64,000 nt of DNA from Spirochaetia bacterium (GCA_965208575.1 CBDBOV010000001.1:128001-192000); one strand, 5' to 3'; positions 1 to 64,000 are shown, counted from the stretch's first letter. Notes: generated by a model not told the origin, from the letters alone. A program made the numbers and translations.

Positions 1-687
1 GTCCATGGTGACCGGCGACACGCCGGTGATGAACAGGCGGTCGATGCCGCCGCCGCTGCGCGCCGTGCCGCCCTTGAGGGCGGCGAAGAAGTTGCGGTAG
101 AAGCCGCCGCCGTGCGTGAAGTCCTCGTACGCCTGGGTGCCGTGGTGCGCCAGCACGGTGTTGGCGAAGTTGTCGTACTCGTCGATCAGCACGTACAGCG
201 GGATCTCATGGTCGCCCGCGTACCGGAACAGCATGCTCAGCTTGGTGGCGATGGAGGGCGGCGCAAGGATACGCTGCCGCGCCACTTCGGGAAACAGGTC
301 GGGATGCCGCTCCAGCGCTCCCCGGAGCTCTATCATGCAGTAGGTTTCGAACTCCCGCTCCAGGGTTTCGAGCTTGTCGTTGACCATCGAGAAGTCGAAG
401 CGCAGCACGACGTAGCGGTGGCGCTCCGCGGTCGGGTTGCGTCCGATGTCGGTGCCGGCGAAGGTGGCGTCGAATTCGTGGCCCCACCAGCGGTCGTAGT
501 AGTTCTCCAGCACCGACACCCACAGCGACTTGCCGAACCGCCGCGGGCGGATCAGGAAGACGTAGTCCTCCCGTTCCAGACGCCGCAGGAAGCGGGTCTT
601 GTCGACGTACAGCCAGCGGTTCAGGCGGATGCGCCGGAAGTCGGACTGGCCGTAGGGAATGCGCGGGTGTATCGGAACCACGTCCAC
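1..687 (-). CDS. AAA-ATPase-like protein (AAA-ATPase_like / PD-(D/E)XK family), 3' end runs off the window
   Basis: Reverse-strand translation RIPYGQSDFRRIRLNRWLYVDKTRFL...LIRPRRFGKSLW (Walker A) ...LFITGVSPVTMD; GTG start at 687 or 681; not in the ORF track because it is open at the window edge. Confidence 0.85.
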   Translation of the reverse strand, partial: MDVVPIHPRIPYGQSDFRRIRLNRWLYVDKTRFLRRLEREDYVFLIRPRRFGKSLWVSVLENYYDRWWGHEFDATFAGTDIGRNPTAERHRYVVLRFDFSMVNDKLETLEREFETYCMIELRGALERHPDLFPEVARQRILAPPSIATKLSMLFRYAGDHEIPLYVLIDEYDNFANTVLAHHGTQAYEDFTHGGGFYRNFFAALKGGTARSGGGIDRLFITGVSPVTMD

Positions 688-841
688 TGCCGGAACCCTG
701 CGCCGGTCACTCTATCGCGGTCGGCGCAGGCGCTCAACGGCTCGGTCGTTAGCACCGCGTTAGCACCGCGCTTGCACGCAGTACCCCAACAAGGAGGTCA
801 GGCTTGTTCACCCTCGCGCCGGTTTACCACGCGGCGACCAG

Positions 842-896
842 CCGGGAAGGGGGCCTATTCAACGCCGACCCGGGGCACTCTGCTTGCCGATTCACA
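842..896. repeat. IS21-like terminal repeat remnant (related copies at 1430-1480 and 23905-23960)
   Basis: ccgggaagggggcct(a/c)ttcaa(c/t)gccgacc..cactct..tgccg(a/g)ttca, three related copies; the reverse complement shows tandem tcggc-N-cccc units, and the 842 copy ends in CA, as at IS21 ends. Confidence 0.45.
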
Positions 897-938
897 CTCC
901 CTCGCGCCAGCGGGCCGGTTGCAGTATGCTCGTCCCCA

Positions 939-1312
939 ATGCCGGACGGAGTTACCGTGCTGCTCGGCGCGGTGGGAGCGGTGGCCGCGATGCTGGCCGT
1001 ACTGGTGCCGGTGATTCGTGGGCAGGGGGCAGCCCTGCGCCGTGAGATCGAAGGGCAAGGGACGAGTCTGCGTCGCGCGATCGAGGAGCGGGGAAGAACC
1101 TGCGTCGCGCGATCAAGGAGCAAGGGACGAGTCTGCGTCGCGAGATCGACACGCTCCGAGCCGACGTGGCCGAAGTGCGTCGCGACCTTCACGTACTGAG
1201 CGACCGCGTGGCGCGCATCGAGGGCGCGTTGACCGGTCCCTGGCGACCGCCGACGAACGGTGGCACGTCGAATCCCGTGGAGCCCCCGGCGCCCGCCAGC
1301 GAAGTCCCATAA
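939..1312 (+). pseudogene. Small N-terminal TM + coiled-coil protein, 4 units of the 33-bp repeat, 1-nt frameshift
   Basis: MPDGVTVLLGAVGAVAAMLAVLVPVIRGQG...; paralog of 25883 and 31244; the third repeat unit is 32 nt. Confidence 0.75.
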
Positions 1313-1532
1313 CATGCCCGCTCGCCCGGCCCCCGCTATCGGAGGAAGCCGAGTCAGTTCCCCAGTCAAGCGAACCAGGTTGAGCCGAGCGCCACGGCCA
1401 GCCGAATTCTAAGGCTACCGTCGATCTCACCGGGAAAGGGGTTCTCTCAACGGCGACCTGGGGTCACCTTGTCTGCCGATGGCGTTGCTGGAGGAGCAGA
1501 AGGATGACCAAACCCACGACGCTGCTGGCCCT

Positions 1533-2471
1533 TCATTGGCGCAAGCACCTCAGCGCGCGGAGTGCGCGGAGCGTGATCCATCGGTTCGGTTCTCCGGGAG
1601 CACCGGCGATCTCATCGTAGAGGGTGTCCTTGTGCCGCACGTCCAGGCGCCAGCGTCCATCGGGAAGCTCACGGCTTTCAACTGTCTCGATGGCTTCCGC
1701 CAGGCGCGGATCGTCCTTGAAGCCTGCAGTCACCGCGTATTCAAGGCCCCGCAGGACATCGTAGTGCCACAATGGAGGAAAGGCGAGGCGCCTCCAACCT
1801 TCGTCGATGACACCACCCGTGGAGAGCCGCCGGAGGAGGTGCCGCTCTAGCAGATACTCGCCCCCACGCTCGCGGGCTTCCGTGATGGCCGGGTCTTCCC
1901 CGAAGGACTGCTCGTGTGCGAGCAAGCCCTCCAAGACGCAGATCGTCGTATGGAATGAGGAACGCACGGAGCCGCGAAGCGCCTCACAGTTCCACCCACC
2001 ATCCCCGAGCTGCTCGCTCAGCAGAAGGTCCACCAATCGGAGGCTCGGCTTCCCAAAGTAGGCGCCGAGCGCCACGACGCGCCCGTTGATGCAGGGCTCT
2101 TCCTCCCCCTCGAAGAACGGAGAGTCTCGGTGCCACGGGCCCCAGGTCACGCTTGAGTGCACCAGCTCGATCGCGTGTCGAGTGCGATCGCTTTCAGGAT
2201 CCACGCCAAGATCACGCAGGTAGAGGAGGGTGTACAGGTTCGTCCACCAGAACGGGTGCGCTTCTCCATCGCCCCACTGCCCGTCCGGGCGCTGCTCATC
2301 GAGCAGTCGTCGGCCCCATCCCTCATCTGCCACGCGGGCACGCTCGGCGGCGACGTTATCGACATCGACTATATCTTGGAGGACTTGCCAGCGGATGGAG
2401 GGGTCTGAGTCAAGAAGCCAATCCAGCACCGAGGCGGGGGGCCACGCCGTAGCGTCTGTGTCGCGCACCAT
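1533..2471 (-). CDS. Prenyltransferase/squalene-cyclase-fold protein
   Basis: WLLDSDPSIRWQV, EQRPDGQW and EQLGDGGWNC (QW-type repeats); GAGGAG RBS before the ATG at 2471. Confidence 0.7.
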   Translation of the reverse strand: MVRDTDATAWPPASVLDWLLDSDPSIRWQVLQDIVDVDNVAAERARVADEGWGRRLLDEQRPDGQWGDGEAHPFWWTNLYTLLYLRDLGVDPESDRTRHAIELVHSSVTWGPWHRDSPFFEGEEEPCINGRVVALGAYFGKPSLRLVDLLLSEQLGDGGWNCEALRGSVRSSFHTTICVLEGLLAHEQSFGEDPAITEARERGGEYLLERHLLRRLSTGGVIDEGWRRLAFPPLWHYDVLRGLEYAVTAGFKDDPRLAEAIETVESRELPDGRWRLDVRHKDTLYDEIAGAPGEPNRWITLRALRALRCLRQ

Positions 2472-2695
2472 GGTCTCGCCCTCCTCTAGTACCTCTGGCC
2501 TAACACGATTGTCAATTCGCATGACGCCGTTTGTCGATTCCCGTCATCAGGCTCGTAATCGATCTGCCCGGTTGCTTGCCAACGGCCCTCAAGGCCATGT
2601 GCTACGGGTCGTGAACGCGTTCCCAGCGAGAGAGCGTCGAGACGGGTTCCTGTGGTGGTGGACGGCGGGGACCGGGAAGCCTTCCGCCGCGCCAG

Positions 2696-2816
2696 ACCGC
2701 TCTGCCGACCCATAGCCGTCCGCCATCTACCGCTTCGGTAGTCCGGGAGACTACCAACCCAAACCGGAAATAGACGCTTTCCACCGTTGAGCATTCGCTG
2801 GGCTCTCTCGCATGGT
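2696..2816 (+). promoter_or_regulatory. Conserved upstream element, copy A (CTACC-N5-GGTAG ... AAATAGAC..CCGTTG)
   Basis: Near-identical to 10055-10176; palindrome at 2727-2741; lies upstream of CDS 3005. Confidence 0.6.
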
Positions 2817-3004
2817 TGTCAAGGAAGGGAAATGGGAAGTGGCTATTGCAATTCCGTCCAGCTACGTGGTGGGCAGGTAATACGACCGGAAGTTGTGAGG
2901 TCGTAAGAGAGCGCTACCGGTGGTTAGAGCCGCACTGACCGGGTTGATTTACGGCCAATTCTGGGCCAGGGACTCAGATGGAGCATTCTGGGAGGTCAGT
3001 ACAG

Positions 3005-4126
3005 ATGATTGACCGTGTTGAGCGGCTCGCACGCATCGTGGCTCTGGCTGGCGGGCTGGTCGTGGTCGCCGTGGCTGCCAACGGTCAGAATCCGCCCTTC
3101 AAGGGCGCGGTTTACATCAGCCCGAATATACTGACCAAGGACGACCCGACCGCATTCCGTCAAGCAACCTACAGGAGCACCGGCGGCCGGCAGGTGTTCG
3201 ATCGCCGCATTGGCAAGGTTCAATTCGCAAGAGCTCACGTGTTCGTCGCGTCGTACATCGACGGGACCGAAATCGAAATGATCGTCAACGCGGAGTTTGG
3301 AAGCAGAGAGGCGGCTGAGCCTTATGCGGTCAAGTACGCGACGGTGATAGGACGGCTACCGACGTTCATGAGACGTGGGATCGATGAAGTATGGATTCAC
3401 GATGGTGACTTCCCGGCCTCGGGCGATACGGGCAACATCGCGATCCACGTACAGTTCACGGAGGTAGACGAAGAGATGGGGTACATGGAGGAAGTGATGA
3501 TGCACGAAGCGGTCCATGCCTCTCTCGACGCCGATCACACGGCTGCAAGGGGCTGGCGCGACGCGCAGAGTGCCGATGGTCGGTACCTTACGGAATACGC
3601 TCAGGAGTTCCCTGATACCGAAGACTTTGCAGAGACCCTGCCGCTGTATGTGGCCGTCGAGCACCTTCCGGGCCGGCTGTCGGCAACAATTGAGCGACAG
3701 ATACGACGCACTATCCCCAACCGCATCGCGTACTTCGACGAGCAAGGATTCGACGAGTGGTGCCCCATAATCCCCGAGGACTGCGGGCCTGGCACGGAGA
3801 CCAGGCGCCAAGTCGCGGATCTTGGTGATGCACGGTTGGAACTGGACCGGCTCGACCCTGATCGGCTTCCGCGTCTGAAATCGCCTGGAAGCGGAGCCGA
3901 ATCTGCCATTGTGTTCGTGAATCGCACCAAGTCGGACATTCTCTACTACTGGATCGACTTCGAAGGCAACGCGGCGTACTACGGGAGTGTTGCTCCGGGT
4001 GGCGAGGCAACTCAGCACACTTTCGACGGCCACCTCTGGGTCGCAAAGGACGCGAACGGAACCAGCCTCGCGGTATTCCGCGCCGGTGAAACGCCGGGAC
4101 GGGCGCTCGTCACGGAAACGCCATAG
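3005..4126 (+). CDS. Secreted zinc metallopeptidase-like protein with C-terminal VHL-beta-like domain
   Basis: Signal peptide, HEAVH motif, EDFAE; C-terminus IVFVNRT..ILYYWIDFEG..YG.VAPG....QHTFDGHLW resembles the VHL beta domain. Confidence 0.7.
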   Translation: MIDRVERLARIVALAGGLVVVAVAANGQNPPFKGAVYISPNILTKDDPTAFRQATYRSTGGRQVFDRRIGKVQFARAHVFVASYIDGTEIEMIVNAEFGSREAAEPYAVKYATVIGRLPTFMRRGIDEVWIHDGDFPASGDTGNIAIHVQFTEVDEEMGYMEEVMMHEAVHASLDADHTAARGWRDAQSADGRYLTEYAQEFPDTEDFAETLPLYVAVEHLPGRLSATIERQIRRTIPNRIAYFDEQGFDEWCPIIPEDCGPGTETRRQVADLGDARLELDRLDPDRLPRLKSPGSGAESAIVFVNRTKSDILYYWIDFEGNAAYYGSVAPGGEATQHTFDGHLWVAKDANGTSLAVFRAGETPGRALVTETP

Positions 4127-4189
4127 CAGCCTTGTTCTCGATCTTCCAATTCGCCCCGCGGCGCGCACCAGTTGCAAGTGTGGACCAGA

Positions 4190-4667
4190 CGCGCACGGCA
4201 TCCTTCCGCCCGCTGCGGACGCGGCGGAGACCGAGTCGGCGATGCGGCTGCATCCGCTTATCAAGGACCGGTGCGAGAAACAGCGGTTCGAGGAAGACCC
4301 GGAGCGCTTTCGGGCCATCCACCGCGGCATCTGCGTTGCGCTCGCGCGCCGCGGTCAGGTCGTTGCGGCGTTGCGCCACGCCGTGGAGGCCAACGATGCG
4401 GACTTGCTCGGTCCGATAGCGGAGGGTCAAGGCGGAGTCAGGCTTTGGATGGAGCAGGGCCTGGAGGCGCTGCGCACGGTCGACAACCTGCTGAGCGAGC
4501 CGATCCGCGCGAGCTACCCTCGGCTGGCACTGGTGCGTTGCATCGTCCTGACCGCGTTGGCCGCGCGCGGGCCCGGTGTACAGATCGAACGGCTGTTCGA
4601 GAGCCTCATGCGCTACTATCCGATCGGATCCTTCCTGTTCTGGCGAGTCGGACGTTCAATGTTTTGA
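4190..4667 (+). pseudogene. Chimeric remnant: LuxR 3' end + internal copy of LuxR gene + DUF262-like fragment
   Basis: 4230-4558 is nearly identical to 8254-8581; 4190-4238 resembles 9980-10030; QIERLFESLMRYYPIGSFLFW is DUF262-like. Confidence 0.75.
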
Positions 4668-5036
4668 ACCGAGAGACCGCACGCTGCGCATCTTGTCGGA
4701 GCGTGCCAAGTAGGTTCTGGACAAGCCCCTATCCATTTGTTCAGTGCATCCAAACTGCAAAGGACATGCTGGGGACCTCCTGCACTGTCTCTTGTACGAG
4801 ATCGGCGAACGGGACGACGAGACTTGGACGTGAGCGTATGATGAAAGCCCGCCCGGTCCTCGCTCTCGCCCTCGCCGGCGATCTTGTTTCTAGTGTTCGA
4901 CATGAGTCCTCCTGCGCGCCCACCATAGCCGCTGCAAGGCCCTGATTTCAAATGAGGCCACTACCGAAACCGGAGACAATCAGGATGAGAATCGATGTCG
5001 CAACGACACCGAGGGTACCATAAAGCGGTGAGTCCC

Positions 5037-5414
5037 TTAGAGCAAACTAGAGATGATGATGGTCGCAAACAACAAACCGAGCGCCATCGAGATGCACATT
5101 GCAATACCGAAGAAGCGTACCCATTTCCTGATCTCGTCTGTGTCTGTAGCTATTTCAACCAGTAACTCAGAGTCGGCCAGTGCCTTGTATCGGTCAACTC
5201 TCCGCTCTCTCACAGGCTCAGGCTCAATCTCAGGCTCAGAAGGCTTGTTACCGCTCGCCTCGATAGCAGCCTCGACACGATCCTCCACATCATCATCATC
5301 CGACGAAGGGTCACTGATCCGTTTTACTTCACGTCTCCGTTCGATTCTCCTTGCGATTAGCCTCATCACGACGAACGCCACCACCAGGATCAGGACAGCT
5401 ACGAAAATTGTCAT
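5037..5414 (-). CDS. Hypothetical membrane protein (2 TM)
   Basis: 125-aa ORF with hydrophobic ends and an acidic linker. Confidence 0.65.
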   Translation of the reverse strand: MTIFVAVLILVVAFVVMRLIARRIERRREVKRISDPSSDDDDVEDRVEAAIEASGNKPSEPEIEPEPVRERRVDRYKALADSELLVEIATDTDEIRKWVRFFGIAMCISMALGLLFATIIISSLL

Positions 5415-5467
5415 AACCAGCCATCATAACAGCAGCACACACACTGTCAACCGAGCGCCTCGCCGAC

Positions 5468-5555
5468 AGCAATTCTCGGTGAACGGCGGTTGACGGCCTG
5501 AGGCGGATGTTTGGGGGCCGGCACGGTAAGGACGTGAGGAGAGCACGTCGGTAGA
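5468..5555. repeat. Dispersed repeat (second copy ~45855-45942)
   Basis: cagcaattctcggtga.cggcggttgacggcctgaggcggatgtttgggggccggcacgg; at 45.9 kb it is a gene 3' end plus downstream DNA. Confidence 0.8.
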
Positions 5556-5689
5556 GCGTGTGGTTCCGGAAACTCTGCCGGGCGATTTCCGGAGATCTGG
5601 CCGGTTGGTTGACGACATCGCGAGCGTGTTAGGCGGGAAGATCAAAATGCCGGGTGCAATGAATGGCCGTCGAGCAGCGGCAGGCGATC

Positions 5690-5847
5690 TAGCGCAGCGC
5701 CAGTATCTCGCCCCGCCGCATCCCGGACTACATCGCAACCCGGAAGATCGAGCGGGTCGCCGGAATCCTTCACCGCCGCCTTGATGCCGCGGTGCCAGTT
5801 AGGGCAGCGCTCCTGCGGGCGACGAGATCACCCGCCGCACGATCGGG
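5690..5847 (-). pseudogene. Integrase fragment F1
   Basis: Degenerate match to ~52300-52455 (GMRRGEI region). Confidence 0.85.
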
Positions 5848-5859
5848 ATGAGCGGTGAG

Positions 5860-6738
5860 CTAATCGATCTCGATCAGAATCCGACAGTGATCGCTCGGTC
5901 CCCATTCGTGAATCCCATTCAGGGCACGCGCCCTAACCCTCTTGTGAAACCCACGGGACGCGAATACGTAGTCGAGTTGGCGTGTGGCCGTTTCGGGGCT
6001 CTCCGCCGTCGTATGATACGTAGGTACATTCCTCGAGTCTGGAGGTTCGCAGAATGCCGTCGGTGCACAGTAAGCCATCCTACCTGCCGGGTATTGGGGA
6101 CCGACCAATTCCAGCCCGATGGCCTTCATCCTGTCGAATACTCCGTTGCATCGTTCATCCAAAGCTTGTGGGTCGTGGTCCGATGCTCGGTAGATCATGT
6201 TGAGATCACCGGCGACCAGTAGTCGGTGGGACGAGGGATCGACATCCCCGATGAACGCCGAAAGATCCGATATGATCCGGTGAGCTGACCCATCCGGATA
6301 ACCCACCTTCCATTTGCTTCGAGTAGTGGGGTGGGGCTTGAACCATCGTGCATACATGGACACGACGATGAAGGGCTCACCATTCGGGGGGATCACACGT
6401 GCCGCAGCTATCGTGCTGATACCGCTAACGGCGATCTCGTCACAGTTTACTCTTGAGACCGGACCTACTTGCTTGAACCACTCGACGCTCACCCCGCTGG
6501 CCTTGTGCTTCACGACCATCGTCCGCAGGTCTACCAGATTGGGAAACTTCCCACACCACCAGCAGGAATTCCATTTGGACGCGTCCCAGTGTTCTTTCGG
6601 ACCGGTTTCTATATCACCTAGCACCTCGTCTGGCACACTGCATCCTTCCTGGATGAGCGCAACGTCGACGTTCATGTCGCCGAGGCAGCACCATGATTTC
6701 TTGATGTGATTCATGTTCCAACACACTATCCGTACCAT
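5860..6738 (-). CDS. Endonuclease/exonuclease/phosphatase family protein
   Basis: RIVCWN, DVALIQE, VAGDLN, LDYVFAS and GPSDHC motifs. Confidence 0.9.
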   Translation of the reverse strand: MVRIVCWNMNHIKKSWCCLGDMNVDVALIQEGCSVPDEVLGDIETGPKEHWDASKWNSCWWCGKFPNLVDLRTMVVKHKASGVSVEWFKQVGPVSRVNCDEIAVSGISTIAAARVIPPNGEPFIVVSMYARWFKPHPTTRSKWKVGYPDGSAHRIISDLSAFIGDVDPSSHRLLVAGDLNMIYRASDHDPQALDERCNGVFDRMKAIGLELVGPQYPAGRMAYCAPTAFCEPPDSRNVPTYHTTAESPETATRQLDYVFASRGFHKRVRARALNGIHEWGPSDHCRILIEID

Positions 6739-6948
6739 TTCCGAACCTCTACCAGATGGTGGCGGGAAATGCGACCGTCACGGTTGTGGTGCCCGAAAGC
6801 AACGGAGTAGCCGTGTTCTATCGAGAACTTGCACCGCACGGCAGCATCCTTGTAAGCGCAACGAGCGCAACGCGTTAGCCGGTCCGTTCGAAGAACATGC
6901 CGTGATACCCACATGGCCTGCCGAGCAATCCTGTGAGGAACCCAAGGG

Positions 6949-7020
6949 ATGTTCAACGGTGGAGAGTGTTTATTTCCGGTCTTGGTTGGCAGTGTCCAAG
7001 ACTACCGACGTGGTAGATAT
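6949..7020 (-). promoter_or_regulatory. Conserved upstream element, copy C
   Basis: Reverse complement atctaccacgtcggtagtc...accggaaataaacactctccaccgttgaacat; faces CDS 6738. Confidence 0.6.
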
Positions 7021-7219
7021 TGGAACGCTGCAAACACCGCCATCGGCGTGCAGGCAGCACGCACTGTGCTCGCGCCGGCCCCGTCCGCTCCGAACCGCAC
7101 CGCGGGCCGATAGCGTCAACCCCCGAACAGGGTAGGGTGGGATTCTGTCTCCCGTGTCCCGACTCTGGCGCGCCTTGAATCGCTTGTCAGGTCAAGATAG
7201 CGTGTTGTGTGCCAGAGCG

Positions 7220-10056
7220 ATGACAGACGACGGAGAGCGGGGGCGAGCGGCGCGCGAGGGCGCCGCGGAACGGGACATGCTTGGAGGTGTGGAGTCGGCG
7301 CCGCTGGAGGCGCCGTGGCTGCTGCGTTATCGGGTGGAGCTGCCGGATCCGATCGAGGGTCATGTCCGGCGTCCAGCCGTGGAGGAACGGTGCGCTCTCC
7401 TGGACCGCCGCCTGACGGTGCTGCACGCCCCCGGGGCTTCGGCAAGACGGCTCTGCTCGGCGAGCGTTGCCGCGCGCTGCGCGCACGAGGCGTGGCGGTC
7501 GCCTGGCTCTCGCTCGACGAGGAGGACGGACCGGGAGCGGTGGCGGCCTACCTCGCCCTGGCATTCGAGCAGGCCGGCCTGGCGACTGTCGGCACCGCGG
7601 GTGAACCGGGAAGGTCAATCGAAGCCAAAGGCGCGGGGCGTGACCAAGCGGCGGCCAGTCAGACCGAGTACCGCCTCAGCCTGCTGATCCGCGCGTTGGA
7701 GCGGCGAAGCGAGCCGTGCGTGCTGGCGCTCGACGAGTTGGAGAGGCTGTGCAACCCCGATGCAGTCGCGGTGATCAACTCGTTGCTCCGGCGTGCGCCG
7801 CGCACCCTGCACGTTGGTATGGCGTTCCGGGAACGGCCACCGGGGCTGGACATTGCGATGTTCGCGCTCGAAGGGCGGGCAGCGACGGTGACCGTAGACG
7901 ACCTGCGATTCTCGGCGCAAGACGTGTCTCGATTCTTCGACCGGCGGCTGTCGCGCCGCGAGTTGGCCGCCGTGGTGGCCGGCTCGGCAGGCTGGCCGAT
8001 CGCGCTGCGCATGTACCGCAACGCCGGACCGAAAGGGCTGGCGAGCGCCGCGGGTGACGACGACGCGGTGGCCGGATGGATTGAAACGCGGCTGTGGCGT
8101 GGCATATCGGCGGAGGACCGCGACTTCGTGCTCGACATCGCGCTGTTCGACGGTCTCGACCCCGATCTGATCGACGAGGTGACAGGGGCGGGCAATTCGG
8201 CCCGGCGGCTGGCCTCGCTGGGAGCGCTGGCCGGGCTGTGGTCCACCACTCGCACCGAATCGGCGATGCGGCTGCATCCGCTTATCAAGGACCGGTGCGA
8301 GAAACAGCGGTTCGAGGAAGACCCGGAGCGCTTTCGGGCCATCCACCGCGGCATCTGCGTCGCGCTCGCGCGCCGCGGTCAGGTCGTTGCGGCGTTGCGC
8401 CACGCCGTAGAGGCCAACGATGCGGACTTGCTCGGTCCGATCGCGGAGGGTCAAGGCGGAGTCAGGCTTTGGATGGAGCAGGGCCTGGAGGCGCTGCGCA
8501 CGGTCGACAACCTGCTGAGCGAGCCGATCCGCGCGAGCTACCCTCGACTGGCACTGGTGCGTTGCATCGTCCTGACCGCGTCCGGCGACATCCGCGGCGC
8601 ACTACGGGTCTACGAAGCCACGGCCTCGGCAACCGACGGCTTCACGCACGATCGCAAGGGTGGCGACGACCGGGCGTTGCAGATTGAACACCACTTCGTC
8701 CTGGGCCAGCAGTACATGTGCGGCTGCAAACCGTTCGCGGACGGGATCCTTCCGCTTGCCCTCGCGAAGGGGGTGGCGGAAGCCCCCGACACTGACCCGT
8801 GGCTGCGCGCGTTCTTCTGCCTGGGGATGTGCATCGCGTCCAACCAGTTGACGGCGTTCGACGAGTCCGTCGAGTGGGCGGAGCGCGCGCGGGCGATGTT
8901 TGGGCGCGGCTCGCCATACTTGGCTCACGTCGACTTCCAGGCGGGGTCGGTGGCCATGGCGACGGGGCGCCCGCAGGAGGCCCGTTCCTGCTACGAGCGT
9001 GCGCTGAAGGTCGCGCGGGCGAGCCACCTGCGCGATGCGGGCGCGGTATTGATCGGTGACGTGCTGGCGGCGGAGTTGGCGCTGGAACGCTCGGCCGGTA
9101 TGCCCCCCGAAGGCACGCGAGTTTCCCCACGGCTGCTCGGGGAGTGCAGCGCATGGCTCGACATCTACACGGCGAGCATCTGGGTGGAGGTAGAGCGTGA
9201 GTTGGTGCGTGGCGGTCCGGAGGTGGCGCTGCGGCTGGTCGAGGACGCACTCGAATACGCGCGTCATACCGAGCGACCGCTGCTGGCACGCTGGCTTACG
9301 GCGCTACGGGTCTCCGTGCTGCTTGCCGGCGACATGGTAGAAGCGGCGAGCCGTGCGTGGCGGTACGATCGGCTGCCGGATACGGCCGCCGCCTGTACGG
9401 ATCTGCACAGCCAGAGCTGGCGGGAGGTGGAGATGCTCGCCTGTACCCGGATGCGCCTGTCGATCGCGCTCGGCGACTTCGACGCCGCCCGCGAGATTGG
9501 CGGCACGCTGGATGCCGTCACCGCGGAGCGCGGGCTGGTACGGACGCGGATGCGCGGGCTGGCGCTGGCGCTGGCGCTGGAGCACCGGGCCGGCAACGGA
9601 AAGCGCGCGCGGGCGCACCTGGCGGGGTTCTTGCAACTGTTTGCCGAGGCGGACTACGCGTGGCCGCTTGCGCGCGAGCGGACGGTCGCCCGTGCGCTGC
9701 TCGACGATGCCGTGGACAGCTTCAAGGCTGCCCCCGCCCTGGCGGAAGCAGCCGCCGTGCTGCGGGCGGCCGTGGATGACAGCGCCGTCGCAGGTGTGGA
9801 CCAGGTGCACCGGATCCTCACTCAGCGCGAATTCGACGTGTTGGAGCGACTCGAACGTTACCGCGACAAGGAGATCGCCTGGGACCTGAAGTTGTCCTAC
9901 GACGGCGTACGTTTTCGCGTGCGCAGCATCTTCGCCAAGCTCGGCGCGCGCGGACGGCTCGACGCCGTACACCGGGCCCGCGCGCGCGGCATCCTGCCTC
10001 CCGCCGACGACGCGGCGGAGGCAGAGTCGTCGCCGCACCATGTGCCGACTTGGTGA
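7220..10056 (+). CDS. MalT-like large ATP-binding LuxR-family regulator, 1-nt frameshift near 7430
   Basis: LHAPG/GFGKT Walker A is split between the frames of ORFs 7154 and 7207; LALDE Walker B, SAGWPIAL, RLHPL, C-terminal LuxR HTH (LTQREFDVL..KEIA..L..S...V..IFAKLG). Confidence 0.85.
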
Positions 10057-10176
10057 CCGCTCTGCCGGCCTATAACCGTCCGCCATCTACCGCTCCGGTA
10101 GTCCGGGGTACTACCGTCCCAGACCGGGAATAAACGCTTTCCACCGTTGCACATTTGCTGGGCTCTCTCGCATGGT
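10055..10176 (+). promoter_or_regulatory. Conserved upstream element, copy B
   Basis: Palindrome CTACC gctcc GGTAG at 10087-10101, directly between the LuxR stop and the lipoprotein start. Confidence 0.6.
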
Positions 10177-10191
10177 GGAGAGGTCGGTCCC

Positions 10192-11169
10192 ATGAAACCC
10201 GTCACCATTTCATTGCTAGCAGCTCTCATCGCTATTTCTGTGGTTGCTGGCTGTCGTGGAAGCGTCTCGAAACCGGAACCAGAACAACAGATCCCGGAAA
10301 CGCCGGAGACTCCAGAAGAGCCAAAATCACCAGAGACTCCAGGACAGCCGGAAACGCCGGACGAGCCAAATGAGCCGGAAGAACCAGGAACACCGGAGGA
10401 ACCGGAAGAGCCGATAGAACCGGAAGAACCAGGAGAACCAACGGTACCAACGGCTCCACCTACGTCACCTACTACACCGCCAGTGCAACCAGAGGAGCCG
10501 GAACCTCTCCCGTTGGTAACAATCAGCGCGATCGGCGGTACTATTACCGAAGGAGAGACCGCGCAATTCAAGGTCACGTCAACGCCGGCGCCAGAATCTG
10601 ATCTTGAAGTGAAGCTGTCGGTGACCGACATAGGAAACCTCCTGAATCGGAGGGGTGTATCGACAACGACGATTTCGGCAAACCAAGAAACAGTCACTAT
10701 TTCAACTTCTACAAAGTCAAGCGGTGGAACTCCCGGCAAGGTATACAATCATGATGGAGCGATATTTGTGACCGTTTCTTCGAGCGACGACTACGTGACA
10801 GATTCTTCTGATACCGCCGCTGTATTAGTGAAGGACGTGCACAAGGACCCGGACGACATCTACAGTATCAATGTATCGGTAACTCCGAATCCAATTGAGT
10901 TCGAAAAATCACTGCAAATAACCTATACCAGCGACGTAGATGGCCCGCTGTTCTTCAATCCAGCATATCGCTACATGCCTTCGCGACATATACGCAAGCA
11001 GTTTTTCAGGCTGGAGTCGATTGACGAAGATGGTCATTTTGCACAACACTCCGTGATATATGGAACTTCAACCGATCGTTTCTTGGCCGTCTACATTGAC
11101 AACATATACTCCCCAGAGAACCTTGGATTCGGCGACCGGACGTTGGTGATAGTACCAATTCGTCGTTAG
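10192..11169 (+). CDS. Lipoprotein with Pro/Glu-rich linker and Calx-beta-like domain
   Basis: Lipobox VVAGC; PETPE/EEP repeats; VTISA...ITEGETAQFKVT. Confidence 0.8.
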   Translation: MKPVTISLLAALIAISVVAGCRGSVSKPEPEQQIPETPETPEEPKSPETPGQPETPDEPNEPEEPGTPEEPEEPIEPEEPGEPTVPTAPPTSPTTPPVQPEEPEPLPLVTISAIGGTITEGETAQFKVTSTPAPESDLEVKLSVTDIGNLLNRRGVSTTTISANQETVTISTSTKSSGGTPGKVYNHDGAIFVTVSSSDDYVTDSSDTAAVLVKDVHKDPDDIYSINVSVTPNPIEFEKSLQITYTSDVDGPLFFNPAYRYMPSRHIRKQFFRLESIDEDGHFAQHSVIYGTSTDRFLAVYIDNIYSPENLGFGDRTLVIVPIRR

Positions 11170-11448
11170 GTGGTTTACACCGGCCCGGGGCCGGCGCAGT
11201 CATGGAAGAAGAAAGGATGAGGTACGCTAAGCGCACGGTATTCCGAGAGTGAGGCGCGGCAACACCGCCACCTGCACGATCTGGGCTGCGTCCCGAACGA
11301 TATAGTGGGGTTCCTGGACTTCTACGAAGCGCGCCGAACGCGTATCGTAGAAAGGCTACGCGACTTGCTCGCGTCCGACGCCACAGGGAACGGGAACTAG
11401 CATGACGAGTCGCCAAGAGGGCTATTCTAATGCGGAAGGACGGTTACA

Positions 11449-11844
11449 GTGGAAAACGTGAAGATCGCGGCGTTGATCGGCCGCGCGCCGTGGAGGGAGG
11501 CGATCACCTTCCGGGACACATGGCCCCACGAGTACGTGCTCAGCCGCAAGGACGGTCAGAATGAGTTGATCGAGTTGGTCTGTGCCCGCCTCCGCGCCGG
11601 CGAAGGAGTTGATGGCACCTTCTATGGTAGGCCGAACACGTACCTGTTTGTCGGCCGCTACAAGTACTGGCTCATGACCCATTGGGACTTTGTCGACCTT
11701 AACGACGGACAGGACTACGTGCTGAATCGAGCGCATCTGTATCGCGATCGACGTGATTTCGTCATTCAAAGTGGGGACACAGGGAAGCGCGAGGATTATC
11801 CCGCCAAGCCAGCGGGACCAATTCAACGCGTAGACCAGCGATAG
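11449..11844 (+). CDS. Hypothetical protein
   Basis: 131-aa ORF, WPHEY motif, AAGGA RBS. Confidence 0.6.
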   Translation: MENVKIAALIGRAPWREAITFRDTWPHEYVLSRKDGQNELIELVCARLRAGEGVDGTFYGRPNTYLFVGRYKYWLMTHWDFVDLNDGQDYVLNRAHLYRDRRDFVIQSGDTGKREDYPAKPAGPIQRVDQR

Positions 11845-11928
11845 CAAGGATGCATACGCATTCAACTGGGGTATGGCGCCGTGTGCGCCGCTGGAGATGG
11901 GAGATCGCCGAATGGCGAGTCAACGAAA

Positions 11929-12340
11929 CTACCGGTAGTATTCCCCCGGGTCGGCGGTTCGCAGACTCGCCAGTGCCGCCAGCACCCGGTCGACGGCGGT
12001 GGCGTCCCACGGTGGCGGCCACCGGCAACCGCTCAGATCCTCCAGCAGCAACAGCGGCCGTTCGCCGTCGTCCCAGCCGCGCACCCGCGGCATGAAGTCG
12101 CCCTGCAGCGCTGCGTATACCCGCTGTTCCGTTCGCAGCCCATCCGCGGTCAACGGGTCGACAGCGATCTTGGCGAACGCGCTCGAGCGATCGGCGAGCG
12201 CCACGATCCAGCGCTGCGCAGGGGTGTAACCGCGGAGCGCGCGGCGGAAGCTGACCGCGCGCTGTCCTGCCAAGGCGCCGATACGGGAAATGTCCACCCC
12301 GGCCGGCTGGGCGGTGCCGGCGTCTCGACCCATTTCCCCA
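11929..12340 (-). pseudogene. Phosphotransferase/kinase-fold protein, N-terminal fragment
   Basis: RGYTPA..W.V..DRSSAFAKIA, PLLLLEDLS; no catalytic HxD motif before the stop. Confidence 0.55.
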
Positions 12341-12490
12341 TGGTACCCTTGCGAACGAGAGCAGGGTAGGCGGATGCGTCCAGCACGCTGGCGCGGCGGT
12401 TTCCACGCCGAGGCGCCACGAGGCCATTGATCGCTCCGGGTCACGTCGGACGGGTTCGTGGTCGGTACAGCGTCGCTGCCGCGTCATAGC

Positions 12491-12578
12491 GCGCGGGTTC
12501 GGTGGGTAGCACGCTTGCCCGCGTCAGCAGCCCTCGAAGCGCTTCAAGGTGGCTCTCGTCTTGTGCGCCTGCGAGTAC
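12491..12578. repeat. Dispersed repeat (second copy ~16660-16746)
   Basis: gcgcgggttcggtggg..gc.cgct.gccc...cagcagccctcgaagcg.ttcaaggtg is shared. Confidence 0.75.
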
Positions 12579-12650
12579 CTCCATCCGGATCGCATCGCAG
12601 ATCGCGAGGTCGCCGTCCAACTCGGCGTGGTATGTAGTGTGTGTACCGCG

Positions 12651-13169
12651 CTACGACACCGCGTCGCAGTGTGCCAGCTCCCAGCCGTGGAAGACCAGCG
12701 CCAGCCCCGTGAACCGCACGCCCGGAAACTGCCGCGCCAGCCGCTCGTCCGCCAGGTAGCGCGCGAGTTGGGTGGTCGCGTCGCTCACCGCCGCCGCCAC
12801 GGCGTCCCGGTCCGCCGACTCGCCGCGCTGAGAGCGCCTATGGCGATCGAGGTACTTCAGCTCGATCAGGTAGCCGTGCCGCAGGTGCGGGAAGCGCGCG
12901 AGCAACGGCTCCAGGCTGATGTCCGCATGTCCCTTTCCCAGTTCCGCCTCGGAGCGGAACCAGTCGGCCGCGTAGCCCTCGGTCACGTCGGTGGGCCGGG
13001 CGTGGTTGACCAGCCGCTTGGTCGGCGACCGCGGCAGCGTCAACTCGCGGTCGGCGATCGTGATCAGGCAGTTGCGGAAGCCGTGGAACCAGAACTTCCT
13101 GCCGCCCGCCCGCGAGATGCGGGCATAGAGGTGGGTGAGCACCGAGACGTGGCCCGACCGGCTCGCCGG
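12651..13169 (-). pseudogene. Integrase fragment F2 fused in frame to the PD-(D/E)XK C-terminal domain of an AAA-ATPase-like gene
   Basis: HGFRN..LVNHA..EGYAADW joined to FRSEAELGKGHADI..YLIELKYL. Confidence 0.85.
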
Positions 13170-13253
13170 ACCGGTGGCTTTAATGCTGGACGGGTGGCTT
13201 CCTTGAAAACGGATCAGTGGCTCTTTTGCACCGGATTATGCAGTTAAATCGGT

Positions 13254-13913
13254 CTACACGAATCCCTCGTCGACAAGTTGGCTCCCGCCCGGCGTGATTT
13301 CGTGGCGTTGGCCTGATCCTCCGACGATCCGGCACCAACTCTCCGAAATGAGCTTGGGGCGGACACCTCCCGCCTCCAGTCGGTAGCTGAACCCGCCTGC
13401 CATGCCTGGTACCGCGAACCACATCTTGGGCACATCCAACTCCAACAGTGGCTCCAACTCTGGCAACCGGAGTCCGTGCTCCTTGATGAGCTGTTCGGCC
13501 CGACCACGCATGACGGTGTGGAAGTGAGCTTGCATCTTCAGAAGCATTCCAAGAGGCACGGGGTGCCTGTGCACGGGAGTTAGCGTACCGAGCAGATGTC
13601 GATGACCGCGACCGTCGGCGACGTCTACGGGACGCTCGCCGCGAGCGTTCTGATACGTGCGCCAAGCTCCGAAACCGATCAACTTCCGGACCACGGTGAC
13701 TGGAGCACCGTGCCAAGCAGCTTGGTGGAGCGGCGCGTACCAGGCAGATCCACCGGGTCGGGTAGAGTTGATCCACTCTCGATTTCTGGACAGCAACTCG
13801 AATACGCGGGGCCAATCGCCAGTGTTGGCAGCGTCGGCCAACGCCTCGCGCGTTCTCGCTGCTTCGTCGGTCAGCGTTCGGGGTTGGGTGATTCCATCCC
13901 AAATGGTATCCAT
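13254..13913 (-). CDS. Ankyrin-repeat-containing protein
   Basis: APLHQAAWHG...VVRKLIGFGA...GERPVDVA; AGGAGG RBS. Confidence 0.8.
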   Translation of the reverse strand: MDTIWDGITQPRTLTDEAARTREALADAANTGDWPRVFELLSRNREWINSTRPGGSAWYAPLHQAAWHGAPVTVVRKLIGFGAWRTYQNARGERPVDVADGRGHRHLLGTLTPVHRHPVPLGMLLKMQAHFHTVMRGRAEQLIKEHGLRLPELEPLLELDVPKMWFAVPGMAGGFSYRLEAGGVRPKLISESWCRIVGGSGQRHEITPGGSQLVDEGFV

Positions 13914-14084
13914 GTCGCACCTCCTGCAACGCTAGGCACTCGCGGTGTCCGAAGGACATCGTCGACGGGAAGCTTCCCGCGAGTCGCTGGCATTCAACAC
14001 AACATTACGCCGCAGCCCCGGCGCGTCAACGGCGGCGTGGTCTTCGTCGGTCGCACGCGCGGTGTGGAGCGACAATCAGGATGA

Positions 14085-14320
14085 GAGCGCGCCAGGCTAA
14101 CTGGCGGAGGGGTAAGGGTGAGAGTCCCTGGAAAGAAGGATGAGCCAGTCTACGATTCACCGCGAGCCGTGCAGCGATATCCGTGAGGGTGTCGGTGAAG
14201 CGTCGGTAGCGGAGCGTGTGGGCAGGGTATTGAGCGCCGAAACTGATATGTTCCCGAATGTGCCGAGGCTCTTCTCATGGTCGAAGGCAATATCGGGTGC
14301 GCCGCTATGGCGAGGCGCAG
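14085..14320 (+). ncRNA. Group II intron 5' fragment (domain I), no RT or domain V
   Basis: ggtgagagtccc..gaagg..cgagccgtgc..ccgtgaggg..gaagcgtcggtag..attgagc..gaaa..gtgccga..gaaggcaatat follows bacterial group II domain I. Confidence 0.65.
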
Positions 14321-14439
14321 CTGCGCAGCCAGCGCCCGGATGCCAGACCAAGCGCCAGAAACTCCGCCGGTGCCGCTGCCACCCGCCGCCAGCTCCCGCC
14401 GCGACCGCGATCGGCAGCGCTCAACGGCGGCATGCTGGT

Positions 14440-15240
14440 ACCGTATCGTCCTGCTCGGCTACGATCCGCGCCTGCAGCGACCGGAGAACATCGTGCACTT
14501 CTTCCACGACGTGTGCGGCGACGTACGGATTACGCCGGAGGTGTTGGCACGGCGCACCGCCACCTGTCGGCGGTGGCTGGACAGCTACGCCGAGCAGCAC
14601 AGGGTGACGGTCCTGACGGCGCCGAAGGGTGTCCGCAAGGAGCAGGTGGTCGCGCCCTACTACCGCTCGTTCAAGGCTGACGCCGGCGTGGTCGTGATCC
14701 TCAAAAGCATGGAGCAGAGCCCCACCTTCATCTCCTATGAACCGCGTCATACCCCGCCGAGCGGCGATGATTTACCGGGTCATCAAGCGCGCCCGCAAGC
14801 GATTCCTGCATTACTATTCTACGTTCTGGACCCGATCATGGGGCCGATGAGCCTGTGTGTTGCATCCTATCTGCCGTTCTCGGTGAATTGCTTCATGAAC
14901 GGCCACTCCTACGTCGCCGCCGAACTGCACCACGCCGGCGTACCGTTGCGCATGCAGGACAACGCCATCGTGGCTGCGCCGATCCCGAACTGCTGGCCAC
15001 CATCGCCGACCGTCTGGACGAACGCATCCTGCACCCAGCGCGCGAGCTACTGGGCAACCCGCTTGGCGCCACGGTTTAGTGCCCGCGAGCGCGCAAGATG
15101 CCAACTCGCCTATCAGTGGTCAGTGGCGCAGATCGAATTCGCCCGCGATGTGATCTTCAAGCGCCGCGCGCGGCTGCATGATCTGTTCCAGCGCGCGGTC
15201 GAGATTGGCGTCGCCGTCGGTGGCGCGACCCAGACCCGCG
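14440..15240 (+). pseudogene. Putative transposase fragment (frameshifted)
   Basis: QRPENIVHFFHDV..FYVLDPIMGPMSLCVASYLPF..MNGH..QIEFARDVIFK; family assignment from memory only. Confidence 0.5.
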
Positions 15241-15271
15241 TATTCATACAGATTCGCGTCTCAGTTCTTCT

Positions 15272-16118
15272 ACGGGCCGGCCTCCAGGATGGCGTCTATG
15301 CGGTCGGCGATGAGTTGGGCCGGCCCACGGAGCTGGCCGATGGTCCAGTCGGCCACGTAGCCCTCGGTCACGTCGGTGGGCCGGGCGTGGTTGACCAGCC
15401 GCTTGGTCAGCGACCGCGGCAGGGTCAACTCGCGGTCGGCGATGGTGATCAGGCAGTTGCGGAAGCCGTGGAACCAGAACTTCCTGCCGCCCGCGCGCGA
15501 GATGCGGGCATAGAGGTGGGTGAGCACCGAGACGTGTCCCGACCGGCTCGCCGGCGACGGGAACACGCAGCCGGTGCCGCCGGTCTCGCTGCGCCGCCAT
15601 TCCAGGATCGCCGCAAGCTGCCGGGTGATCGGCAGTTCGAGCGGGGTGCCGGTCTTGGTGTGCGGCACGTGCCCGACGCCGCGCGCCAGGTCCACGCGCT
15701 CCCAGCGCAGCGTCAGTATCTCACCCCGTCGCATCTCGGAGTACATCGCAACCCAGAAGATGGAGCGGGTCGGCGGGTCCTTCACCACCGCCTCGATGCC
15801 GCGCTGCCAGTAGGGCAGCGCTTCCGCGGGCGATGCGATCACCCGCCGCACGATCGGGTTGAATCGCCCGCCCGCCGCCAGCCACAGGTCGACCGGGTTG
15901 CGCAGCCCCTCGTGATCGACACAGGCGCGGCGGTAGACGGAGCGCAGGAGCGAAGTGACCTGGTTGCCGAATCGCCCAGCCGTGGTTGCTGGTGAGCAGG
16001 GCGAAGCGCGCCTCCACCTCGTGGCGCTCGATGGCGTTCAGCGGGCGCGGCACCCAGTCGGCGAGATGGTGCTTGATGGCGCGGCGTTAGGCGTCACCGG
16101 TCTTCGCCGAGCGGGAGG
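15272..16118 (-). pseudogene. Integrase fragment F3 (catalytic domain open in ORF 15270-15851)
   Basis: Matches ~51869-52715. Confidence 0.9.
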
Positions 16119-16834
16119 ACGGGCGGGGGTGTCAAGATTCAACCCGAAACCTCAGCCTACGCCGTCGCGGGGCGACAGTAAAGCGAGGGTCGGCGGGCGT
16201 CTGGCGGGCGTCAGTGTCCGATAACGCGCATTCGCTTTGGAGCCAGTTACTGGATGCTGTCGAACTGGACGTCCGCGTGGACGGCGGTGTGCGACCGCTC
16301 TCCAGCCTCGCGACCGCCGACTAAGTAGTCTTCATCCGCGCCGCCAGACCGCTTGTACAGTTCGGCAAGCGTGCTCATTTTCGGTCTCTCGCCGTCGGCG
16401 TCCGCCGGGTCTTCTTCATGTACGCTTGCACCTCCACGCCCCGCCGATCCTTCGTAGCGATATACAGTGCCCGGCGCGATGCCGTCCCGACCGCTGAAGG
16501 GCATTTCCCAAACGGGCAAGTGCCTGAAATGCGGGGCGCCGACTCACGTCGACGCGATGCAGCACCGCTACGCCGGCACCGATCGCGACGGGCGGCGATC
16601 CGCCGCACCGTCTCGCCTTCACGGCGGCAGCGGCGGTACAGTCTCGCCACCCCGTCGTAGTGCGCGGGTTCGGTGGGCAGCTCGCTCGCCCGGCCAGCAG
16701 CCCTCGAAGCGTTCAAGGTGCTCTCGTCTCGCGCTTCGGCGAGTACTTACATACGCATCGCGCTCAGACCTGCCGTAGCGTCAGCAAGCCGTCAGAGTGC
16801 GACAGGAAGGAAAATGAGAGGACGACAAGGTCAA

Positions 16835-18010
16835 TCAGCGTGGCTGGGTCTGTAGCTGCCAGTCGCTCGTGTAATAGGCCTTCAGATCTCCCTTTCCCTG
16901 ATTGTCCCGGTAGTACAGAACGGATTGCGACGGCCCTCTGTCCTCTCCCAAGTGAATGTTGTCCGTCCACCGCGCCAAGCTGATCCTGACGAGTTCCAAC
17001 CGATCGTCCCGAACTGACTGAATATCCTTGATGTCGGCTTCCGTTGTCTTGCGCTCCTTCCTCCGAAAGACATTCGACTTCCACCACCCCATGTTGTCCA
17101 CGGAAGCCTGCATCTCTTCCTGATAGCGCTTCACCGAGTCATTCTCCAATAGCTGTCTGAAATGACCTTCATATCGGTCTATCTTGTCGTTCAGCATGGA
17201 AAAGCTTCTAGGAACATCATCTGGATTGTCTTGAAGCGCCAGTTTCAGCCGCAGGCCGTCCACCTGTATGTCAGCAAGACTCGAGGTGACGAACAGCTCG
17301 ATTTCGGTAGGCTTGAGCCTAGCTGACATCTTCGAGCCGACGCGCTCTCTTGAGAGAATGTTGTATCTGTGGTGGAGGACGTTTACATCTCGTTCTACTA
17401 TCGCCATACGAATCTTCATCTCGTCGGTAAACCGTCTGGATTCGTGGAACTCCTGCGAGAGATCCTCGAGACGCTCCAATGCACTCATAAGGATACCGTA
17501 ATCGCCGGTTATGTCTCTCTTGATCAGCACCTCCACCGCATGAGCAAGTTTGACCAAGGAGGCCTGAATCTGATCGAACCTAACGGACATCATCATCGAT
17601 GACAAAACCATGAAAAACATTACGGGTGCGACGACTGGGATGATAGCGCCGCTTGCAGCGATGAACGGTGCTTGGGCGACTATCTTGCCACCTGACCCGA
17701 CTATCGCAGACAAGACGCCTCCACCATGCGCCATCAATGTAGATGCGTTGGCTGACGCGAAGAAAATGTTACCCGCGAACAGCGACGACGCAACGGTAGA
17801 ACCGACGCCGATGACGGGAAGACACTCCGGTCCCAAGATTCCTCCGGACCGGAACGGTTCACCGTGAGTGAGAATATTGGTATCGATCTCTTTTCTCAGT
17901 TCACCGCTCAAGTTCGTGCCGAGGTCGATCATTGCCAACTGCTGTCCTTCAACGTGAGCGATCTGCCCGACCGGACCCTTGGGTACTCTCCGATGCCGAA
18001 TAAACCTCAT
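16835..18010 (-). CDS. Hypothetical protein with hydrophobic segment and coiled-coil
   Basis: Long lower-GC ORF; start codon uncertain. Confidence 0.7.
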   Translation of the reverse strand: MRFIRHRRVPKGPVGQIAHVEGQQLAMIDLGTNLSGELRKEIDTNILTHGEPFRSGGILGPECLPVIGVGSTVASSLFAGNIFFASANASTLMAHGGGVLSAIVGSGGKIVAQAPFIAASGAIIPVVAPVMFFMVLSSMMMSVRFDQIQASLVKLAHAVEVLIKRDITGDYGILMSALERLEDLSQEFHESRRFTDEMKIRMAIVERDVNVLHHRYNILSRERVGSKMSARLKPTEIELFVTSSLADIQVDGLRLKLALQDNPDDVPRSFSMLNDKIDRYEGHFRQLLENDSVKRYQEEMQASVDNMGWWKSNVFRRKERKTTEADIKDIQSVRDDRLELVRISLARWTDNIHLGEDRGPSQSVLYYRDNQGKGDLKAYYTSDWQLQTQPR

Positions 18011-18397
18011 GGATGCGCTCCCGTACCTCAATGAAACAAATGATGCTGGCCGGATACGCCAGATCCGGACGAATAAAAGTATAAGAGGACTCTCTTGCCG
18101 CTCAGGACTGTATCAACCTGACGCCAGAGTGTAAAGACGATCTGGCACAAAATGTCCGTATCGAGCGAGGTCCGTCAATAGGTGTGGTGTATAAACAAGA
18201 TCAGGCGGCGGCCTCCAAGGACGTACCACAAGGAGCGGAGTGTTGACGCCTACGTCCCACCCGTTACGTGTTCGGGACACCCACGCCGCGTCGTCGGCGA
18301 CTGCACTTCCCTGGCGCTCGTGCTCGGCTATCGAACTCACTTGGTTCACCACGCCTCTTGTTGGACCTGCAAGCAATCTTGGGCGCGAGATCACGGA

Positions 18398-18470
18398 GTG
18401 TTCAACGGTAGAGAGTGTCTATTTTCAGTATCAGGTGGACAGCCGCTCGGACTACCAATCCGGTAGAGTG
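18398..18470 (-). promoter_or_regulatory. Conserved upstream element, copy D
   Basis: Reverse complement ctctaccggattggtagtc...aaatagacactctctaccgttgaaca; faces CDS 18010. Confidence 0.55.
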
Positions 18471-18488
18471 TGGAGGGATGCAACGCGA

Positions 18489-18765
18489 GCGCGAGGTGCG
18501 GGCGTAGAGGAGGTGGGTGAGCACCGAGACGTGGCCCGACCTGCTCGCCGGCGAAGGGAACACCCAGCCGTTGCCGCCGGTCTCGCTACGCCACCATTCC
18601 AGGGTCGTCGCAAGCTGCCGGGTAGTCGGCAGTTCGAGCGGCGTACGGGTCTTGGTGTGTGCGGAACGTGCACGACCCCGCGCGCCAGGTCCACGCGCTC
18701 CCAGCGTAGCGCCAATGTCTCGCCCCGCCGCATCCCGGAGTACATTGCACCCAGAAGGTCGAGCG
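18489..18765 (-). pseudogene. Integrase fragment F4
   Basis: Degenerate match to ~52088-52363. Confidence 0.85.
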
Positions 18766-18887
18766 AGCCGGAGCGGTTCTTGCTGCTGCCGACCATCGGC
18801 GGTGACTGCCCCGAAGACATCCACCTGCTCGCCGGCGACGGCTGCCCCTAACGTGGCTTGAACTACCAACCTCCCGAACCCACGGCA

Positions 18888-19319
18888 CTACGCCGCTCGC
18901 GTGGCAACCGTAAGGCGCTGGCCCAGTGCATGGAGCGCCGTCTCGACTTGGCCGACGTGCGATCGGTGGTCGAGGTCGATCAGCCGCCGCACCGCGCCTT
19001 CGCTCAGCCCGAGCCGCTCCGCGAGCGCGGTATCGCTGACGCCCTGCTCGCGCATCGCGCCGTAGAGCGCAATCTTGGTGGCAACCAGCACCGGCAGCGC
19101 GACTGCCGTCCGCCCGCGAACCGGGGACGGCGCGGGAATCGGCTGGCGGCCCTCCACATACCCGCCAAGGGCGGCTATCACGCAGTCCTGCGCCTCCGCC
19201 AGCGCGTCGGCTTCCGTCGCCCCTTCGGTCAACGCCTCCGGGATGTCCGGGAACGAGACGAGGATCGACCCGTCCTCCTGCCGTTGCAGGTCCGCCGGCC
19301 AGACCAGTGTCTGCGTCAT
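18888..19319 (-). CDS. hicB: HicB-family antitoxin
   Basis: ILVSFPDIPEALTEG.T..DALAEAQD, C-terminal HTH; AGGAGG RBS. Confidence 0.9.
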   Translation of the reverse strand: MTQTLVWPADLQRQEDGSILVSFPDIPEALTEGATEADALAEAQDCVIAALGGYVEGRQPIPAPSPVRGRTAVALPVLVATKIALYGAMREQGVSDTALAERLGLSEGAVRRLIDLDHRSHVGQVETALHALGQRLTVATRAA

Positions 19320-19336
19320 CGTGCCCTCCTTTGCGC

Positions 19337-19515
19337 TCAGAGATCGTCACGGCTCAGCCCGAGCTGCCGGAGCATCGCCGCCAAGAGCCCCGCTCCGATC
19401 TCCTTCCGCCGGTTCTTGATCGTCGTGAACCGTCCGCCGTATTACAGCCGCCCATGGCTTCCCTTGCCTGCACGAGGGTCGAACCGTACCGCAACCCCAC
19501 GCTCGCTCCCCAGCT
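19337..19515 (-). pseudogene. hicA: HicA toxin, 5'-truncated with internal stop
   Basis: VRFDPRAGKGSHGRL*YGGRFTTIK..EIGAGLLAAMLRQLGL; TAA at 19442-19444. Confidence 0.8.
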
Positions 19516-19991
19516 GGCCGTGGCGAGACCGTGGAGCCCCTCGGTGGCATTATCACAGGTACGAGTTTCGTCGTCTCTCTCGATCCAGTCCCTGTCGATG
19601 TCGATGCGCACTCTGCTCAGGTCCATCTCGCCGTGGTCGACAAAGCCGCTGTCGGGGTGTCCGATGAGGACTCCCGCTCCAGGCCGCAGTCGGTGGTCGC
19701 GTGGTTGCAGAGCGGGCGCACCCCGCCGTCCACGCGGATGCTGGAGAGGCCGCGGCGGCGACGGGGACTCGGCTGCGGATCCAGTTTGACAGCATCCGGT
19801 AAACCTCCCGCCGGTCGCAACGGGTCAACTGGCCCCCTCTGCACCGTCAGGGTGGGTGCATCATGTGCAAATGAGGAGTGTTATTGTCACAATCAAAGTA
19901 GGGTTCGGGTGCGTGCTTGGTCGTGCGCCTGATACCACGGTTAATAGGCGGCTTGATTGCCGCATCGCTCGCGCCGCCGTATGCTGCCGGC

Positions 19992-20225
19992 ATGAGTGAG
20001 GTTATTGCCTCTGGACGCGCCGAAGCCTTACCGGCGACCAGGATGAGCGGGCGCGTCACTGTGTCGCTTGACGCGGCGATGAACGAGCGCCTGGAGGAAC
20101 TGAGCGAGCGGTACAACGTCGCACGAGGAACCGTCGCGCGCGAGGCCATCGGCGCCGGACTCAAGGCCGTTCAGGAACGGCTGCGCCGCGCGGCAGGCTC
20201 GGCTGCACGCGGAAGCGGCAAGTGA
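19992..20225 (+). CDS. Ribbon-helix-helix (CopG-like) protein
   Basis: RVTVSLDAAMNERLEELSERYNVARGTVAREAI; TATGCT 6 nt upstream of the ATG. Confidence 0.7.
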   Translation: MSEVIASGRAEALPATRMSGRVTVSLDAAMNERLEELSERYNVARGTVAREAIGAGLKAVQERLRRAAGSAARGSGK

Positions 20226-20379
20226 GCACCGCCTGGACTATCCCGGCGGACGATCGCGCCCGCGCGGCAGACCGCGGAGCACGTCCGCGCGTGCAGTCTG
20301 TAGGCCGCGACCTTACCACCCCGCTGGACCATGAGGCGGCCGGCAATCCGGATGGCGCCGCCATGTTCGAGGCCGCACC

Positions 20380-20697
20380 GTGAGCGCCGAGGTCGTAGCC
20401 ATCGTCGGCGTTGGCGTGGCGCTGCTGGCCGTGCTGGTGCCGCTGCTGCTGACCGTGGCGGCCCGCTTGGAGCGGCGCATTGACACCCTGGCGGCCGAAC
20501 TGGCGTCGGCGCGCACCGAGCTACGCGCCGACGTGGCCGAGGTGCGCCGCGACCTGCACGCCGAGGCTACGGCCATCCGCGCCAACGTGCACGCCCTGGC
20601 AGAGCGGGTGGCGCGCATCGAAGGCACCATGAGCGGCCCCTGGCGCCCGGCGAACGGCAGTCCGGCGAGCACCCAGGGGGCGTCGTCGGCCGGCTGA
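20380..20697 (+). CDS. Small TM + coiled-coil protein
   Basis: Shares LRADVAEVRRDL..LAERVARIEG..GPWRP with its paralogs. Confidence 0.8.
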   Translation: MSAEVVAIVGVGVALLAVLVPLLLTVAARLERRIDTLAAELASARTELRADVAEVRRDLHAEATAIRANVHALAERVARIEGTMSGPWRPANGSPASTQGASSAG

Positions 20698-20931
20698 CGC
20701 TCGCTGCGTTAGCTACTCGTGCTCGGCGCCACGACTCAGGAAGTCGGACGGGTCATCGCGAGGAGTTTGGCGGCTCCGGCCGTTTGAGGACGCGCCACAG
20801 CGCTCGCTGCGCAGGCACACCGGCTACTTCGCGGCGACCACGATCCGGTTGCCGAACAAGATTTCGCTTTGGCTGGTCCCGTCGATAGCCTGCAACGTTC
20901 GCCGGACGGCATCTGACATATCCTCGGAGTG

Positions 20932-21090
20932 ATGGCGAGTAGCGGGAAGCCGCTCGCATGGCATGCGGGAGAGATCAAGACTCCGCCGTTCTCCCAGGCG
21001 GCGAGGATTGAAGCGGGAACGCTGCTGCGACGGCTTCAGCTCGGCGAACTCATCGGGCTCCCCCAATCGCGGCCGATGCCGTCGATATAA
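20932..21090 (+). pseudogene. RelE/Gp49-like toxin, truncated (second fragment ~34662-34755)
   Basis: KPLAW..GEIKTPPFSQAARIEAGTLLRRLQ.GE..GLPQSRPMPSI*; the C-terminal half is absent. Confidence 0.75.
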
Positions 21091-21100
21091 GGTGAGGCTG

Positions 21101-21433
21101 ATGAACAAAACGAAGACCGCGAAGCTGGAGAGAGCGGGTTGGAAGCTGGGGACTACCAAGGAGTTCCTGGGTCTCACCGGGGAAGAGGCGGCTCTGATAG
21201 AAATCAAACTCGCGCTCGCCAGGGGCATCAAAGAGCGACGGCTCTCCTTGCGGCTCACACATGAAGACCTCGCGAAGCAATTGAGATCGAGCCAGTCTCG
21301 GATCGCGAAGATGGAGGCTTCCGACGCTACGGTGTCCATGGACTTCCTGGTTCGTTCGCTTCTCGTGCTCGGCGCGACGACTGAGGAAGTCGGACGGGTC
21401 ATCGCAAGGAGTTCGGCGGCGCCGGCCGCTTGA
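21101..21433 (+). CDS. XRE-family HTH antitoxin
   Basis: LERAGWK....EFLGLT, LAKQLRSSQSRIAKMEA; partial copies at 20715-20788, 29570-29888 and 33060-33152. Confidence 0.85.
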   Translation: MNKTKTAKLERAGWKLGTTKEFLGLTGEEAALIEIKLALARGIKERRLSLRLTHEDLAKQLRSSQSRIAKMEASDATVSMDFLVRSLLVLGATTEEVGRVIARSSAAPAA

Positions 21434-21520
21434 GGACGCGCCGTAGCGCTCGCTGCGCATGCGCGCCGGCTACCCCGCGGCGGCGACGATCCGGTCGCTG
21501 AACAAGCCGTGGTCGCCGAT

Positions 21521-21650
21521 GATGCTTGGTGAGCAGGATGAAGCGCGCCTCCACGCCGCGGCGCTCGGTGGCGTTCAGCGGCGCGACGCCCTGTCGGCGA
21601 GATGGTGTTCGATGGCGCGGCGGTAGGCGATACCGGTCTTCGTCGCGTGG
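21521..21650 (-). pseudogene. Integrase fragment F5
   Basis: Matches ~52585-52710; joined directly to the int-downstream flank. Confidence 0.8.
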
Positions 21651-21754
21651 TTGCGACCACGCCGCCGACGGCTGCTCCGTTCCATCGGCATCGGCGCGGA
21701 TCGCGCCCGGCCCTGCGGTCCGGACGGGCACTTGTCAACACCCGTCACCGCGTG

Positions 21755-23288
21755 GGGTGCATTCCGTCAGTGTGGTAGCGGTCAGGCAGCCTCAAGCTGG
21801 ATCTGGTTGGATTCTGGGGTGGGCGATGAGGGCAACAGGCTCTCGAAATCGTCCCAGAAGCGACGGCTCTTCGCCGAAGCGCGGAGCTGAAGCATCTCCT
21901 TGGCTCCGTCCAGCGACCAAGTCATCCCACTCTGCTTCATGCGCTTGGCGACGACGTTCTTGCAGGCTCCCTCGACTACACCGCTGCCGATCGGCAGACC
22001 GCACGATCGATACAGCGGGTAGTCCATGCGGTGCTGGTTGGCCGTGAAGTAGTTGATCTCGCCCTGGAGGTCGTAGCACTGCTTCTCGCTGTAGCGGCCA
22101 CTGACGTGCAGTTCCTGCAGTTCCTTGATTACGGCGGCGACGCAGCCCTTGCGCAGCAGGCTGCGCCAGCGCTTGAAGGATCTCTTGAACTGCTCGCTGC
22201 CCTCGCCGTACAACACCTTGCCGATCTTCCCCAAGTGGTCGCAGGCATGCCAGAAATCGAGGATGTGCCAGACCTTCTGCCCGGGTTCGGACAGCTGGGA
22301 GACCCGGTCCCATATCCAATGCGCTCCATCGCCCAGAATCACCAGCACCAGCGCTGCCAGGTGAGCGCTGCGCCGGCTCATTTCCACCTCGATCCGGGGA
22401 AAGAACTCATCAGCATGCTCGATCCCGGTGACACAGGAGGTCTTGGTGCAGTGCGCTGCACCCTCCCGGTCCACCTTCACCGCTGATACCGTCGCTACCT
22501 TGGAGTCCCGAAACACGCGATCGTAACTCTTTTTCCCATCTTCAGTTACCCGCTCGTTCGCGCGTGTCGCCACCTTCCCCGCGTCGATGCCCACGACCAT
22601 CGTCCCGGTGATCTCTTCGCGCACCGCCACCGGCTCGTCGGCACGCTCGACAATCTCCCGCTGGCGTTGCTCCGCCAACCCGTCAGTAACCGCCCGCACC
22701 ATCTCGAACGCCTTGTTCATCGACACCAGCTCCCGCCCGTCAGGCCGCAACACCTCGTGGAATTGCGCCAGACCCTGCTCGTAGGACTGCTCGGCGCACC
22801 ACCGCGCCATGAAGTACTGGCACCCAGGCGTGTACCCGCCCGCGATACCCAGTTGCTCTGTCAGCGGCACCCACCCCTTGCCACCGCCACCGAGCGGCGC
22901 GTAGTAGGCGCGCACCAAGGTGATCACGCCGAACAGCCCATGCAGCGTCTTCCGCCGTCTCCCGACAAAGCGGTACCGAACCTCGCCGCGGGTTGCGCGC
23001 GCACCGACATACCCATCACCGACTTGCTCACACCAGCGTTGCATCGCTGCACGTCCCGCAGCCACCAGGCACTTCAGCATACCGAGCTCCGCGGCGAGCA
23101 GATCCCGTGGTCCGCTGCACGGGTTCAGGTCAATCCCGCACCGGGTCTTGCAAAACCGGAGCAACTCCGTTACCAAGGTCTCACTCATTTTGGTCCCCTC
23201 CCAGAGACAGGTCGATGTTTACCACATCACCGAATCTCTGGTCTCTGGGAGGGTTCCTATTCCGCTACCACAGAGAAAGAATGCACCC
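21755..23288 (-). mobile_element. ISKra4-family insertion sequence
   Basis: IRs gggtgcattc..tgtggtagcgg / ccgctaccaca..gaatgcaccc; 9-bp target duplication caccgcgtg (21746-21754, 23289-23297). Confidence 0.9.
21782..23188 (-). CDS. ISKra4-family transposase
   Basis: GDGAHWIW, LDFWHA, PIGSGVVEGACK, RMKQSGMTW. Confidence 0.9.
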   Translation of the reverse strand: MSETLVTELLRFCKTRCGIDLNPCSGPRDLLAAELGMLKCLVAAGRAAMQRWCEQVGDGYVGARATRGEVRYRFVGRRRKTLHGLFGVITLVRAYYAPLGGGGKGWVPLTEQLGIAGGYTPGCQYFMARWCAEQSYEQGLAQFHEVLRPDGRELVSMNKAFEMVRAVTDGLAEQRQREIVERADEPVAVREEITGTMVVGIDAGKVATRANERVTEDGKKSYDRVFRDSKVATVSAVKVDREGAAHCTKTSCVTGIEHADEFFPRIEVEMSRRSAHLAALVLVILGDGAHWIWDRVSQLSEPGQKVWHILDFWHACDHLGKIGKVLYGEGSEQFKRSFKRWRSLLRKGCVAAVIKELQELHVSGRYSEKQCYDLQGEINYFTANQHRMDYPLYRSCGLPIGSGVVEGACKNVVAKRMKQSGMTWSLDGAKEMLQLRASAKSRRFWDDFESLLPSSPTPESNQIQLEAA

Positions 23289-23359
23289 CACCGCGTGGCA
23301 ACTGGCCCTCACTTCGCCAGCGGGGCGGCCACCGCCGGTGCGGGCACCGCGTGCGCCGG

Positions 23360-23902
23360 GTCACCTTGCCGCCGCCGGGTCGGGGTGGCCGGCGTCGGGC
23401 TGCACCGTTGGCCCCTCATCGTGCCCGCACTCCGGGCCGGCCTCCAGGATCGCGTCCATGCGGTCGGCGATGAGTTGGGCCGGGCCGCGGAGCTGGCCGA
23501 TGGTCCAGTCGGCCGCTTAGCCCTCGGTCATGTCGGTGGGGCGGGCGTGGTTGACCAGCCGCTTGGTCAGCGAACGCGGCAGGGTCAGCTCGCGGTCGGC
23601 GATCGTGATCAGGCAGTTGCGGAAGCCGAGGAACCAGAACTTCCTGCCGCCCGCGCGCGAGATGCGGGCGTAGAGGTGGGTGAGCACCGACACGTGGCCC
23701 GACCGGCTCGCCGGCGACGGGGAATACCCAGCCGGTGCCGCCGGTTTCGCTGCGCCGCCACTCCAGGATCGACGCAAGCTGCCGGGTGATCGGCAGTTCG
23801 AGCGGGGTACCGGTCTTGGTGTGCGGCACGTGCACGACCCCGCGCGCCAAGTCCACGCGCTCCCAGCGCAGCGTCAGAATCTCGCCCCGCCGCATCCCGG
23901 AG
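23360..23902 (-). pseudogene. Integrase fragment F6
   Basis: Matches ~51797-52338; frameshift, H>L in HxxR, stop at the catalytic Tyr. Confidence 0.9.
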
Positions 23903-24188
23903 TGCCGGGAAGGGGGCCTCTTCAATGCCGACCTTGGTCCACTCTCCCTGCCGGTTCAGAACTTGCCCGCCTCCGCCAGATGCGGTAACAATCCACAGTC
24001 AGCAGCGTCCGCGCAAGAGGGCACGGCATTTCCATGCTAGTTCGTTCTGCTGAATACGATACCGCCTTCGTGGGCAGGGAGTAGCTGCCCCGCCGCTGGA
24101 CACGAATAGTCGGAAGCCCAATCCACGGACGCTGCAAACCTCCGGTCCGGTATCTTGCCGGCGCTGAACGTGTAGCGAGGTGTATTTC

Positions 24189-25028
24189 ATGCAACGCCTT
24201 TCGTTGGTCGTGGCGGCCGTGGTGGCTGTCTCCCTTCTCATCGTGGCGTGCGAAGAACCAGTCCCACGTGGCAACCCTGGGCAACTAGGGCCGCCCACTG
24301 CAGCTGAACCCGAACGCGAACCCGAACGCGCACCTGAACCCGAACGCGCACCTGAGCCTGAATCCCAACCTGAGCCCGAATTCCGTATCGAGCTCATCTA
24401 CGATGGACAGGTGCCTGCCAACATCATCTCTGGGCTGGACAGGGCGGTAGAGTACTGGCAGAGAGCTATTACAGCCGATGGCGGCCCACCCATCACTACC
24501 GGTGGAGGAGCGGGGGACTGTGCTCTTCCAAGTGCTTACACTGACTACGAAACGGACGACCTACTGATCGTCATTTCTATGGAAGCCATGCCCCTGGATG
24601 TAACTACGGTCGGGGGTGTCATCATTGACAATACACCGTTGGCGATTGCCTACAGTTGCTCCTACCGGGCGAACGGGCTGCCGTACTTTGGGCGCATCGC
24701 CTTCAACGATGATCCGCACAGGGCATCATCCTTCGATAGGAGCGCGTACAACATCGCAAGGCATGAGATCGCCCACCTGTTGGGGTTTGGGTCTTCACCG
24801 GCATGGCATCGTCACGTCAGCGGCGGATACTTTCGTGGGCCCGAAGCTGTGAGGGTGTTCGGTGGCCCTGTGCCTGTGACATCCGAAGGGCACTGGCTAT
24901 CGGTGCCGGGCTTGACGTGGGACATAATGAGCGTTCCGAGTGTTGCAGTCTTTAAAGTTACGCTCGCAGCGCTCGCGGATATCGGGCACACGGTTGATTA
25001 CGCACATGCGGAACCTTCGCCGTTCTGA
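24189..25028 (+). CDS. Lipoprotein zinc metallopeptidase (leishmanolysin/M8-like)
   Basis: Lipobox IVAC, EPERAP repeats, HEIAHLLGF, HW..DIM, VTLAALADIGH. Confidence 0.8.
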   Translation: MQRLSLVVAAVVAVSLLIVACEEPVPRGNPGQLGPPTAAEPEREPERAPEPERAPEPESQPEPEFRIELIYDGQVPANIISGLDRAVEYWQRAITADGGPPITTGGGAGDCALPSAYTDYETDDLLIVISMEAMPLDVTTVGGVIIDNTPLAIAYSCSYRANGLPYFGRIAFNDDPHRASSFDRSAYNIARHEIAHLLGFGSSPAWHRHVSGGYFRGPEAVRVFGGPVPVTSEGHWLSVPGLTWDIMSVPSVAVFKVTLAALADIGHTVDYAHAEPSPF

Positions 25029-25175
25029 ACCACGGGGTGGCCCGTTTGTATGCGGGGCGTTCGGGTAGGCGCTACCGGATCGTATTGAGGTGGGTTCCAA
25101 GCAACGCCGGTTCTTGGCGGTAGCGGTCTCGCAGTCCTCGCGCCAGTACAGCTTCGCGCAACGCAACACCGGCGG

Positions 25176-25400
25176 TTGTTGCAGGTGGACGCGGATGTGC
25201 TGTTGTCCGATGATGGTCGCGCAATCCGAACGTGCCGGATCATGCGATTGCCGTTCACCACCTCGCCGCGGGTTGTCGTCGACCTCTACCGCGAAGGGGT
25301 CATTGGCCGGCCCAAGGCGCGGACGGCCCTGGAGACGCTGGCGGTCGCCGGGAGATACGCGCGTGATATCATAGCCGCCGCATTGGTGGCGTTGCTGGAG
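25176..25400 (+). pseudogene. PIN/DUF3368-like toxin, C-terminal fragment (another at ~51110-51294)
   Basis: ADVLLSDDGRAIRTCR; lies directly upstream of the UPF0175-like gene. Confidence 0.6.
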
Positions 25401-25492
25401 TCTGTACGGTCACTCCGTGACATGGAAGACGATGAATCCGATGCCGAAGCATCGGCTGGCGGCCGGCTTTTTCGGACCAGGAGCAGAGAAGG

Positions 25493-25795
25493 ATGACCAA
25501 ACCCACGACCATCCGCCTTCCTGAGGATGTCTTGAGCGAACTCGACCGGCGCGCCGAGGCCCGCGGCAAGGATCGAGCGACCCTGGTGCGGGAGTTGCTT
25601 CGGGCTGCACTGGACCGGGACAAGGAAGATGAGGTCGTGACCGCCTACGAGTCCGGTCGCCTCTCCGTGTCGCAGGCCGCCGCGCGACTCGGCACCGACG
25701 CATGGTCGCTGTTCGACATCCTCGCACGGAGGGGCGAGACGGTGAGCGTATCGTTGGAAGATTGGAGGGACTCGCGCACGTCGCTGTCGCGTTAG
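25493..25795 (+). CDS. RHH + UPF0175-like antitoxin
   Basis: TTIRLPEDVLSELD..; YESGRLSVSQAAARLG; frameshifted copies at 30856-31156, 36108-36408 and 51263-51566. Confidence 0.8.
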   Translation: MTKPTTIRLPEDVLSELDRRAEARGKDRATLVRELLRAALDRDKEDEVVTAYESGRLSVSQAAARLGTDAWSLFDILARRGETVSVSLEDWRDSRTSLSR

Positions 25796-25882
25796 CCGCA
25801 GTTCGAGCGCCGCCAAGGGGCACGTTGCCTGCGATTCACACTCCCTCGCGCCAGCGGGCCGGTTGCAGTATGCTCGTCCCCA

Positions 25883-26224
25883 ATGCCGGACGGAGTTACC
25901 GTGTTGGTCGGCGCGGTGGGAGCGGTGGCCGCGCTGCTGGCCGTACTGGTGCCGGTGATTCGTGGGCAGGGGGCAGCCCTGCGCCGCGAGATAGAAGGGC
26001 AAGGGACGAGTCTGCGCCGCGAGATCGAGGGGCAAGGGACGAGCCTGAGCCGCGAGATCGACACGCTCCGAGCCGACGTGGCCGAAGTGCGTCGCGACCT
26101 TCACGTTCTGAGCGACCGCGTGGCGCGCATCGAGGGCGCGTTGACCGGTCCCTGGCGACCGCCGACGAACGGTGGCACGTCGAATCCCGTGGAGCCCCCG
26201 GCGGCCGCCAGCGAAGTCCCATAA
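25883..26224 (+). CDS. Small TM + coiled-coil protein, 3 repeat units
   Basis: (GQGxxLRREIE)x3. Confidence 0.8.
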   Translation: MPDGVTVLVGAVGAVAALLAVLVPVIRGQGAALRREIEGQGTSLRREIEGQGTSLSREIDTLRADVAEVRRDLHVLSDRVARIEGALTGPWRPPTNGGTSNPVEPPAAASEVP

Positions 26225-26306
26225 TATGCCCGGTCGCCCGGCCCCCGCTATCGGCGGAAGCCGAGTCAGTTCCCAGTCAAGCGAACCAGGTTGAGCCGAG
26301 CGTCAG

Positions 26307-26786
26307 TGCCGGGTGATCGGCAGTTCGAGCGGGGCACCGGTCTTGGTATGCGGCACGTGCACGACCCCGCGCGCCAAGTCCATGCGCTCCCAGCGCAGCG
26401 TCAGAATCTCGCCCCGCCGCATCCCGGAGTACATCGCAACCCAGAAGATCGAGCGGGTCGCCGGGTCCTTCACCACCGCCTTGATGCCGCGGTGCCAGTA
26501 GGGCAGGGCTTCCGCGGGCGACGAGATCACCCGCCGCACGATCGGGTTGAAGCGCCCGCCCGCCGCAAGCCACAGGTCGACCGGGTTGCGTAGCCCTCGT
26601 GATCGACGCAGGCGCGGCGGTAGATGGAGCGCAGGAGCGAGATCACCTGGTTGTCGATCGCCCAGCCGTGGTTCCTGGTGAGCAGGGCGAAGCGCGCCTC
26701 CACCTGGCGGCGCTCGATGGCATTCAGCGGGCGCGACACCCAGTCGGCGAGATAGTGCTCGATGGCGCGGCGGTAGGCGTCACTGG
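26307..26786 (-). pseudogene. Integrase fragment F7
   Basis: Matches ~52216-52695. Confidence 0.9.
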
Positions 26787-26827
26787 ACGGCCCGCCTCCG
26801 GTCAAGAGTCGAAGTCGCGCCGCGGAT

Positions 26828-27151
26828 TCATGGTGCGGCCTCCGAGGGCGTAGCGGGTGCCGGAGCCGGAGTGCCGTTCGCGGGGCGCCAAGGCACGGCA
26901 AGCGCACCTTCCATGCGGGCTACGCGCTCGGCCAGGGCATGCAGGTCGTCGGTCAGCCGCTCGGTGCGTGTGATCAGGTCACGGCGCACCTCCGCTACGT
27001 CGGCGCGCAACTCGGTGCGTGTCGCGGACAAATCGGCGGCGAGGGCGTCCATGCGGGCGTCTATGCGGCGTCCAAGCGTCAACAGCATCGGCACCAGCAC
27101 GCCGAGCAAGCCGACGGCGGCGCCCACGATTGCGACAGCTTCGGCGCTCAT
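26828..27151 (-). CDS. Small TM + coiled-coil protein
   Basis: MSAEAVAIVG..LRADVAEVRRDL..LAERVARMEG. Confidence 0.8.
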   Translation of the reverse strand: MSAEAVAIVGAAVGLLGVLVPMLLTLGRRIDARMDALAADLSATRTELRADVAEVRRDLITRTERLTDDLHALAERVARMEGALAVPWRPANGTPAPAPATPSEAAP

Positions 27152-27189
27152 GGTGTGCTCAACAATACCGGCGGCGGGCGGGTGGCGTC

Positions 27190-27398
27190 CAGAGTAGTTG
27201 GTCGTCGTGCACTTGGTAGATTATTCGGTAGTCCTGGACTCGAATACACCAGAATGGCTGGCCTTGGAGCTTGCGACACCCGGCGGTCGTGGGTCAGTGC
27301 GCAAGGAATCGATTCGTCACCGCGATGCGCTCCGTGACCGGACCGTGGATTCGCTTGAGATCGCGCTGGGCGGCAGGGACGAAATCAACCCGATACAC
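27190..27398 (-). pseudogene. RelE/ParE toxin, frameshifted and 3'-truncated
   Basis: YRVDFVPAAQRDLKRI.. then, in another frame, GCRKLQG..IRVQDYRIIYQV. Confidence 0.75.
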
Positions 27399-27582
27399 CG
27401 AGCTCGATCTTGACCTGCTCCCAGGGAATCCGCTCTGCGTCCTGCATTGCTTCATCGATAGCTTTGCGGTCGTCGTGTTGTTCAAGCAACTCGACGAGCT
27501 TCTCGGAGAGATCGACAGGCAGGACGACGGCTACCTTGTCACCAGTCTCGTCGCAGACGAACCGAGGTTCTGTCAATGCCAT
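27385..27582 (-). CDS. Putative antitoxin upstream of the RelE-like gene
   Basis: DETGDKVAVVLPVD..IPWEQVK; overlaps the toxin start. Confidence 0.7.
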   Translation of the reverse strand: MALTEPRFVCDETGDKVAVVLPVDLSEKLVELLEQHDDRKAIDEAMQDAERIPWEQVKIELGVSG

Positions 27583-27872
27583 GATCCAAGATTCTGACGG
27601 GCTTACGGCTCGGCTGTCTGCCAACCAGGTCGCGACAGGGTTGGAGGTAGCGACCATGACAGTGTTCTCGGGGGCGCGCCGGTGGCGAATTCTGTTGCGA
27701 TCGTCCCGGTGGCTGCCGGCAAGGAGGAACGCCCGGCCACCCGCAATGGCGATGGGGCTCAGAACGGCGAGCTTGCCGCACCAACGGATCAGCTGGCCGC
27801 CTCTGCACCGTCAGGGTGGATCAATTTCTGGCCGGCATCCCGGCTCGCTTCTCAAGCGGCGCGCGCAGCGCG

Positions 27873-28141
27873 CGATGAGTTGGGCCGGGCCGCGGAGCCG
27901 GCCGATGGTCCAGTCGGCCGCGTAGCCCTCGGTGACGTCGGTGGGCCGGGCGTGGTTGACCAGCCGCTTGGTCAGCGAACGGGGCAGGGTCAACTCGCGG
28001 TCGGCGATTCGCCCAGCCGTGGTTCCTGGTGAGCAGGGCGAAGCGCGCCTCCACCTCGCGGCGCCCGATAGCATTCAGCGGGCGCGACACCCAGTCGGCG
28101 AGATAGTGCTCGATGGCGCGGCGGTAGGCGTCACCGGTCTT
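27873..28141 (-). pseudogene. Integrase fragment F8 (internally deleted)
   Basis: ~51904-52040 joined to ~52568-52699. Confidence 0.85.
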
Positions 28142-28340
28142 CAGGTTGTCCGACACTCCTAATTATTTGCAGTGAATTGAATTAAGCCGCATTACCCTCT
28201 ATCGCACCCATTCTCCCTACGACGAAATCCTCCATCCGTTCGATCAATTGCATTGTATTCCTCCGCAGTGGTATCTTCGTATGTTAGAATATCATAGTAT
28301 CCTCAACGTACTAACCGCATCGATTAACGGAGGAACCATT

Positions 28341-28856
28341 ATGCCTGATGATGACTGGTGGACACCAAGCGGAGAACGTTTTGCCGTGACATATAGGATG
28401 ACTAGTATAATTTCCAACATAATCGGCGACCGAATCACGGTGCGGTTCTACGGTTGGGCACTTGCTTATGCCTCCAAAGGACTCGTCTGGATCGACGGCG
28501 TACATCCAGGCGCCTGTACCGCATCTGGTACGAACATGGAGGAGGCAATGGAAGACCTGCGCAACACACTTGGTAAGATTCTCTTCGACATCGCCGCGTC
28601 ATCCGATAAGGGATTCGAGGATTTCGCACGAACCATCAATGCATTCGTTTCTGCCACTGACGAGCCAACGCTGAAGGATTGGAATGCTGTCAAAGGCGAT
28701 GCCGAAGAAAAGCCCTTCGGTGTTTCCATAACTCTCGAACAAGCGGTGTTGCCACAAGCGTCAACTCAGCCTCAACGACACCCATTTATAGAAGACAATC
28801 CGAATGTGGTGTCTCCTGATCCGGTGGAATACAATCAACTAGCTAGAGCGATATAG
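28341..28856 (+). CDS. Hypothetical protein, HicB-like motif
   Basis: PGACTASGTNMEEAMEDLR; GGAGG RBS; low GC. Confidence 0.55.
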   Translation: MPDDDWWTPSGERFAVTYRMTSIISNIIGDRITVRFYGWALAYASKGLVWIDGVHPGACTASGTNMEEAMEDLRNTLGKILFDIAASSDKGFEDFARTINAFVSATDEPTLKDWNAVKGDAEEKPFGVSITLEQAVLPQASTQPQRHPFIEDNPNVVSPDPVEYNQLARAI

Positions 28857-28860
28857 CGCA

Positions 28861-29100
28861 ATGCCCCAAATCCGACAGGATAAGGTACTTCTCGCACTCG
28901 AAAAATGCGCTCCAGGATTTGAAATTTCCGAAACTGTGCATCACAACTGGATTCGGTTCAACTCTAACGAATTCCCTTTGCCGAAAGGCGAACACGGGAG
29001 GAGTAATCCAGAAATACACCTTTTCCAAGTGCGAAAAATGTCAAGAACGCTTGGGATTGAAGACTGTATGAAAGAGCTCATCCCAAGCTACCGAAATTAG
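28861..29100 (+). CDS. Hypothetical protein, HicA-like
   Basis: 79 aa; HH.WIRF..LP.GEHG..EI...VRKM...LGI. Confidence 0.5.
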   Translation: MPQIRQDKVLLALEKCAPGFEISETVHHNWIRFNSNEFPLPKGEHGRSNPEIHLFQVRKMSRTLGIEDCMKELIPSYRN

Positions 29101-29979
29101 GTTCCGTAAACTGTGAGTTCGGACTAGTCACAATCGATTGGTCCGGGCTTCTTGTTCACTGTTTCCAATTCGAAATCTGCTTTCCTATCGTTTTGATCAA
29201 ACGCATCGAGAGTCCCGTCGATCTATGCCTCAGTTTTATCTTGGTGCTGTTGCGTTGCGCGCCCCCAGCCGAGGTTAGTTGCAGGATAGATGGCGCGGAG
29301 TGTGGGAGCCTGGTCGTTCCGTTCCGAGTGCGTCCGTGGTGCGGAACGGCGGAACGGTGTGGGTGAGAGGGAGCAGGCAACGGACGGTGCGGGTCAGGCA
29401 GGCAGGTGCCAACCGGCGGGGCTGCAGACGGCGAGGCCTTGCTGTTGGAAGTCTGGAGGGCGGCACCGAGACGGGCGTTGTTGACGCGCAGGCGTTTGGC
29501 GGAGGACGGTCCTGTAGAGCGGCTCGCTGGCGCTGCGGTGTGCGGCGCGCACCGCCGAGCGGGGGCGGCGACCGCTAAGCTGGAGAGAGCGGGGTGGAAG
29601 CTGGGAACTGCCAAGGAGTTCCTGGGTCTCACTGGGGAAGAGGCGGCTCTGATAGAAATCAAACTCGCGCTCGCCAGGGGCATCAAAGAGCGACGGCTCT
29701 CCTTGCGGCTCACACAGGAAGGCCTCGCGAAGCAATTGAGATCGAGCCAGTCTCGGATCGCGAAGATGGAGGCTTCCGACGCTACGGTGTCCATGGATCT
29801 CCTGGTGCGCTCGCTTCTCGTGCTCGGCGCGACGACTGAGGAAGTCGGACGGGTAATCGCAAGGAGTTCGGAGGCGCCGGCCGCTTGAGGACGCGCCGTA
29901 GCGCTCGCTGCGCATGCGCGCCGGCTACCCCGCGGCGGCGACGATCCGGTCGCTGAACAAGCCGTGGTCGCCGATGATG

Positions 29980-30125
29980 CTTGGTAAGCAGGATGAAGCG
30001 CGCCTCCACCTCGCGGCGCCCGATGGCATTCACCGTTGGCCCGCTCGAACCGCACGGTGGGCGAGTGGAGCGAGGCCTTCGGCGACATCCATGGTCGCCA
30101 CGGCGATCCTTGACCGTCTGCTGCC
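29980..30125. pseudogene. Integrase fragment F9 followed by an IstB (IS21 helper) fragment
   Basis: 29980-30032 matches int; VATAILDRLL encoded on the + strand. Confidence 0.65.
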
Positions 30126-30203
30126 CTCGACAAAACGGCCAGCCAACAGCATCGAATCGGGTTGACAAGCGATTTGTGGCGTGCCTACGGTCGGCAGAAC
30201 GGC

Positions 30204-30669
30204 ATGGCGCCCCAGTTGTATCAGCCGCACGACAACCTGTTCCGCAAGGTGTTTGCCGATGCGACCGAGGCGGCCGGCTTGCTCCGTCCGAACCTGCCGA
30301 CGTGGCTGAGCGCCACGCTGGATTGGTCGACGCTTACCCTGCAGGATCGCAGTTACGTGGACGAAGCGCTGGAGGCCAGCCAGTCCGACCTGCTGTTCGA
30401 GGTGCGGCGACGCGTTGCGACGGCACGTACCAGGACCGGGAGGAGACATGAAGACGTACGCAGAGGAGTTGCTCCACGAAGGCCGCCAGGAAGGCCGGCT
30501 TGGTACGATCGAGAATTTCTTGCGTGCCGGAGTCGAGTGGTCGGTCATCACGGAAGCGACCGGTATCGACCAGGAAGCCTTCCGGGCACTCCGTCGGGGT
30601 TCGAAGAGTCGGACTCGGCCGACCGGCAGCGCGACGCCTCCGCCTCCAGCGACAACTGACGGAAGCTGA
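30204..30669 (+). pseudogene. Rpn/YhgA-like nuclease gene with large internal deletion
   Basis: PHDNLFRKVF..LDWSTL..SYVDEAL..SDLLF joined to MKTYAEELLHEGRQEG..VITEATGI. Confidence 0.8.
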
Positions 30670-31243
30670 CCCGCCACGAGGCGGTCATCGGCCGCCTCCG
30701 CGACAGCCTATCGAGAATCGGGCCAGGCTTCGGCGCCGCTCGTGCTTCGCTACGCGGATGCAGCGCTGGTTGCGGGACTTGTCGAATATTGTTCGGTACG
30801 GGCGGTCGAAGCAGCGCCGCGCCGAAGTCTGCCGCTCGCTGGAGGAGCAGAAGGATGACCAAACCCACGACCATCCGCCTTCCTGAGGATGTCTTGAGCG
30901 AACTCGACCGGCGCGCCGAGGCCCGCGGCAAGGATCGAGCGACCCTGTGCCGGAGTTGCTTCGGGCTGCACTGGACCGGGACACGGTAGATGAGGTCGTG
31001 ACCGCCTACGAGTCCGGTCGCCTCTCGCTGTCGCAGGCCGCCGCGCGACTCGGCACCGACGCATGGTCGCTGTTCGACATCCTCGCACGGAGGGGCGAGA
31101 CGGTGAGCGTATCGTTGGAAGATTGGAGGGACTCGACCACGTCGCTGTCGCGTTAGCCGCAGTTCGAGCGCCGCCAAGGGGCACGTTGCCTGCGATTCAC
31201 GCTCCCTCGCGCCAGCGGGCCGGTTGCAGTATGCTCGTCCCCA

Positions 31244-31552
31244 ATGCCGGACGGAGTTACCGTGTTGGTCGGCGCGGTGGGAGCGGTGGCCGCGCTGCTG
31301 GCCGTACTGGTGCCGGTGATTCGTGGGCAAGGGACGAGTCTGCGCCGCGAGATCGAGGGGCAAGGGACGAGCCTGAGCCGCGAGATCGACACGCTCCGAG
31401 CCGACGTGGCCGAAGTGCGTCGCGACCTTCACGTACTGAGCGACCGCGTGGCGCGCATCGAGGGCGCGTTGACCGGTCCCTGGCGACCGCCGACGAACGG
31501 TGGCACGTCGAATCCCGTGGAGCCCCCGGCGGCCGCCAGCGAAGTCCCATAA
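31244..31552 (+). CDS. Small TM + coiled-coil protein, 2 repeat units
   Basis: Same as 25883 minus one 33-bp unit; followed by int fragment F10 (31636-31703). Confidence 0.8.
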   Translation: MPDGVTVLVGAVGAVAALLAVLVPVIRGQGTSLRREIEGQGTSLSREIDTLRADVAEVRRDLHVLSDRVARIEGALTGPWRPPTNGGTSNPVEPPAAASEVP

Positions 31553-31949
31553 TATGTCCGGTCGCCCGGCCCCCGCTATCGGCGGAAGCCGAGTCAGTTC
31601 CCAGTCAAGCGAACCAGGTTGAGCCGAGCGTCACTGCCGGGTGATCGGCAGTTCGAGCGGGGTACCGGTCTTGGTGTGCGGCACGTGCACGACGCCGCGC
31701 GCCATGTCAATTGCCGGCATGCATCGGTCCGGGCGGGACTGGGAGGGCGACCGAGCCGCCATGAGGGGCGCGAGTGACGCCGGTGGAGCACGATTCGGCT
31801 CCCGGATGAGCGCCCGAGCAGGTCACGGGGACGGCCTTGCCACGCTTGCCCGGGCGGTCTGGGCACGGAGCGCCGGCGTACGCTGACAGGCCAGCGCGAG
31901 GCTGGGCGGCTTGCGCCCGTGCGCTGGCCCGCGAGGCATCTCGCGGCGC

Positions 31950-32149
31950 CTATGCCGTCCAGGGATCGAAAACTTTGACGTCGATGCCCTCGAAGTCCCG
32001 GACGTTGCGAGTCACCAACACGGAGCCGCGGGAGCGAGATATGGCGGCAATCCGACAGTCGGCTTCCTGGATCGGTCGGCCCGCGCGACTGAGGCCGTCG
32101 GCTCGGGGCGCATGAGTTCGGACGCAACATTCGTGTCAATGACGTACAT
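31950..32149 (-). pseudogene. FitB/VapC PIN toxin with internal deletion
   Basis: MYVIDTNVASELMRPEP joined to IAAISRSRGSVLVTRNVRDFEG. Confidence 0.8.
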
Positions 32150-33062
32150 GCGAGGCCGTTGCTCAGGAAAAATCGGGAGGTTCGCGCATCGGGCCGCGCG
32201 GCGGGAGTTCCAGCTCGACACCGCCAAGGGGCGCGAAACACTCGCGGGTGAATTCCGTCAGGTTCCGAAAATGGGGCTTCCCCTGACTCACGGCGTCACG
32301 CAAGATGATGCGCGCCTCCTCTTCCATCGAACGGCGGTGCTCGGCGGCGCGTACGCGCAGACGCGTTTTCACATGGTCATCGAGATTGCGGATGGTGATG
32401 CTCGCCATGGTGACGTCCTCCGTTCCTGCGGTGCCTATTCTATAGGATGATTGCGGTGCAATCAAGTTTGCGGCGGGATGCCGGTGGGGTGCCGGTGTGC
32501 CAACACGAGTGGGCCGTCCCCTCGCCCAATCGGAGCCCCAAATCCTCGCCTGAGTTTCGGAGGACCGCCGCCAGCGCCCCTCAGGGCCGACGACTGGCCG
32601 ACGGACGGCTCGCGGGAGGGGTGCGACGGGGTGGAGGTCAGATTGCACCGGACGGCTGGCGAAGGACGAGTGGCCAGAATTCCGTAGCTGCTGACCGTGG
32701 CGGCCCGCTTGGTGCGGCGCACTGACACCTTGGCGGCCGAGCCGGCGTCGGCGCGCACCGAGCTACGCGCCGACGTGGCTGAGGTGCGCCGCGACCTGCA
32801 CGCCGAGGCTACGGCCATCCGCGCCGACGTGCACGCCCTGGCGGAGCGGGTGGCGCGCATCGAAGGCACCATGATGGGCCCCTGGCGCGCGGCGAACGGC
32901 AGCCCGGCGCCCTCGACCAGCACGGCACCGGAGGCGACGCCGTGACCGACGAGGCTCCCACCGAGCCGACTATACGCGGCGTGGTCTATCGTCTGGACCG
33001 CATGACCGGCCCTGTTGGAACAGTTGCTGTTCGCTTCGTTCAAGGGCGGCGACGCGATCGAT
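32148..33062. repeat. ~0.9-kb block duplicated at ~49134-50043
   Basis: FitA-like gene plus a 5'-truncated TM/coiled-coil gene, near-identical in both places. Confidence 0.9.
32163..32408 (-). CDS. FitA-like RHH antitoxin
   Basis: MASITIRNLDDHVKTRLRVRAAEHRRSMEEEARIIL. Confidence 0.9.
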   Translation of the reverse strand: MASITIRNLDDHVKTRLRVRAAEHRRSMEEEARIILRDAVSQGKPHFRNLTEFTRECFAPLGGVELELPPRGPMREPPDFS

Positions 33063-33246
33063 TTCCTGGTGCGCTCGCTTCTCGTGCTCGGCGCGACGAC
33101 TGAGGAAGTCGGACGGGTAATCGCAAGGAGTTCGGCGGCGCCGGCCGCTTGAGGAGGCGCCGTAGCGCTCGCTACGCATGCGCACCGGCTACTCCGCGGC
33201 GGCGACGATCGGGTTGCCGAACAAGCCGCGGTCGCCGATGACGCCT

Positions 33247-34539
33247 AGTGAGCAGGAGGATGAAGCGCGCCGCCACCGCGCGGCACGGGTTGACCCTATG
33301 CGGCGACTGCTCGATGGTATTCAGCGGGCGCGGCACCCTGTCGGCGAGATCGTGTTCGATGGCGCGGCGGTAGGCGAAACCGGTCTTCGTCGAGTGATAG
33401 CGACCACGCCGCCGACGGCGGCTCCGCCCAGTTGGCGTCGGCCCGGATCGCGCCCGGCCCGGCGGCCCGAAAGGGCGCTTGTCAACACTGCGTCAACACC
33501 GGTCACTGGCGTGGCAACCGGCCGCATTTCGCCAGCGGGGCGGCCGCCGGCGTTGCGTGGACCGGCGCGCCGGCTCACCTTGCCGCCGCCGCGTCGGGGT
33601 GGCCGGCGTCGGGCTGCAGGGTTTGCCCGTCGTCGTGCTCGCACTCCGGGCCGGCCTCCAGGATGTGGCGTCTATGCGGTCGGCGATGAGTTGGGCCGGG
33701 CCGCGGAGCTGGCCGATGGTCCAGTCGGCCGCGTAGCCCTCGGTCACGTCGGTGGGGCGGGCGTGGTTGACCAGCCGCTTGGTCAGCGAACGGGGCAGGG
33801 TCAGCTCGCGGTCGGCGATCGTGATCAGGCAGTTGCGGAAGCCGTGGAACCAGAACTTCCTGCCGCCCGCGCGCGAGATGCGGGCGTAGAGGTGGGTGAG
33901 CACCGACACGTGGCCCGACCGGCTTGCCGGCGACGGGAACACCCAGCCGGTGCCGCCGGTCTCGCTCCGCCGCCACTCCAGGATCGCCGCAAGCTGCCGG
34001 GTGATCGGCAGTTCGAGCGGGGTACCGGTCTTGGTGTGCGGCACGTGCACGACCCCGCGCGCCAGGTCCACGCGCTCCCAGCGCAGCGTCAGTATCTCGC
34101 CCCGCCGCATCCCGGAGTACATGGCAACCCAGAAGATCGAGCGGGTCGCCGGGTCCTTCACCACCGCCTCGATGCCGCGCTGCCAGTAGGGCAGGGCCTC
34201 CGCGGGCGACGAGATCACCCGCCGCACGATCGGGTTGAAGCGCCCGCCCGCCGCCAGCCACAGGTCGACCGGGTTGCGCAGCCCCTCGTGATCGACGCAG
34301 GCGCGGCGGTAGATGGAGCGCAGCAGCGAGATCACCTGGTTGCCGATCGCCCAGCCGTGCTTCCTGGTGAGCAGGGCGAAGCGCGCTTCCACCTCGCGGC
34401 GCTCGATGGCATTCAGCGGGCGCGACACCCAGTCGGCGAGATAGTGCTCGATGGCGCGGCGGTAGGCGTCACTGGTCTTCGCCGAGCGGAAGGACTTGGC
34501 GCTCAGGTAATCCTGGAAAGCCTCGCACAGCGTCGGCAT
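33247..34539 (-). pseudogene. Integrase fragments F11 (33247-33400) and F12 (33575-34539, arm-less core + catalytic ORF)
   Basis: ORF 33493-34539 starts at the internal MPTL and keeps all catalytic residues; frameshift only after the Tyr. Confidence 0.9.
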
Positions 34540-34782
34540 TGTGGCGCCGGCAGGAGACCGGGACCAACTGGCGCGTCGACGTGACGAAAGCCGACGCCGG
34601 ACCCGGACACCCGGACCGGATGGTGTTGAATGTTATGCTCAATCTGACATATCCTCGGAGTGATGGAGAGTAGCGGAAGCCGCTCGCATGGCATGCGGAG
34701 AGATCAACACTCCGCCGTTCTCCCAAGCGGCGAGGATCGAAGCGGGAACGCTGCTAGCCAGCGGATTGCCGCTGGCGCGGAA

Positions 34783-35031
34783 TCAGTCGGCTCCGTCTAA
34801 GAGCTTCACGGTGTGGACGAGTAGTTCGTGAAGCTTCTGGCGACCTGCATTAGTGATCGAATAAGGTCCTTGTCCACCCCCGACCGCATGGTGTTGGATA
34901 TAGCCCTTCGTCGTGAGTCGGCGTATCGTGCCTTTTTTGACCGGCCCGGTGGCCTGCCTGTATATCTGCGCTGGCCGTCGTTGCTGGTCGTCGTAAAGAG
35001 CGACAAGCACTTTCCAATCAGAAACGGTCAC
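34783..35031 (-). CDS. Small winged-helix-like protein
   Basis: TIRRLTTKGYI..YSITNAGRQKL. Confidence 0.55.
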   Translation of the reverse strand: MTVSDWKVLVALYDDQQRRPAQIYRQATGPVKKGTIRRLTTKGYIQHHAVGGGQGPYSITNAGRQKLHELLVHTVKLLDGAD

Positions 35032-35648
35032 GTCAGCGCCCAGGCGCTTCTCTGCTCTGGCGGCGTTCCACCTGCACGTCCACTAGTTCGTCGAGACAGT
35101 CGGCGATCCGTGCCAAGCTGCTTTGGATGGCGAGCAGCACTTCTAGTTGGTTGCTGGCGTCGTGCCCGGCGCCACCCCAAAGCCTATCTCGTAACGCGGC
35201 CTGCTCGGCCTCCCGCTTCTCTTTTCTGGTCTTTCGGTCCCGCAGCATCTCAGGCGCAAGATAGGGCGATACCAGACGGTCTGTCAACTTGTCCGAGCGC
35301 GCGCCAGCGCGCGCCCGGCCGTAACCTTCCCTCCTGCAGCACCACCGTGGCAGGAGAATCAAATGCCAATGAGAGTCACGCCGATCTTGGCGTTTGGATC
35401 AGCTTGCGCAGTTGCGGGACGCTGGTGGTACCTCGTCGATCAATTCTAGCAGCTTGGCGCGTAGCCGCGGGATCGTGGACCTGCGGCAGTGCGCGAGGTC
35501 CGCGTTGCCGATAGCGCCGCAGGTAGCCGCAGATGTGAAGTAGGCTATAGATCTTTCAAAATAGCTACTCTGAACTAGGAATAGATACGACGACGTGATT
35601 GATCTATTCCGCTCGATATGCGAGCGTGGGACTGCTAGGAGGTGACCT

Positions 35649-36056
35649 ATGGGGTTTCCGAAAATCAAAGTAGCAGCCTTGGTTCCGCTTCTGTTGGTCG
35701 TGGGGATTGTAGGGTTCGCACATGACGAGGTGCCGTCAGGCACAATCGTAGCGTGGTTTCCGTCACCAGGAGTAATCGTGCCTCCGAAGGGTTGGTTCGT
35801 GTGCGATGGCAATAACGGAACGCCCGACCTGCGCGACAGATTCATATACGGCACGGCGGATGTGGTAGAGGTCGGTATGGATGGCGGCGGCGAAGGCCAT
35901 CAGCACAGCGGTACCACCAGTCACGTCGGAGCGTCTTCTGGCGAGGATGACAAAGACCACAAACGGACAGGTGCACATTCACACACGTTCGAAACAAGTG
36001 TGGATAGCGCTGAACTGCCGCCGTTCGTTCGCTTGATATACATCATGAAGGCGTAA
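35649..36056 (+). CDS. Secreted protein with phage tail-collar-like domain
   Basis: Signal peptide; VPSGTIVAW..KGWFVCDGNNGTPDLRDRFIYG..LPPFVRLIYIMKA; AGGAGG RBS. Confidence 0.8.
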   Translation: MGFPKIKVAALVPLLLVVGIVGFAHDEVPSGTIVAWFPSPGVIVPPKGWFVCDGNNGTPDLRDRFIYGTADVVEVGMDGGGEGHQHSGTTSHVGASSGEDDKDHKRTGAHSHTFETSVDSAELPPFVRLIYIMKA

Positions 36057-36619
36057 GGAGAGGACCAAATAACTGCCCCACTGGTGGTTGCTGGAGGAGC
36101 AGAGAAGATGACCAAGCCAACGACCATCCGCCTCCTGAGGATGTCTTGAGCGAACTCGACCGGCGCGCCAAGGCGCGCGGCAAGGATCGAGCGACCCTGC
36201 TGCGGGAGTTGCTTCGGGCTGCACTGGACCGGGACAAGGAAGATGAGATCGTAACCGCCTGCGTGTCCGGTCACCTCTCCCTGTCCCAGGCCGCCGCGCG
36301 GCTCGGCGCCGACGCATGGTCGCTGCTCGACATCCTCGCACGGAGGGGCGAGACGGTGAGCGTCTCGTTGGAAGATTGGAGGGACTCGACTACGTCGCTG
36401 GCGCCTGAGCCGCCCGGTTGAGGTTGGCCGACGGCCGGGCTGCGCTACACCGCCGCGGCCGGCTGGTTCGTTTCATCGGCATTGGCGAGGAAGGTCCTCG
36501 GCCGACGGTCCGCACGGGCGCTTGTCAACACTGCATCAACACCGGTCTTTGCGTGACAACTGGCCCGCGTTCGGGAGTGGGGCTGCTTCCAGTGTTGCGT
36601 TGCACCGGGGTGCGCCGGG

Positions 36620-37494
36620 TCACCTTGCCGCGGCCGAGCCGGGATGGCCCGCGTCGGGCTGCGCCGTTGGCCGGTCGTCCTGCTCGCACTCCGGGCCGGC
36701 TTCCAGGATGGCGTCTATGCGGTCGGCGATGAGTTGGGCCGGGCCGCGGAGCTGGCCGATGGTCCAGTCGGCCGCGTAGCCCTCGGTCACGTCGGTGGGG
36801 CCGGGCGTGGTTGACCAGCCGCTTGGTCAGCGAACGGGGCAGGGTCAACTCGCGGTCGGCGATGGTGATCAGGCAGTTGCGGAAGCCGTGGAACCAGAAC
36901 TTCCTGCCGCCCGCGCGCGAGATGCGGGCGTAGAGATGGGTGAGCACCGAGACGTGGGCCCGACCGGCTCGCCGGCGACGGGAGGAAACACCCAGCCAGT
37001 GCTGCCGGTTTCGCTGCGCCGCCACTCGAGGATCGCCGCAAGCTGCCGGGTGATAGGCAGTTCGCAGTTCGAGCGGGTACCGGTCTTGGTGTGCGGCACG
37101 TGCACGACCCCGCGCCAGGTCCACGCGCTCCCAGCGCAGCGTCAATATCTCGCCCCGCCGCATCCCGGAGTACATGGCAACCCAGAAGATCGAGCGGGTC
37201 GCCGGGTCCTTCACCACCGCCTTGATGCCGCGCTGCCAGTAGGGCAGGGCTTCCGCCGACGATGAGATCACCCGCCGCACGATCGGGTTGAAACGCCCGC
37301 CGGCCGCCAGCCACAGGTCGACCGGGTTGCGCAGCCCCTCGTGATCGACGCAGGCGCGGCGGTAGTTGGAGCGCAAGAGCGAAATCACCTGGTTGCCGAT
37401 CGCCCAGCCGTGCTTGCTGGTGAGCAGGGTGAAGCGCCTCCACCTCGCGGCGCTCGATGGCATTCAGCCGGCGCGACACCCTGTCGGCGAGATA
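36620..37494 (-). pseudogene. Integrase fragment F13 (multiple indels)
   Basis: Matches ~51797-52665. Confidence 0.9.
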
Positions 37495-37578
37495 GGCTCA
37501 GCGAGGGCCGACTCGAACGGAGATTGACATGGCCGCCGCTGATCCATACATTGTCGGGACATTGTACAGGAGGCCACC

Positions 37579-37890
37579 GTGGTGAACTTCAGCGATGTCA
37601 AGGCACCTTCGGACGAGAAGGCTACCGACCACATCGAGATGCGCGTCAAGCCGAGCGACAAGGAACGCTTTGCACGGGCCGCCGAACTGTCCGGTGTCAA
37701 GCTCACGACGTTCGTCAGGGCATCGGCCGCGCGCGCGGCCGAGCGCGTCCTGCGTGAGTATCAGACCACACCACTCTCGGAGCGTGACAGACGGTCGCTG
37801 CTGGACGCGCTCGACAATCCGCCAGCGCCGACTCCGGCGGCTCGGGACGCGGTCCGCAATTACCGCTCCCGGATCGCCAATGCAGGATGA
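37579..37890 (+). CDS. DUF1778 (TacA/AtaR-type) antitoxin
   Basis: IEMRVKPSDKERFARAAEL..FVRASA..LLDALDNPPAP. Confidence 0.9.
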   Translation: MVNFSDVKAPSDEKATDHIEMRVKPSDKERFARAAELSGVKLTTFVRASAARAAERVLREYQTTPLSERDRRSLLDALDNPPAPTPAARDAVRNYRSRIANAG

Positions 37891-38443
37891 TCTCGGCCTC
37901 CCAGCCGCTTCCGATATCGTCATCGAGCCTTTCGATCCCAGCCGCCATGACCGGTCGCGCTTCTCCTGCGGTACCGTCCGCCTCGACAACTTTCTACGGT
38001 TCAGCGCCAGGAAGCAGCAGAAGGACGACTTCACTCGCGTATTCGTCGCCGTAGCCGACGGATCACCCAGGATTCTCGGCTACTATGCGCTGAACGCCCA
38101 TGCGCTCACAACTGGCGACCTCGGGGCCGACCGTCCTCCGCGCGTGCCCAGGTCCGGCAGTATTCCGGCTCTCTATCTCTCCATGATTGCCGTGGATCGA
38201 TACTGGCAAGGCAAGGGCCTCGGATCGGACCTCGCGATCGACGCACTCGCCCGTGCCCGGAACGTCGCCGACGAAGTCGGCCTCAAACTGGTGGTCCTGG
38301 ATGTGATCGATGACGGCGGGAATGAGGCCTTTGTTCGCCGAATGGCGTTCTACCGGCGTCTCGGGTTCCAGAGCTTTCAGGATCGTCCCGAACGGATGTT
38401 CCTCACCATCGGTACGATTCGAGCTATGTTCGACGACGGTTAA
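37880..38443 (+). CDS. GNAT acetyltransferase toxin (TacT/AtaT-type)
   Basis: HDRSRFSCG..LDNFL..ILGYYAL..IAVD..QGKGLG..FYRRLGF. Confidence 0.9.
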   Translation: MQDDLGLPAASDIVIEPFDPSRHDRSRFSCGTVRLDNFLRFSARKQQKDDFTRVFVAVADGSPRILGYYALNAHALTTGDLGADRPPRVPRSGSIPALYLSMIAVDRYWQGKGLGSDLAIDALARARNVADEVGLKLVVLDVIDDGGNEAFVRRMAFYRRLGFQSFQDRPERMFLTIGTIRAMFDDG

Positions 38444-38480
38444 CAGGTGGGTCGAGGTGTCTTGACGATGGCTGTGGCCT

Positions 38481-39720
38481 ATGGTCCAGTCGGCCGCGTA
38501 GCCCTCGGTCACGTCGGTTGGGGCGGGCGTGGTTGACCAGCCGCTTGGTCAGCGAGCGCGGCAGGGTCAGCTCGCGGTCGGCGATGGTGATCAGGCAGTT
38601 GCGGAATCCGTGGAACCAGGACTCCCTGCCGCCCGCGCGCGAGATGGGATAGAGGATGAAGCGCGCCGCCACCGCGCGGCACGGGTTGACCCTATGCGGC
38701 GACTGCTCGATGGCATTCAGCGGGCGCGACACCCTGTCGGCGAGATCGTGTTCGATGGCGCGGCGGTAGGCGAAACCGGTCTTCGTCGAGTGGTAGCGAC
38801 CACGCCGCCGACGGCGGCTCCGCCCTGTTGGCGTCGGCCCGGATCGCGCCCGCCCGGCGGCTCGAAAGGGCGCTTGTCAACACTGCGTCAACACCGGTCA
38901 CTGGCGTGGCAACCGGCCGCATTTCGCCAGCGGGGCGGCCACCGTCGTTGCGCGCACCGGCGGGCCGGCTCACCGTGCCGCCGCCGACTCGGGGTGGCCG
39001 GCGGCGGGCTGCGCCGTTTGCGCCTCGTCGTGCTCGCATTCCGGGCCGGCTTCCAGGATGGCGTCTATGCGGTCGGCGATGAGTTGGGCCGGGCCGCGGA
39101 GCTGGCCGATGGTCCAGTCGGCCGCGTAGCCCTCGGTGACGTCAGTGGGCCGGGCGTGGTTGACCAGCCGCTTGGTCAGCGAACGCGGCAGGGTCAGCTC
39201 GCGGACGGCGATCGTGATCAGGCAGTTGCGGAAGCCGTGGAACCAGAACTTCCTGCCGCCCGCGCGCGAGATGCGGGCGTAGAGGTGGGTGAGCACCGAC
39301 ACGTGGCCCGACCGGCTCGCCGGCGACGGGAACACCCAGCCGGTGCCGCCGGTCTCGCTGCGCCGCCATTCGAAGATCGCCGCAAGCTGCCGGGTGATCG
39401 GCAGTTCGAGCGGGGTACCGGTCTTGGTGTGCGGCACGTGCACGACCCCGCGCGCCAGGTCCACGCGCTCCCAGCGCAGCGTCAGAATCTCGCCCCGCCG
39501 CATCCCGGAGTACATGGCGACCCAGAAGATCGAGCGGGTCGCCGGGTCCTTCACCACCGCCTCGATGCCGCGCTGCCAGTAGGGCAGGGCTTCCGCGGGC
39601 GACGAGATCACCCGCCGCACGATCGGGTTGAACCGCCCGCCCGCGGCCAGCCACAGGTCGACCGGGTTGCGCAGCCCCTCGTGATCGACGCAGGCGCGGC
39701 GGTAGATGGAGCGCAGCAGC
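38481..39720 (-). pseudogene. Integrase fragments F14 (38481-38797, two pieces) and F15 (38970-39720)
   Basis: F15 has the catalytic domain open (ORF 38970-39620). Confidence 0.9.
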
Positions 39721-39985
39721 TAGGCCGCACGCGGCCACGGCTTGGTGCGCGAAGCTTTGGGTGGGCAGCCAGAACACCTTCCATACCGCCTCAATGCGCG
39801 CGATGGTCTGCTCACCGGCACACAGCCGCAGCCGCATCACACAGTTGTTGCGGTTCATGCGACCGGCAACGTGGACCAGCAACAGGCGGTATTTTTTGAA
39901 CCGCGCACTGCGCTCCTCGGGGCTGAAGCACAGGCCTTTGATCGCGCTGGCGATTTGTAGCTCAGGATCGCCAGCTTCAGCCACG
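39720..39985 (-). pseudogene. Transposase C-terminal fragment (IS1380-like)
   Basis: SAIKGLCFSPEERSARFKKYRLLLVHVAGRM. Confidence 0.45.
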
Positions 39986-40162
39986 TCGCGTTGACCGCGC
40001 GCCTCTGGCTGGGCATGTGGCCGGCCGCCAGGCCACTCCGTGGGCGTGCTCGACGGTGCCGGAGCTCTCGCAATGGCGCCATTGCCGAATCCGTGGCTGA
40101 TGCGTTAAAGTCCACCAAGTGTGACTTGAAACCACACTGGACGGCCTTCTGGGAGTATCGCT

Positions 40163-40951
40163 GTGACTGACGATCGACTGAGGATTTGGATCGGATTCTG
40201 GAAGGCTGTCATCTTGTCGACCGTTGTTACTGGTGGAGTCGCTCTAGCGTCTGTCCTAATAGACGCGAAGCATAAGGACACCGAACTGCAAATCGAGGTC
40301 AACCGCGAGGATAGGCAATACTTGATGAACTTCCTTGACCGAGCTATGGATGAGAATCTTGAGAGGAGGCATCGGTTCGCACAGTACTTCGCCAACGTAA
40401 CGGTGTCTCCAGAGTACAAGTTAGGTTGGCAGGCGTACCTCAAAGTAGTCGAAACGGAAATAGATGCCATCAAGAGTCAGATTAGTACCGCAGAAGCCCT
40501 GTTGAACCAATCTTCCTCCTCCGCGGACGAACTTGAAGCAGCTAGGGAGCGAATTCGGAGTCTTCAGGAAGAGTTGGAGAGGAATCGAGAACCGATAAGA
40601 CCGAAGGTGCCTACACTATCAGTATTTGGTGCGCTGTCAGAGTACGATCTGAATTGTCCAGAGGACTCAAGAGAGACCGTCTGGAGCGAATCCGTGTCGG
40701 CACCTCATCTACCAGAGTTTCCCAGCAGAGAGTATTATATAACGTATGGTTGTCGCAACTACTTCAATGAGGAAGTGGGCCCATTTGTGTCGTGGTATCC
40801 CAGCGGAAGTATTATTGAAGAAGGCGTGAGTGGGGGAACAACCGTATTGTATTATCCGAATGGCCAGAAGGCAGTCGAGGGTACGTTGGTAATGGAGAAC
40901 GTCTATTCCACGATCAAGAGCTGGAATCCGGATGGGACGGAGAGAGAATAG
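40163..40951 (+). CDS. Membrane-anchored coiled-coil protein with MORN-variant-like C-terminus
   Basis: TM segment, coiled coil, WYPSGS and YYPNGQKAVEG. Confidence 0.7.
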   Translation: MTDDRLRIWIGFWKAVILSTVVTGGVALASVLIDAKHKDTELQIEVNREDRQYLMNFLDRAMDENLERRHRFAQYFANVTVSPEYKLGWQAYLKVVETEIDAIKSQISTAEALLNQSSSSADELEAARERIRSLQEELERNREPIRPKVPTLSVFGALSEYDLNCPEDSRETVWSESVSAPHLPEFPSREYYITYGCRNYFNEEVGPFVSWYPSGSIIEEGVSGGTTVLYYPNGQKAVEGTLVMENVYSTIKSWNPDGTERE

Positions 40952-41143
40952 TGGCCGTACCACCAGATTGCGTCTTACAGATAAATGAGATAAAGATGAC
41001 CACAGTTGATCTTGGCTATGGCCAAACCGGTGACCGCTGTCATCGAGGCGTTGAGATCATTTCTCAATGACAGCTACGGTCCTCGTTTTGTAAGACGTCC
41101 CGTGCCGACACGCACGAACAAGGGTGATTAGGGAGGTGGACCC

Positions 41144-41563
41144 ATGAGGTTCTCGATGTTTAAGGTAGCAGGGCTGGTGATCGGCCTGTTGATCGTGAGT
41201 CCGTCAGTTGTTGCACAACAGGCATTGGAGGTTCGCACCATAGTGCTTCCGGTCGGTGCGATTGTCGCGTTTACGGACAGTTGCCCGGGGGATGGCAATT
41301 GGGAGCCACATCTTCCCGCCGTTGGGAGGTTCTTGATCGGGGCCGGACACAATGCGAAAGCCAGCTATACGATTGTACCGGGCGATACTCAAGATATAGC
41401 GAAGCACAACCATTCGGGCAGGACCGGTCCAGGAGACAGATATAGAACCGTCGATGATGATGCGAGTGATCCGTGGACCTCTGAACGTCGACACCAGCAT
41501 GACATCCATTTAGACTCACACATGCCTCCGTATCTGGGCGTTGTATTCTGTCGGTTGAAGTAG
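41144..41563 (+). CDS. Secreted protein with tail-collar-like domain
   Basis: Signal peptide; LPVGAIVAF..CP...W...GRFLIGAG..MPPYLGVVFC; GGAGG RBS. Confidence 0.75.
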   Translation: MRFSMFKVAGLVIGLLIVSPSVVAQQALEVRTIVLPVGAIVAFTDSCPGDGNWEPHLPAVGRFLIGAGHNAKASYTIVPGDTQDIAKHNHSGRTGPGDRYRTVDDDASDPWTSERRHQHDIHLDSHMPPYLGVVFCRLK

Positions 41564-42149
41564 TCGGATATGGTGTTGTATCCCATGTGATTTCGTCGCT
41601 GGCTTCTCAGAATTGATCGTTGGACAAGAGGAAGGAGAGTCCCGGATAGATCTGTCCGAAGAATAGGTGCGAGAAGGAGCTTGGTCAGGACGGCAGGTCA
41701 TCGTCATCCGCAAGCAGGTCGATGGCGGGCGACATGGCAGACTGAGGCGGATCACGGAGTTCGGCATAGTAGTGCAGCAACTGGCGGCGGTACCGGTGCT
41801 CGAAGCTGTCGGCGATTGCATAGAGGAGTACAAGGAGCTGTGCGACGACCTCGGGGTCGAGATCATCGGGCACGCGCTGCAGGCACAGCGGGGAGGAAGG
41901 ACACTCATGACGGTGCTCCTGGAGCCCGCATCAGGGACGCAATTCGAGCATAGTGGGCGATACGGTTGACTTGGCGCGGCAGGCCGCGGGATGCCTGGAA
42001 CAACGCCTCAGCGGCGGGCGGCTCAAACAACTGCAGTTCGCAGCCGGCGAGCCCTTGGATGTGCGATGTCCAGCGACGACCAACGGCCTTAACGCGCCCT
42101 GTCGACGTGGTGCACTTCCAGCCGGTGCGGGGCTGCGGCGGCCGTCGTC

Positions 42150-42375
42150 GGCACGGGCCGCTCGCAACTCCCGCGCTACGCGGCTCGCATCGCCGCCAAG
42201 AGCCGCGCTCCGATCTCGTTCCGCCAGTCCTGATCGTGATGAAGCGTCCGCCACAGTTCAGCCGCCCGTGGCGTCCCTATCCTGCACGACGGTCGAACCG
42301 TAGCGCGACCTCACGCTCTCGGCCCAATCGCCGCACACGGCCCACAGACTCCTCACCGGTCAGATGACCGGCCAT
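42150..42375 (-). pseudogene. Second HicA-like remnant
   Basis: RVRRLGREREVALRFDRRAG*GRHGRL; similar to 19337-19515. Confidence 0.6.
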
Positions 42376-42607
42376 CGGTGGTAGTCGAGCAAGTCCCGGC
42401 CAGCAACCCTGACAATCGCAGGCTAAACGGCGGGGTACACCACGCCGGCGGCTGCTCCGTTCCATCGGCATCGGCGCGCATCGCGCCCGGCCCGGTGGCC
42501 CGGACGGGCGCTTGTCAACACTGCGTCAATACCGGGCACCGCGTGGCAACCGGCCCGCACTCGGCAGCGGGGCGGCCACCGGCGTTGCGTGCGCCGGGTG
42601 CGCGGGC

Positions 42608-43545
42608 TCAATTTGCCGCCGCCGGGTCGGGGTGGCCGGCGTCGGGCTGCGCCGCTTGCCCGTCGTCGTGCTCGCACTCCGGGCCGGCTTTCAGGATGGC
42701 GTCTATGCGGTCGGCGATGAGTTGGGCCGGGCCGCGGAGCTGGCCGATGGTCCAGTCGGCCGCGTAGCCCTCGGTCACGTCGGTGGGCCGGGCGTGGTTG
42801 ACTAGCCGCTTGGTCAGCGAACGCGGCAGGGTCAACTCGCGGTCGGCGATCGTGATCAGGCAGTTGCGGAAGCCGTGGAACCAGAACTTCCTGCCGCCCG
42901 CGCGCGAGATGCGGGCGTAGAGATGGGTGAGCACCGACACGTCGCCCGACCTGCTCGCCGGCGACGGGGAACACCCAGCCGTTGCCGCCGGTCTCGCTCC
43001 GCCGCCACTCCAGGATCGCCGCAAGCTGCCGGGTGATCGGCAGTTCGAGCGGGGTACCGGTCTTGGTGTGCGGCACGTGCACGACCCCGCGCGCCAGGTC
43101 CACGCGCTCCCAGCGCAGCGTCAGTATCTCGCCCCTCCGCATCCCGGAGTACATCGCAACCCAGAAGATCGAGCGGGTGGCCGGGTCCTTCACCACCGCC
43201 TCGATGCCGCGCTGCCAGTAGGGCAGCGCTTCCGCGGGCGACGAGATAACCCGCCGCACGATCGGGTTGAACCGCCCGCCCGCGGCCAGCCACAGGTCCA
43301 CCGGGTTGCGCAGACCCTCGTGATCGACGCAGGCGCGGCGGTAGATGGAGCGCAGGAGCGAGATCACCTGGTTGCCGATCGCCCAGCCGTGCTCCCTGTT
43401 GAGCAGGATGAAGCGCGCCTCCACCTCGCGGCGCCCGATGGCATTCAGCGGGCGCGACACGCAGTCGGCGAGATAGTGCTCGATGGCGCGGTGGTAGGCG
43501 TCACCAGTCTTTGCCGAGCGGTAGGACTTGGCGCTCATGAAATCG
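42608..43545 (-). pseudogene. Integrase fragment F16 (frameshift ~42968)
   Basis: Matches ~51797-52733. Confidence 0.9.
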
Positions 43546-43840
43546 TGCACCGGTGTCGGACACTACCCGGCATCAGACCGAGGCGCGTCGTGGCAACTCT
43601 ACTTGGCGGAGTTTGGCATCCCCGGCTGGCCGAAAACAGGACCGGTGAAGACGCTCAACGAAATTATGGCGACGACGCAAGCTGCAGACCAGCGGGTAAC
43701 GGAGCATCTGGAGAGGCCCCGTCACATTCGAGATTTCATCCCACCTGTAACATGTGTATCGGTACAATGAACGGAGGGCGCGGCAAGCGATCACGCTATT
43801 GCGGACGTGTCTCGGTGGATCTGCTTAAATAGTAAACGGT

Positions 43841-44182
43841 TTATATGTCATCGCCGAAGAGCCACGGACAACATAACTTCAGATCCATGTCTAACCCCAG
43901 AATTCCGGAAGCAATCATTAGTGCCACAATGCACAACCAACACGTAATACCAGGGATCTTTGCTGGCCTTTCTCCACCCTGTAGCGTATAACTAATCGCA
44001 AGGGGCGCGGATGTCACTGTAAGTGAAGGCAGTCTAGTACAAAAAGCCAAGGAAACGATGCCTATCACCGCTGGTGCGTAGCGTAGGATCTGGCCTACTT
44101 TCTCGGGCACCACCCATCTCGAAGCCCCAGCACCCACGACAGTACCTAACGTAGCCAACCCGATTGTTATGAAGTCGCCCAT
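43841..44182 (-). CDS. Hypothetical membrane protein
   Basis: Three hydrophobic segments; overlaps the upstream gene; low GC. Confidence 0.55.
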   Translation of the reverse strand: MGDFITIGLATLGTVVGAGASRWVVPEKVGQILRYAPAVIGIVSLAFCTRLPSLTVTSAPLAISYTLQGGERPAKIPGITCWLCIVALMIASGILGLDMDLKLCCPWLFGDDI

Positions 44183-44868
44183 GATGGGGTAAGTTCTAGG
44201 CTGATGAACGCACCAATGCTATGCAAATAAGTCAGTCGAACCGACTTCACTGATCCGTCTTCAACAACAACTGATAGCCAACGAAAAGGTTGTCGATCGT
44301 GGTCTCTAGTGTCAGATAGTTGGTACTCGAATGTAACTCTGTAGGGATCTCCTTCTGACTCTCGAAGGCACATTGATTGCAGTTCTATGCAAAGGTCCTT
44401 TCGTTGATTTCGGGCAGAACGAGTGGCCGTTCCTACCTCAGATTTTTTTCCAACGATGGTAGTGACACAGGAAATAAATGTGTTCCAATCTATTCCTCTG
44501 CTTTCGACTCCTAGTCGAACTCTTTCTACGGTAACGCAATGTTTTGCGTCAGTGTACCCTTCGTGTCTATAGTAAAATCGCGCATTGTCGAATCGTGCAG
44601 AATCCAGGGACAGGTCTGTTTCTTTGAATTGCGGTGCGACATTTTTCATCATCGTTCTGCTTATATCGCGGATGCATTCGAGGTTGTGTAACTGTTCTAG
44701 TCCCTCCTCATACAGCGTCCTATCGTGAAACAAGATAGCCGTCCCGGATTGTGTCTTGCAACTTTCCAGCTTAATAATGACCTCATCGAATAGAGAGATG
44801 CTACTGATAGCCCCGACCGACATCGATACCAGGAAAGTCGTTACCAGTAGACATAGAAGTTTCACCAT
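44167..44868 (-). CDS. Hypothetical secreted protein
   Basis: Signal peptide, AAGGAG RBS, low GC. Confidence 0.65.
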   Translation of the reverse strand: MVKLLCLLVTTFLVSMSVGAISSISLFDEVIIKLESCKTQSGTAILFHDRTLYEEGLEQLHNLECIRDISRTMMKNVAPQFKETDLSLDSARFDNARFYYRHEGYTDAKHCVTVERVRLGVESRGIDWNTFISCVTTIVGKKSEVGTATRSARNQRKDLCIELQSMCLRESEGDPYRVTFEYQLSDTRDHDRQPFRWLSVVVEDGSVKSVRLTYLHSIGAFISLELTPSWATS

Positions 44869-45083
44869 CAGTTTCTCCTTGCAACCTTGAGGCAATAGGT
44901 GGCGCTGTCCTCGTGGTTGTCTGCGATCGGAGAACCTTACGGCCGTCTTCCGCTGGTGTCAACGACATCTCGGGCGCGACGGGCGCGACGGGCGCGAGCG
45001 GCGAGAGCGGTAGCAGATCGTTGACTCTAGGCAGAAAAAGGGTCTGCCTACCGCACAACACCACACGCCATGGGCAGGTAGAT

Positions 45084-45203
45084 CCGCGCGGGCGGTAGGA
45101 ACTTCTGATTCCAAGGCGTCCGCAACTGCCTGATCAACATCGCCGACCGCGAGTTGACCCTGCCGCGTTCGCTGACCAGGCGGCTGGTCAACCACGCCCG
45201 CCT
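45084..45203 (+). pseudogene. Integrase fragment F17 (the only inverted copy)
   Basis: RNCLINIADRELTLPRSLTRRLVNHAR on the + strand. Confidence 0.85.
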
Positions 45204-45582
45204 CACCGGTTCCGACTGGCCGACTACGCCTTTGCCGGGCGGGAGCCAAACCCGCTCGATCGCTACGAAAGGGATTAGATCACTCGTCCTCCGTTCCAGG
45301 ACTCATCCTGGCGCAACTCATTTGGGGTCTGAGGCACTGATCTCACGTCCTCCAACTACATCATATAGAAGATATTCCTTCTCCAGTGACCACATCAAGG
45401 ACCGATACTCATCGAGATCCCCCTCCACCTTCCGAATCTCCTCGACAAGCGCTGCGCTTCGACGTCATCCCTGCTCCGCCGCGCTCACCGCGATGTATTG
45501 CGTTGCGCGCCCAGGGCGGTGTGAGGGAGTACCGGTTGCGGTGACGATGGCGTAGGCGGAGAAGCGACCGGGGGCGTAAAGT

Positions 45583-45623
45583 GTGAAGCCCGCAGCGATG
45601 AGTGCTGCGGGCTTCACTTTTTT
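45583..45623 (+). terminator. Intrinsic terminator
   Basis: gtgaagcccgcagc-loop-gctgcgggcttcac followed by T6. Confidence 0.8.
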
Positions 45624-46105
45624 CAGGCGGCCTCGGCGTGCGGGAGAACCGCCAGCCGAGGCCAACGAGAGGCAGCGTGACCGAGGGTGCAACCGAGGCA
45701 CACGCGCTCCCGTTCGCGACGACGAACTACGAGGCGGATGAGGACGGAACCCTACACGCCGTGCTGCCGTCGCGATGCGTCTACGCCACGGGGGAGCAGA
45801 CGTGTGCCATCTTCGTCGATCATTACCGAGAGCGCAAGAGCGGGCCGTGCTACCCAGCAATTCTCGGTGAGCGGCGGTTGACGGCCTGAGGCGGATGTTT
45901 GGGGGCCGGCACGGCAAGGAGGTGACGAGAGCACGTCGGCAGAACGAACCGGGCGGCGCAAACGGGCGGATTCCGGGTAAGACTCGGTTCAGCGAGCCGT
46001 TTCTGACGATGGATGGCACGTTTCGACCGCTGGAAGAGATGCGTTGCAAGGTTGTCGGGGCGCACCGGTCGGTGGCCGTGGCACGAATCGGGACAAGCTG
46101 GGGCA

Positions 46106-46325
46106 CTAGCGATCCTGATAGGGCGGCAACGGCTGCGGTGGCGAGTTCATGCGCACCAGCACTTGGTCCCAGGAGGTAAACAGAAACAGCCGGAAGGCGG
46201 AGCGCACCTCGTCCCAGAACGCACGGCGGGAGGAGAAGAAGGTGCGGACGCGCTGATACAGGCCGTCCACCAGTTCAAAGATCTGGTGCATGAAGAAGGC
46301 TATCAAGTTGAGCGTAAACAACGCT
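46106..46325 (-). pseudogene. Transposase C-terminal fragment (ISNCY-like)
   Basis: LNLIAFFMHQIFEL..RRAFWDEVRS..SWDQVL; cut by IS3. Confidence 0.55.
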
Positions 46326-48611
46326 TGAGGGTGCCCCGTTTCGGTGGACAGGTAACTACTGAGGTGGCGGGGTAGTGCATGGTAGGTTGAGGTGTATTCG
46401 GTTGGTTGTCAACCCGCGCCTCCACGACCCCCACGACACGACGCCTCCCGAGATTCCACGGCAAATAAACGGTGGCGGTAAAGGGGGTGGGGATCCGGGG
46501 GAGGGGTGGGATTTGCCTGTGGATATGTGGACAAGTCCGCATCAAGCTGGGGGTGGTGGCGGTGTGGATGGCCGTGAGCGGCGCCGGTGTGCGCGGTCAG
46601 GAGATCGCACGACCGTGATCAGTGCTGGCGGCATGGACAGCGGGTGCCGGGAGTCGAAACGGAGCGCCTGAGGGAGGATTCGGGGTTCAGCAAGGGTATC
46701 CGGGACCACCTGCTCGCGAGGAGCGGCCTTACAGGGCCGCTGAGAGCGCCAGTTCGCGCCGCACCGGCAAGATGTCGGCCCGGGTGGGGCTGCAGCCGCC
46801 GGGAGCGGCGCGGTCGAGCCGGTCCGGGGCGCCCGTGTGGGGACGGACCCGCGAGCGGTGCGCCGCTTGGAAACTATGCAGCCGTCGCAACGGGTCGGCA
46901 GCAGGTTGCCTCAGTCGCGCCCATACCCGCGTGGCGGCTCGACGCTCTCCAGAGCACCAAGATCAAGCGCGCAAATCGCCTTCAGCTTGTCGCCGAGCGC
47001 GGTCTCCTGGAGCGCCTCGGGCAGGTTGTCGAGCCACGCTTGATACTCTCCCTGGAGGTCGAGCAGGGTGCGCACCGCATCCTGCCAGCGCTGCGGTCGG
47101 GAGCGCCGGTCGTGCGGTCGGCGGTACTGCGCTCGCGGCTGCTGCGCCTTGCGCCGCGCTCGATAGCGCCGTTGGCGTTGCGCGTTGGTCAACGCCATGG
47201 GCACTGATCACCGTTACGTAACGGCTCCTGGTCCAGCACCTCAGACGCTGCATCCCCGCTGCGCTGCGTGCTCACCGCGACGCCGGTCGGCGCGCGCAGC
47301 CGACTCGGACGCCAAGCGGTCCGGAGAGGGCCAATTGCCGACGAATATTGTCCCTGGAGGGGGCCGAGCGCCAGCATCGGCACCACGACGATGCTCATGC
47401 TGCCGCTCCTGTCCGAGTGGCCTCGAACGCGACCGGCGACTGGTAGCCCAGCGCCGAGTGACGCCGGCGACGGTTGTAGAACCCCTCGATGAACTCGAAT
47501 ATTGCCAAGCGCGCCTCGGCACGGCTGCGAAATCGGCTCCGATCCAGCAACTCGCACTCCAGGGTCGCGAAGAAACTTTCGCACATCGCATTGTCGTATG
47601 CATCGCCCACCGAGCCCATCGACGGACGCACGCCGGCCTCTTTGCAGCGTACCCCGAACGCAATCGAGGTGTACTGCGAGCCCTGGTCGCTGTGGTGGAT
47701 CACCTGCTCGGGTCGCCGCTGCCAGAGCGCCATGTCCAGCGCCTCCAGCACCAGTTCCGTGCGCAGATGACCGGCCATCGACCAGCCCACTACCCGGCGG
47801 CTCCAGGTATCCAGCACCACCGCCAAGTACAGAAACCCCGCCCACGTCGGCACGTACGTAATGTCGGCCACCCACAATTGGTCGGCCCCGGCCGCGGTGA
47901 AGTTCCGATCCACCAAGTCTGGCGCCGGTCGGGTCGCCGCGCCACGCGTTGTGGTCCTGGGCCCGCGGCGGCGACTGGCCCCTTCGATGCCGGCCTGCTT
48001 CATCAGCCGCGCCACCCGCTTGTGCCCGACTCGCTCGTTCTCAGCCTGCAACTCGGCGTGGATGCGCGGCCGACCATACACCTCGCGGTTGGCTCTCCAT
48101 ATCGTCGTGATACGTTCCCGCAACTGTTTGTCGCGCCGCTCTCGCGCCGACGGCTCGCGGTGCACCCACGCATAGTAGCCGCTGGCGGAGACCCAGCACT
48201 CGACATATCGTGCGTACCGGCCAGCGCGCCTGGTTGGCTTTCACGAACTCGAACCCCGCTCGGGGATCGAGTCGCTCTCCCGTGCGAACCAGGCCGCTGC
48301 TTTTTTTAGGATGTCACGCTCGATCCGCAGTTGCTTGTTCTCTCGCCGCAGTCGGCGCAGCTCCTGGCGTTCATCGCTGCTCAACCCGTCCTCGCGGCGT
48401 CCAGCGTCCCGCTCCTGCTGCGCCACCCAGTTGCGGATCGCGCCCGCGGACGGCTCGTACTCCAGCGCCAACTCCTCGGGCGTGCGCCCAGACTGCACCA
48501 GCTCGACCATCTGCTGGCGAAACTCAGGCGCGTATGGTCGATGTGTCTTCGGCATCGTTGCCTCCTCATTCCGCCTCACTCCTAATGTGTCCACGAAAGT
48601 GGGGCAACTCC
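46326..48611 (-). mobile_element. IS3-family element with passenger gene
   Basis: IRs tgagggtgccccgtttcggtggaca / tgtccacgaaagtggggcaactcca; orfA 48241-48555 with A7G slippery site; orfB to 47395 (WVADITY, HSDQGSQY, DNAMCESFF); passenger ORF 46911-47198. Confidence 0.85.
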
Positions 48612-49104
48612 AAATCCGCGCCGCGATGCCGACCGCAAGCGGGAACTGAAGCGGGAGGCACAAGCGCGGCGCAACGCCGGCCATGTGGACGCCACGCAGG
48701 TGCGCTACCGGGAGCGGTCGACGGTGGAGCGCGTCAACGGTCGGCTGAAGGACGAATTCGGCGCCCGGCAAGTACGGGTGCGTGGACACAGCAAGGTACT
48801 GTGCCACCTGATGTTCGGCATCCTGGCGTTGACCGTGGACCAGTTGTTGCGCTTCGTGAACTGAGCCAGACCTCTGTTCTGCCCCCTGTAGCGCCGCAGC
48901 CAAGCTGATCTCCAGCAGGAGATAGGGCACCGTTCTGTCCGCACGCTGCCTCCCGAAGGCGCATGGCCCGTGGATTCTGGCCGGCTTCAGGCGCTGCTGA
49001 GGCTCTACGCCGAAAATTCGTCGAAGCTACCTAACAAAACCGCTCATCCTGTTCTCACCTCCCCAGCTTCTTCAGCAGCGCTCCAGAGTTTCTGCAAAAG
49101 GCTC
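48612..49104 (+). mobile_element. IS5/IS1182-like remnant (transposase 3' end + terminal IR)
   Basis: YRERSTVERVNGRLKDEFG..RG..KVLCHLMFGIL; ends ttctgcaaaaggctc. Confidence 0.7.
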
Positions 49105-49148
49105 CTACTATCCACAAAATGGGGTCACACCCCATGCGAGGCCGTTGC

Positions 49149-49394
49149 TCAGGAAAAATCGGGAGGTTCGCGCATCGGGCCGCGCGGCGGGAGTTCCAAC
49201 TCGACACCGCCAAGGGGCGCGAAACACTCGCGGGTGAATTCCGTCAGGTTCCGAAAATGGGGCTTCCCCTGACTCACGGCGTCACGCAAGATGATGCGCG
49301 CCTCCTCTTCCATCGAACGGCGGTGCTCGGCGGCGCGTACGCGCAGACGCGTTTTCACATGGTCATCGAGATTGCGGATGGTGATGCTCGCCAT
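49149..49394 (-). CDS. FitA-like antitoxin, second copy (toxin absent)
   Basis: Protein identical to 32163-32408. Confidence 0.9.
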   Translation of the reverse strand: MASITIRNLDDHVKTRLRVRAAEHRRSMEEEARIILRDAVSQGKPHFRNLTEFTRECFAPLGGVELELPPRGPMREPPDFS

Positions 49395-50039
49395 GGTGAG
49401 GTCCTCCGTTCCTGCGGTGCCTATTCTATAGGATGATTGCGGTGCAATCAAGTTTGCCGCGGGATGCCGGTGGGGTGCCGGGGTGCCAACACGAGTGGGC
49501 CGTCCCCTCGCCCAATCGGAGCCCAAATCCTCGCCTGAGTTTCGGAGGACCGCCGCCAGCGCCCCTCAGGGCCGACGACTGGCCGACGGACGGCTCGCGG
49601 GAGGGGTGCGACGGGGTGGAGGTCAGACTGCACCGGACGGCTGGCGAAGGACGAGTGGCCAGAATTCCGTAGCTGCTGACCGTGGCGGCCCGCTTGGTGC
49701 GGCGCACTGACACCTTGGCGGCCGAGCTGGCGTCGGCGCGCACCGAGCTACGCGCCGACGTGGCTGAGGTGCGCCGCGACCTGCACGCCGAGGCTACGGC
49801 CATCCGCGCCGACGTGCACGCCCTGGCGGAGCGGGTGGCGCGCATCGAAGGCACCATGATGGGCCCCTGGCGCGCGGCGAACGGCAGCCCGGCGCCCTCG
49901 ACCAGCACGGCACCGGAGGCGAGGCCGTGACCGACGAGGCTCCCACCGTGCCGACTATACGCGGCGTCTATCGTCTGGACCGCATGACCGGCCCTGTTGG
50001 AACAGTTGCTGTTCGCTTCGTTCAAGGGCGGCGACGCGA

Positions 50040-50870
50040 TCGACCGGCATAGCACCTCCGCTTCCAGTGTCGTACGCGGACCTACGTAAATCTCGCTCTC
50101 CTCGCGACCCGCGCCCCGCCAACGGAACAGGTCGAGATTGCGGAAGAGACCGGCGATCATCGAGAGATCGGCGTCCTGTGCGCTTCCGGTGACGGCACGC
50201 ATCAGAAGATTGACCGGCCGCAGGCAGTCGAGGCTCCCAGCTACCATGACGAAGTCGATGAGCAGATGCACCGTGTCTTCCGAGTCGTCCGGTAATTCGT
50301 TACCACGTTCGTCGAACAACGGTTGGTAACGGCTGACGATACCCGCATCCAGCAACCTCTGATGGAGCAACGTCATCGGCTCGACCTGCCGGGTCTGGCG
50401 ACCTCTTGAACGCAATTCGATGGCCGCCGTTCGCGCCTCTCTGTTCAGGCCAGCACCAATGCGCGGCCGGCTGGCTGGAAGCAAACGGTACAAGGACGAC
50501 AGTATGTGGCCCGGTTCCGAGATGCTTCGATCCGATATGTCGACGTGCCTGCCGACCAGGGCAGTGAGTCTGTCTTCTTCGTCGTCCGACAGTCGGGCGG
50601 GAGCTACGATCCCGGCTTGATTCTGACCCTCCGTACCCAGGTCGCTACGATACTGAGAGCCAACAACCACCGTGCGACGACCACGGCTCCGTAAGCCCAT
50701 GAGCAACTCGTAGTAACGATCGTATTCCGCGTTCGCGTCGCACACGATCAAGGTGGCGGCGGCGCCGGCCCGCTCGGCGGACTCGCAGAACTCGGACACG
50801 TCGCGTGACACCGGTACGCGTCCCATCGCATAATCCAGCACCCGGTCCAGCAACGGCACCGCATGTCGAA
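50040..50870 (-). pseudogene. Internal fragment of a large NTPase-like gene
   Basis: Protein-like segment (TLIVCDAN, TVVVGS) inside chimeric ORF 49426-51660. Confidence 0.4.
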
Positions 50871-50984
50871 TTCGCCCGGCGTTGCACTCGCTCCGGCTCC
50901 TCGGCAGGCGCGCCTGCCCATCATGTTCGCCCGCCCGGCTGAACAGAAAATAGAGCGGGGGCCTCGCTCTACTGCGTACCGCCA

Positions 50985-51117
50985 GTCGACCGGGTTGCGC
51001 AGCCCCTCGTGATCGACGCAGGCGCGGCGGCAGATGGAGCGCAGCAGCGAGATCACCTGGTTGCCGATCGCCCAGCCGTGCTTGCTGCTGAGCAGGATGA
51101 AGCGCGCCTCCACCTCG
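50985..51117 (-). pseudogene. Integrase fragment F18
   Basis: Matches ~52486-52617; joined to the PIN fragment through shared ccacctcgc. Confidence 0.85.
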
Positions 51118-51702
51118 CCGCGGGTTGTCGTCGACCTCTACCGTGAAGGGGTTATTGGCCTGCCCAAGGCGCGGACGGCCCTGGAGACGCTGGCGGTCGC
51201 CGGTAGATATCCGCGTGATGTCATGGCTGCCGCATTGGTGGCGTTGCTGGAGGAGCAGCAGGATGACCAAACCCATGACCATCCGCCTTCCTGAGGATGT
51301 CTTGAGCGAACTCGGCCGGGCGCGCGCAGGCAGCCGGCAAGGATCGAGCGACCCTGGTGCGGGAGTTGCTTCGGGCTGCACTGGACCGGGACAAGGAAGA
51401 TGAGGTCGTAACCGGCTACGTGTCCGGTCGCCTTGCCCCTGTCGCAGGCCGGCGCGCGACTCGGCACCGACGGATGGTCGCTGTTCGACATCCTCGCACG
51501 GAGGGGCGAGACGGTGAGCGTATCGTTGGAAGATTGGAGGGACTCGACTACGTCGCGGGCGCCTGAGCCGCCCTGTTGAGGTTGGCCGACGGGAGGGGTC
51601 CACCACGCCGCTGCCGCGGGCTGATCCGTTCCGCCGACGGAGGCTCCGCTCCATCGGCATCGGCGAGGATCGCCGTCCTGCCGGCGGTCCGGACGGGCGC
51701 TT

Positions 51703-51721
51703 GTCAACACTGGGTCAACAC
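51703..51721. promoter_or_regulatory. GTCAACAC-N3-GTCAACAC doublet, candidate integrase arm-type sites
   Basis: Conserved at 33481, 36524, 38876, 42514 and 51703; CAACAC doublets also upstream of int at 53123-53142 and 61083-61102. Confidence 0.5.
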
Positions 51722-51796
51722 CGGTCGCCGCGCGGCAACCGGCCCGCACTCGGCACCGGGGTGGCCACCGGCGTTGCGTGCACCGGGTGCGGCGGC

Positions 51797-53089
51797 TCAC
51801 CCTGCCGCCGCCGGGTCGGGGTGGCCGGCGTCGGGCTGCACGGTTTGCCCCTCGTCCTGCTCACACTCCGGGCCGGCCTCCAGGATGGCGTCTATGCGGT
51901 CGGCGATGAGTTGGGCCGGGCCGCGGAGCTGGCCGATGGTCCAGTCGGCCGCGTAGCCCTCGGTCACGTCGGTGGGGCGGGCGTGGTTGACCAGCCGCTT
52001 GGTCAGCGAACGCGGCAGGGTCAACTCGCGGTCGGCGATCGTGATCAGGCAGTTGCGGAAGCCGTGGAACCAGAACTTCCTGCCGCCCGCGCGCGAGATG
52101 CGGGCATACAGGTGGGTGAGCACCGACACGTGGCCCGACCGGCTCGCCGGCGACGGGAACACCCAGCCGGTGCCGCCGGTCTCGCTGCGCCGCCATTCCA
52201 GGATCGCCGCAAGCTGCCGGGTAATCGGCAGTTCGAGCGGGGTACCGGTCTTGGTGTGCGGCACGTGCACGACGCCGCGGGCCAGGTCCACGCGCTCCCA
52301 GCGCAGCGTCAGTATTTCGCCCCGCCGCATCCCGGAGTACATGGCAACCCAGAAGATCGAGCGGGTCGCCGGGTCCTTCACCACCGCCTCGATGCCGCGC
52401 TGCCAGTAGGGCAGGGCTTCCGCGGGCGACGAGATCACCCGCCGCACGATCGGGTTGAACCGCCCGCCCGCGGCCAGCCACAGGTCGACCGGGTTGCGCA
52501 GGCCCTCGTGATCGACGCAGGCGCGGCGGTAGATGGAGCGCAGGAGCGAGATCACCTGGTTGCCGATCGCCCAGCCGTGCTCCCTGGTGAGCAGGATGAA
52601 GCGCGCCTCCACCTCGCGGCGCCCGATGGCATTCAGCGGGCGCGACACCCAGTCGGCGAGATAGTGCTCGATGGCGCGGTGGTAGGCGTCGCCGGTCTTT
52701 GCCGAGCGGTAGGACTTGGCGCTCATGAAGTCGCCGAACGCCTCGCACAGCGTCGGCATGCTCCGCGCCCGCGCGCGCTTGTCCGCCGGATCCTGGCCAT
52801 CGGCCACCTTGCCGAGCATCTGGCGGGCGATCCGACGCGCCTGCTCGGGCGTCACGGGGCCGAAGCGCCCGATCACCACGCGCTTGTTGGGCGCCTTGCG
52901 TCCGCCGTCGCCGGCGCGGTAGTTGACGATGAACGACTTGAGCCCCGAGGGCTGGACGCGAACGCCGAACCCGATGAGCTTGTCGTCCCATGCGATGAAC
53001 GCCTTGGCGGACGGCTCCAGCGCCGCGACGTTCCGTTTGTTCAGCGTCAGCCTGAGCCGCGCGGTACGCTTCCCGGTCGTCAATTCCAT
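51797..53089 (-). CDS. Tyrosine recombinase/integrase with N-terminal arm-DNA-binding domain
   Basis: WDDKLIGFGVRV.PSG.KSF..Y..IGRFG..T.EQAR; GMRRGEI, HTKTG, HGFR, LVNH, EGY; candidate promoter TTGATG-N17-TACCGT. Confidence 0.95.
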   Translation of the reverse strand: MELTTGKRTARLRLTLNKRNVAALEPSAKAFIAWDDKLIGFGVRVQPSGLKSFIVNYRAGDGGRKAPNKRVVIGRFGPVTPEQARRIARQMLGKVADGQDPADKRARARSMPTLCEAFGDFMSAKSYRSAKTGDAYHRAIEHYLADWVSRPLNAIGRREVEARFILLTREHGWAIGNQVISLLRSIYRRACVDHEGLRNPVDLWLAAGGRFNPIVRRVISSPAEALPYWQRGIEAVVKDPATRSIFWVAMYSGMRRGEILTLRWERVDLARGVVHVPHTKTGTPLELPITRQLAAILEWRRSETGGTGWVFPSPASRSGHVSVLTHLYARISRAGGRKFWFHGFRNCLITIADRELTLPRSLTKRLVNHARPTDVTEGYAADWTIGQLRGPAQLIADRIDAILEAGPECEQDEGQTVQPDAGHPDPAAAG

Positions 53090-53266
53090 GATTCCTGAAC
53101 GGTACCAGCACGATACGCTTTCATCAACACGAGGTGCAACACACGTGTCATCATAGTGGAGATTGCCGGTCCGTGCGTTCTATAGATACACGGAAACGCC
53201 ACCAACAAGTCGTAGAGTCGCACCTCGGAACACACAGATAGACGTGGTTCAACGAATCAATTCTAT

Positions 53267-54502
53267 ATGACACAGAGGGTTGCACGCCCGATGAAATTCG
53301 CGGCGTTCATTTCGATAATCGTTTCCGTGGCGGTTCTGTTCGCCGCCTGCCAAGGCGCCGTAGGTCCCAAGGGCGATCCCGGCGCAGATGGCAAGGATGG
53401 CACGCACGGCAAGGATGGCGCACCCGGCACGCCGGGGGCACCGGGCGAGCCGGGCCCGTCGGCTCTATACAAGACGTTTGATGCGTCCAATTACGCCGTG
53501 TACCTCAACAATGGCACGGTGGCGGACTCGGCGGGAGATCCGGTGATGGTTACCCTCAGCGAGCTTTTCAACGGCGGTATCGGAGAAGTCACCGTCAGTG
53601 ATCTCGGAACTCCTCTTAGTGCCGATGGAAGCTCCATTGCCGAGGCCGAGAGGATCTTCACCGCTGAGGTAGAGAATGGTGTTGTGACGTTCGCCGTTCG
53701 GATGGACAACGCCGATCCGCCGGCGCCGGCAGTTGCCAGCAACCAGTATGTTGTTAACAATTACCCCGTTACGATTGCTGATGACGCTGGGCCGGACCTG
53801 ACGCTAACCTTGTCCGTGCGACGGAATCAGCCGCCAGTGGCGCCCACTTTGGACGCTTTTTCCTTGGGTACCGACGACGCAGAGTTGGATAATGCACGAA
53901 CCGCCACCAACTTGAGTTGTGATACCCAGCACGAGTGCACCCTCACCGTTCCTGGTACCGATCCCAACACAGCCACCGGCGATATGTTGAGCTATGCTAC
54001 CGACTTCGAAAGCAACGCATTTGAGGTCGTAAGTGTTAAAGGTAACCAGATCGTCTTCCGCGGTCTGTCAACGACCAGCGATGGTGACGCCGCGACCACC
54101 GACGATTCCGTCGAAGTCACAGTTACGATTACCGACATGGGAGGTTTGGAAACCGAGGCAACTGTGGACGTGACAGTCGACGAAGCACCTCGCGGTAACA
54201 TACCGAATTTGAGCACGAAGTACGGCACGGGATCAGTGCGAACCCTGATCACTGACTTGGATGGGTTCTTTTCGGACCCGGACGGTGACGACGCCGCCCT
54301 CACTTATGAACTCAAGCCCAATGTCGTAAAAGCAAATATTGCGACGGTCACTGTTGCGGAGGTTGGCGGCCTGTATACCATGACGGTTACCCCGACCTCT
54401 TCTAACGGCGGTTCGACCGCCGTGACGATAGTCGCGATGGAGCCATCCGGCGGTCTGACGCAGAGTGGGGAAGCAACATTTACACTCACGGTGAACCAGT
54501 AG
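53267..54502 (+). CDS. Surface lipoprotein, collagen-like G-X-Y linker + cadherin/Ig-like beta domains
   Basis: Lipobox FAAC; GPKGDPGADGKDG..; FFSDPDGD, VTITDMGG. Confidence 0.85.
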   Translation: MTQRVARPMKFAAFISIIVSVAVLFAACQGAVGPKGDPGADGKDGTHGKDGAPGTPGAPGEPGPSALYKTFDASNYAVYLNNGTVADSAGDPVMVTLSELFNGGIGEVTVSDLGTPLSADGSSIAEAERIFTAEVENGVVTFAVRMDNADPPAPAVASNQYVVNNYPVTIADDAGPDLTLTLSVRRNQPPVAPTLDAFSLGTDDAELDNARTATNLSCDTQHECTLTVPGTDPNTATGDMLSYATDFESNAFEVVSVKGNQIVFRGLSTTSDGDAATTDDSVEVTVTITDMGGLETEATVDVTVDEAPRGNIPNLSTKYGTGSVRTLITDLDGFFSDPDGDDAALTYELKPNVVKANIATVTVAEVGGLYTMTVTPTSSNGGSTAVTIVAMEPSGGLTQSGEATFTLTVNQ

Positions 54503-54587
54503 GATGTATCGTTGCCCGTAGCGGTCGTGTTGAGGTGAGTATCCACTTATTGTGACATGACTTGCTGATACGCTAGGCCGAATATCG

Positions 54588-54637
54588 AGGCCCCGTGAGC
54601 AGCCTGAGAAGGCCGCATCGCGGGGCCTTCTTTCATT
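54588..54637 (+). terminator. Long hairpin terminator with GAGA loop
   Basis: aggccccg..gcctgagaaggc..cggggccttctttc. Confidence 0.7.
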
Positions 54638-54935
54638 CTCGATCACAGCGTTCACGGCAGTCTATCGAGAGTCGGACCAGAGGCGGTGTGTAGCCCACAG
54701 GTCGTCGTCCCCAACCCAACCGGAACCACGCGTGGCCATGTGAAGGAATCCCCTGCACGGAACCTATGTACGCCTGATCGTGGACGTTTTGTGGACGATC
54801 CGGCTACGGTACGTGTGCAACTGGTATACCGTGGCGTTAGGATCTCCCACGATCTGTCTTGAGATAGCGTGTATATTACATCATGAATTCCGTGGGTGCT
54901 CCCGCTCTGGACATTGTCAGGCGCGCGCCGCGCGC

Positions 54936-55765
54936 ATGGCGGGCTTGGTGACATTTGTGGTCGTCGGGGCGCTGGGGGCGCTGTCGGTAGGCGAGGTTGC
55001 GGCGCAGGACACTGACGTGCCGGCGGTGAGCGGGGTCAGCATGTCCAGCGCGCCCGCGAGCGGCGACACCTATCAGCGCGGCGATCCGATCGAGATCAGG
55101 GTGGACTTCGACCGGCTGGTCTCGATCACCGGAACTCCGCAGATCAACCTCACGGTGGGGGGCAACACGCGTGCCATCGGGATCACGAGCCCCGCCGTCC
55201 ACTTCCGGTCAAGCACCAGTTCGCTGTTCTTCAAGTACACGGTGGTGGCGGCGGACAGCGACTCCGACGGCATCAGCGTCGCCGCCAATGCGATCCGCCT
55301 GAACGGCGGCAGCATCAAGGCGGCTGCCGACGGCACCACCGACGAGGACCTGGCCCACGCGGCGCTGTCTCCGGGTTCGGGCCACAAGGTGGACGGCGGC
55401 AAGAACGACGTGCCGGTGGTGACCAGCGTCGCCTTCGTCGGCTCGCCGGCGGGCGGAGACACCTACGAGCTCGGCGAGACGATCGAGTTGAAGGTCAAGT
55501 TCCACCGGTTCATCAAGAATTCGGGCGGCCAGCAGGTGGCGCTGACCATCGGTGGGCAGACCGCGCTCGCCAGCCACTCCCACGGTCGCGGACGCCTCGG
55601 CGGGATTACCGAGATCTACTTCGACTACGACGCCGACGGGATCAGCATCGCGGCGAACGCGATCCGGCTCAACGGGGCTACATCAGGGCTGCTTCCGACA
55701 GCAGCCTGAACGCCAATCTGTCGCACGCCGCGGTGTCCGACGACGCCACCGGCAAGGTGGACGGC
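54936..55765 (+). pseudogene. Secreted surface-repeat protein, damaged copy of the 63043 gene
   Basis: 21-nt deletion and frameshift (~55675) relative to the 63043 copy. Confidence 0.8.
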
Positions 55766-56397
55766 ACCATGCGCACGGCGCCGGCGGGCGGCGGGCCGCC
55801 GCACGGGAGCGCCGGCTTCGACGTGACCTGGAGCTGGACGACTACCGCGCCGGCACCGCGCAGCCGGTGGAGTTCGGCTGCGTGGCGCCGGCCGGCGTCT
55901 CCGACTCCGGCCGGCGCATCACGTACGCGATTGCCGAGGGCGACCGCTCGACGCTGGCGCCGCGGCGTCCGAAACAGCTCGTCCTGCCGTTTCTTCTCAC
56001 TCGCCTGCCTCTCCAGCGCCTCGATGCGGCGTTCGTGATCGCCGTCAAGACTGCGCGATGGCCTTGGTGGATCCGCCTTCCATTCCGTCACGGATGACCC
56101 GTTCGCACCAGACGAATAACAGGACATAGAGCAGAGCAACCGCACAACCGTGAGAGGTCAGTTCGAACGGGTCCAAGTCTACGGTGGCGTCTTGCGCTTG
56201 CCCAATGAGCTCGAACAGAGGAAATACGACAGGTATCGTGGCGAGGGTCGCAACCACGAGCAGGCTTAGCATCGTGAATATGCGGATGAACGGAGCTAGC
56301 GTCCTGCCTCGCTCGTCCGCGAGCCGGCCCGACACGATCGCGCACGCCGTCCCGACGATGCCCCATCACTATGTAGTACTGTGGCGGCGGAAGCAGA

Positions 56398-56982
56398 TTA
56401 GCAGGTAACAGCGGCGGCATCATTGGCCGCCGCGGGCCGCGCGATACTCACTCCGGCTTCGAAGTGCTTTATACGATCGGCGAAGAGCTTCCTCCCCGTC
56501 CTCGGTGCTTTGGTGCAATCCACCATCCGATACTTCCGCGTACCGTTGTCGAGGTGTCTGGACAGGTACGCCTTCCTACCCCGATCTATGATCTTGAAGT
56601 GCTCCTCACTACGCCAGTCGGCATCCTCGGGCAAGACGAACACCTGCAGGCGATCGCCATACTTGTTGGCCACGTCCGTGAGCCCGTTCGGTTCATCCAT
56701 GTTGAACAGGACCCTTACTTGGGCACCGTCCTTCAGGCGCTCGACAAGAGCAGCGATCACCCGAGGATCCCGGTAAAGCGTTGGGCCTCGATCCCCGTCG
56801 TCGTGGATCATGATCTCTTGCTTCATCGTGCGAACAAGGTCAAGGAACCACTCGATGGCCTGAGCATCATCGTTGGTTCCCTCGACTACTCGTATCAGGA
56901 GGCGGACGCAGGCTCTGAACACCAGGATGGCAGACACGATAGCTGCCGCCCCGCAGACCACGACGAACACGTACACGTACAT
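56398..56982 (-). CDS. TM-anchored phospholipase-D-fold-like protein
   Basis: N-terminal TM; ERLKDGAQVRVLF, HFKIID. Confidence 0.55.
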   Translation of the reverse strand: MYVYVFVVVCGAAAIVSAILVFRACVRLLIRVVEGTNDDAQAIEWFLDLVRTMKQEIMIHDDGDRGPTLYRDPRVIAALVERLKDGAQVRVLFNMDEPNGLTDVANKYGDRLQVFVLPEDADWRSEEHFKIIDRGRKAYLSRHLDNGTRKYRMVDCTKAPRTGRKLFADRIKHFEAGVSIARPAAANDAAAVTC

Positions 56983-57258
56983 ATGCGATGCCCCTTGTGA
57001 ATACGTGCGCAACCGGCGCACCCTACTTGCCATTATCGGGGAAGCGACCCAGGACGGACAGGGCCAGGAGATCGTCCGGCGGGTTCCCGGAGCGACCCGA
57101 ACCGCCTCATCGCTCGCTGCTGAATCAAGGGCAATCGAACCACGGAGTACCCGATGGCCCGCCTTGCCGAGTTCCGTCAGACGGATTGATTGCACATAAC
57201 TACATGCTCTATAATATGTTATCGCCTACTCAAAAAGTGAGCGTTCTCGGGGTGTCCC

Positions 57259-57735
57259 CGGGGCCTTTACCACCGCCTCGATGCCGCAGCACCTGTGGCT
57301 GTTCGCCGACCGTACCTCGACGGCGACGACGGGTGCCAATCAGATACGGCTGTACTTCTCCGCCTTTGCCGGCATCCTGTCGACGACCCTGCGCCGCGCG
57401 GGACTGCAGGGAACCGAGCTTGCCAACGCGCGCTTCGACACCGTCCGCGCGCGGCTGATCAAGCTCGCGATCGCGTGGGGAGCGGCTTCCGCTCGGGATA
57501 GATGATGAGAGCCTTGAATGGTTCGGCCACGGGGGCCTCCCGTGGCCGCGGAGCTGGCCGATGGTCCAGTCGGCGGCGTAGCAGTAGCCCTCGGTCACGT
57601 CGGTGGGCCGGGCGTGGTTGACCAGCCGCTTGGTCAGCGAACGCGGCAGCGTCAACTCGCGGTCGGCGATCGTGATGAGGCAGTTGCTGCGGAAGCCGTG
57701 GAACCAGAACTTCCTGCCGCCCGCGCGTGAGATGG
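57259..57735. pseudogene. Integrase fragments F19 (57259-57288, 57544-57735) around an IS1380 transposase fragment
   Basis: LFADRTS..ANQIRLYFSAFA..GTELANA..RARLIKLA on the + strand. Confidence 0.75.
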
Positions 57736-57758
57736 GGGCAGGATCTGTAAAACGGTGG

Positions 57759-57857
57759 TTGCCACTATCGTCAACAGGTGTTATATAAGTAGGTAGATTT
57801 ACTCCCCGCTCGCTGGAGGTGGTCTTTGCACCACTCTCCCCGAGCGGGTGTTTTTTT
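57759..57857 (+). ncRNA. Promoter + short structured RNA/terminator upstream of the NYN gene
   Basis: TTGCCA-N17-TATATA; cccgctcg..ggaggtggt-ctttgc-accactctcc..cgagcggg followed by T7. Confidence 0.5.
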
Positions 57858-57952
57858 ACTCGTTCATATCAGGTTAATCTTTGTAGTACATACCTTTATT
57901 ACCATTCAGTACTCTTCATACTATTGTTATAAGAACCTCAGGAGGGTACTTG

Positions 57953-59968
57953 ATGCGTACTGCTGCATTCATCGACGGCCAGAACCTCTACCACTTGGCT
58001 AGGAACGCTTGGTCCCGCAACCCATCAGACCAGTACGGCTGGCCCAGTTACGACGTTGAGAAGCTGTCGACAGCGCTCGTTCAGCAGGCCTTTGGTTGCG
58101 GTCTCTCTCAAATTCACTTCTACACAGGTGTCCCGCCTACTGGACCGTGGCACCGTTTCTGGAGCAACAAGATCCGGGTTCTAAAGAATAAAGGGATCTA
58201 CGTCTATCGGGGACGAGTACGACAACAACCTGGGGGCCAAGGCCAAGAGAAAGGCGTAGATGTGAGTCTATCCATCGATATAGTGAGAAACTTGACGTGG
58301 ACCCGATAGGTTGGACAGTGGATGGGATATTGTAGAGTGCATCTCGTTCGTTGTCAACCCACCCTCCTGGTCGAGATGATCAGGCGGCGGTAATGGGGGT
58401 GGGGTCCGGGGAGGGGGTGAGCGAGCCTGTGGATATGTGGATACTTCGTCCCCACTGCTCGCGCTCCCGTTGGTCCTCGGATGCCCTTGCACCCCATGCC
58501 AACCGCCTGCCGTTCCTGTTCGCTACGCCACCTCCTGCTGTTGTTCCGCCACCCCGTCGCGGTACGCTTCCGCGGGCGTACGCCCGCCGAGCGCCGAGTG
58601 TGGTCGGGTCTCGTTGTAGAATGCCATCCACCCGTCGATCACCCGCTGCGCCTCGAAGCCATCCTCCAAATCGTGCAGGTATACCGACTCGTACTTCAGC
58701 GAGCGCCACAACCGTTCGATGAATACGTTATCCAGACAACGACCGCGCCCGTCCATCGAGCACCGTATCCCGGTCGCCTCCAACTGGCCGGTGAACGCGA
58801 TGCTGGTGAACTGGCTGCCCTGATCGGTGTTGAAGATCTCGGGAATGCCGAAGTCTTCCAGAGCGTCCGCCAACGCCTCCAGGCAGAAGGAGGTGTCCAT
58901 CGTGTTGGACAGCCGCCAGGCCAACACCCGCCGGCTCGCCCAGTCCATGATCGCCACCAGGTACAGAAATCCTCCCTGCACCGGGATGTAGGTCAGGTCC
59001 GCGCACCACACCTGGTTCGGGCGCTCAATCGTAAGCCCTCGCAGCAGATACGGATACACCCGATGGTCCGGGTGCGCGACGCTGGTGCGTGGCTTGCGGT
59101 AGATCGCCTCCAGCCCCAACAGCCGCATCAGCCGCCGCACCCGGTGCCGACCGACCCGCTTTCCCTCGCGTGCCAGATGGCGCATCATCTGCCGGCTGCC
59201 GTAGAACGGACATTCCAGATAAAGTTCGTCGATGCGGCGCATCAACGCGAGCGTGTCAGCGCTCTCGCCCACCGCTCGGTAGTACAGCGTCGACCGGTTC
59301 AGCCCGATCAGGCGGCACTGCCGGCTGATGCTCAGACGGTCGTGCTCGCGGTCGATCATCTCTCGTCGCTCGGCCCGGCTCAGCGCCCGAGCCCGCGTGC
59401 TAAAAAATCGCGCTCCACGGTCAACTCCCCGATCTTGGCATGCAGGTCGTGAATGGTCTCATCGTGCTCCTTCTGCCGCCGGCTCCGGCCGTCGGCGAAC
59501 AGGTCCCGCAGACCGGTCTGAGCCTGCCGCTTCCAACTGCTGATCTGGTTCGGATGTATTTCGTGCTTGGCCGCGATCGCCTGGATCGTACGGTCTCCCC
59601 GCAGCGCCTCCATCACTACCTTCGCCTTGAACTCCGCTGTGAACCGACGCCTCTTCGTCGCCATCTTGCTGGCCCTCCTCGTGGCCTTGGATACACTCTA
59701 CCATACCGTCCGTTTTTCCGGGACCAGCTCAACTACCTACGGCCAAGAGTACGACGCAATACTAATTGTAAGCCAAGACTGGGATTATGGTCCTGCGGTA
59801 CGTCTGGCGAAGAACATCGCGCGAACGCAAGGTCGGCAGCTCGCGTTCGCATCGGCCTTCCCCTACCATCCTGGAATGCCCCAACGCGGAGTTCCAGGAA
59901 CAACGTGGATCCATATCGACAAAGCGCTCTACGATAGGTGTCACGACCCTACCGATTACCGCCTGTGA
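57953..59968 (+). pseudogene. NYN (LabA/DUF88) domain RNase interrupted by IS3
   Basis: AFIDGQNLY..FYTG..EKGVDVSLSID | YDAILIVSQDWDYGPAV. Confidence 0.9.
58293..59731 (-). mobile_element. IS3-family element
   Basis: IRs tgacgtggacccg..ggac / gtcc..cgggaccagctca; ACT duplication; orfA 59380-59664; orfB 58523-59359 (WCADLTY, NTDQGSQF, DNVFIERLW). Confidence 0.92.
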
Positions 59969-60059
59969 ACCTGGTAAGGCTGGGCGGCGGCAACCCGCCA
60001 GGGGGCGCACGTCGCCAGAATCGGACGCCGGGGATTGTCCAAGTACCACCTTGCCGGTC

Positions 60060-60766
60060 GGCGCATCTTCCGCCATCGCCTCCCGCAACTGCCGCAGCAC
60101 GAAGGCGCACTCCGCCGGGTACTCCCCTTCCTCGATCGTCAGCACGTGTGCGTCACCCCGTCCGTTGCCCTTCACCAAGCCCTGGTCGAAGATCGCCAGC
60201 ACGCGCTCCAGCTCGTCCCGCCGCCGGCTCGCCAGCCGCGGGATCTGGATGATGTGGCTGCGGTGATGGATGCCCTCCACCAGTGGATGCTCGCCGCAAG
60301 CTCCCGCCCCGTGCGCCGCTCGGTCACCCGCGGACAGACGTCGATCACCGCTTCGTCCGACAGACCATCCGGGGCGTAGCCCAGGAAGTAGATCGTCACG
60401 ATCGGCACGCTTCGGCGCGGCCCGAAGGGAGGGTGAGGATGGTGTCCCCGCTGGCGACCGCTGGGCCAGGTAGCCCCGGAAGCGCTCGATCACGGTCTGC
60501 GCGTAGGCCTTCAGGATCTCGATCAGCACCTGCTGCTCGCTGCCGTCGCGGGTCTGAACCCGAGCCGCGAAGGTCATGCGCAGCAGCGTCAGCGGCAGGT
60601 CGTGCTCCGGGTCTTCGGGGGTGCGGCGCAAGGCCGTCCCCTTCGGGCTGACGGTGAGCGATTGCACCGCGAGGCCGGTGATCCTGCCGATCAGCAGGCG
60701 GGCGACGCGCTGGTTCTGCATCAGGTACGTCAACACCACGTCGTAGATCGGGTTGGCGACGTCCAC
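60060..60766 (-). pseudogene. PD-(D/E)XK nuclease-like protein, frameshifted and truncated
   Basis: VANPIYDVV..YLM.N..VA..LI; VLIEI.KA; PIVTIYFLGY in an alternate frame. Confidence 0.6.
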
Positions 60767-60894
60767 GCCAGCATTGAAACCTGCGGCCCGCGCGTTGCGT
60801 CAATCGCCTTGCCCGTGTTGCGGTGATCGGTGCGGCGGCGGTGTCATGCACCGACGGGCGTGCTCCCTGGTCTATTGCCGGGGTCGGGCGGAAC

Positions 60895-61050
60895 GACTTG
60901 AGTCCCGAGGGATGGACGCGAACCCCGAACCCGATGAGCCTGTCGTCCCACGCGATGAACGGCTTGTCGGACGGCTCCGGCGCCGCCACGTTCCGTTTGT
61001 TCAGCGTCAGCCTGAGCCGCGCCGTGCGCTTCCCGGTGGTCGATTCCATG
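60895..61050 (-). pseudogene. Integrase fragment F20 (5' end only)
   Basis: MESTTGKRTARLRLTLNKRN..GLKSF. Confidence 0.9.
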
Positions 61051-61227
61051 CCTTCTGAATGGCACCAAAATGATACGATTCGATCAACACGAAGAGCAAC
61101 ACCGGGTCCGCCTAGTGGCGATTGGGGTTTGATCGCGCCCGTCGTGTACACGGGAACGTCACGGATAGAACTACAATCTCGTCGCGCAGACACATCGATT
61201 GAAGTCGACCAAGGATCGATTTTTTCG

Positions 61228-62538
61228 ATGACACAGAGGGTTGCACGCCCGATGAAATTCGCGGCGTTCATTTCGATAATCGTTTCCGTGGCGGTTCTGT
61301 TTGGCGCCTGCGCAGGCGCCGTAGGCCCCAAGGGCGATCCCGGCGCGGATGGTATGGATGGCGCCCCAGGCGGCACCGGACCTCAAGGCCCTCAGGGGGT
61401 TCCAGGGGAGCCGGGCTTCACGCCGCTGCAGGGCAAGGGTACCATGCCCTATGTACTCATCAACGACATCGACGCGACGGACGACAACGCCGTTAACGTG
61501 GTAGATCCCGGTGAAGCAGTCACTATCGACGTGATGAAGTACTTCCGTGGCGGCACGGAACCGTATATGTATGGTGTTCCAACACGTGTCGGCACCGCGC
61601 CGAGCAATAGTCCCCTTACCGCTGAACGCGTCGGTGACGGGCCCATGTACAAGGTTTCTGTGCCTTCGGCCCAAGCTGACGTCGAAGGTGAAGAGAATAC
61701 GTGGACGATCAAGGTCACTGATGCTGACGACTCGACGGTAGATATCACTCTCAAAGCCAGGCGTAACGATGTACCCGCAGCCAATGCTACTGACGAGGTG
61801 GCTGTGGTCGGAACCCAGGCTCCGGAAACCGCTCCGAAGATGGCTCCAGCCTGTCCTCAGGCCAACGAGTGCATCGCCGCGGTGACATTCGTCGATGACG
61901 ACCCGATGGAGATGCTCTCCTTCACGGCGGTTTCCGCGGACCCAAACAAGGTAGAAGTCGTGCGCGTGGACACGGCGCCAGCGGACGCGAACGGACGAGC
62001 CCTCGTCGCTAACGTCGTGGTGCGGGGTATTGCATCTACCGTGGTGGCTGACACGCGGACGGACACTACCGCGGGAGATCCCACTCCTGGTCACATGCCC
62101 GTTACGGTAACCATTACCGCGACGGACGGTGGCGGTGGGATGGTCAAGGACACGGTGGCAGTCACGGTGGACGGAGCGCCGACTCTCAAGAAGGCGATTC
62201 CGGGAGGCATGCTTACTCAAGCGTCGTCGACGTACGTCATACAAGACTTGTCCGGCTTTTTCATGAATCCGGAATCCGTGCTCCCAACAGGCAGCACGGA
62301 GGGCCTTACGATCATGGCAATGTCGTCTGACACGACCGTAGTCAAGGTGGCTTTCGGGGCAACTCCGACGACCTTCACCGCTTCCGCTACCGCTACCAAC
62401 GCTGATGATCCGTTGACGGTTAGCAGGGTTGCTCCTGGTACGGCGACGATCACGATAACGGCTACCGAAGCTGAGGGCGACGCCTTCCTGCCGCAACAAA
62501 GCGTCAAGGGTACCTTCTCCGTGACGGTATCCAACTAG
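61228..62538 (+). CDS. Surface lipoprotein, paralog of 53267
   Basis: Same signal peptide; lipobox FGAC; collagen-like linker; beta-rich body. Confidence 0.85.
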   Translation: MTQRVARPMKFAAFISIIVSVAVLFGACAGAVGPKGDPGADGMDGAPGGTGPQGPQGVPGEPGFTPLQGKGTMPYVLINDIDATDDNAVNVVDPGEAVTIDVMKYFRGGTEPYMYGVPTRVGTAPSNSPLTAERVGDGPMYKVSVPSAQADVEGEENTWTIKVTDADDSTVDITLKARRNDVPAANATDEVAVVGTQAPETAPKMAPACPQANECIAAVTFVDDDPMEMLSFTAVSADPNKVEVVRVDTAPADANGRALVANVVVRGIASTVVADTRTDTTAGDPTPGHMPVTVTITATDGGGGMVKDTVAVTVDGAPTLKKAIPGGMLTQASSTYVIQDLSGFFMNPESVLPTGSTEGLTIMAMSSDTTVVKVAFGATPTTFTASATATNADDPLTVSRVAPGTATITITATEAEGDAFLPQQSVKGTFSVTVSN

Positions 62539-62623
62539 GTTCAAGCGTCAACGGCCAGCCGCTACTTCCGGCTGGTAATGGCGCCCCGGAGTAGAGGACT
62601 CGCTTCTCCTCCGGGAGACCGAG

Positions 62624-62676
62624 AGGTCCCGCTGGATTGCCCGAGAGGGCAGCCCGGCGGGGCCTTCTTTCATTTT
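62624..62676 (+). terminator. Long hairpin terminator with GAGA loop
   Basis: aggtcccgctgg..tgcccgagagggca..ccggcggggccttctttc. Confidence 0.7.
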
Positions 62677-63042
62677 GGGTCCGTACTACAACCTCATTTT
62701 GGCCGTAGCGTTCGGTCAGGCTCCGCTGACACCGATCTGAACGCTGGGCCGAACGCCGCAAGTCCGATTCGGCGAGGCCCGTGCCGCCAAGCGTGCGCAG
62801 CCGAGCTGCCGGTATCGAAATCAGGGACCCTTCCCGGCAATCCGTCGGCGGTGGTCGCACCTGCAAACGAGTGATGTGACACAGGATAGTGGACGTTCTG
62901 TGGAGAACAGGCTATGGTCCGTGTGCAAGCGGTCCGCCTGGGCGCGGGCATCTTCCACGGGTCAGTCTTGAGGGATCATCTATATTACATCACGAACGGC
63001 GTGGCGGCTCGGGCTCGGGACATTGTTGGCCGCGGCGCGCGC

Positions 63043-64000
63043 ATGGCGGGCTTGGTGACGTTTGTGGTCATCGGTGTGCTGGGGGCGCTGTCGGTAGGCG
63101 AGGTTGCGGCGCAGGACACTGACGCGCCGGCGGTGAGCGGGGTGAGCATGTCCAGCGCGCCCGCGAGCGGCGACACCTATCAGCGCGGCGATCCGATCGA
63201 GATCAGGGTCGACTTCGACCGGCTGGTCTCGATCACCGGAACTCCGCAGGTCAACCTCACGGTGGGCGGCAACACGCGTGCCGTCGGGCTCACCAGCCCC
63301 GCGGTCCACTTTCGGTCAAGCACCAGTTTCCTGTTCTTCAAGTACACCGTGGCGGCGGCGGACAGCGACGCCGACGGCATCAGCGTCGCCGCCAATGCGA
63401 TCCGCCTGAACGGCGGCAGCATCAAGGCGGCCGCCGACGGCACCACCGACGCGAACCTGGCCCACGCGGCGCTGTCTCCGGGGTCGGACCACAAGGTGGA
63501 CGGCAGCAAGAACGAGGTGCCGGTGGTGAGCAGCGTCGCCTTCGTCGGCTCGCCGGCGGGCGGAGAAACCTACGAGCTCGGCGAGACGATCGAGCTGAGA
63601 GTCAAGTTCCACCGGTTCATCAAGAATTCGGGCGGCCTGCAGATGGCGCTCACGATCGGTGGGCAGACCGCGCTGGCAAGCCACTCCCACGGTCGCGGGC
63701 GCCTCGGCGGGATTACCGAGATCTACTTCGACTACGACATACAGGCGAACGACTTCGACGCCGACGGGATCAGCATCGCGGCCGACGCGATCCGGCTCAA
63801 CGGGGGCTACATCAGGGCCGCTTCCGACAGCAGCCTGAACGCCAATCTCACCCACGCCGCGGTGTCCGACGACGCCACCCGCAAGGTGGACGGCACCGTG
63901 GTAGCCGGCCCCAAGATCACCAGTGTCCGATTCATCGGCACCCCGAGGCGCGGCAACGCCTACCAGAGCGGCGAGACGATAAGCGCGCAGGTGTGGTTCG
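63043..64000 (+). CDS. Secreted protein with tandem ~120-aa beta-sandwich repeats, runs off the window
   Basis: Signal peptide; repeated GDTY..G..IE..V.F..L.VGG..F.Y.V...D.D.DGIS...NAIRLNGG. Confidence 0.8.
   Translation, partial: MAGLVTFVVIGVLGALSVGEVAAQDTDAPAVSGVSMSSAPASGDTYQRGDPIEIRVDFDRLVSITGTPQVNLTVGGNTRAVGLTSPAVHFRSSTSFLFFKYTVAAADSDADGISVAANAIRLNGGSIKAAADGTTDANLAHAALSPGSDHKVDGSKNEVPVVSSVAFVGSPAGGETYELGETIELRVKFHRFIKNSGGLQMALTIGGQTALASHSHGRGRLGGITEIYFDYDIQANDFDADGISIAADAIRLNGGYIRAASDSSLNANLTHAAVSDDATRKVDGTVVAGPKITSVRFIGTPRRGNAYQSGETISAQVWF

Follow-up and report, generated by a model that had tools for sequence, protein, structure and literature searches.

A long array of integrase gene pieces in a Spirochaetia genome is most likely a worn record of repeated insertions

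Why do pieces of a single integrase gene recur, nearly always in the same orientation, along one stretch of a Spirochaetia genome, each separated from the next by different DNA? We analysed a window of 64,000 nt (C1:128001-192000) from this genome (G000, 6.5 Mb), which consists of contig C1 and five other contigs. Coordinates are those of the window, and values below 0 or above 64,000 lie on C1 outside it. We call the integrase gene int and give positions within it as q numbers, which are nucleotide positions in the intact copy at 51797-53089 (minus strand), the reference. The genome used for comparison, G006, belongs to a different species of the same genus and was assembled independently. 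The array is most likely the worn record of repeated insertions and not a new gene-capture machine. On balance, we favour the view that it is a long-lived hotspot where related small elements led by int accreted in tandem, and then decayed and were reshuffled.

A blastn search with the intact gene gave 26 HSPs in the window, with identities of 85-97% and E-values from 1e-5 down to 0. They match all of the 21 positions named in the first-pass annotation, and 25 of them are on the minus strand, leaving the piece at 45085-45208 as the one exception that it had described. The copies were delimited by blastn, complemented by other methods where indicated:

5691-5851, minus strand: int piece, q632-790
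12960-13169, minus strand: int piece, q940-1149
15270-16120, minus strand: truncated int, q375-1224, two in-frame stops
18486-18765, minus strand: int piece, q727-1002, 89%
21527-21651, minus strand: int_B relic, q380-505
23361-23903, minus strand: int piece, q752-1293
26307-26781, minus strand: int piece, q400-875 (also self-BLAST)
27872-28141, minus strand: int with internal deletion, q1051-1187 and q391-532 overlapping by 10 nt (another HSP starts at 27999)
29982-30035, minus strand: int piece, q452-505
31634-31708, minus strand: int piece, q802-876, junction in common with the piece at 26307 (also self-BLAST)
33244-33400, minus strand: int_B relic, q378-507, 85%, fused directly to the M_d1 module (see below) of the adjoining copy (also alignment; another HSP starts at 33309)
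33575-34539, minus strand: truncated int, q331-1293, 95.8%, two insertions, its first codon precisely that of Met-111
36620-37499, minus strand: truncated int, q421-1293, 92.9%, many indels
38475-38796, minus strand: int composite, q990-1160, q470-497, q378-469 (diverged 'int_B' type; other HSPs start at 38653 and 38705)
38970-39723, minus strand: truncated int, q540-1293, 96.2%, one in-frame stop
42614-43545, minus strand: truncated int, q357-1287, 96.2%, one insertion
45085-45208, plus strand: sole plus-strand int piece of the window, q997-1120
50985-51122, minus strand: int piece, q469-606
51797-53089, minus strand: intact integrase gene, 430 aa (open frame; Pfam Arm-DNA-bind_3, E 6.8e-16, and Phage_integrase, E 8.4e-12)
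57254-57740, minus strand: int pieces, q692-725 and q984-1171 (another HSP starts at 57544)
60891-61049, minus strand: int 5' piece, q1-159, cut by a multi-copy element (60066-60890)

The first-pass annotation had set a local array against int fragments equally dense and randomly oriented genome-wide. The array is local: all 29 HSPs found in the genome lie within C1:122,035-207,310 and none on the other five contigs, so genome-wide int fragments are not dense, nor is their orientation random. To the left of the window there are two small pieces (-5965..-5801), and to its right an oppositely oriented arm with a full-length int (76769-78084, plus strand, 91%) and a partial one (78710-79347, plus strand). 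HSPs are co-oriented within each arm, bar the plus-strand piece in the minus arm. The ~25 relics derive from at least 14 gene copies and are separated by ~1-2.5 kb of unique DNA, units of a size unusual for integrative islands, which counts against the hotspot. These segments often have a GC content of 0.51-0.63, compared with 0.67 for the genome, in line with the lower-GC cargo noted earlier. The absence of a tRNA target also held: the window has no tRNA or tmRNA gene, and the closest tRNA gene, a tRNA-Pro at C1:102.5 kb, is ~20 kb ahead of the first int fragment.

The intact gene encodes an arm-type (P4-like) tyrosine integrase, with PF13356 at residues 16-107 and PF00589 at residues 242-351. 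Residues R255, H342, R345, and Y379, which we take to be catalytic, are invariant in the 15 family members aligned. It is not an IntI integron integrase, since it has the arm domain and scores 20.2 bits with the NCBIfam model TIGR02249 (integrase_gron), for which the cut-off is 265; the initial description of an arm-domain enzyme outside integrons was thus correct. Two int genes are still intact (51797-53089, minus strand, and 76769-78084, plus strand), and the first has a 94% identical positional orthologue in G006 (dN/dS 0.30). Purifying selection on both genes across two species suggests that they are probably still functional. Enzymes of this type usually, if not universally, integrate beside a tRNA or tmRNA gene, and in none of the 80 family loci do the 3 kb around int hold a tRNA. 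In five other genomes the copies of the family are dispersed and mostly full length, and 69 of the 80 loci are single-copy, so accretion is not its usual behaviour, an observation that weighs against the hotspot. In other genomes int occupies one end of a larger unit. For example, two loci (L034 and L035) are 99.9% identical over a stretch that reaches from 236 nt ahead of int to over 6 kb beyond it, with unrelated DNA to the left. This arrangement fits int-led integrative elements.

The int sequence had been proposed to be itself the recurring junction. As a defined recombination junction it is not supported: the breakpoints are not the same in different copies, and no common motif emerged among the 110-nt flanks of the 17 junctions inspected. 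We found no att direct repeats at unit boundaries, which also speaks against the hotspot, and self-BLAST of the window revealed no family of short repeats with one member in each unit. The only match in an Rfam gathering search of the window was a group II intron piece. Two modules flank the intact gene:

53090-53401, minus strand: upstream module M_up, with paired TGTTGC-N6-TGTTGA at 53124-53142 and the 5' end of a divergent collagen-like gene (self-BLAST)
51631-51796, minus strand: downstream module M_d1, the ~170 bp past the int stop codon, with a paired GTGTTGAC motif (alignment, self-BLAST, motif search)

M_up has a second copy at 61050-61362 (52931-53401 matches 60891-61362), and in 36 of the 80 family loci its paired motif precedes the int start by 46-58 nt. 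The recurrent flank is M_d1 alone (170 bp), which lies beside int copies that keep their 3' end. Its other copies are at 33409-33574, 36451-36619, 38805-38969, and 42443-42613, with one split in two (23291-23360 and 21662-21741). The search for the GTGTTGAC motif gave 11 matches where 1.84 were expected, and nine of them are inside M_d1 copies. The int_B/M_d1 junction of the relic at 33244-33400 recurs at 21527-21651, at 38653-38796, and twice in G006.

A rival reading is an integron-like capture platform, where the intact enzyme acts on sites beside or inside the relics, such as M_d1 with its paired GTGTTGAC. Units made of the int 3' part and cargo would then be cut out and inserted again; alternatively, the relics would be homology anchors for the uptake of foreign DNA. 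We regard this as fairly unlikely. In its favour, the layout is integron-like: downstream of the intact gene come co-oriented 5'-truncated copies with small, often low-GC cargo (~1-2 genes) that includes toxin-antitoxin modules. Paired TGTTGA motifs occur in direct orientation on both sides of the intact gene and after 3'-complete relics, the array holds 7 of the 26 strict matches counted genome-wide, and the upstream pair is a conserved feature of the family. Furthermore, the 5' third of int is systematically absent: q1-330 is kept in 2-3 copies, against 8-14 for q390-1290, and seven independent 5' ends cluster between q331 and q421 (q331, 357, 375, 378, 391, 400, and 421). Random decay predicts neither the deficit nor the clustering, which therefore also count against a decaying hotspot. 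However, these ends fall at seven different nucleotides with unrelated flanks and thus carry no mark of site-specific crossover. A palindrome, GTGTCGGACA, lies 5 nt past the 5' end of the copy at 27872-28141. There are only six M_d1 copies for ~25 relics, and all seven long relics have stops or indels. The lack of a significant gradient of fragment length or identity along the array (rho 0.25-0.41, p 0.055-0.27) is unfavourable to capture and hotspot alike.

The cargo adds to both sides of the capture hypothesis. Its classes are toxin-antitoxin modules, eukaryote-like proteins, many ORFans, and a regulator, and it is interspersed with insertion sequences:

2978-4126, plus strand: cargo protein with VHL beta domain (Pfam, E 5.7e-9)
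7207-10056, plus strand: cargo MalT/LuxR-type regulator (family match), common to G006 at ~91%
21754-23290, minus strand: ISKra4-family IS inside an M_d1 copy (NCBIfam transpos_ISKra4, 230 bits, cut-off 205), with ~9 copies elsewhere in the genome
25479-26306, plus strand: RHH/UPF0175 gene and 113-aa ORF, a repeated module beside int copies (Pfam RHH_1, self-BLAST)
37513-38517, plus strand: TacA-like antitoxin and GNAT toxin cassette (Pfam TacA1, E 2e-17; GNAT families)
46127-48635, minus strand: IS3-family element, multi-copy (Pfam rve/HTH_21, HTH_Tnp_1)
58293-59734, minus strand: IS3-family element, ~7 copies (Pfam rve, HTH_Tnp_1)

The term 'host-interaction genes', used at first for the cargo, suits the VHL-beta, collagen-like, MORN, and leishmanolysin-like matches, but not the toxin-antitoxin modules, the regulator, or the ORFans lacking a family match. 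The RHH part of the module at 25479-26306 recurs at 30838-31160, 36095-36413, and 51251-51571. The TacAT cassette is 99.0% identical to G006:C156:41795-42799, between species whose flanks are 86-94% identical, as capture would predict; yet the ends of the 99% segment do not match M_d1 sites. Cargo ORFs with family matches also run in both directions (plus strand: 2978-4126, 7207-10056, 37579-38443; minus strand: 5860-6738, 18888-19319), contrary to what a capture platform would give. Cargo turnover, which the first-pass annotation expected and which capture would also produce, is strong: of the 25 unique cargo segments of 500 bp or more that lie inside the window or a little to its left, only 3 have half or more of their length covered by the array contig of G006, and a search of its whole genome adds just a few more. 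None of the 17 cargo-side junctions at window-right fragment ends (16 minus-copy 5' ends and the plus-strand piece) is present in G006.

G006 thus carries an array of a like kind at the syntenic locus, though with largely different cargo: its 16 int HSPs, 14 of them minus and 2 plus, share a single contig whose left flank is syntenic. In the tree, plus-arm copies of the two species group together (100% bootstrap), and each intact gene has its positional orthologue in G006. The hotspot is therefore older than the split of the species.

The copies had been described as looking like distinct alleles that differ at third positions, and the codon-position counts and dN/dS values agree with this. 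The seven long truncated minus-strand copies, all pseudogenes with stops or indels, differ from the intact gene in a ratio of 49:37:160 at codon positions 1:2:3 (65% third). Among pairs of at least 120 codons, dN/dS is 0.12-0.42 in 85 of 86, as in genes diverging under purifying selection. Such mostly synonymous differences between broken copies suggest that most of the divergence arose in working genes. Gene conversion among copies would weaken this argument. Of the 703 informative site pairs, 340 are incompatible with a single tree, indicating mosaic alleles and exchange. Minus-arm copies also cluster by genome and not by position, which could reflect conversion or in-place amplification instead of serial arrivals.

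In-place amplification, where unequal crossing-over multiplied one or two resident int genes and unrelated DNA came in between the copies later, is in our view unlikely. It agrees with the grouping by genome, the extensive site incompatibility, and the duplication of multi-module segments along with their junctions. But copies duplicated after truncation should approach a dN/dS of 1, far from the values observed; even the copies at 33575 and 38970, which share their downstream junction, have a dN/dS of 0.18. Amplification would also need a separate source for ~25 different unique inserts. We deem it very unlikely that the relics are silent promoterless cassettes, analogous to pilS, that diversify an expressed integrase by gene conversion. 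The alleles are indeed mosaic, and the promoter and N-terminal third are absent from the silent copies and kept in one or two expressed ones. Yet seven out of seven long copies are disrupted, and conversion between copies whose variation is mostly synonymous would alter the protein little.

Common internal junctions, an inverted segment between the arms, mosaic alleles, and IS insertions show that recombination later changed the array. Self-BLAST revealed duplicated segments with the same internal junctions (25479-26383/30843-31711, 94%; 33256-34330/38652-39723, 96%; 32147-33061/49133-50043, 98.7%). Region 65.7-77.5 kb of G006 matches C1:190.9-202.4 kb in inverted order, and this segment lies between the inverted arms. 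The ISKra4-family IS splits one M_d1, and a multi-copy element cuts an int piece at q159. The accordion-like change suggested at the outset is thus indirectly backed by the duplications, the inversion, and the mosaic alleles, whereas there is no sign of int pieces capturing genes.

An assembly artefact, i.e., strain variants stitched together at the int repeats, seems extremely unlikely. The long-range order of the array is as assembled, with short Logan contigs placed on it, a point that also counts against the hotspot; the genome has a completeness of 95% and a contamination of 5.75%; and in the probable source runs some cargo pieces differ in contig depth, a measure that does not give copy numbers. 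Against this, the independent assembly of G006 has the same architecture, orthologous intact copies, and common junctions, including that of TacAT with q1160 in the composite at 38475-38796 and that between the 5' piece at 60891-61049 and the multi-copy element (98.75% identical). Exact short contigs (runs X19 and X22) bridge int/cargo junctions at 23874-25351, 26859-27929, 28105-29495, and 34446-36162, and the copies are 3-15% apart, enough for accurate assembly.

We thus return to the hotspot. Small related elements headed by one and the same arm-type tyrosine integrase would have accreted in tandem and in one orientation at C1:122-207 kb, with a second, older arm in the opposite orientation. 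Most units then decayed, their int cut by IS insertions and by deletions whose end points are unrelated and whose junctions have no sequence in common. Recombination between the many int and int-flanking repeats reshuffled the array, giving the segmental duplications that copy whole junctions, the inversion between arms, and the mosaic alleles. Toxin-antitoxin modules penalise the deletion of DNA carrying them, and those among the species-variable cargo may penalise the loss of their units. The int pieces would be mainly scars, and also direct repeats whose homology allows the array to grow, shrink, and invert; nothing in the data points to a dedicated capture function.

Several known systems resemble this array in part. 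The orphan-module arrays that lie downstream of rhs/cdiA genes and the pilE/pilS loci have a full-length gene followed by co-oriented copies without 5' end and promoter. The analogy would be one of architecture only, with a small gene beside each copy and copies that give homology for recombination; what is repeated here is a recombinase gene rather than one for a toxin or pilin, and its seven long relics are broken. A pilS-like system does not fit as regards protein-changing variation: with 65% of differences at third positions and dN/dS well below 1, the array diversifies no protein, unlike pilS-type cassettes.

Chromosomal (super)integrons are long arrays of small cassettes with many ORFans, toxin-antitoxin modules, a repeat between cassettes, and quick turnover; attC hairpins bound the cassettes, which are mostly co-oriented behind a common promoter. 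Our array likewise has small cassettes with ORFans and toxin-antitoxin modules, an interspersed repeat, quick turnover, and an intact integrase at one end of a co-oriented run. It differs in that its integrase is of a type other than IntI, with an arm-binding domain, the repeat is a variable piece of int coding sequence with unfixed breakpoints instead of an attC hairpin, and cargo orientation is mixed.

Tandem accretion at one att site, as in the ssrA-linked islands of Dehalococcoides (PMC3146451), the asparagine-tDNA islands of Klebsiella (PMC4891358), and the accretion of ICEs and IMEs (PMC5812530), provides a further comparison. Our array differs in that it lacks a tRNA or tmRNA target and recognisable att direct repeats, its units hold only 1-2.5 kb of unique DNA, and the int 5' third is nearly always absent. 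Known cases of tandem accretion typically involve a handful of integrase copies, against ~25 relics here. The array and such islands have in common several co-oriented genes or relics of one family of tyrosine recombinases at a single locus, and variable cargo between the copies that differs between related genomes.

The array fits best with a long-lived hotspot at which small elements, each led by a related integrase gene, accreted in tandem, decayed and were reshuffled. The reference copy of this gene (int, 51797-53089, minus strand) encodes a 430-aa product with the Pfam domains Arm-DNA-bind_3 and Phage_integrase. Comparing int with the window by blastn gave 26 HSPs at 85-97% identity, 25 on the minus strand and one on the plus strand (45085-45208), and pieces were present at all 21 positions listed in the first-pass annotation. 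The whole genome (6.5 Mb, 67% GC, six contigs) contains 29 HSPs, all within C1:122,035-207,310 and none on the other five contigs, so the fragments are not equally dense genome-wide. The observation made in the first-pass annotation thus stands in full; its interpretation, in which int may mark serial tandem integration or anchor capture, deletion and amplification of cargo by homology, is borne out in part. Outside the window, in the same coordinates, we found:

-5965 to -5801: two small scrambled int pieces, left of the window
76769-78084: full-length int copy (91%), in an arm of opposite orientation right of the window
78710-79347: partial int copy, in the same opposite-orientation arm

When all 28 fragments are projected on the gene, nucleotides 1-330 are kept in only 2-3 copies and nucleotides 390-1290 in 8-14, which gives at least 14 contributing gene copies. 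Seven independent 5' ends lie at positions q331, 357, 375, 378, 391, 400 and 421 of int, each adjoining different DNA, and the remaining fragment ends are scattered. Within the copy at 27872-28141 an internal stretch is deleted, with an overlap of 10 nt. We rejected the idea of site-specific insertion into int at q331-421, since the flanks have no common end motif, and a 9-mer common to the upstream region and q462 is within chance. The palindrome GTGTC(C/G)GACA occurs at 28147-28156 and 43553-43563, 5-8 nt beyond two 5' truncation junctions of independent origin; across the genome its broader pattern turns up about once every 64 kb. There is no significant age gradient along the array, and no tRNA target in the window, on the homologous contig C156 of a second species (G006) or in the region covered in a third (G001).

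Simple decay does not predict so marked a loss of the arm-binding third. Extra arm-binding domains and promoters may have been selected against, with a bias to short deletions acting as well; alternatively, units may form by an unrecognised route. The missing third could also be a built-in cassette feature rather than decay, if the array were a working, integron-like platform for capture and storage based on an arm-type integrase. Small cassettes would then be gained, lost and reordered by the intact integrase, or by recombination that uses the promoterless 3' two-thirds of int as its anchor, with toxin-antitoxin cassettes stabilising the array. The bacteria served by such a platform would be ones with close sequence relatives in sponge metagenome runs. 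We regard this as unlikely because there are seven different truncation points and no defined boundaries.

Downstream of int copies with a retained stop codon lies a conserved ~170 bp module (M_d1), which contains two GTGTTGAC repeats 11 nt apart. Another module of ~312 bp (M_up), with a similar motif pair 12 nt apart, precedes the intact int and the 5' piece at 60891-61049. At three places M_d1 is fused directly to a diverged relic type, int_B (q378-507, 85-88% identical to the reference). The DNA between relics is of three kinds: genome-wide multi-copy elements, region-specific repeated modules (e.g., an RHH/UPF0175 gene with a 113-aa partner ORF), and unique segments of 0.5-2.5 kb, often with a GC content of 0.51-0.63. 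The recognisable elements and cargo are:

Within one M_d1 copy, which it splits: ISKra4-family IS, a genome-wide multi-copy element
Between relics: two IS3-family elements, multi-copy
2978-4126, plus strand: protein with a VHL beta domain (Pfam, E 5.7e-9)
14121-14344, plus strand: group II intron piece (Rfam group-II-D1D4-6, 112 bits, E 5e-31), ~0.9 kb from the relic at 15270
Cargo, family match: endonuclease/exonuclease/phosphatase-family protein
Cargo, family match: MalT/LuxR regulator
Cargo, family match: HicB
Cargo, family match: leishmanolysin-like piece
Cargo, family match: TacA1-plus-GNAT toxin-antitoxin pair
Cargo, family match: collagen-like proteins
Cargo, family match: NYN-domain protein
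Cargo, hint: MORN repeats

The VHL beta domain is mainly eukaryotic, and its gene is one of several eukaryote-like cargo genes in the array. The ORF that follows the intron match (14277-15269) has no Pfam match and is therefore probably an intron fragment. Ten further cargo ORFs had no matches in NCBIfam or PADLOC, two Atlas look-ups on cargo function yielded no usable family, and a search of the plasmid collection returned IS3 matches only. A repeated small ORF (20380-20697, 32697-32945 and 49682-49930) has weak Pfam matches to Apolipoprotein and Baculo_PEP_C, which recur in the C-terminal part of a YhgA-like Transposase_31 protein right of the array (L019:18050-18868); the small ORFs may be fragments of this gene family. 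An element encoding a PDDEXK_9 protein (~14 copies) borders the array on its two outer sides in matching orientation, at -1070 to -60 (L018:18930-19940, in the left flanking locus) and at 83040-83987 (L019:19040-19987, in the right one). Between the two int arms (64033-72787, L019:33-8787) lie genes for a 1712-aa repeat protein with an Ig-like match, an FGE-sulfatase-family protein and a cytochrome P450.

Each of the seven long truncated copies on the minus strand is interrupted by in-frame stops or indels. Relative to the intact int, they show 49:37:160 differences at codon positions 1:2:3, and Nei-Gojobori estimates of dN/dS are 0.12-0.42 for 85 of 86 pairs that share at least 120 codons (the exceptional pair, at 0.70, comes entirely from G006). 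The truncated copies at 33575 and 38970, which have the same downstream junction, give a value of 0.18. These figures argue that most of the divergence arose in working genes. The argument is weakened by signs of exchange among the copies. Plus-arm copies of both species form one clade (100% support), minus-arm copies group mostly by genome, and 340 of 703 informative site pairs are incompatible with a single tree, which points to the copies swapping sequence with one another. Of the site-pattern results we use only this high overall incompatibility; in a PHI-like test the clustering of compatible sites was not significant (p 0.87 and 0.71). A silent-cassette system drawing on such exchange is less likely than the integron-like platform. 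Three pairs of segments share identical junctions of unrelated modules at 94-98.7% identity (25479-26383/30843-31711, 33256-34330/38652-39723 and 32147-33061/49133-50043), which would make them segmental duplications or, alternatively, composite units that arrived more than once. In-place amplification of int is likewise less likely than the integron-like platform.

Only three of the 11 genomes of the genus match int: the source genome (G000), G006, and G001, the last with remnants only. Contig C156 of G006 (86.8 kb) first matches C1:106-121 kb collinearly, with 86-94% identity, and then carries 16 int HSPs, 14 minus and 2 plus. Among the matches listed in whole-genome searches, all those of G006 to int-containing DNA are on this contig. 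Both intact int genes of the source genome have positional orthologues there (dS ~0.11, dN/dS 0.30 and 0.21). Sixteen of 44 fragment-end probes are spanned in G006; these cover natural gene ends, the M_d1/int_B composite, the junction of the TacA1-GNAT cassette with q1160, and a junction cutting int at q159. The latter, between a multi-copy element and int, is 98.75% identical in the two species (160-nt probe, 60811-60970), and the TacA1-GNAT cassette (37513-38517) is 99.0% identical. Both values are far above the 86-94% background and suggest that the two species have recently exchanged sequence here.

None of the 17 cargo-side junctions at window-right fragment ends is present in G006, and C156 covers at least half of only 3 of the 25 unique cargo segments of 500 bp or more between -4860 and 62884 (9 of 32 over the whole array). 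The whole-genome searches of G006 added at least a few more cargo matches, such as 1518-2493 on another contig, a lower bound since 40 of 337-421 first-look candidates were scored in each search. The segment between the arms is retained but inverted (65.7-77.5 kb in G006 versus C1:202.4-190.9 kb). Cargo order is therefore not fixed in this relative; a fixed order would have refuted the first-pass annotation. With the 7.3 kb left flank as query, five genomes of the genus, all complete or nearly so, yielded no definable empty site, because the flank genes belong to multi-copy families and synteny is poor. The G001 remnants are not at the array locus but in a region syntenic with C1:271-273 kb. 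There (G001:C1:6325080-6325557, loci L021/L022), q12-231 is fused to q422-658, an internal deletion that ends near q421.

Assembly error, in which the mosaic of int pieces and cargo would be an artefact, is also less likely than the integron-like platform, and the main argument against it is the independent assembly of G006. We also placed Logan contigs on the window. In two runs that may represent the source sample (X19 and X22, 81-85% of words), exact contigs bridge the following junctions between int pieces and cargo:

23874-25351
26859-27929
28105-29495
34446-36162

The listed contig joints have sides of 20-49 letters and may stem from repeats or other strains. Contig depth in these runs is lower at 34446-36162 and from 40550 on, which is no measure of the share of cells, and the parts uncovered in two further runs (X1 and X3) are no evidence of absence. 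Sponge, coral-reef and marine metagenome runs contain stretches of the window, with cargo pieces at ~97-98% identity in independent sponge metagenomes.

Single-protein scans found no close relatives of int in genome contigs, nor in metagenome contigs. The wider family was reached only by a profile scan with one genome per species, which found 323 loci, of which 80 were kept (58-75% protein identity). They come from MAGs labelled as many phyla, including Alphaproteobacteria, Acidobacteriota, Gemmatimonadota, Binatia, Gammaproteobacteria, Nitrospinaceae and others, often with several copies per genome. A single int-like match is present in 69 of the 80 loci, none of the 80 has a tRNA less than 3 kb from int, and no cluster of neighbouring genes occurs in more than 11. 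A paired TGTTGN-N6-TGTTGN motif, probably an Int-binding or operator site, lies 46-58 nt upstream of the start in 36 loci; GTGTTGA is present in 65 of 72 upstream regions, and a pair spaced by 11 nt ~100-200 nt after the stop, as in M_d1, in 4 of 80. The window has the paired motif twice:

53124-53142
61084-61102

Paralogues within one genome have in common only int and ~220-280 bp upstream, and two loci from different MAGs (L034 and L035) are 99.9% identical from -236 to past +6 kb, with nothing common to the left. By these limits the family appears to head integrative elements: the predicted element end is ~230-300 bp upstream of the gene, and cargo lies on the downstream side. The divergent genes upstream of family loci are unrelated and housekeeping-like, and we dropped the idea that the upstream module is a common source of signal peptides for variable secreted proteins. 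A 2.35 kb insertion downstream of int (L053 versus L071), at first cassette-like, was taken as an IS because of a long transposase-like ORF, its translation read by eye, and a flanking 9-bp duplication. In five genomes with the family, copies are scattered and for the most part full-length, and the dense relic array is therefore peculiar to G000 and G006. That the family is present in MAGs of many phyla at 58-65% protein identity, often in multiple copies and preceded by a conserved motif pair, suggests a mobile module in wide circulation that is worth a description of its own.

Under the hotspot reading, related int-led small elements would accrete in tandem and then decay, and recombination among the repeats would reshuffle the array; two integrase genes have stayed intact, and toxin-antitoxin cargo would probably slow loss. 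If this is true, the array is an unusually extreme and well-preserved record of one chromosomal hotspot gathering, keeping and shedding small foreign genes, at a locus conserved in two species with almost wholly different cargo in each. It would also be a natural system in which to measure island turnover, the stabilising role of toxin-antitoxin genes and recombination among integrase relics. On this reading the process is known tandem accretion in an extreme form, with three odd features: the absence of att repeats, the very small units, and the strong deficit of the 5' third of int.
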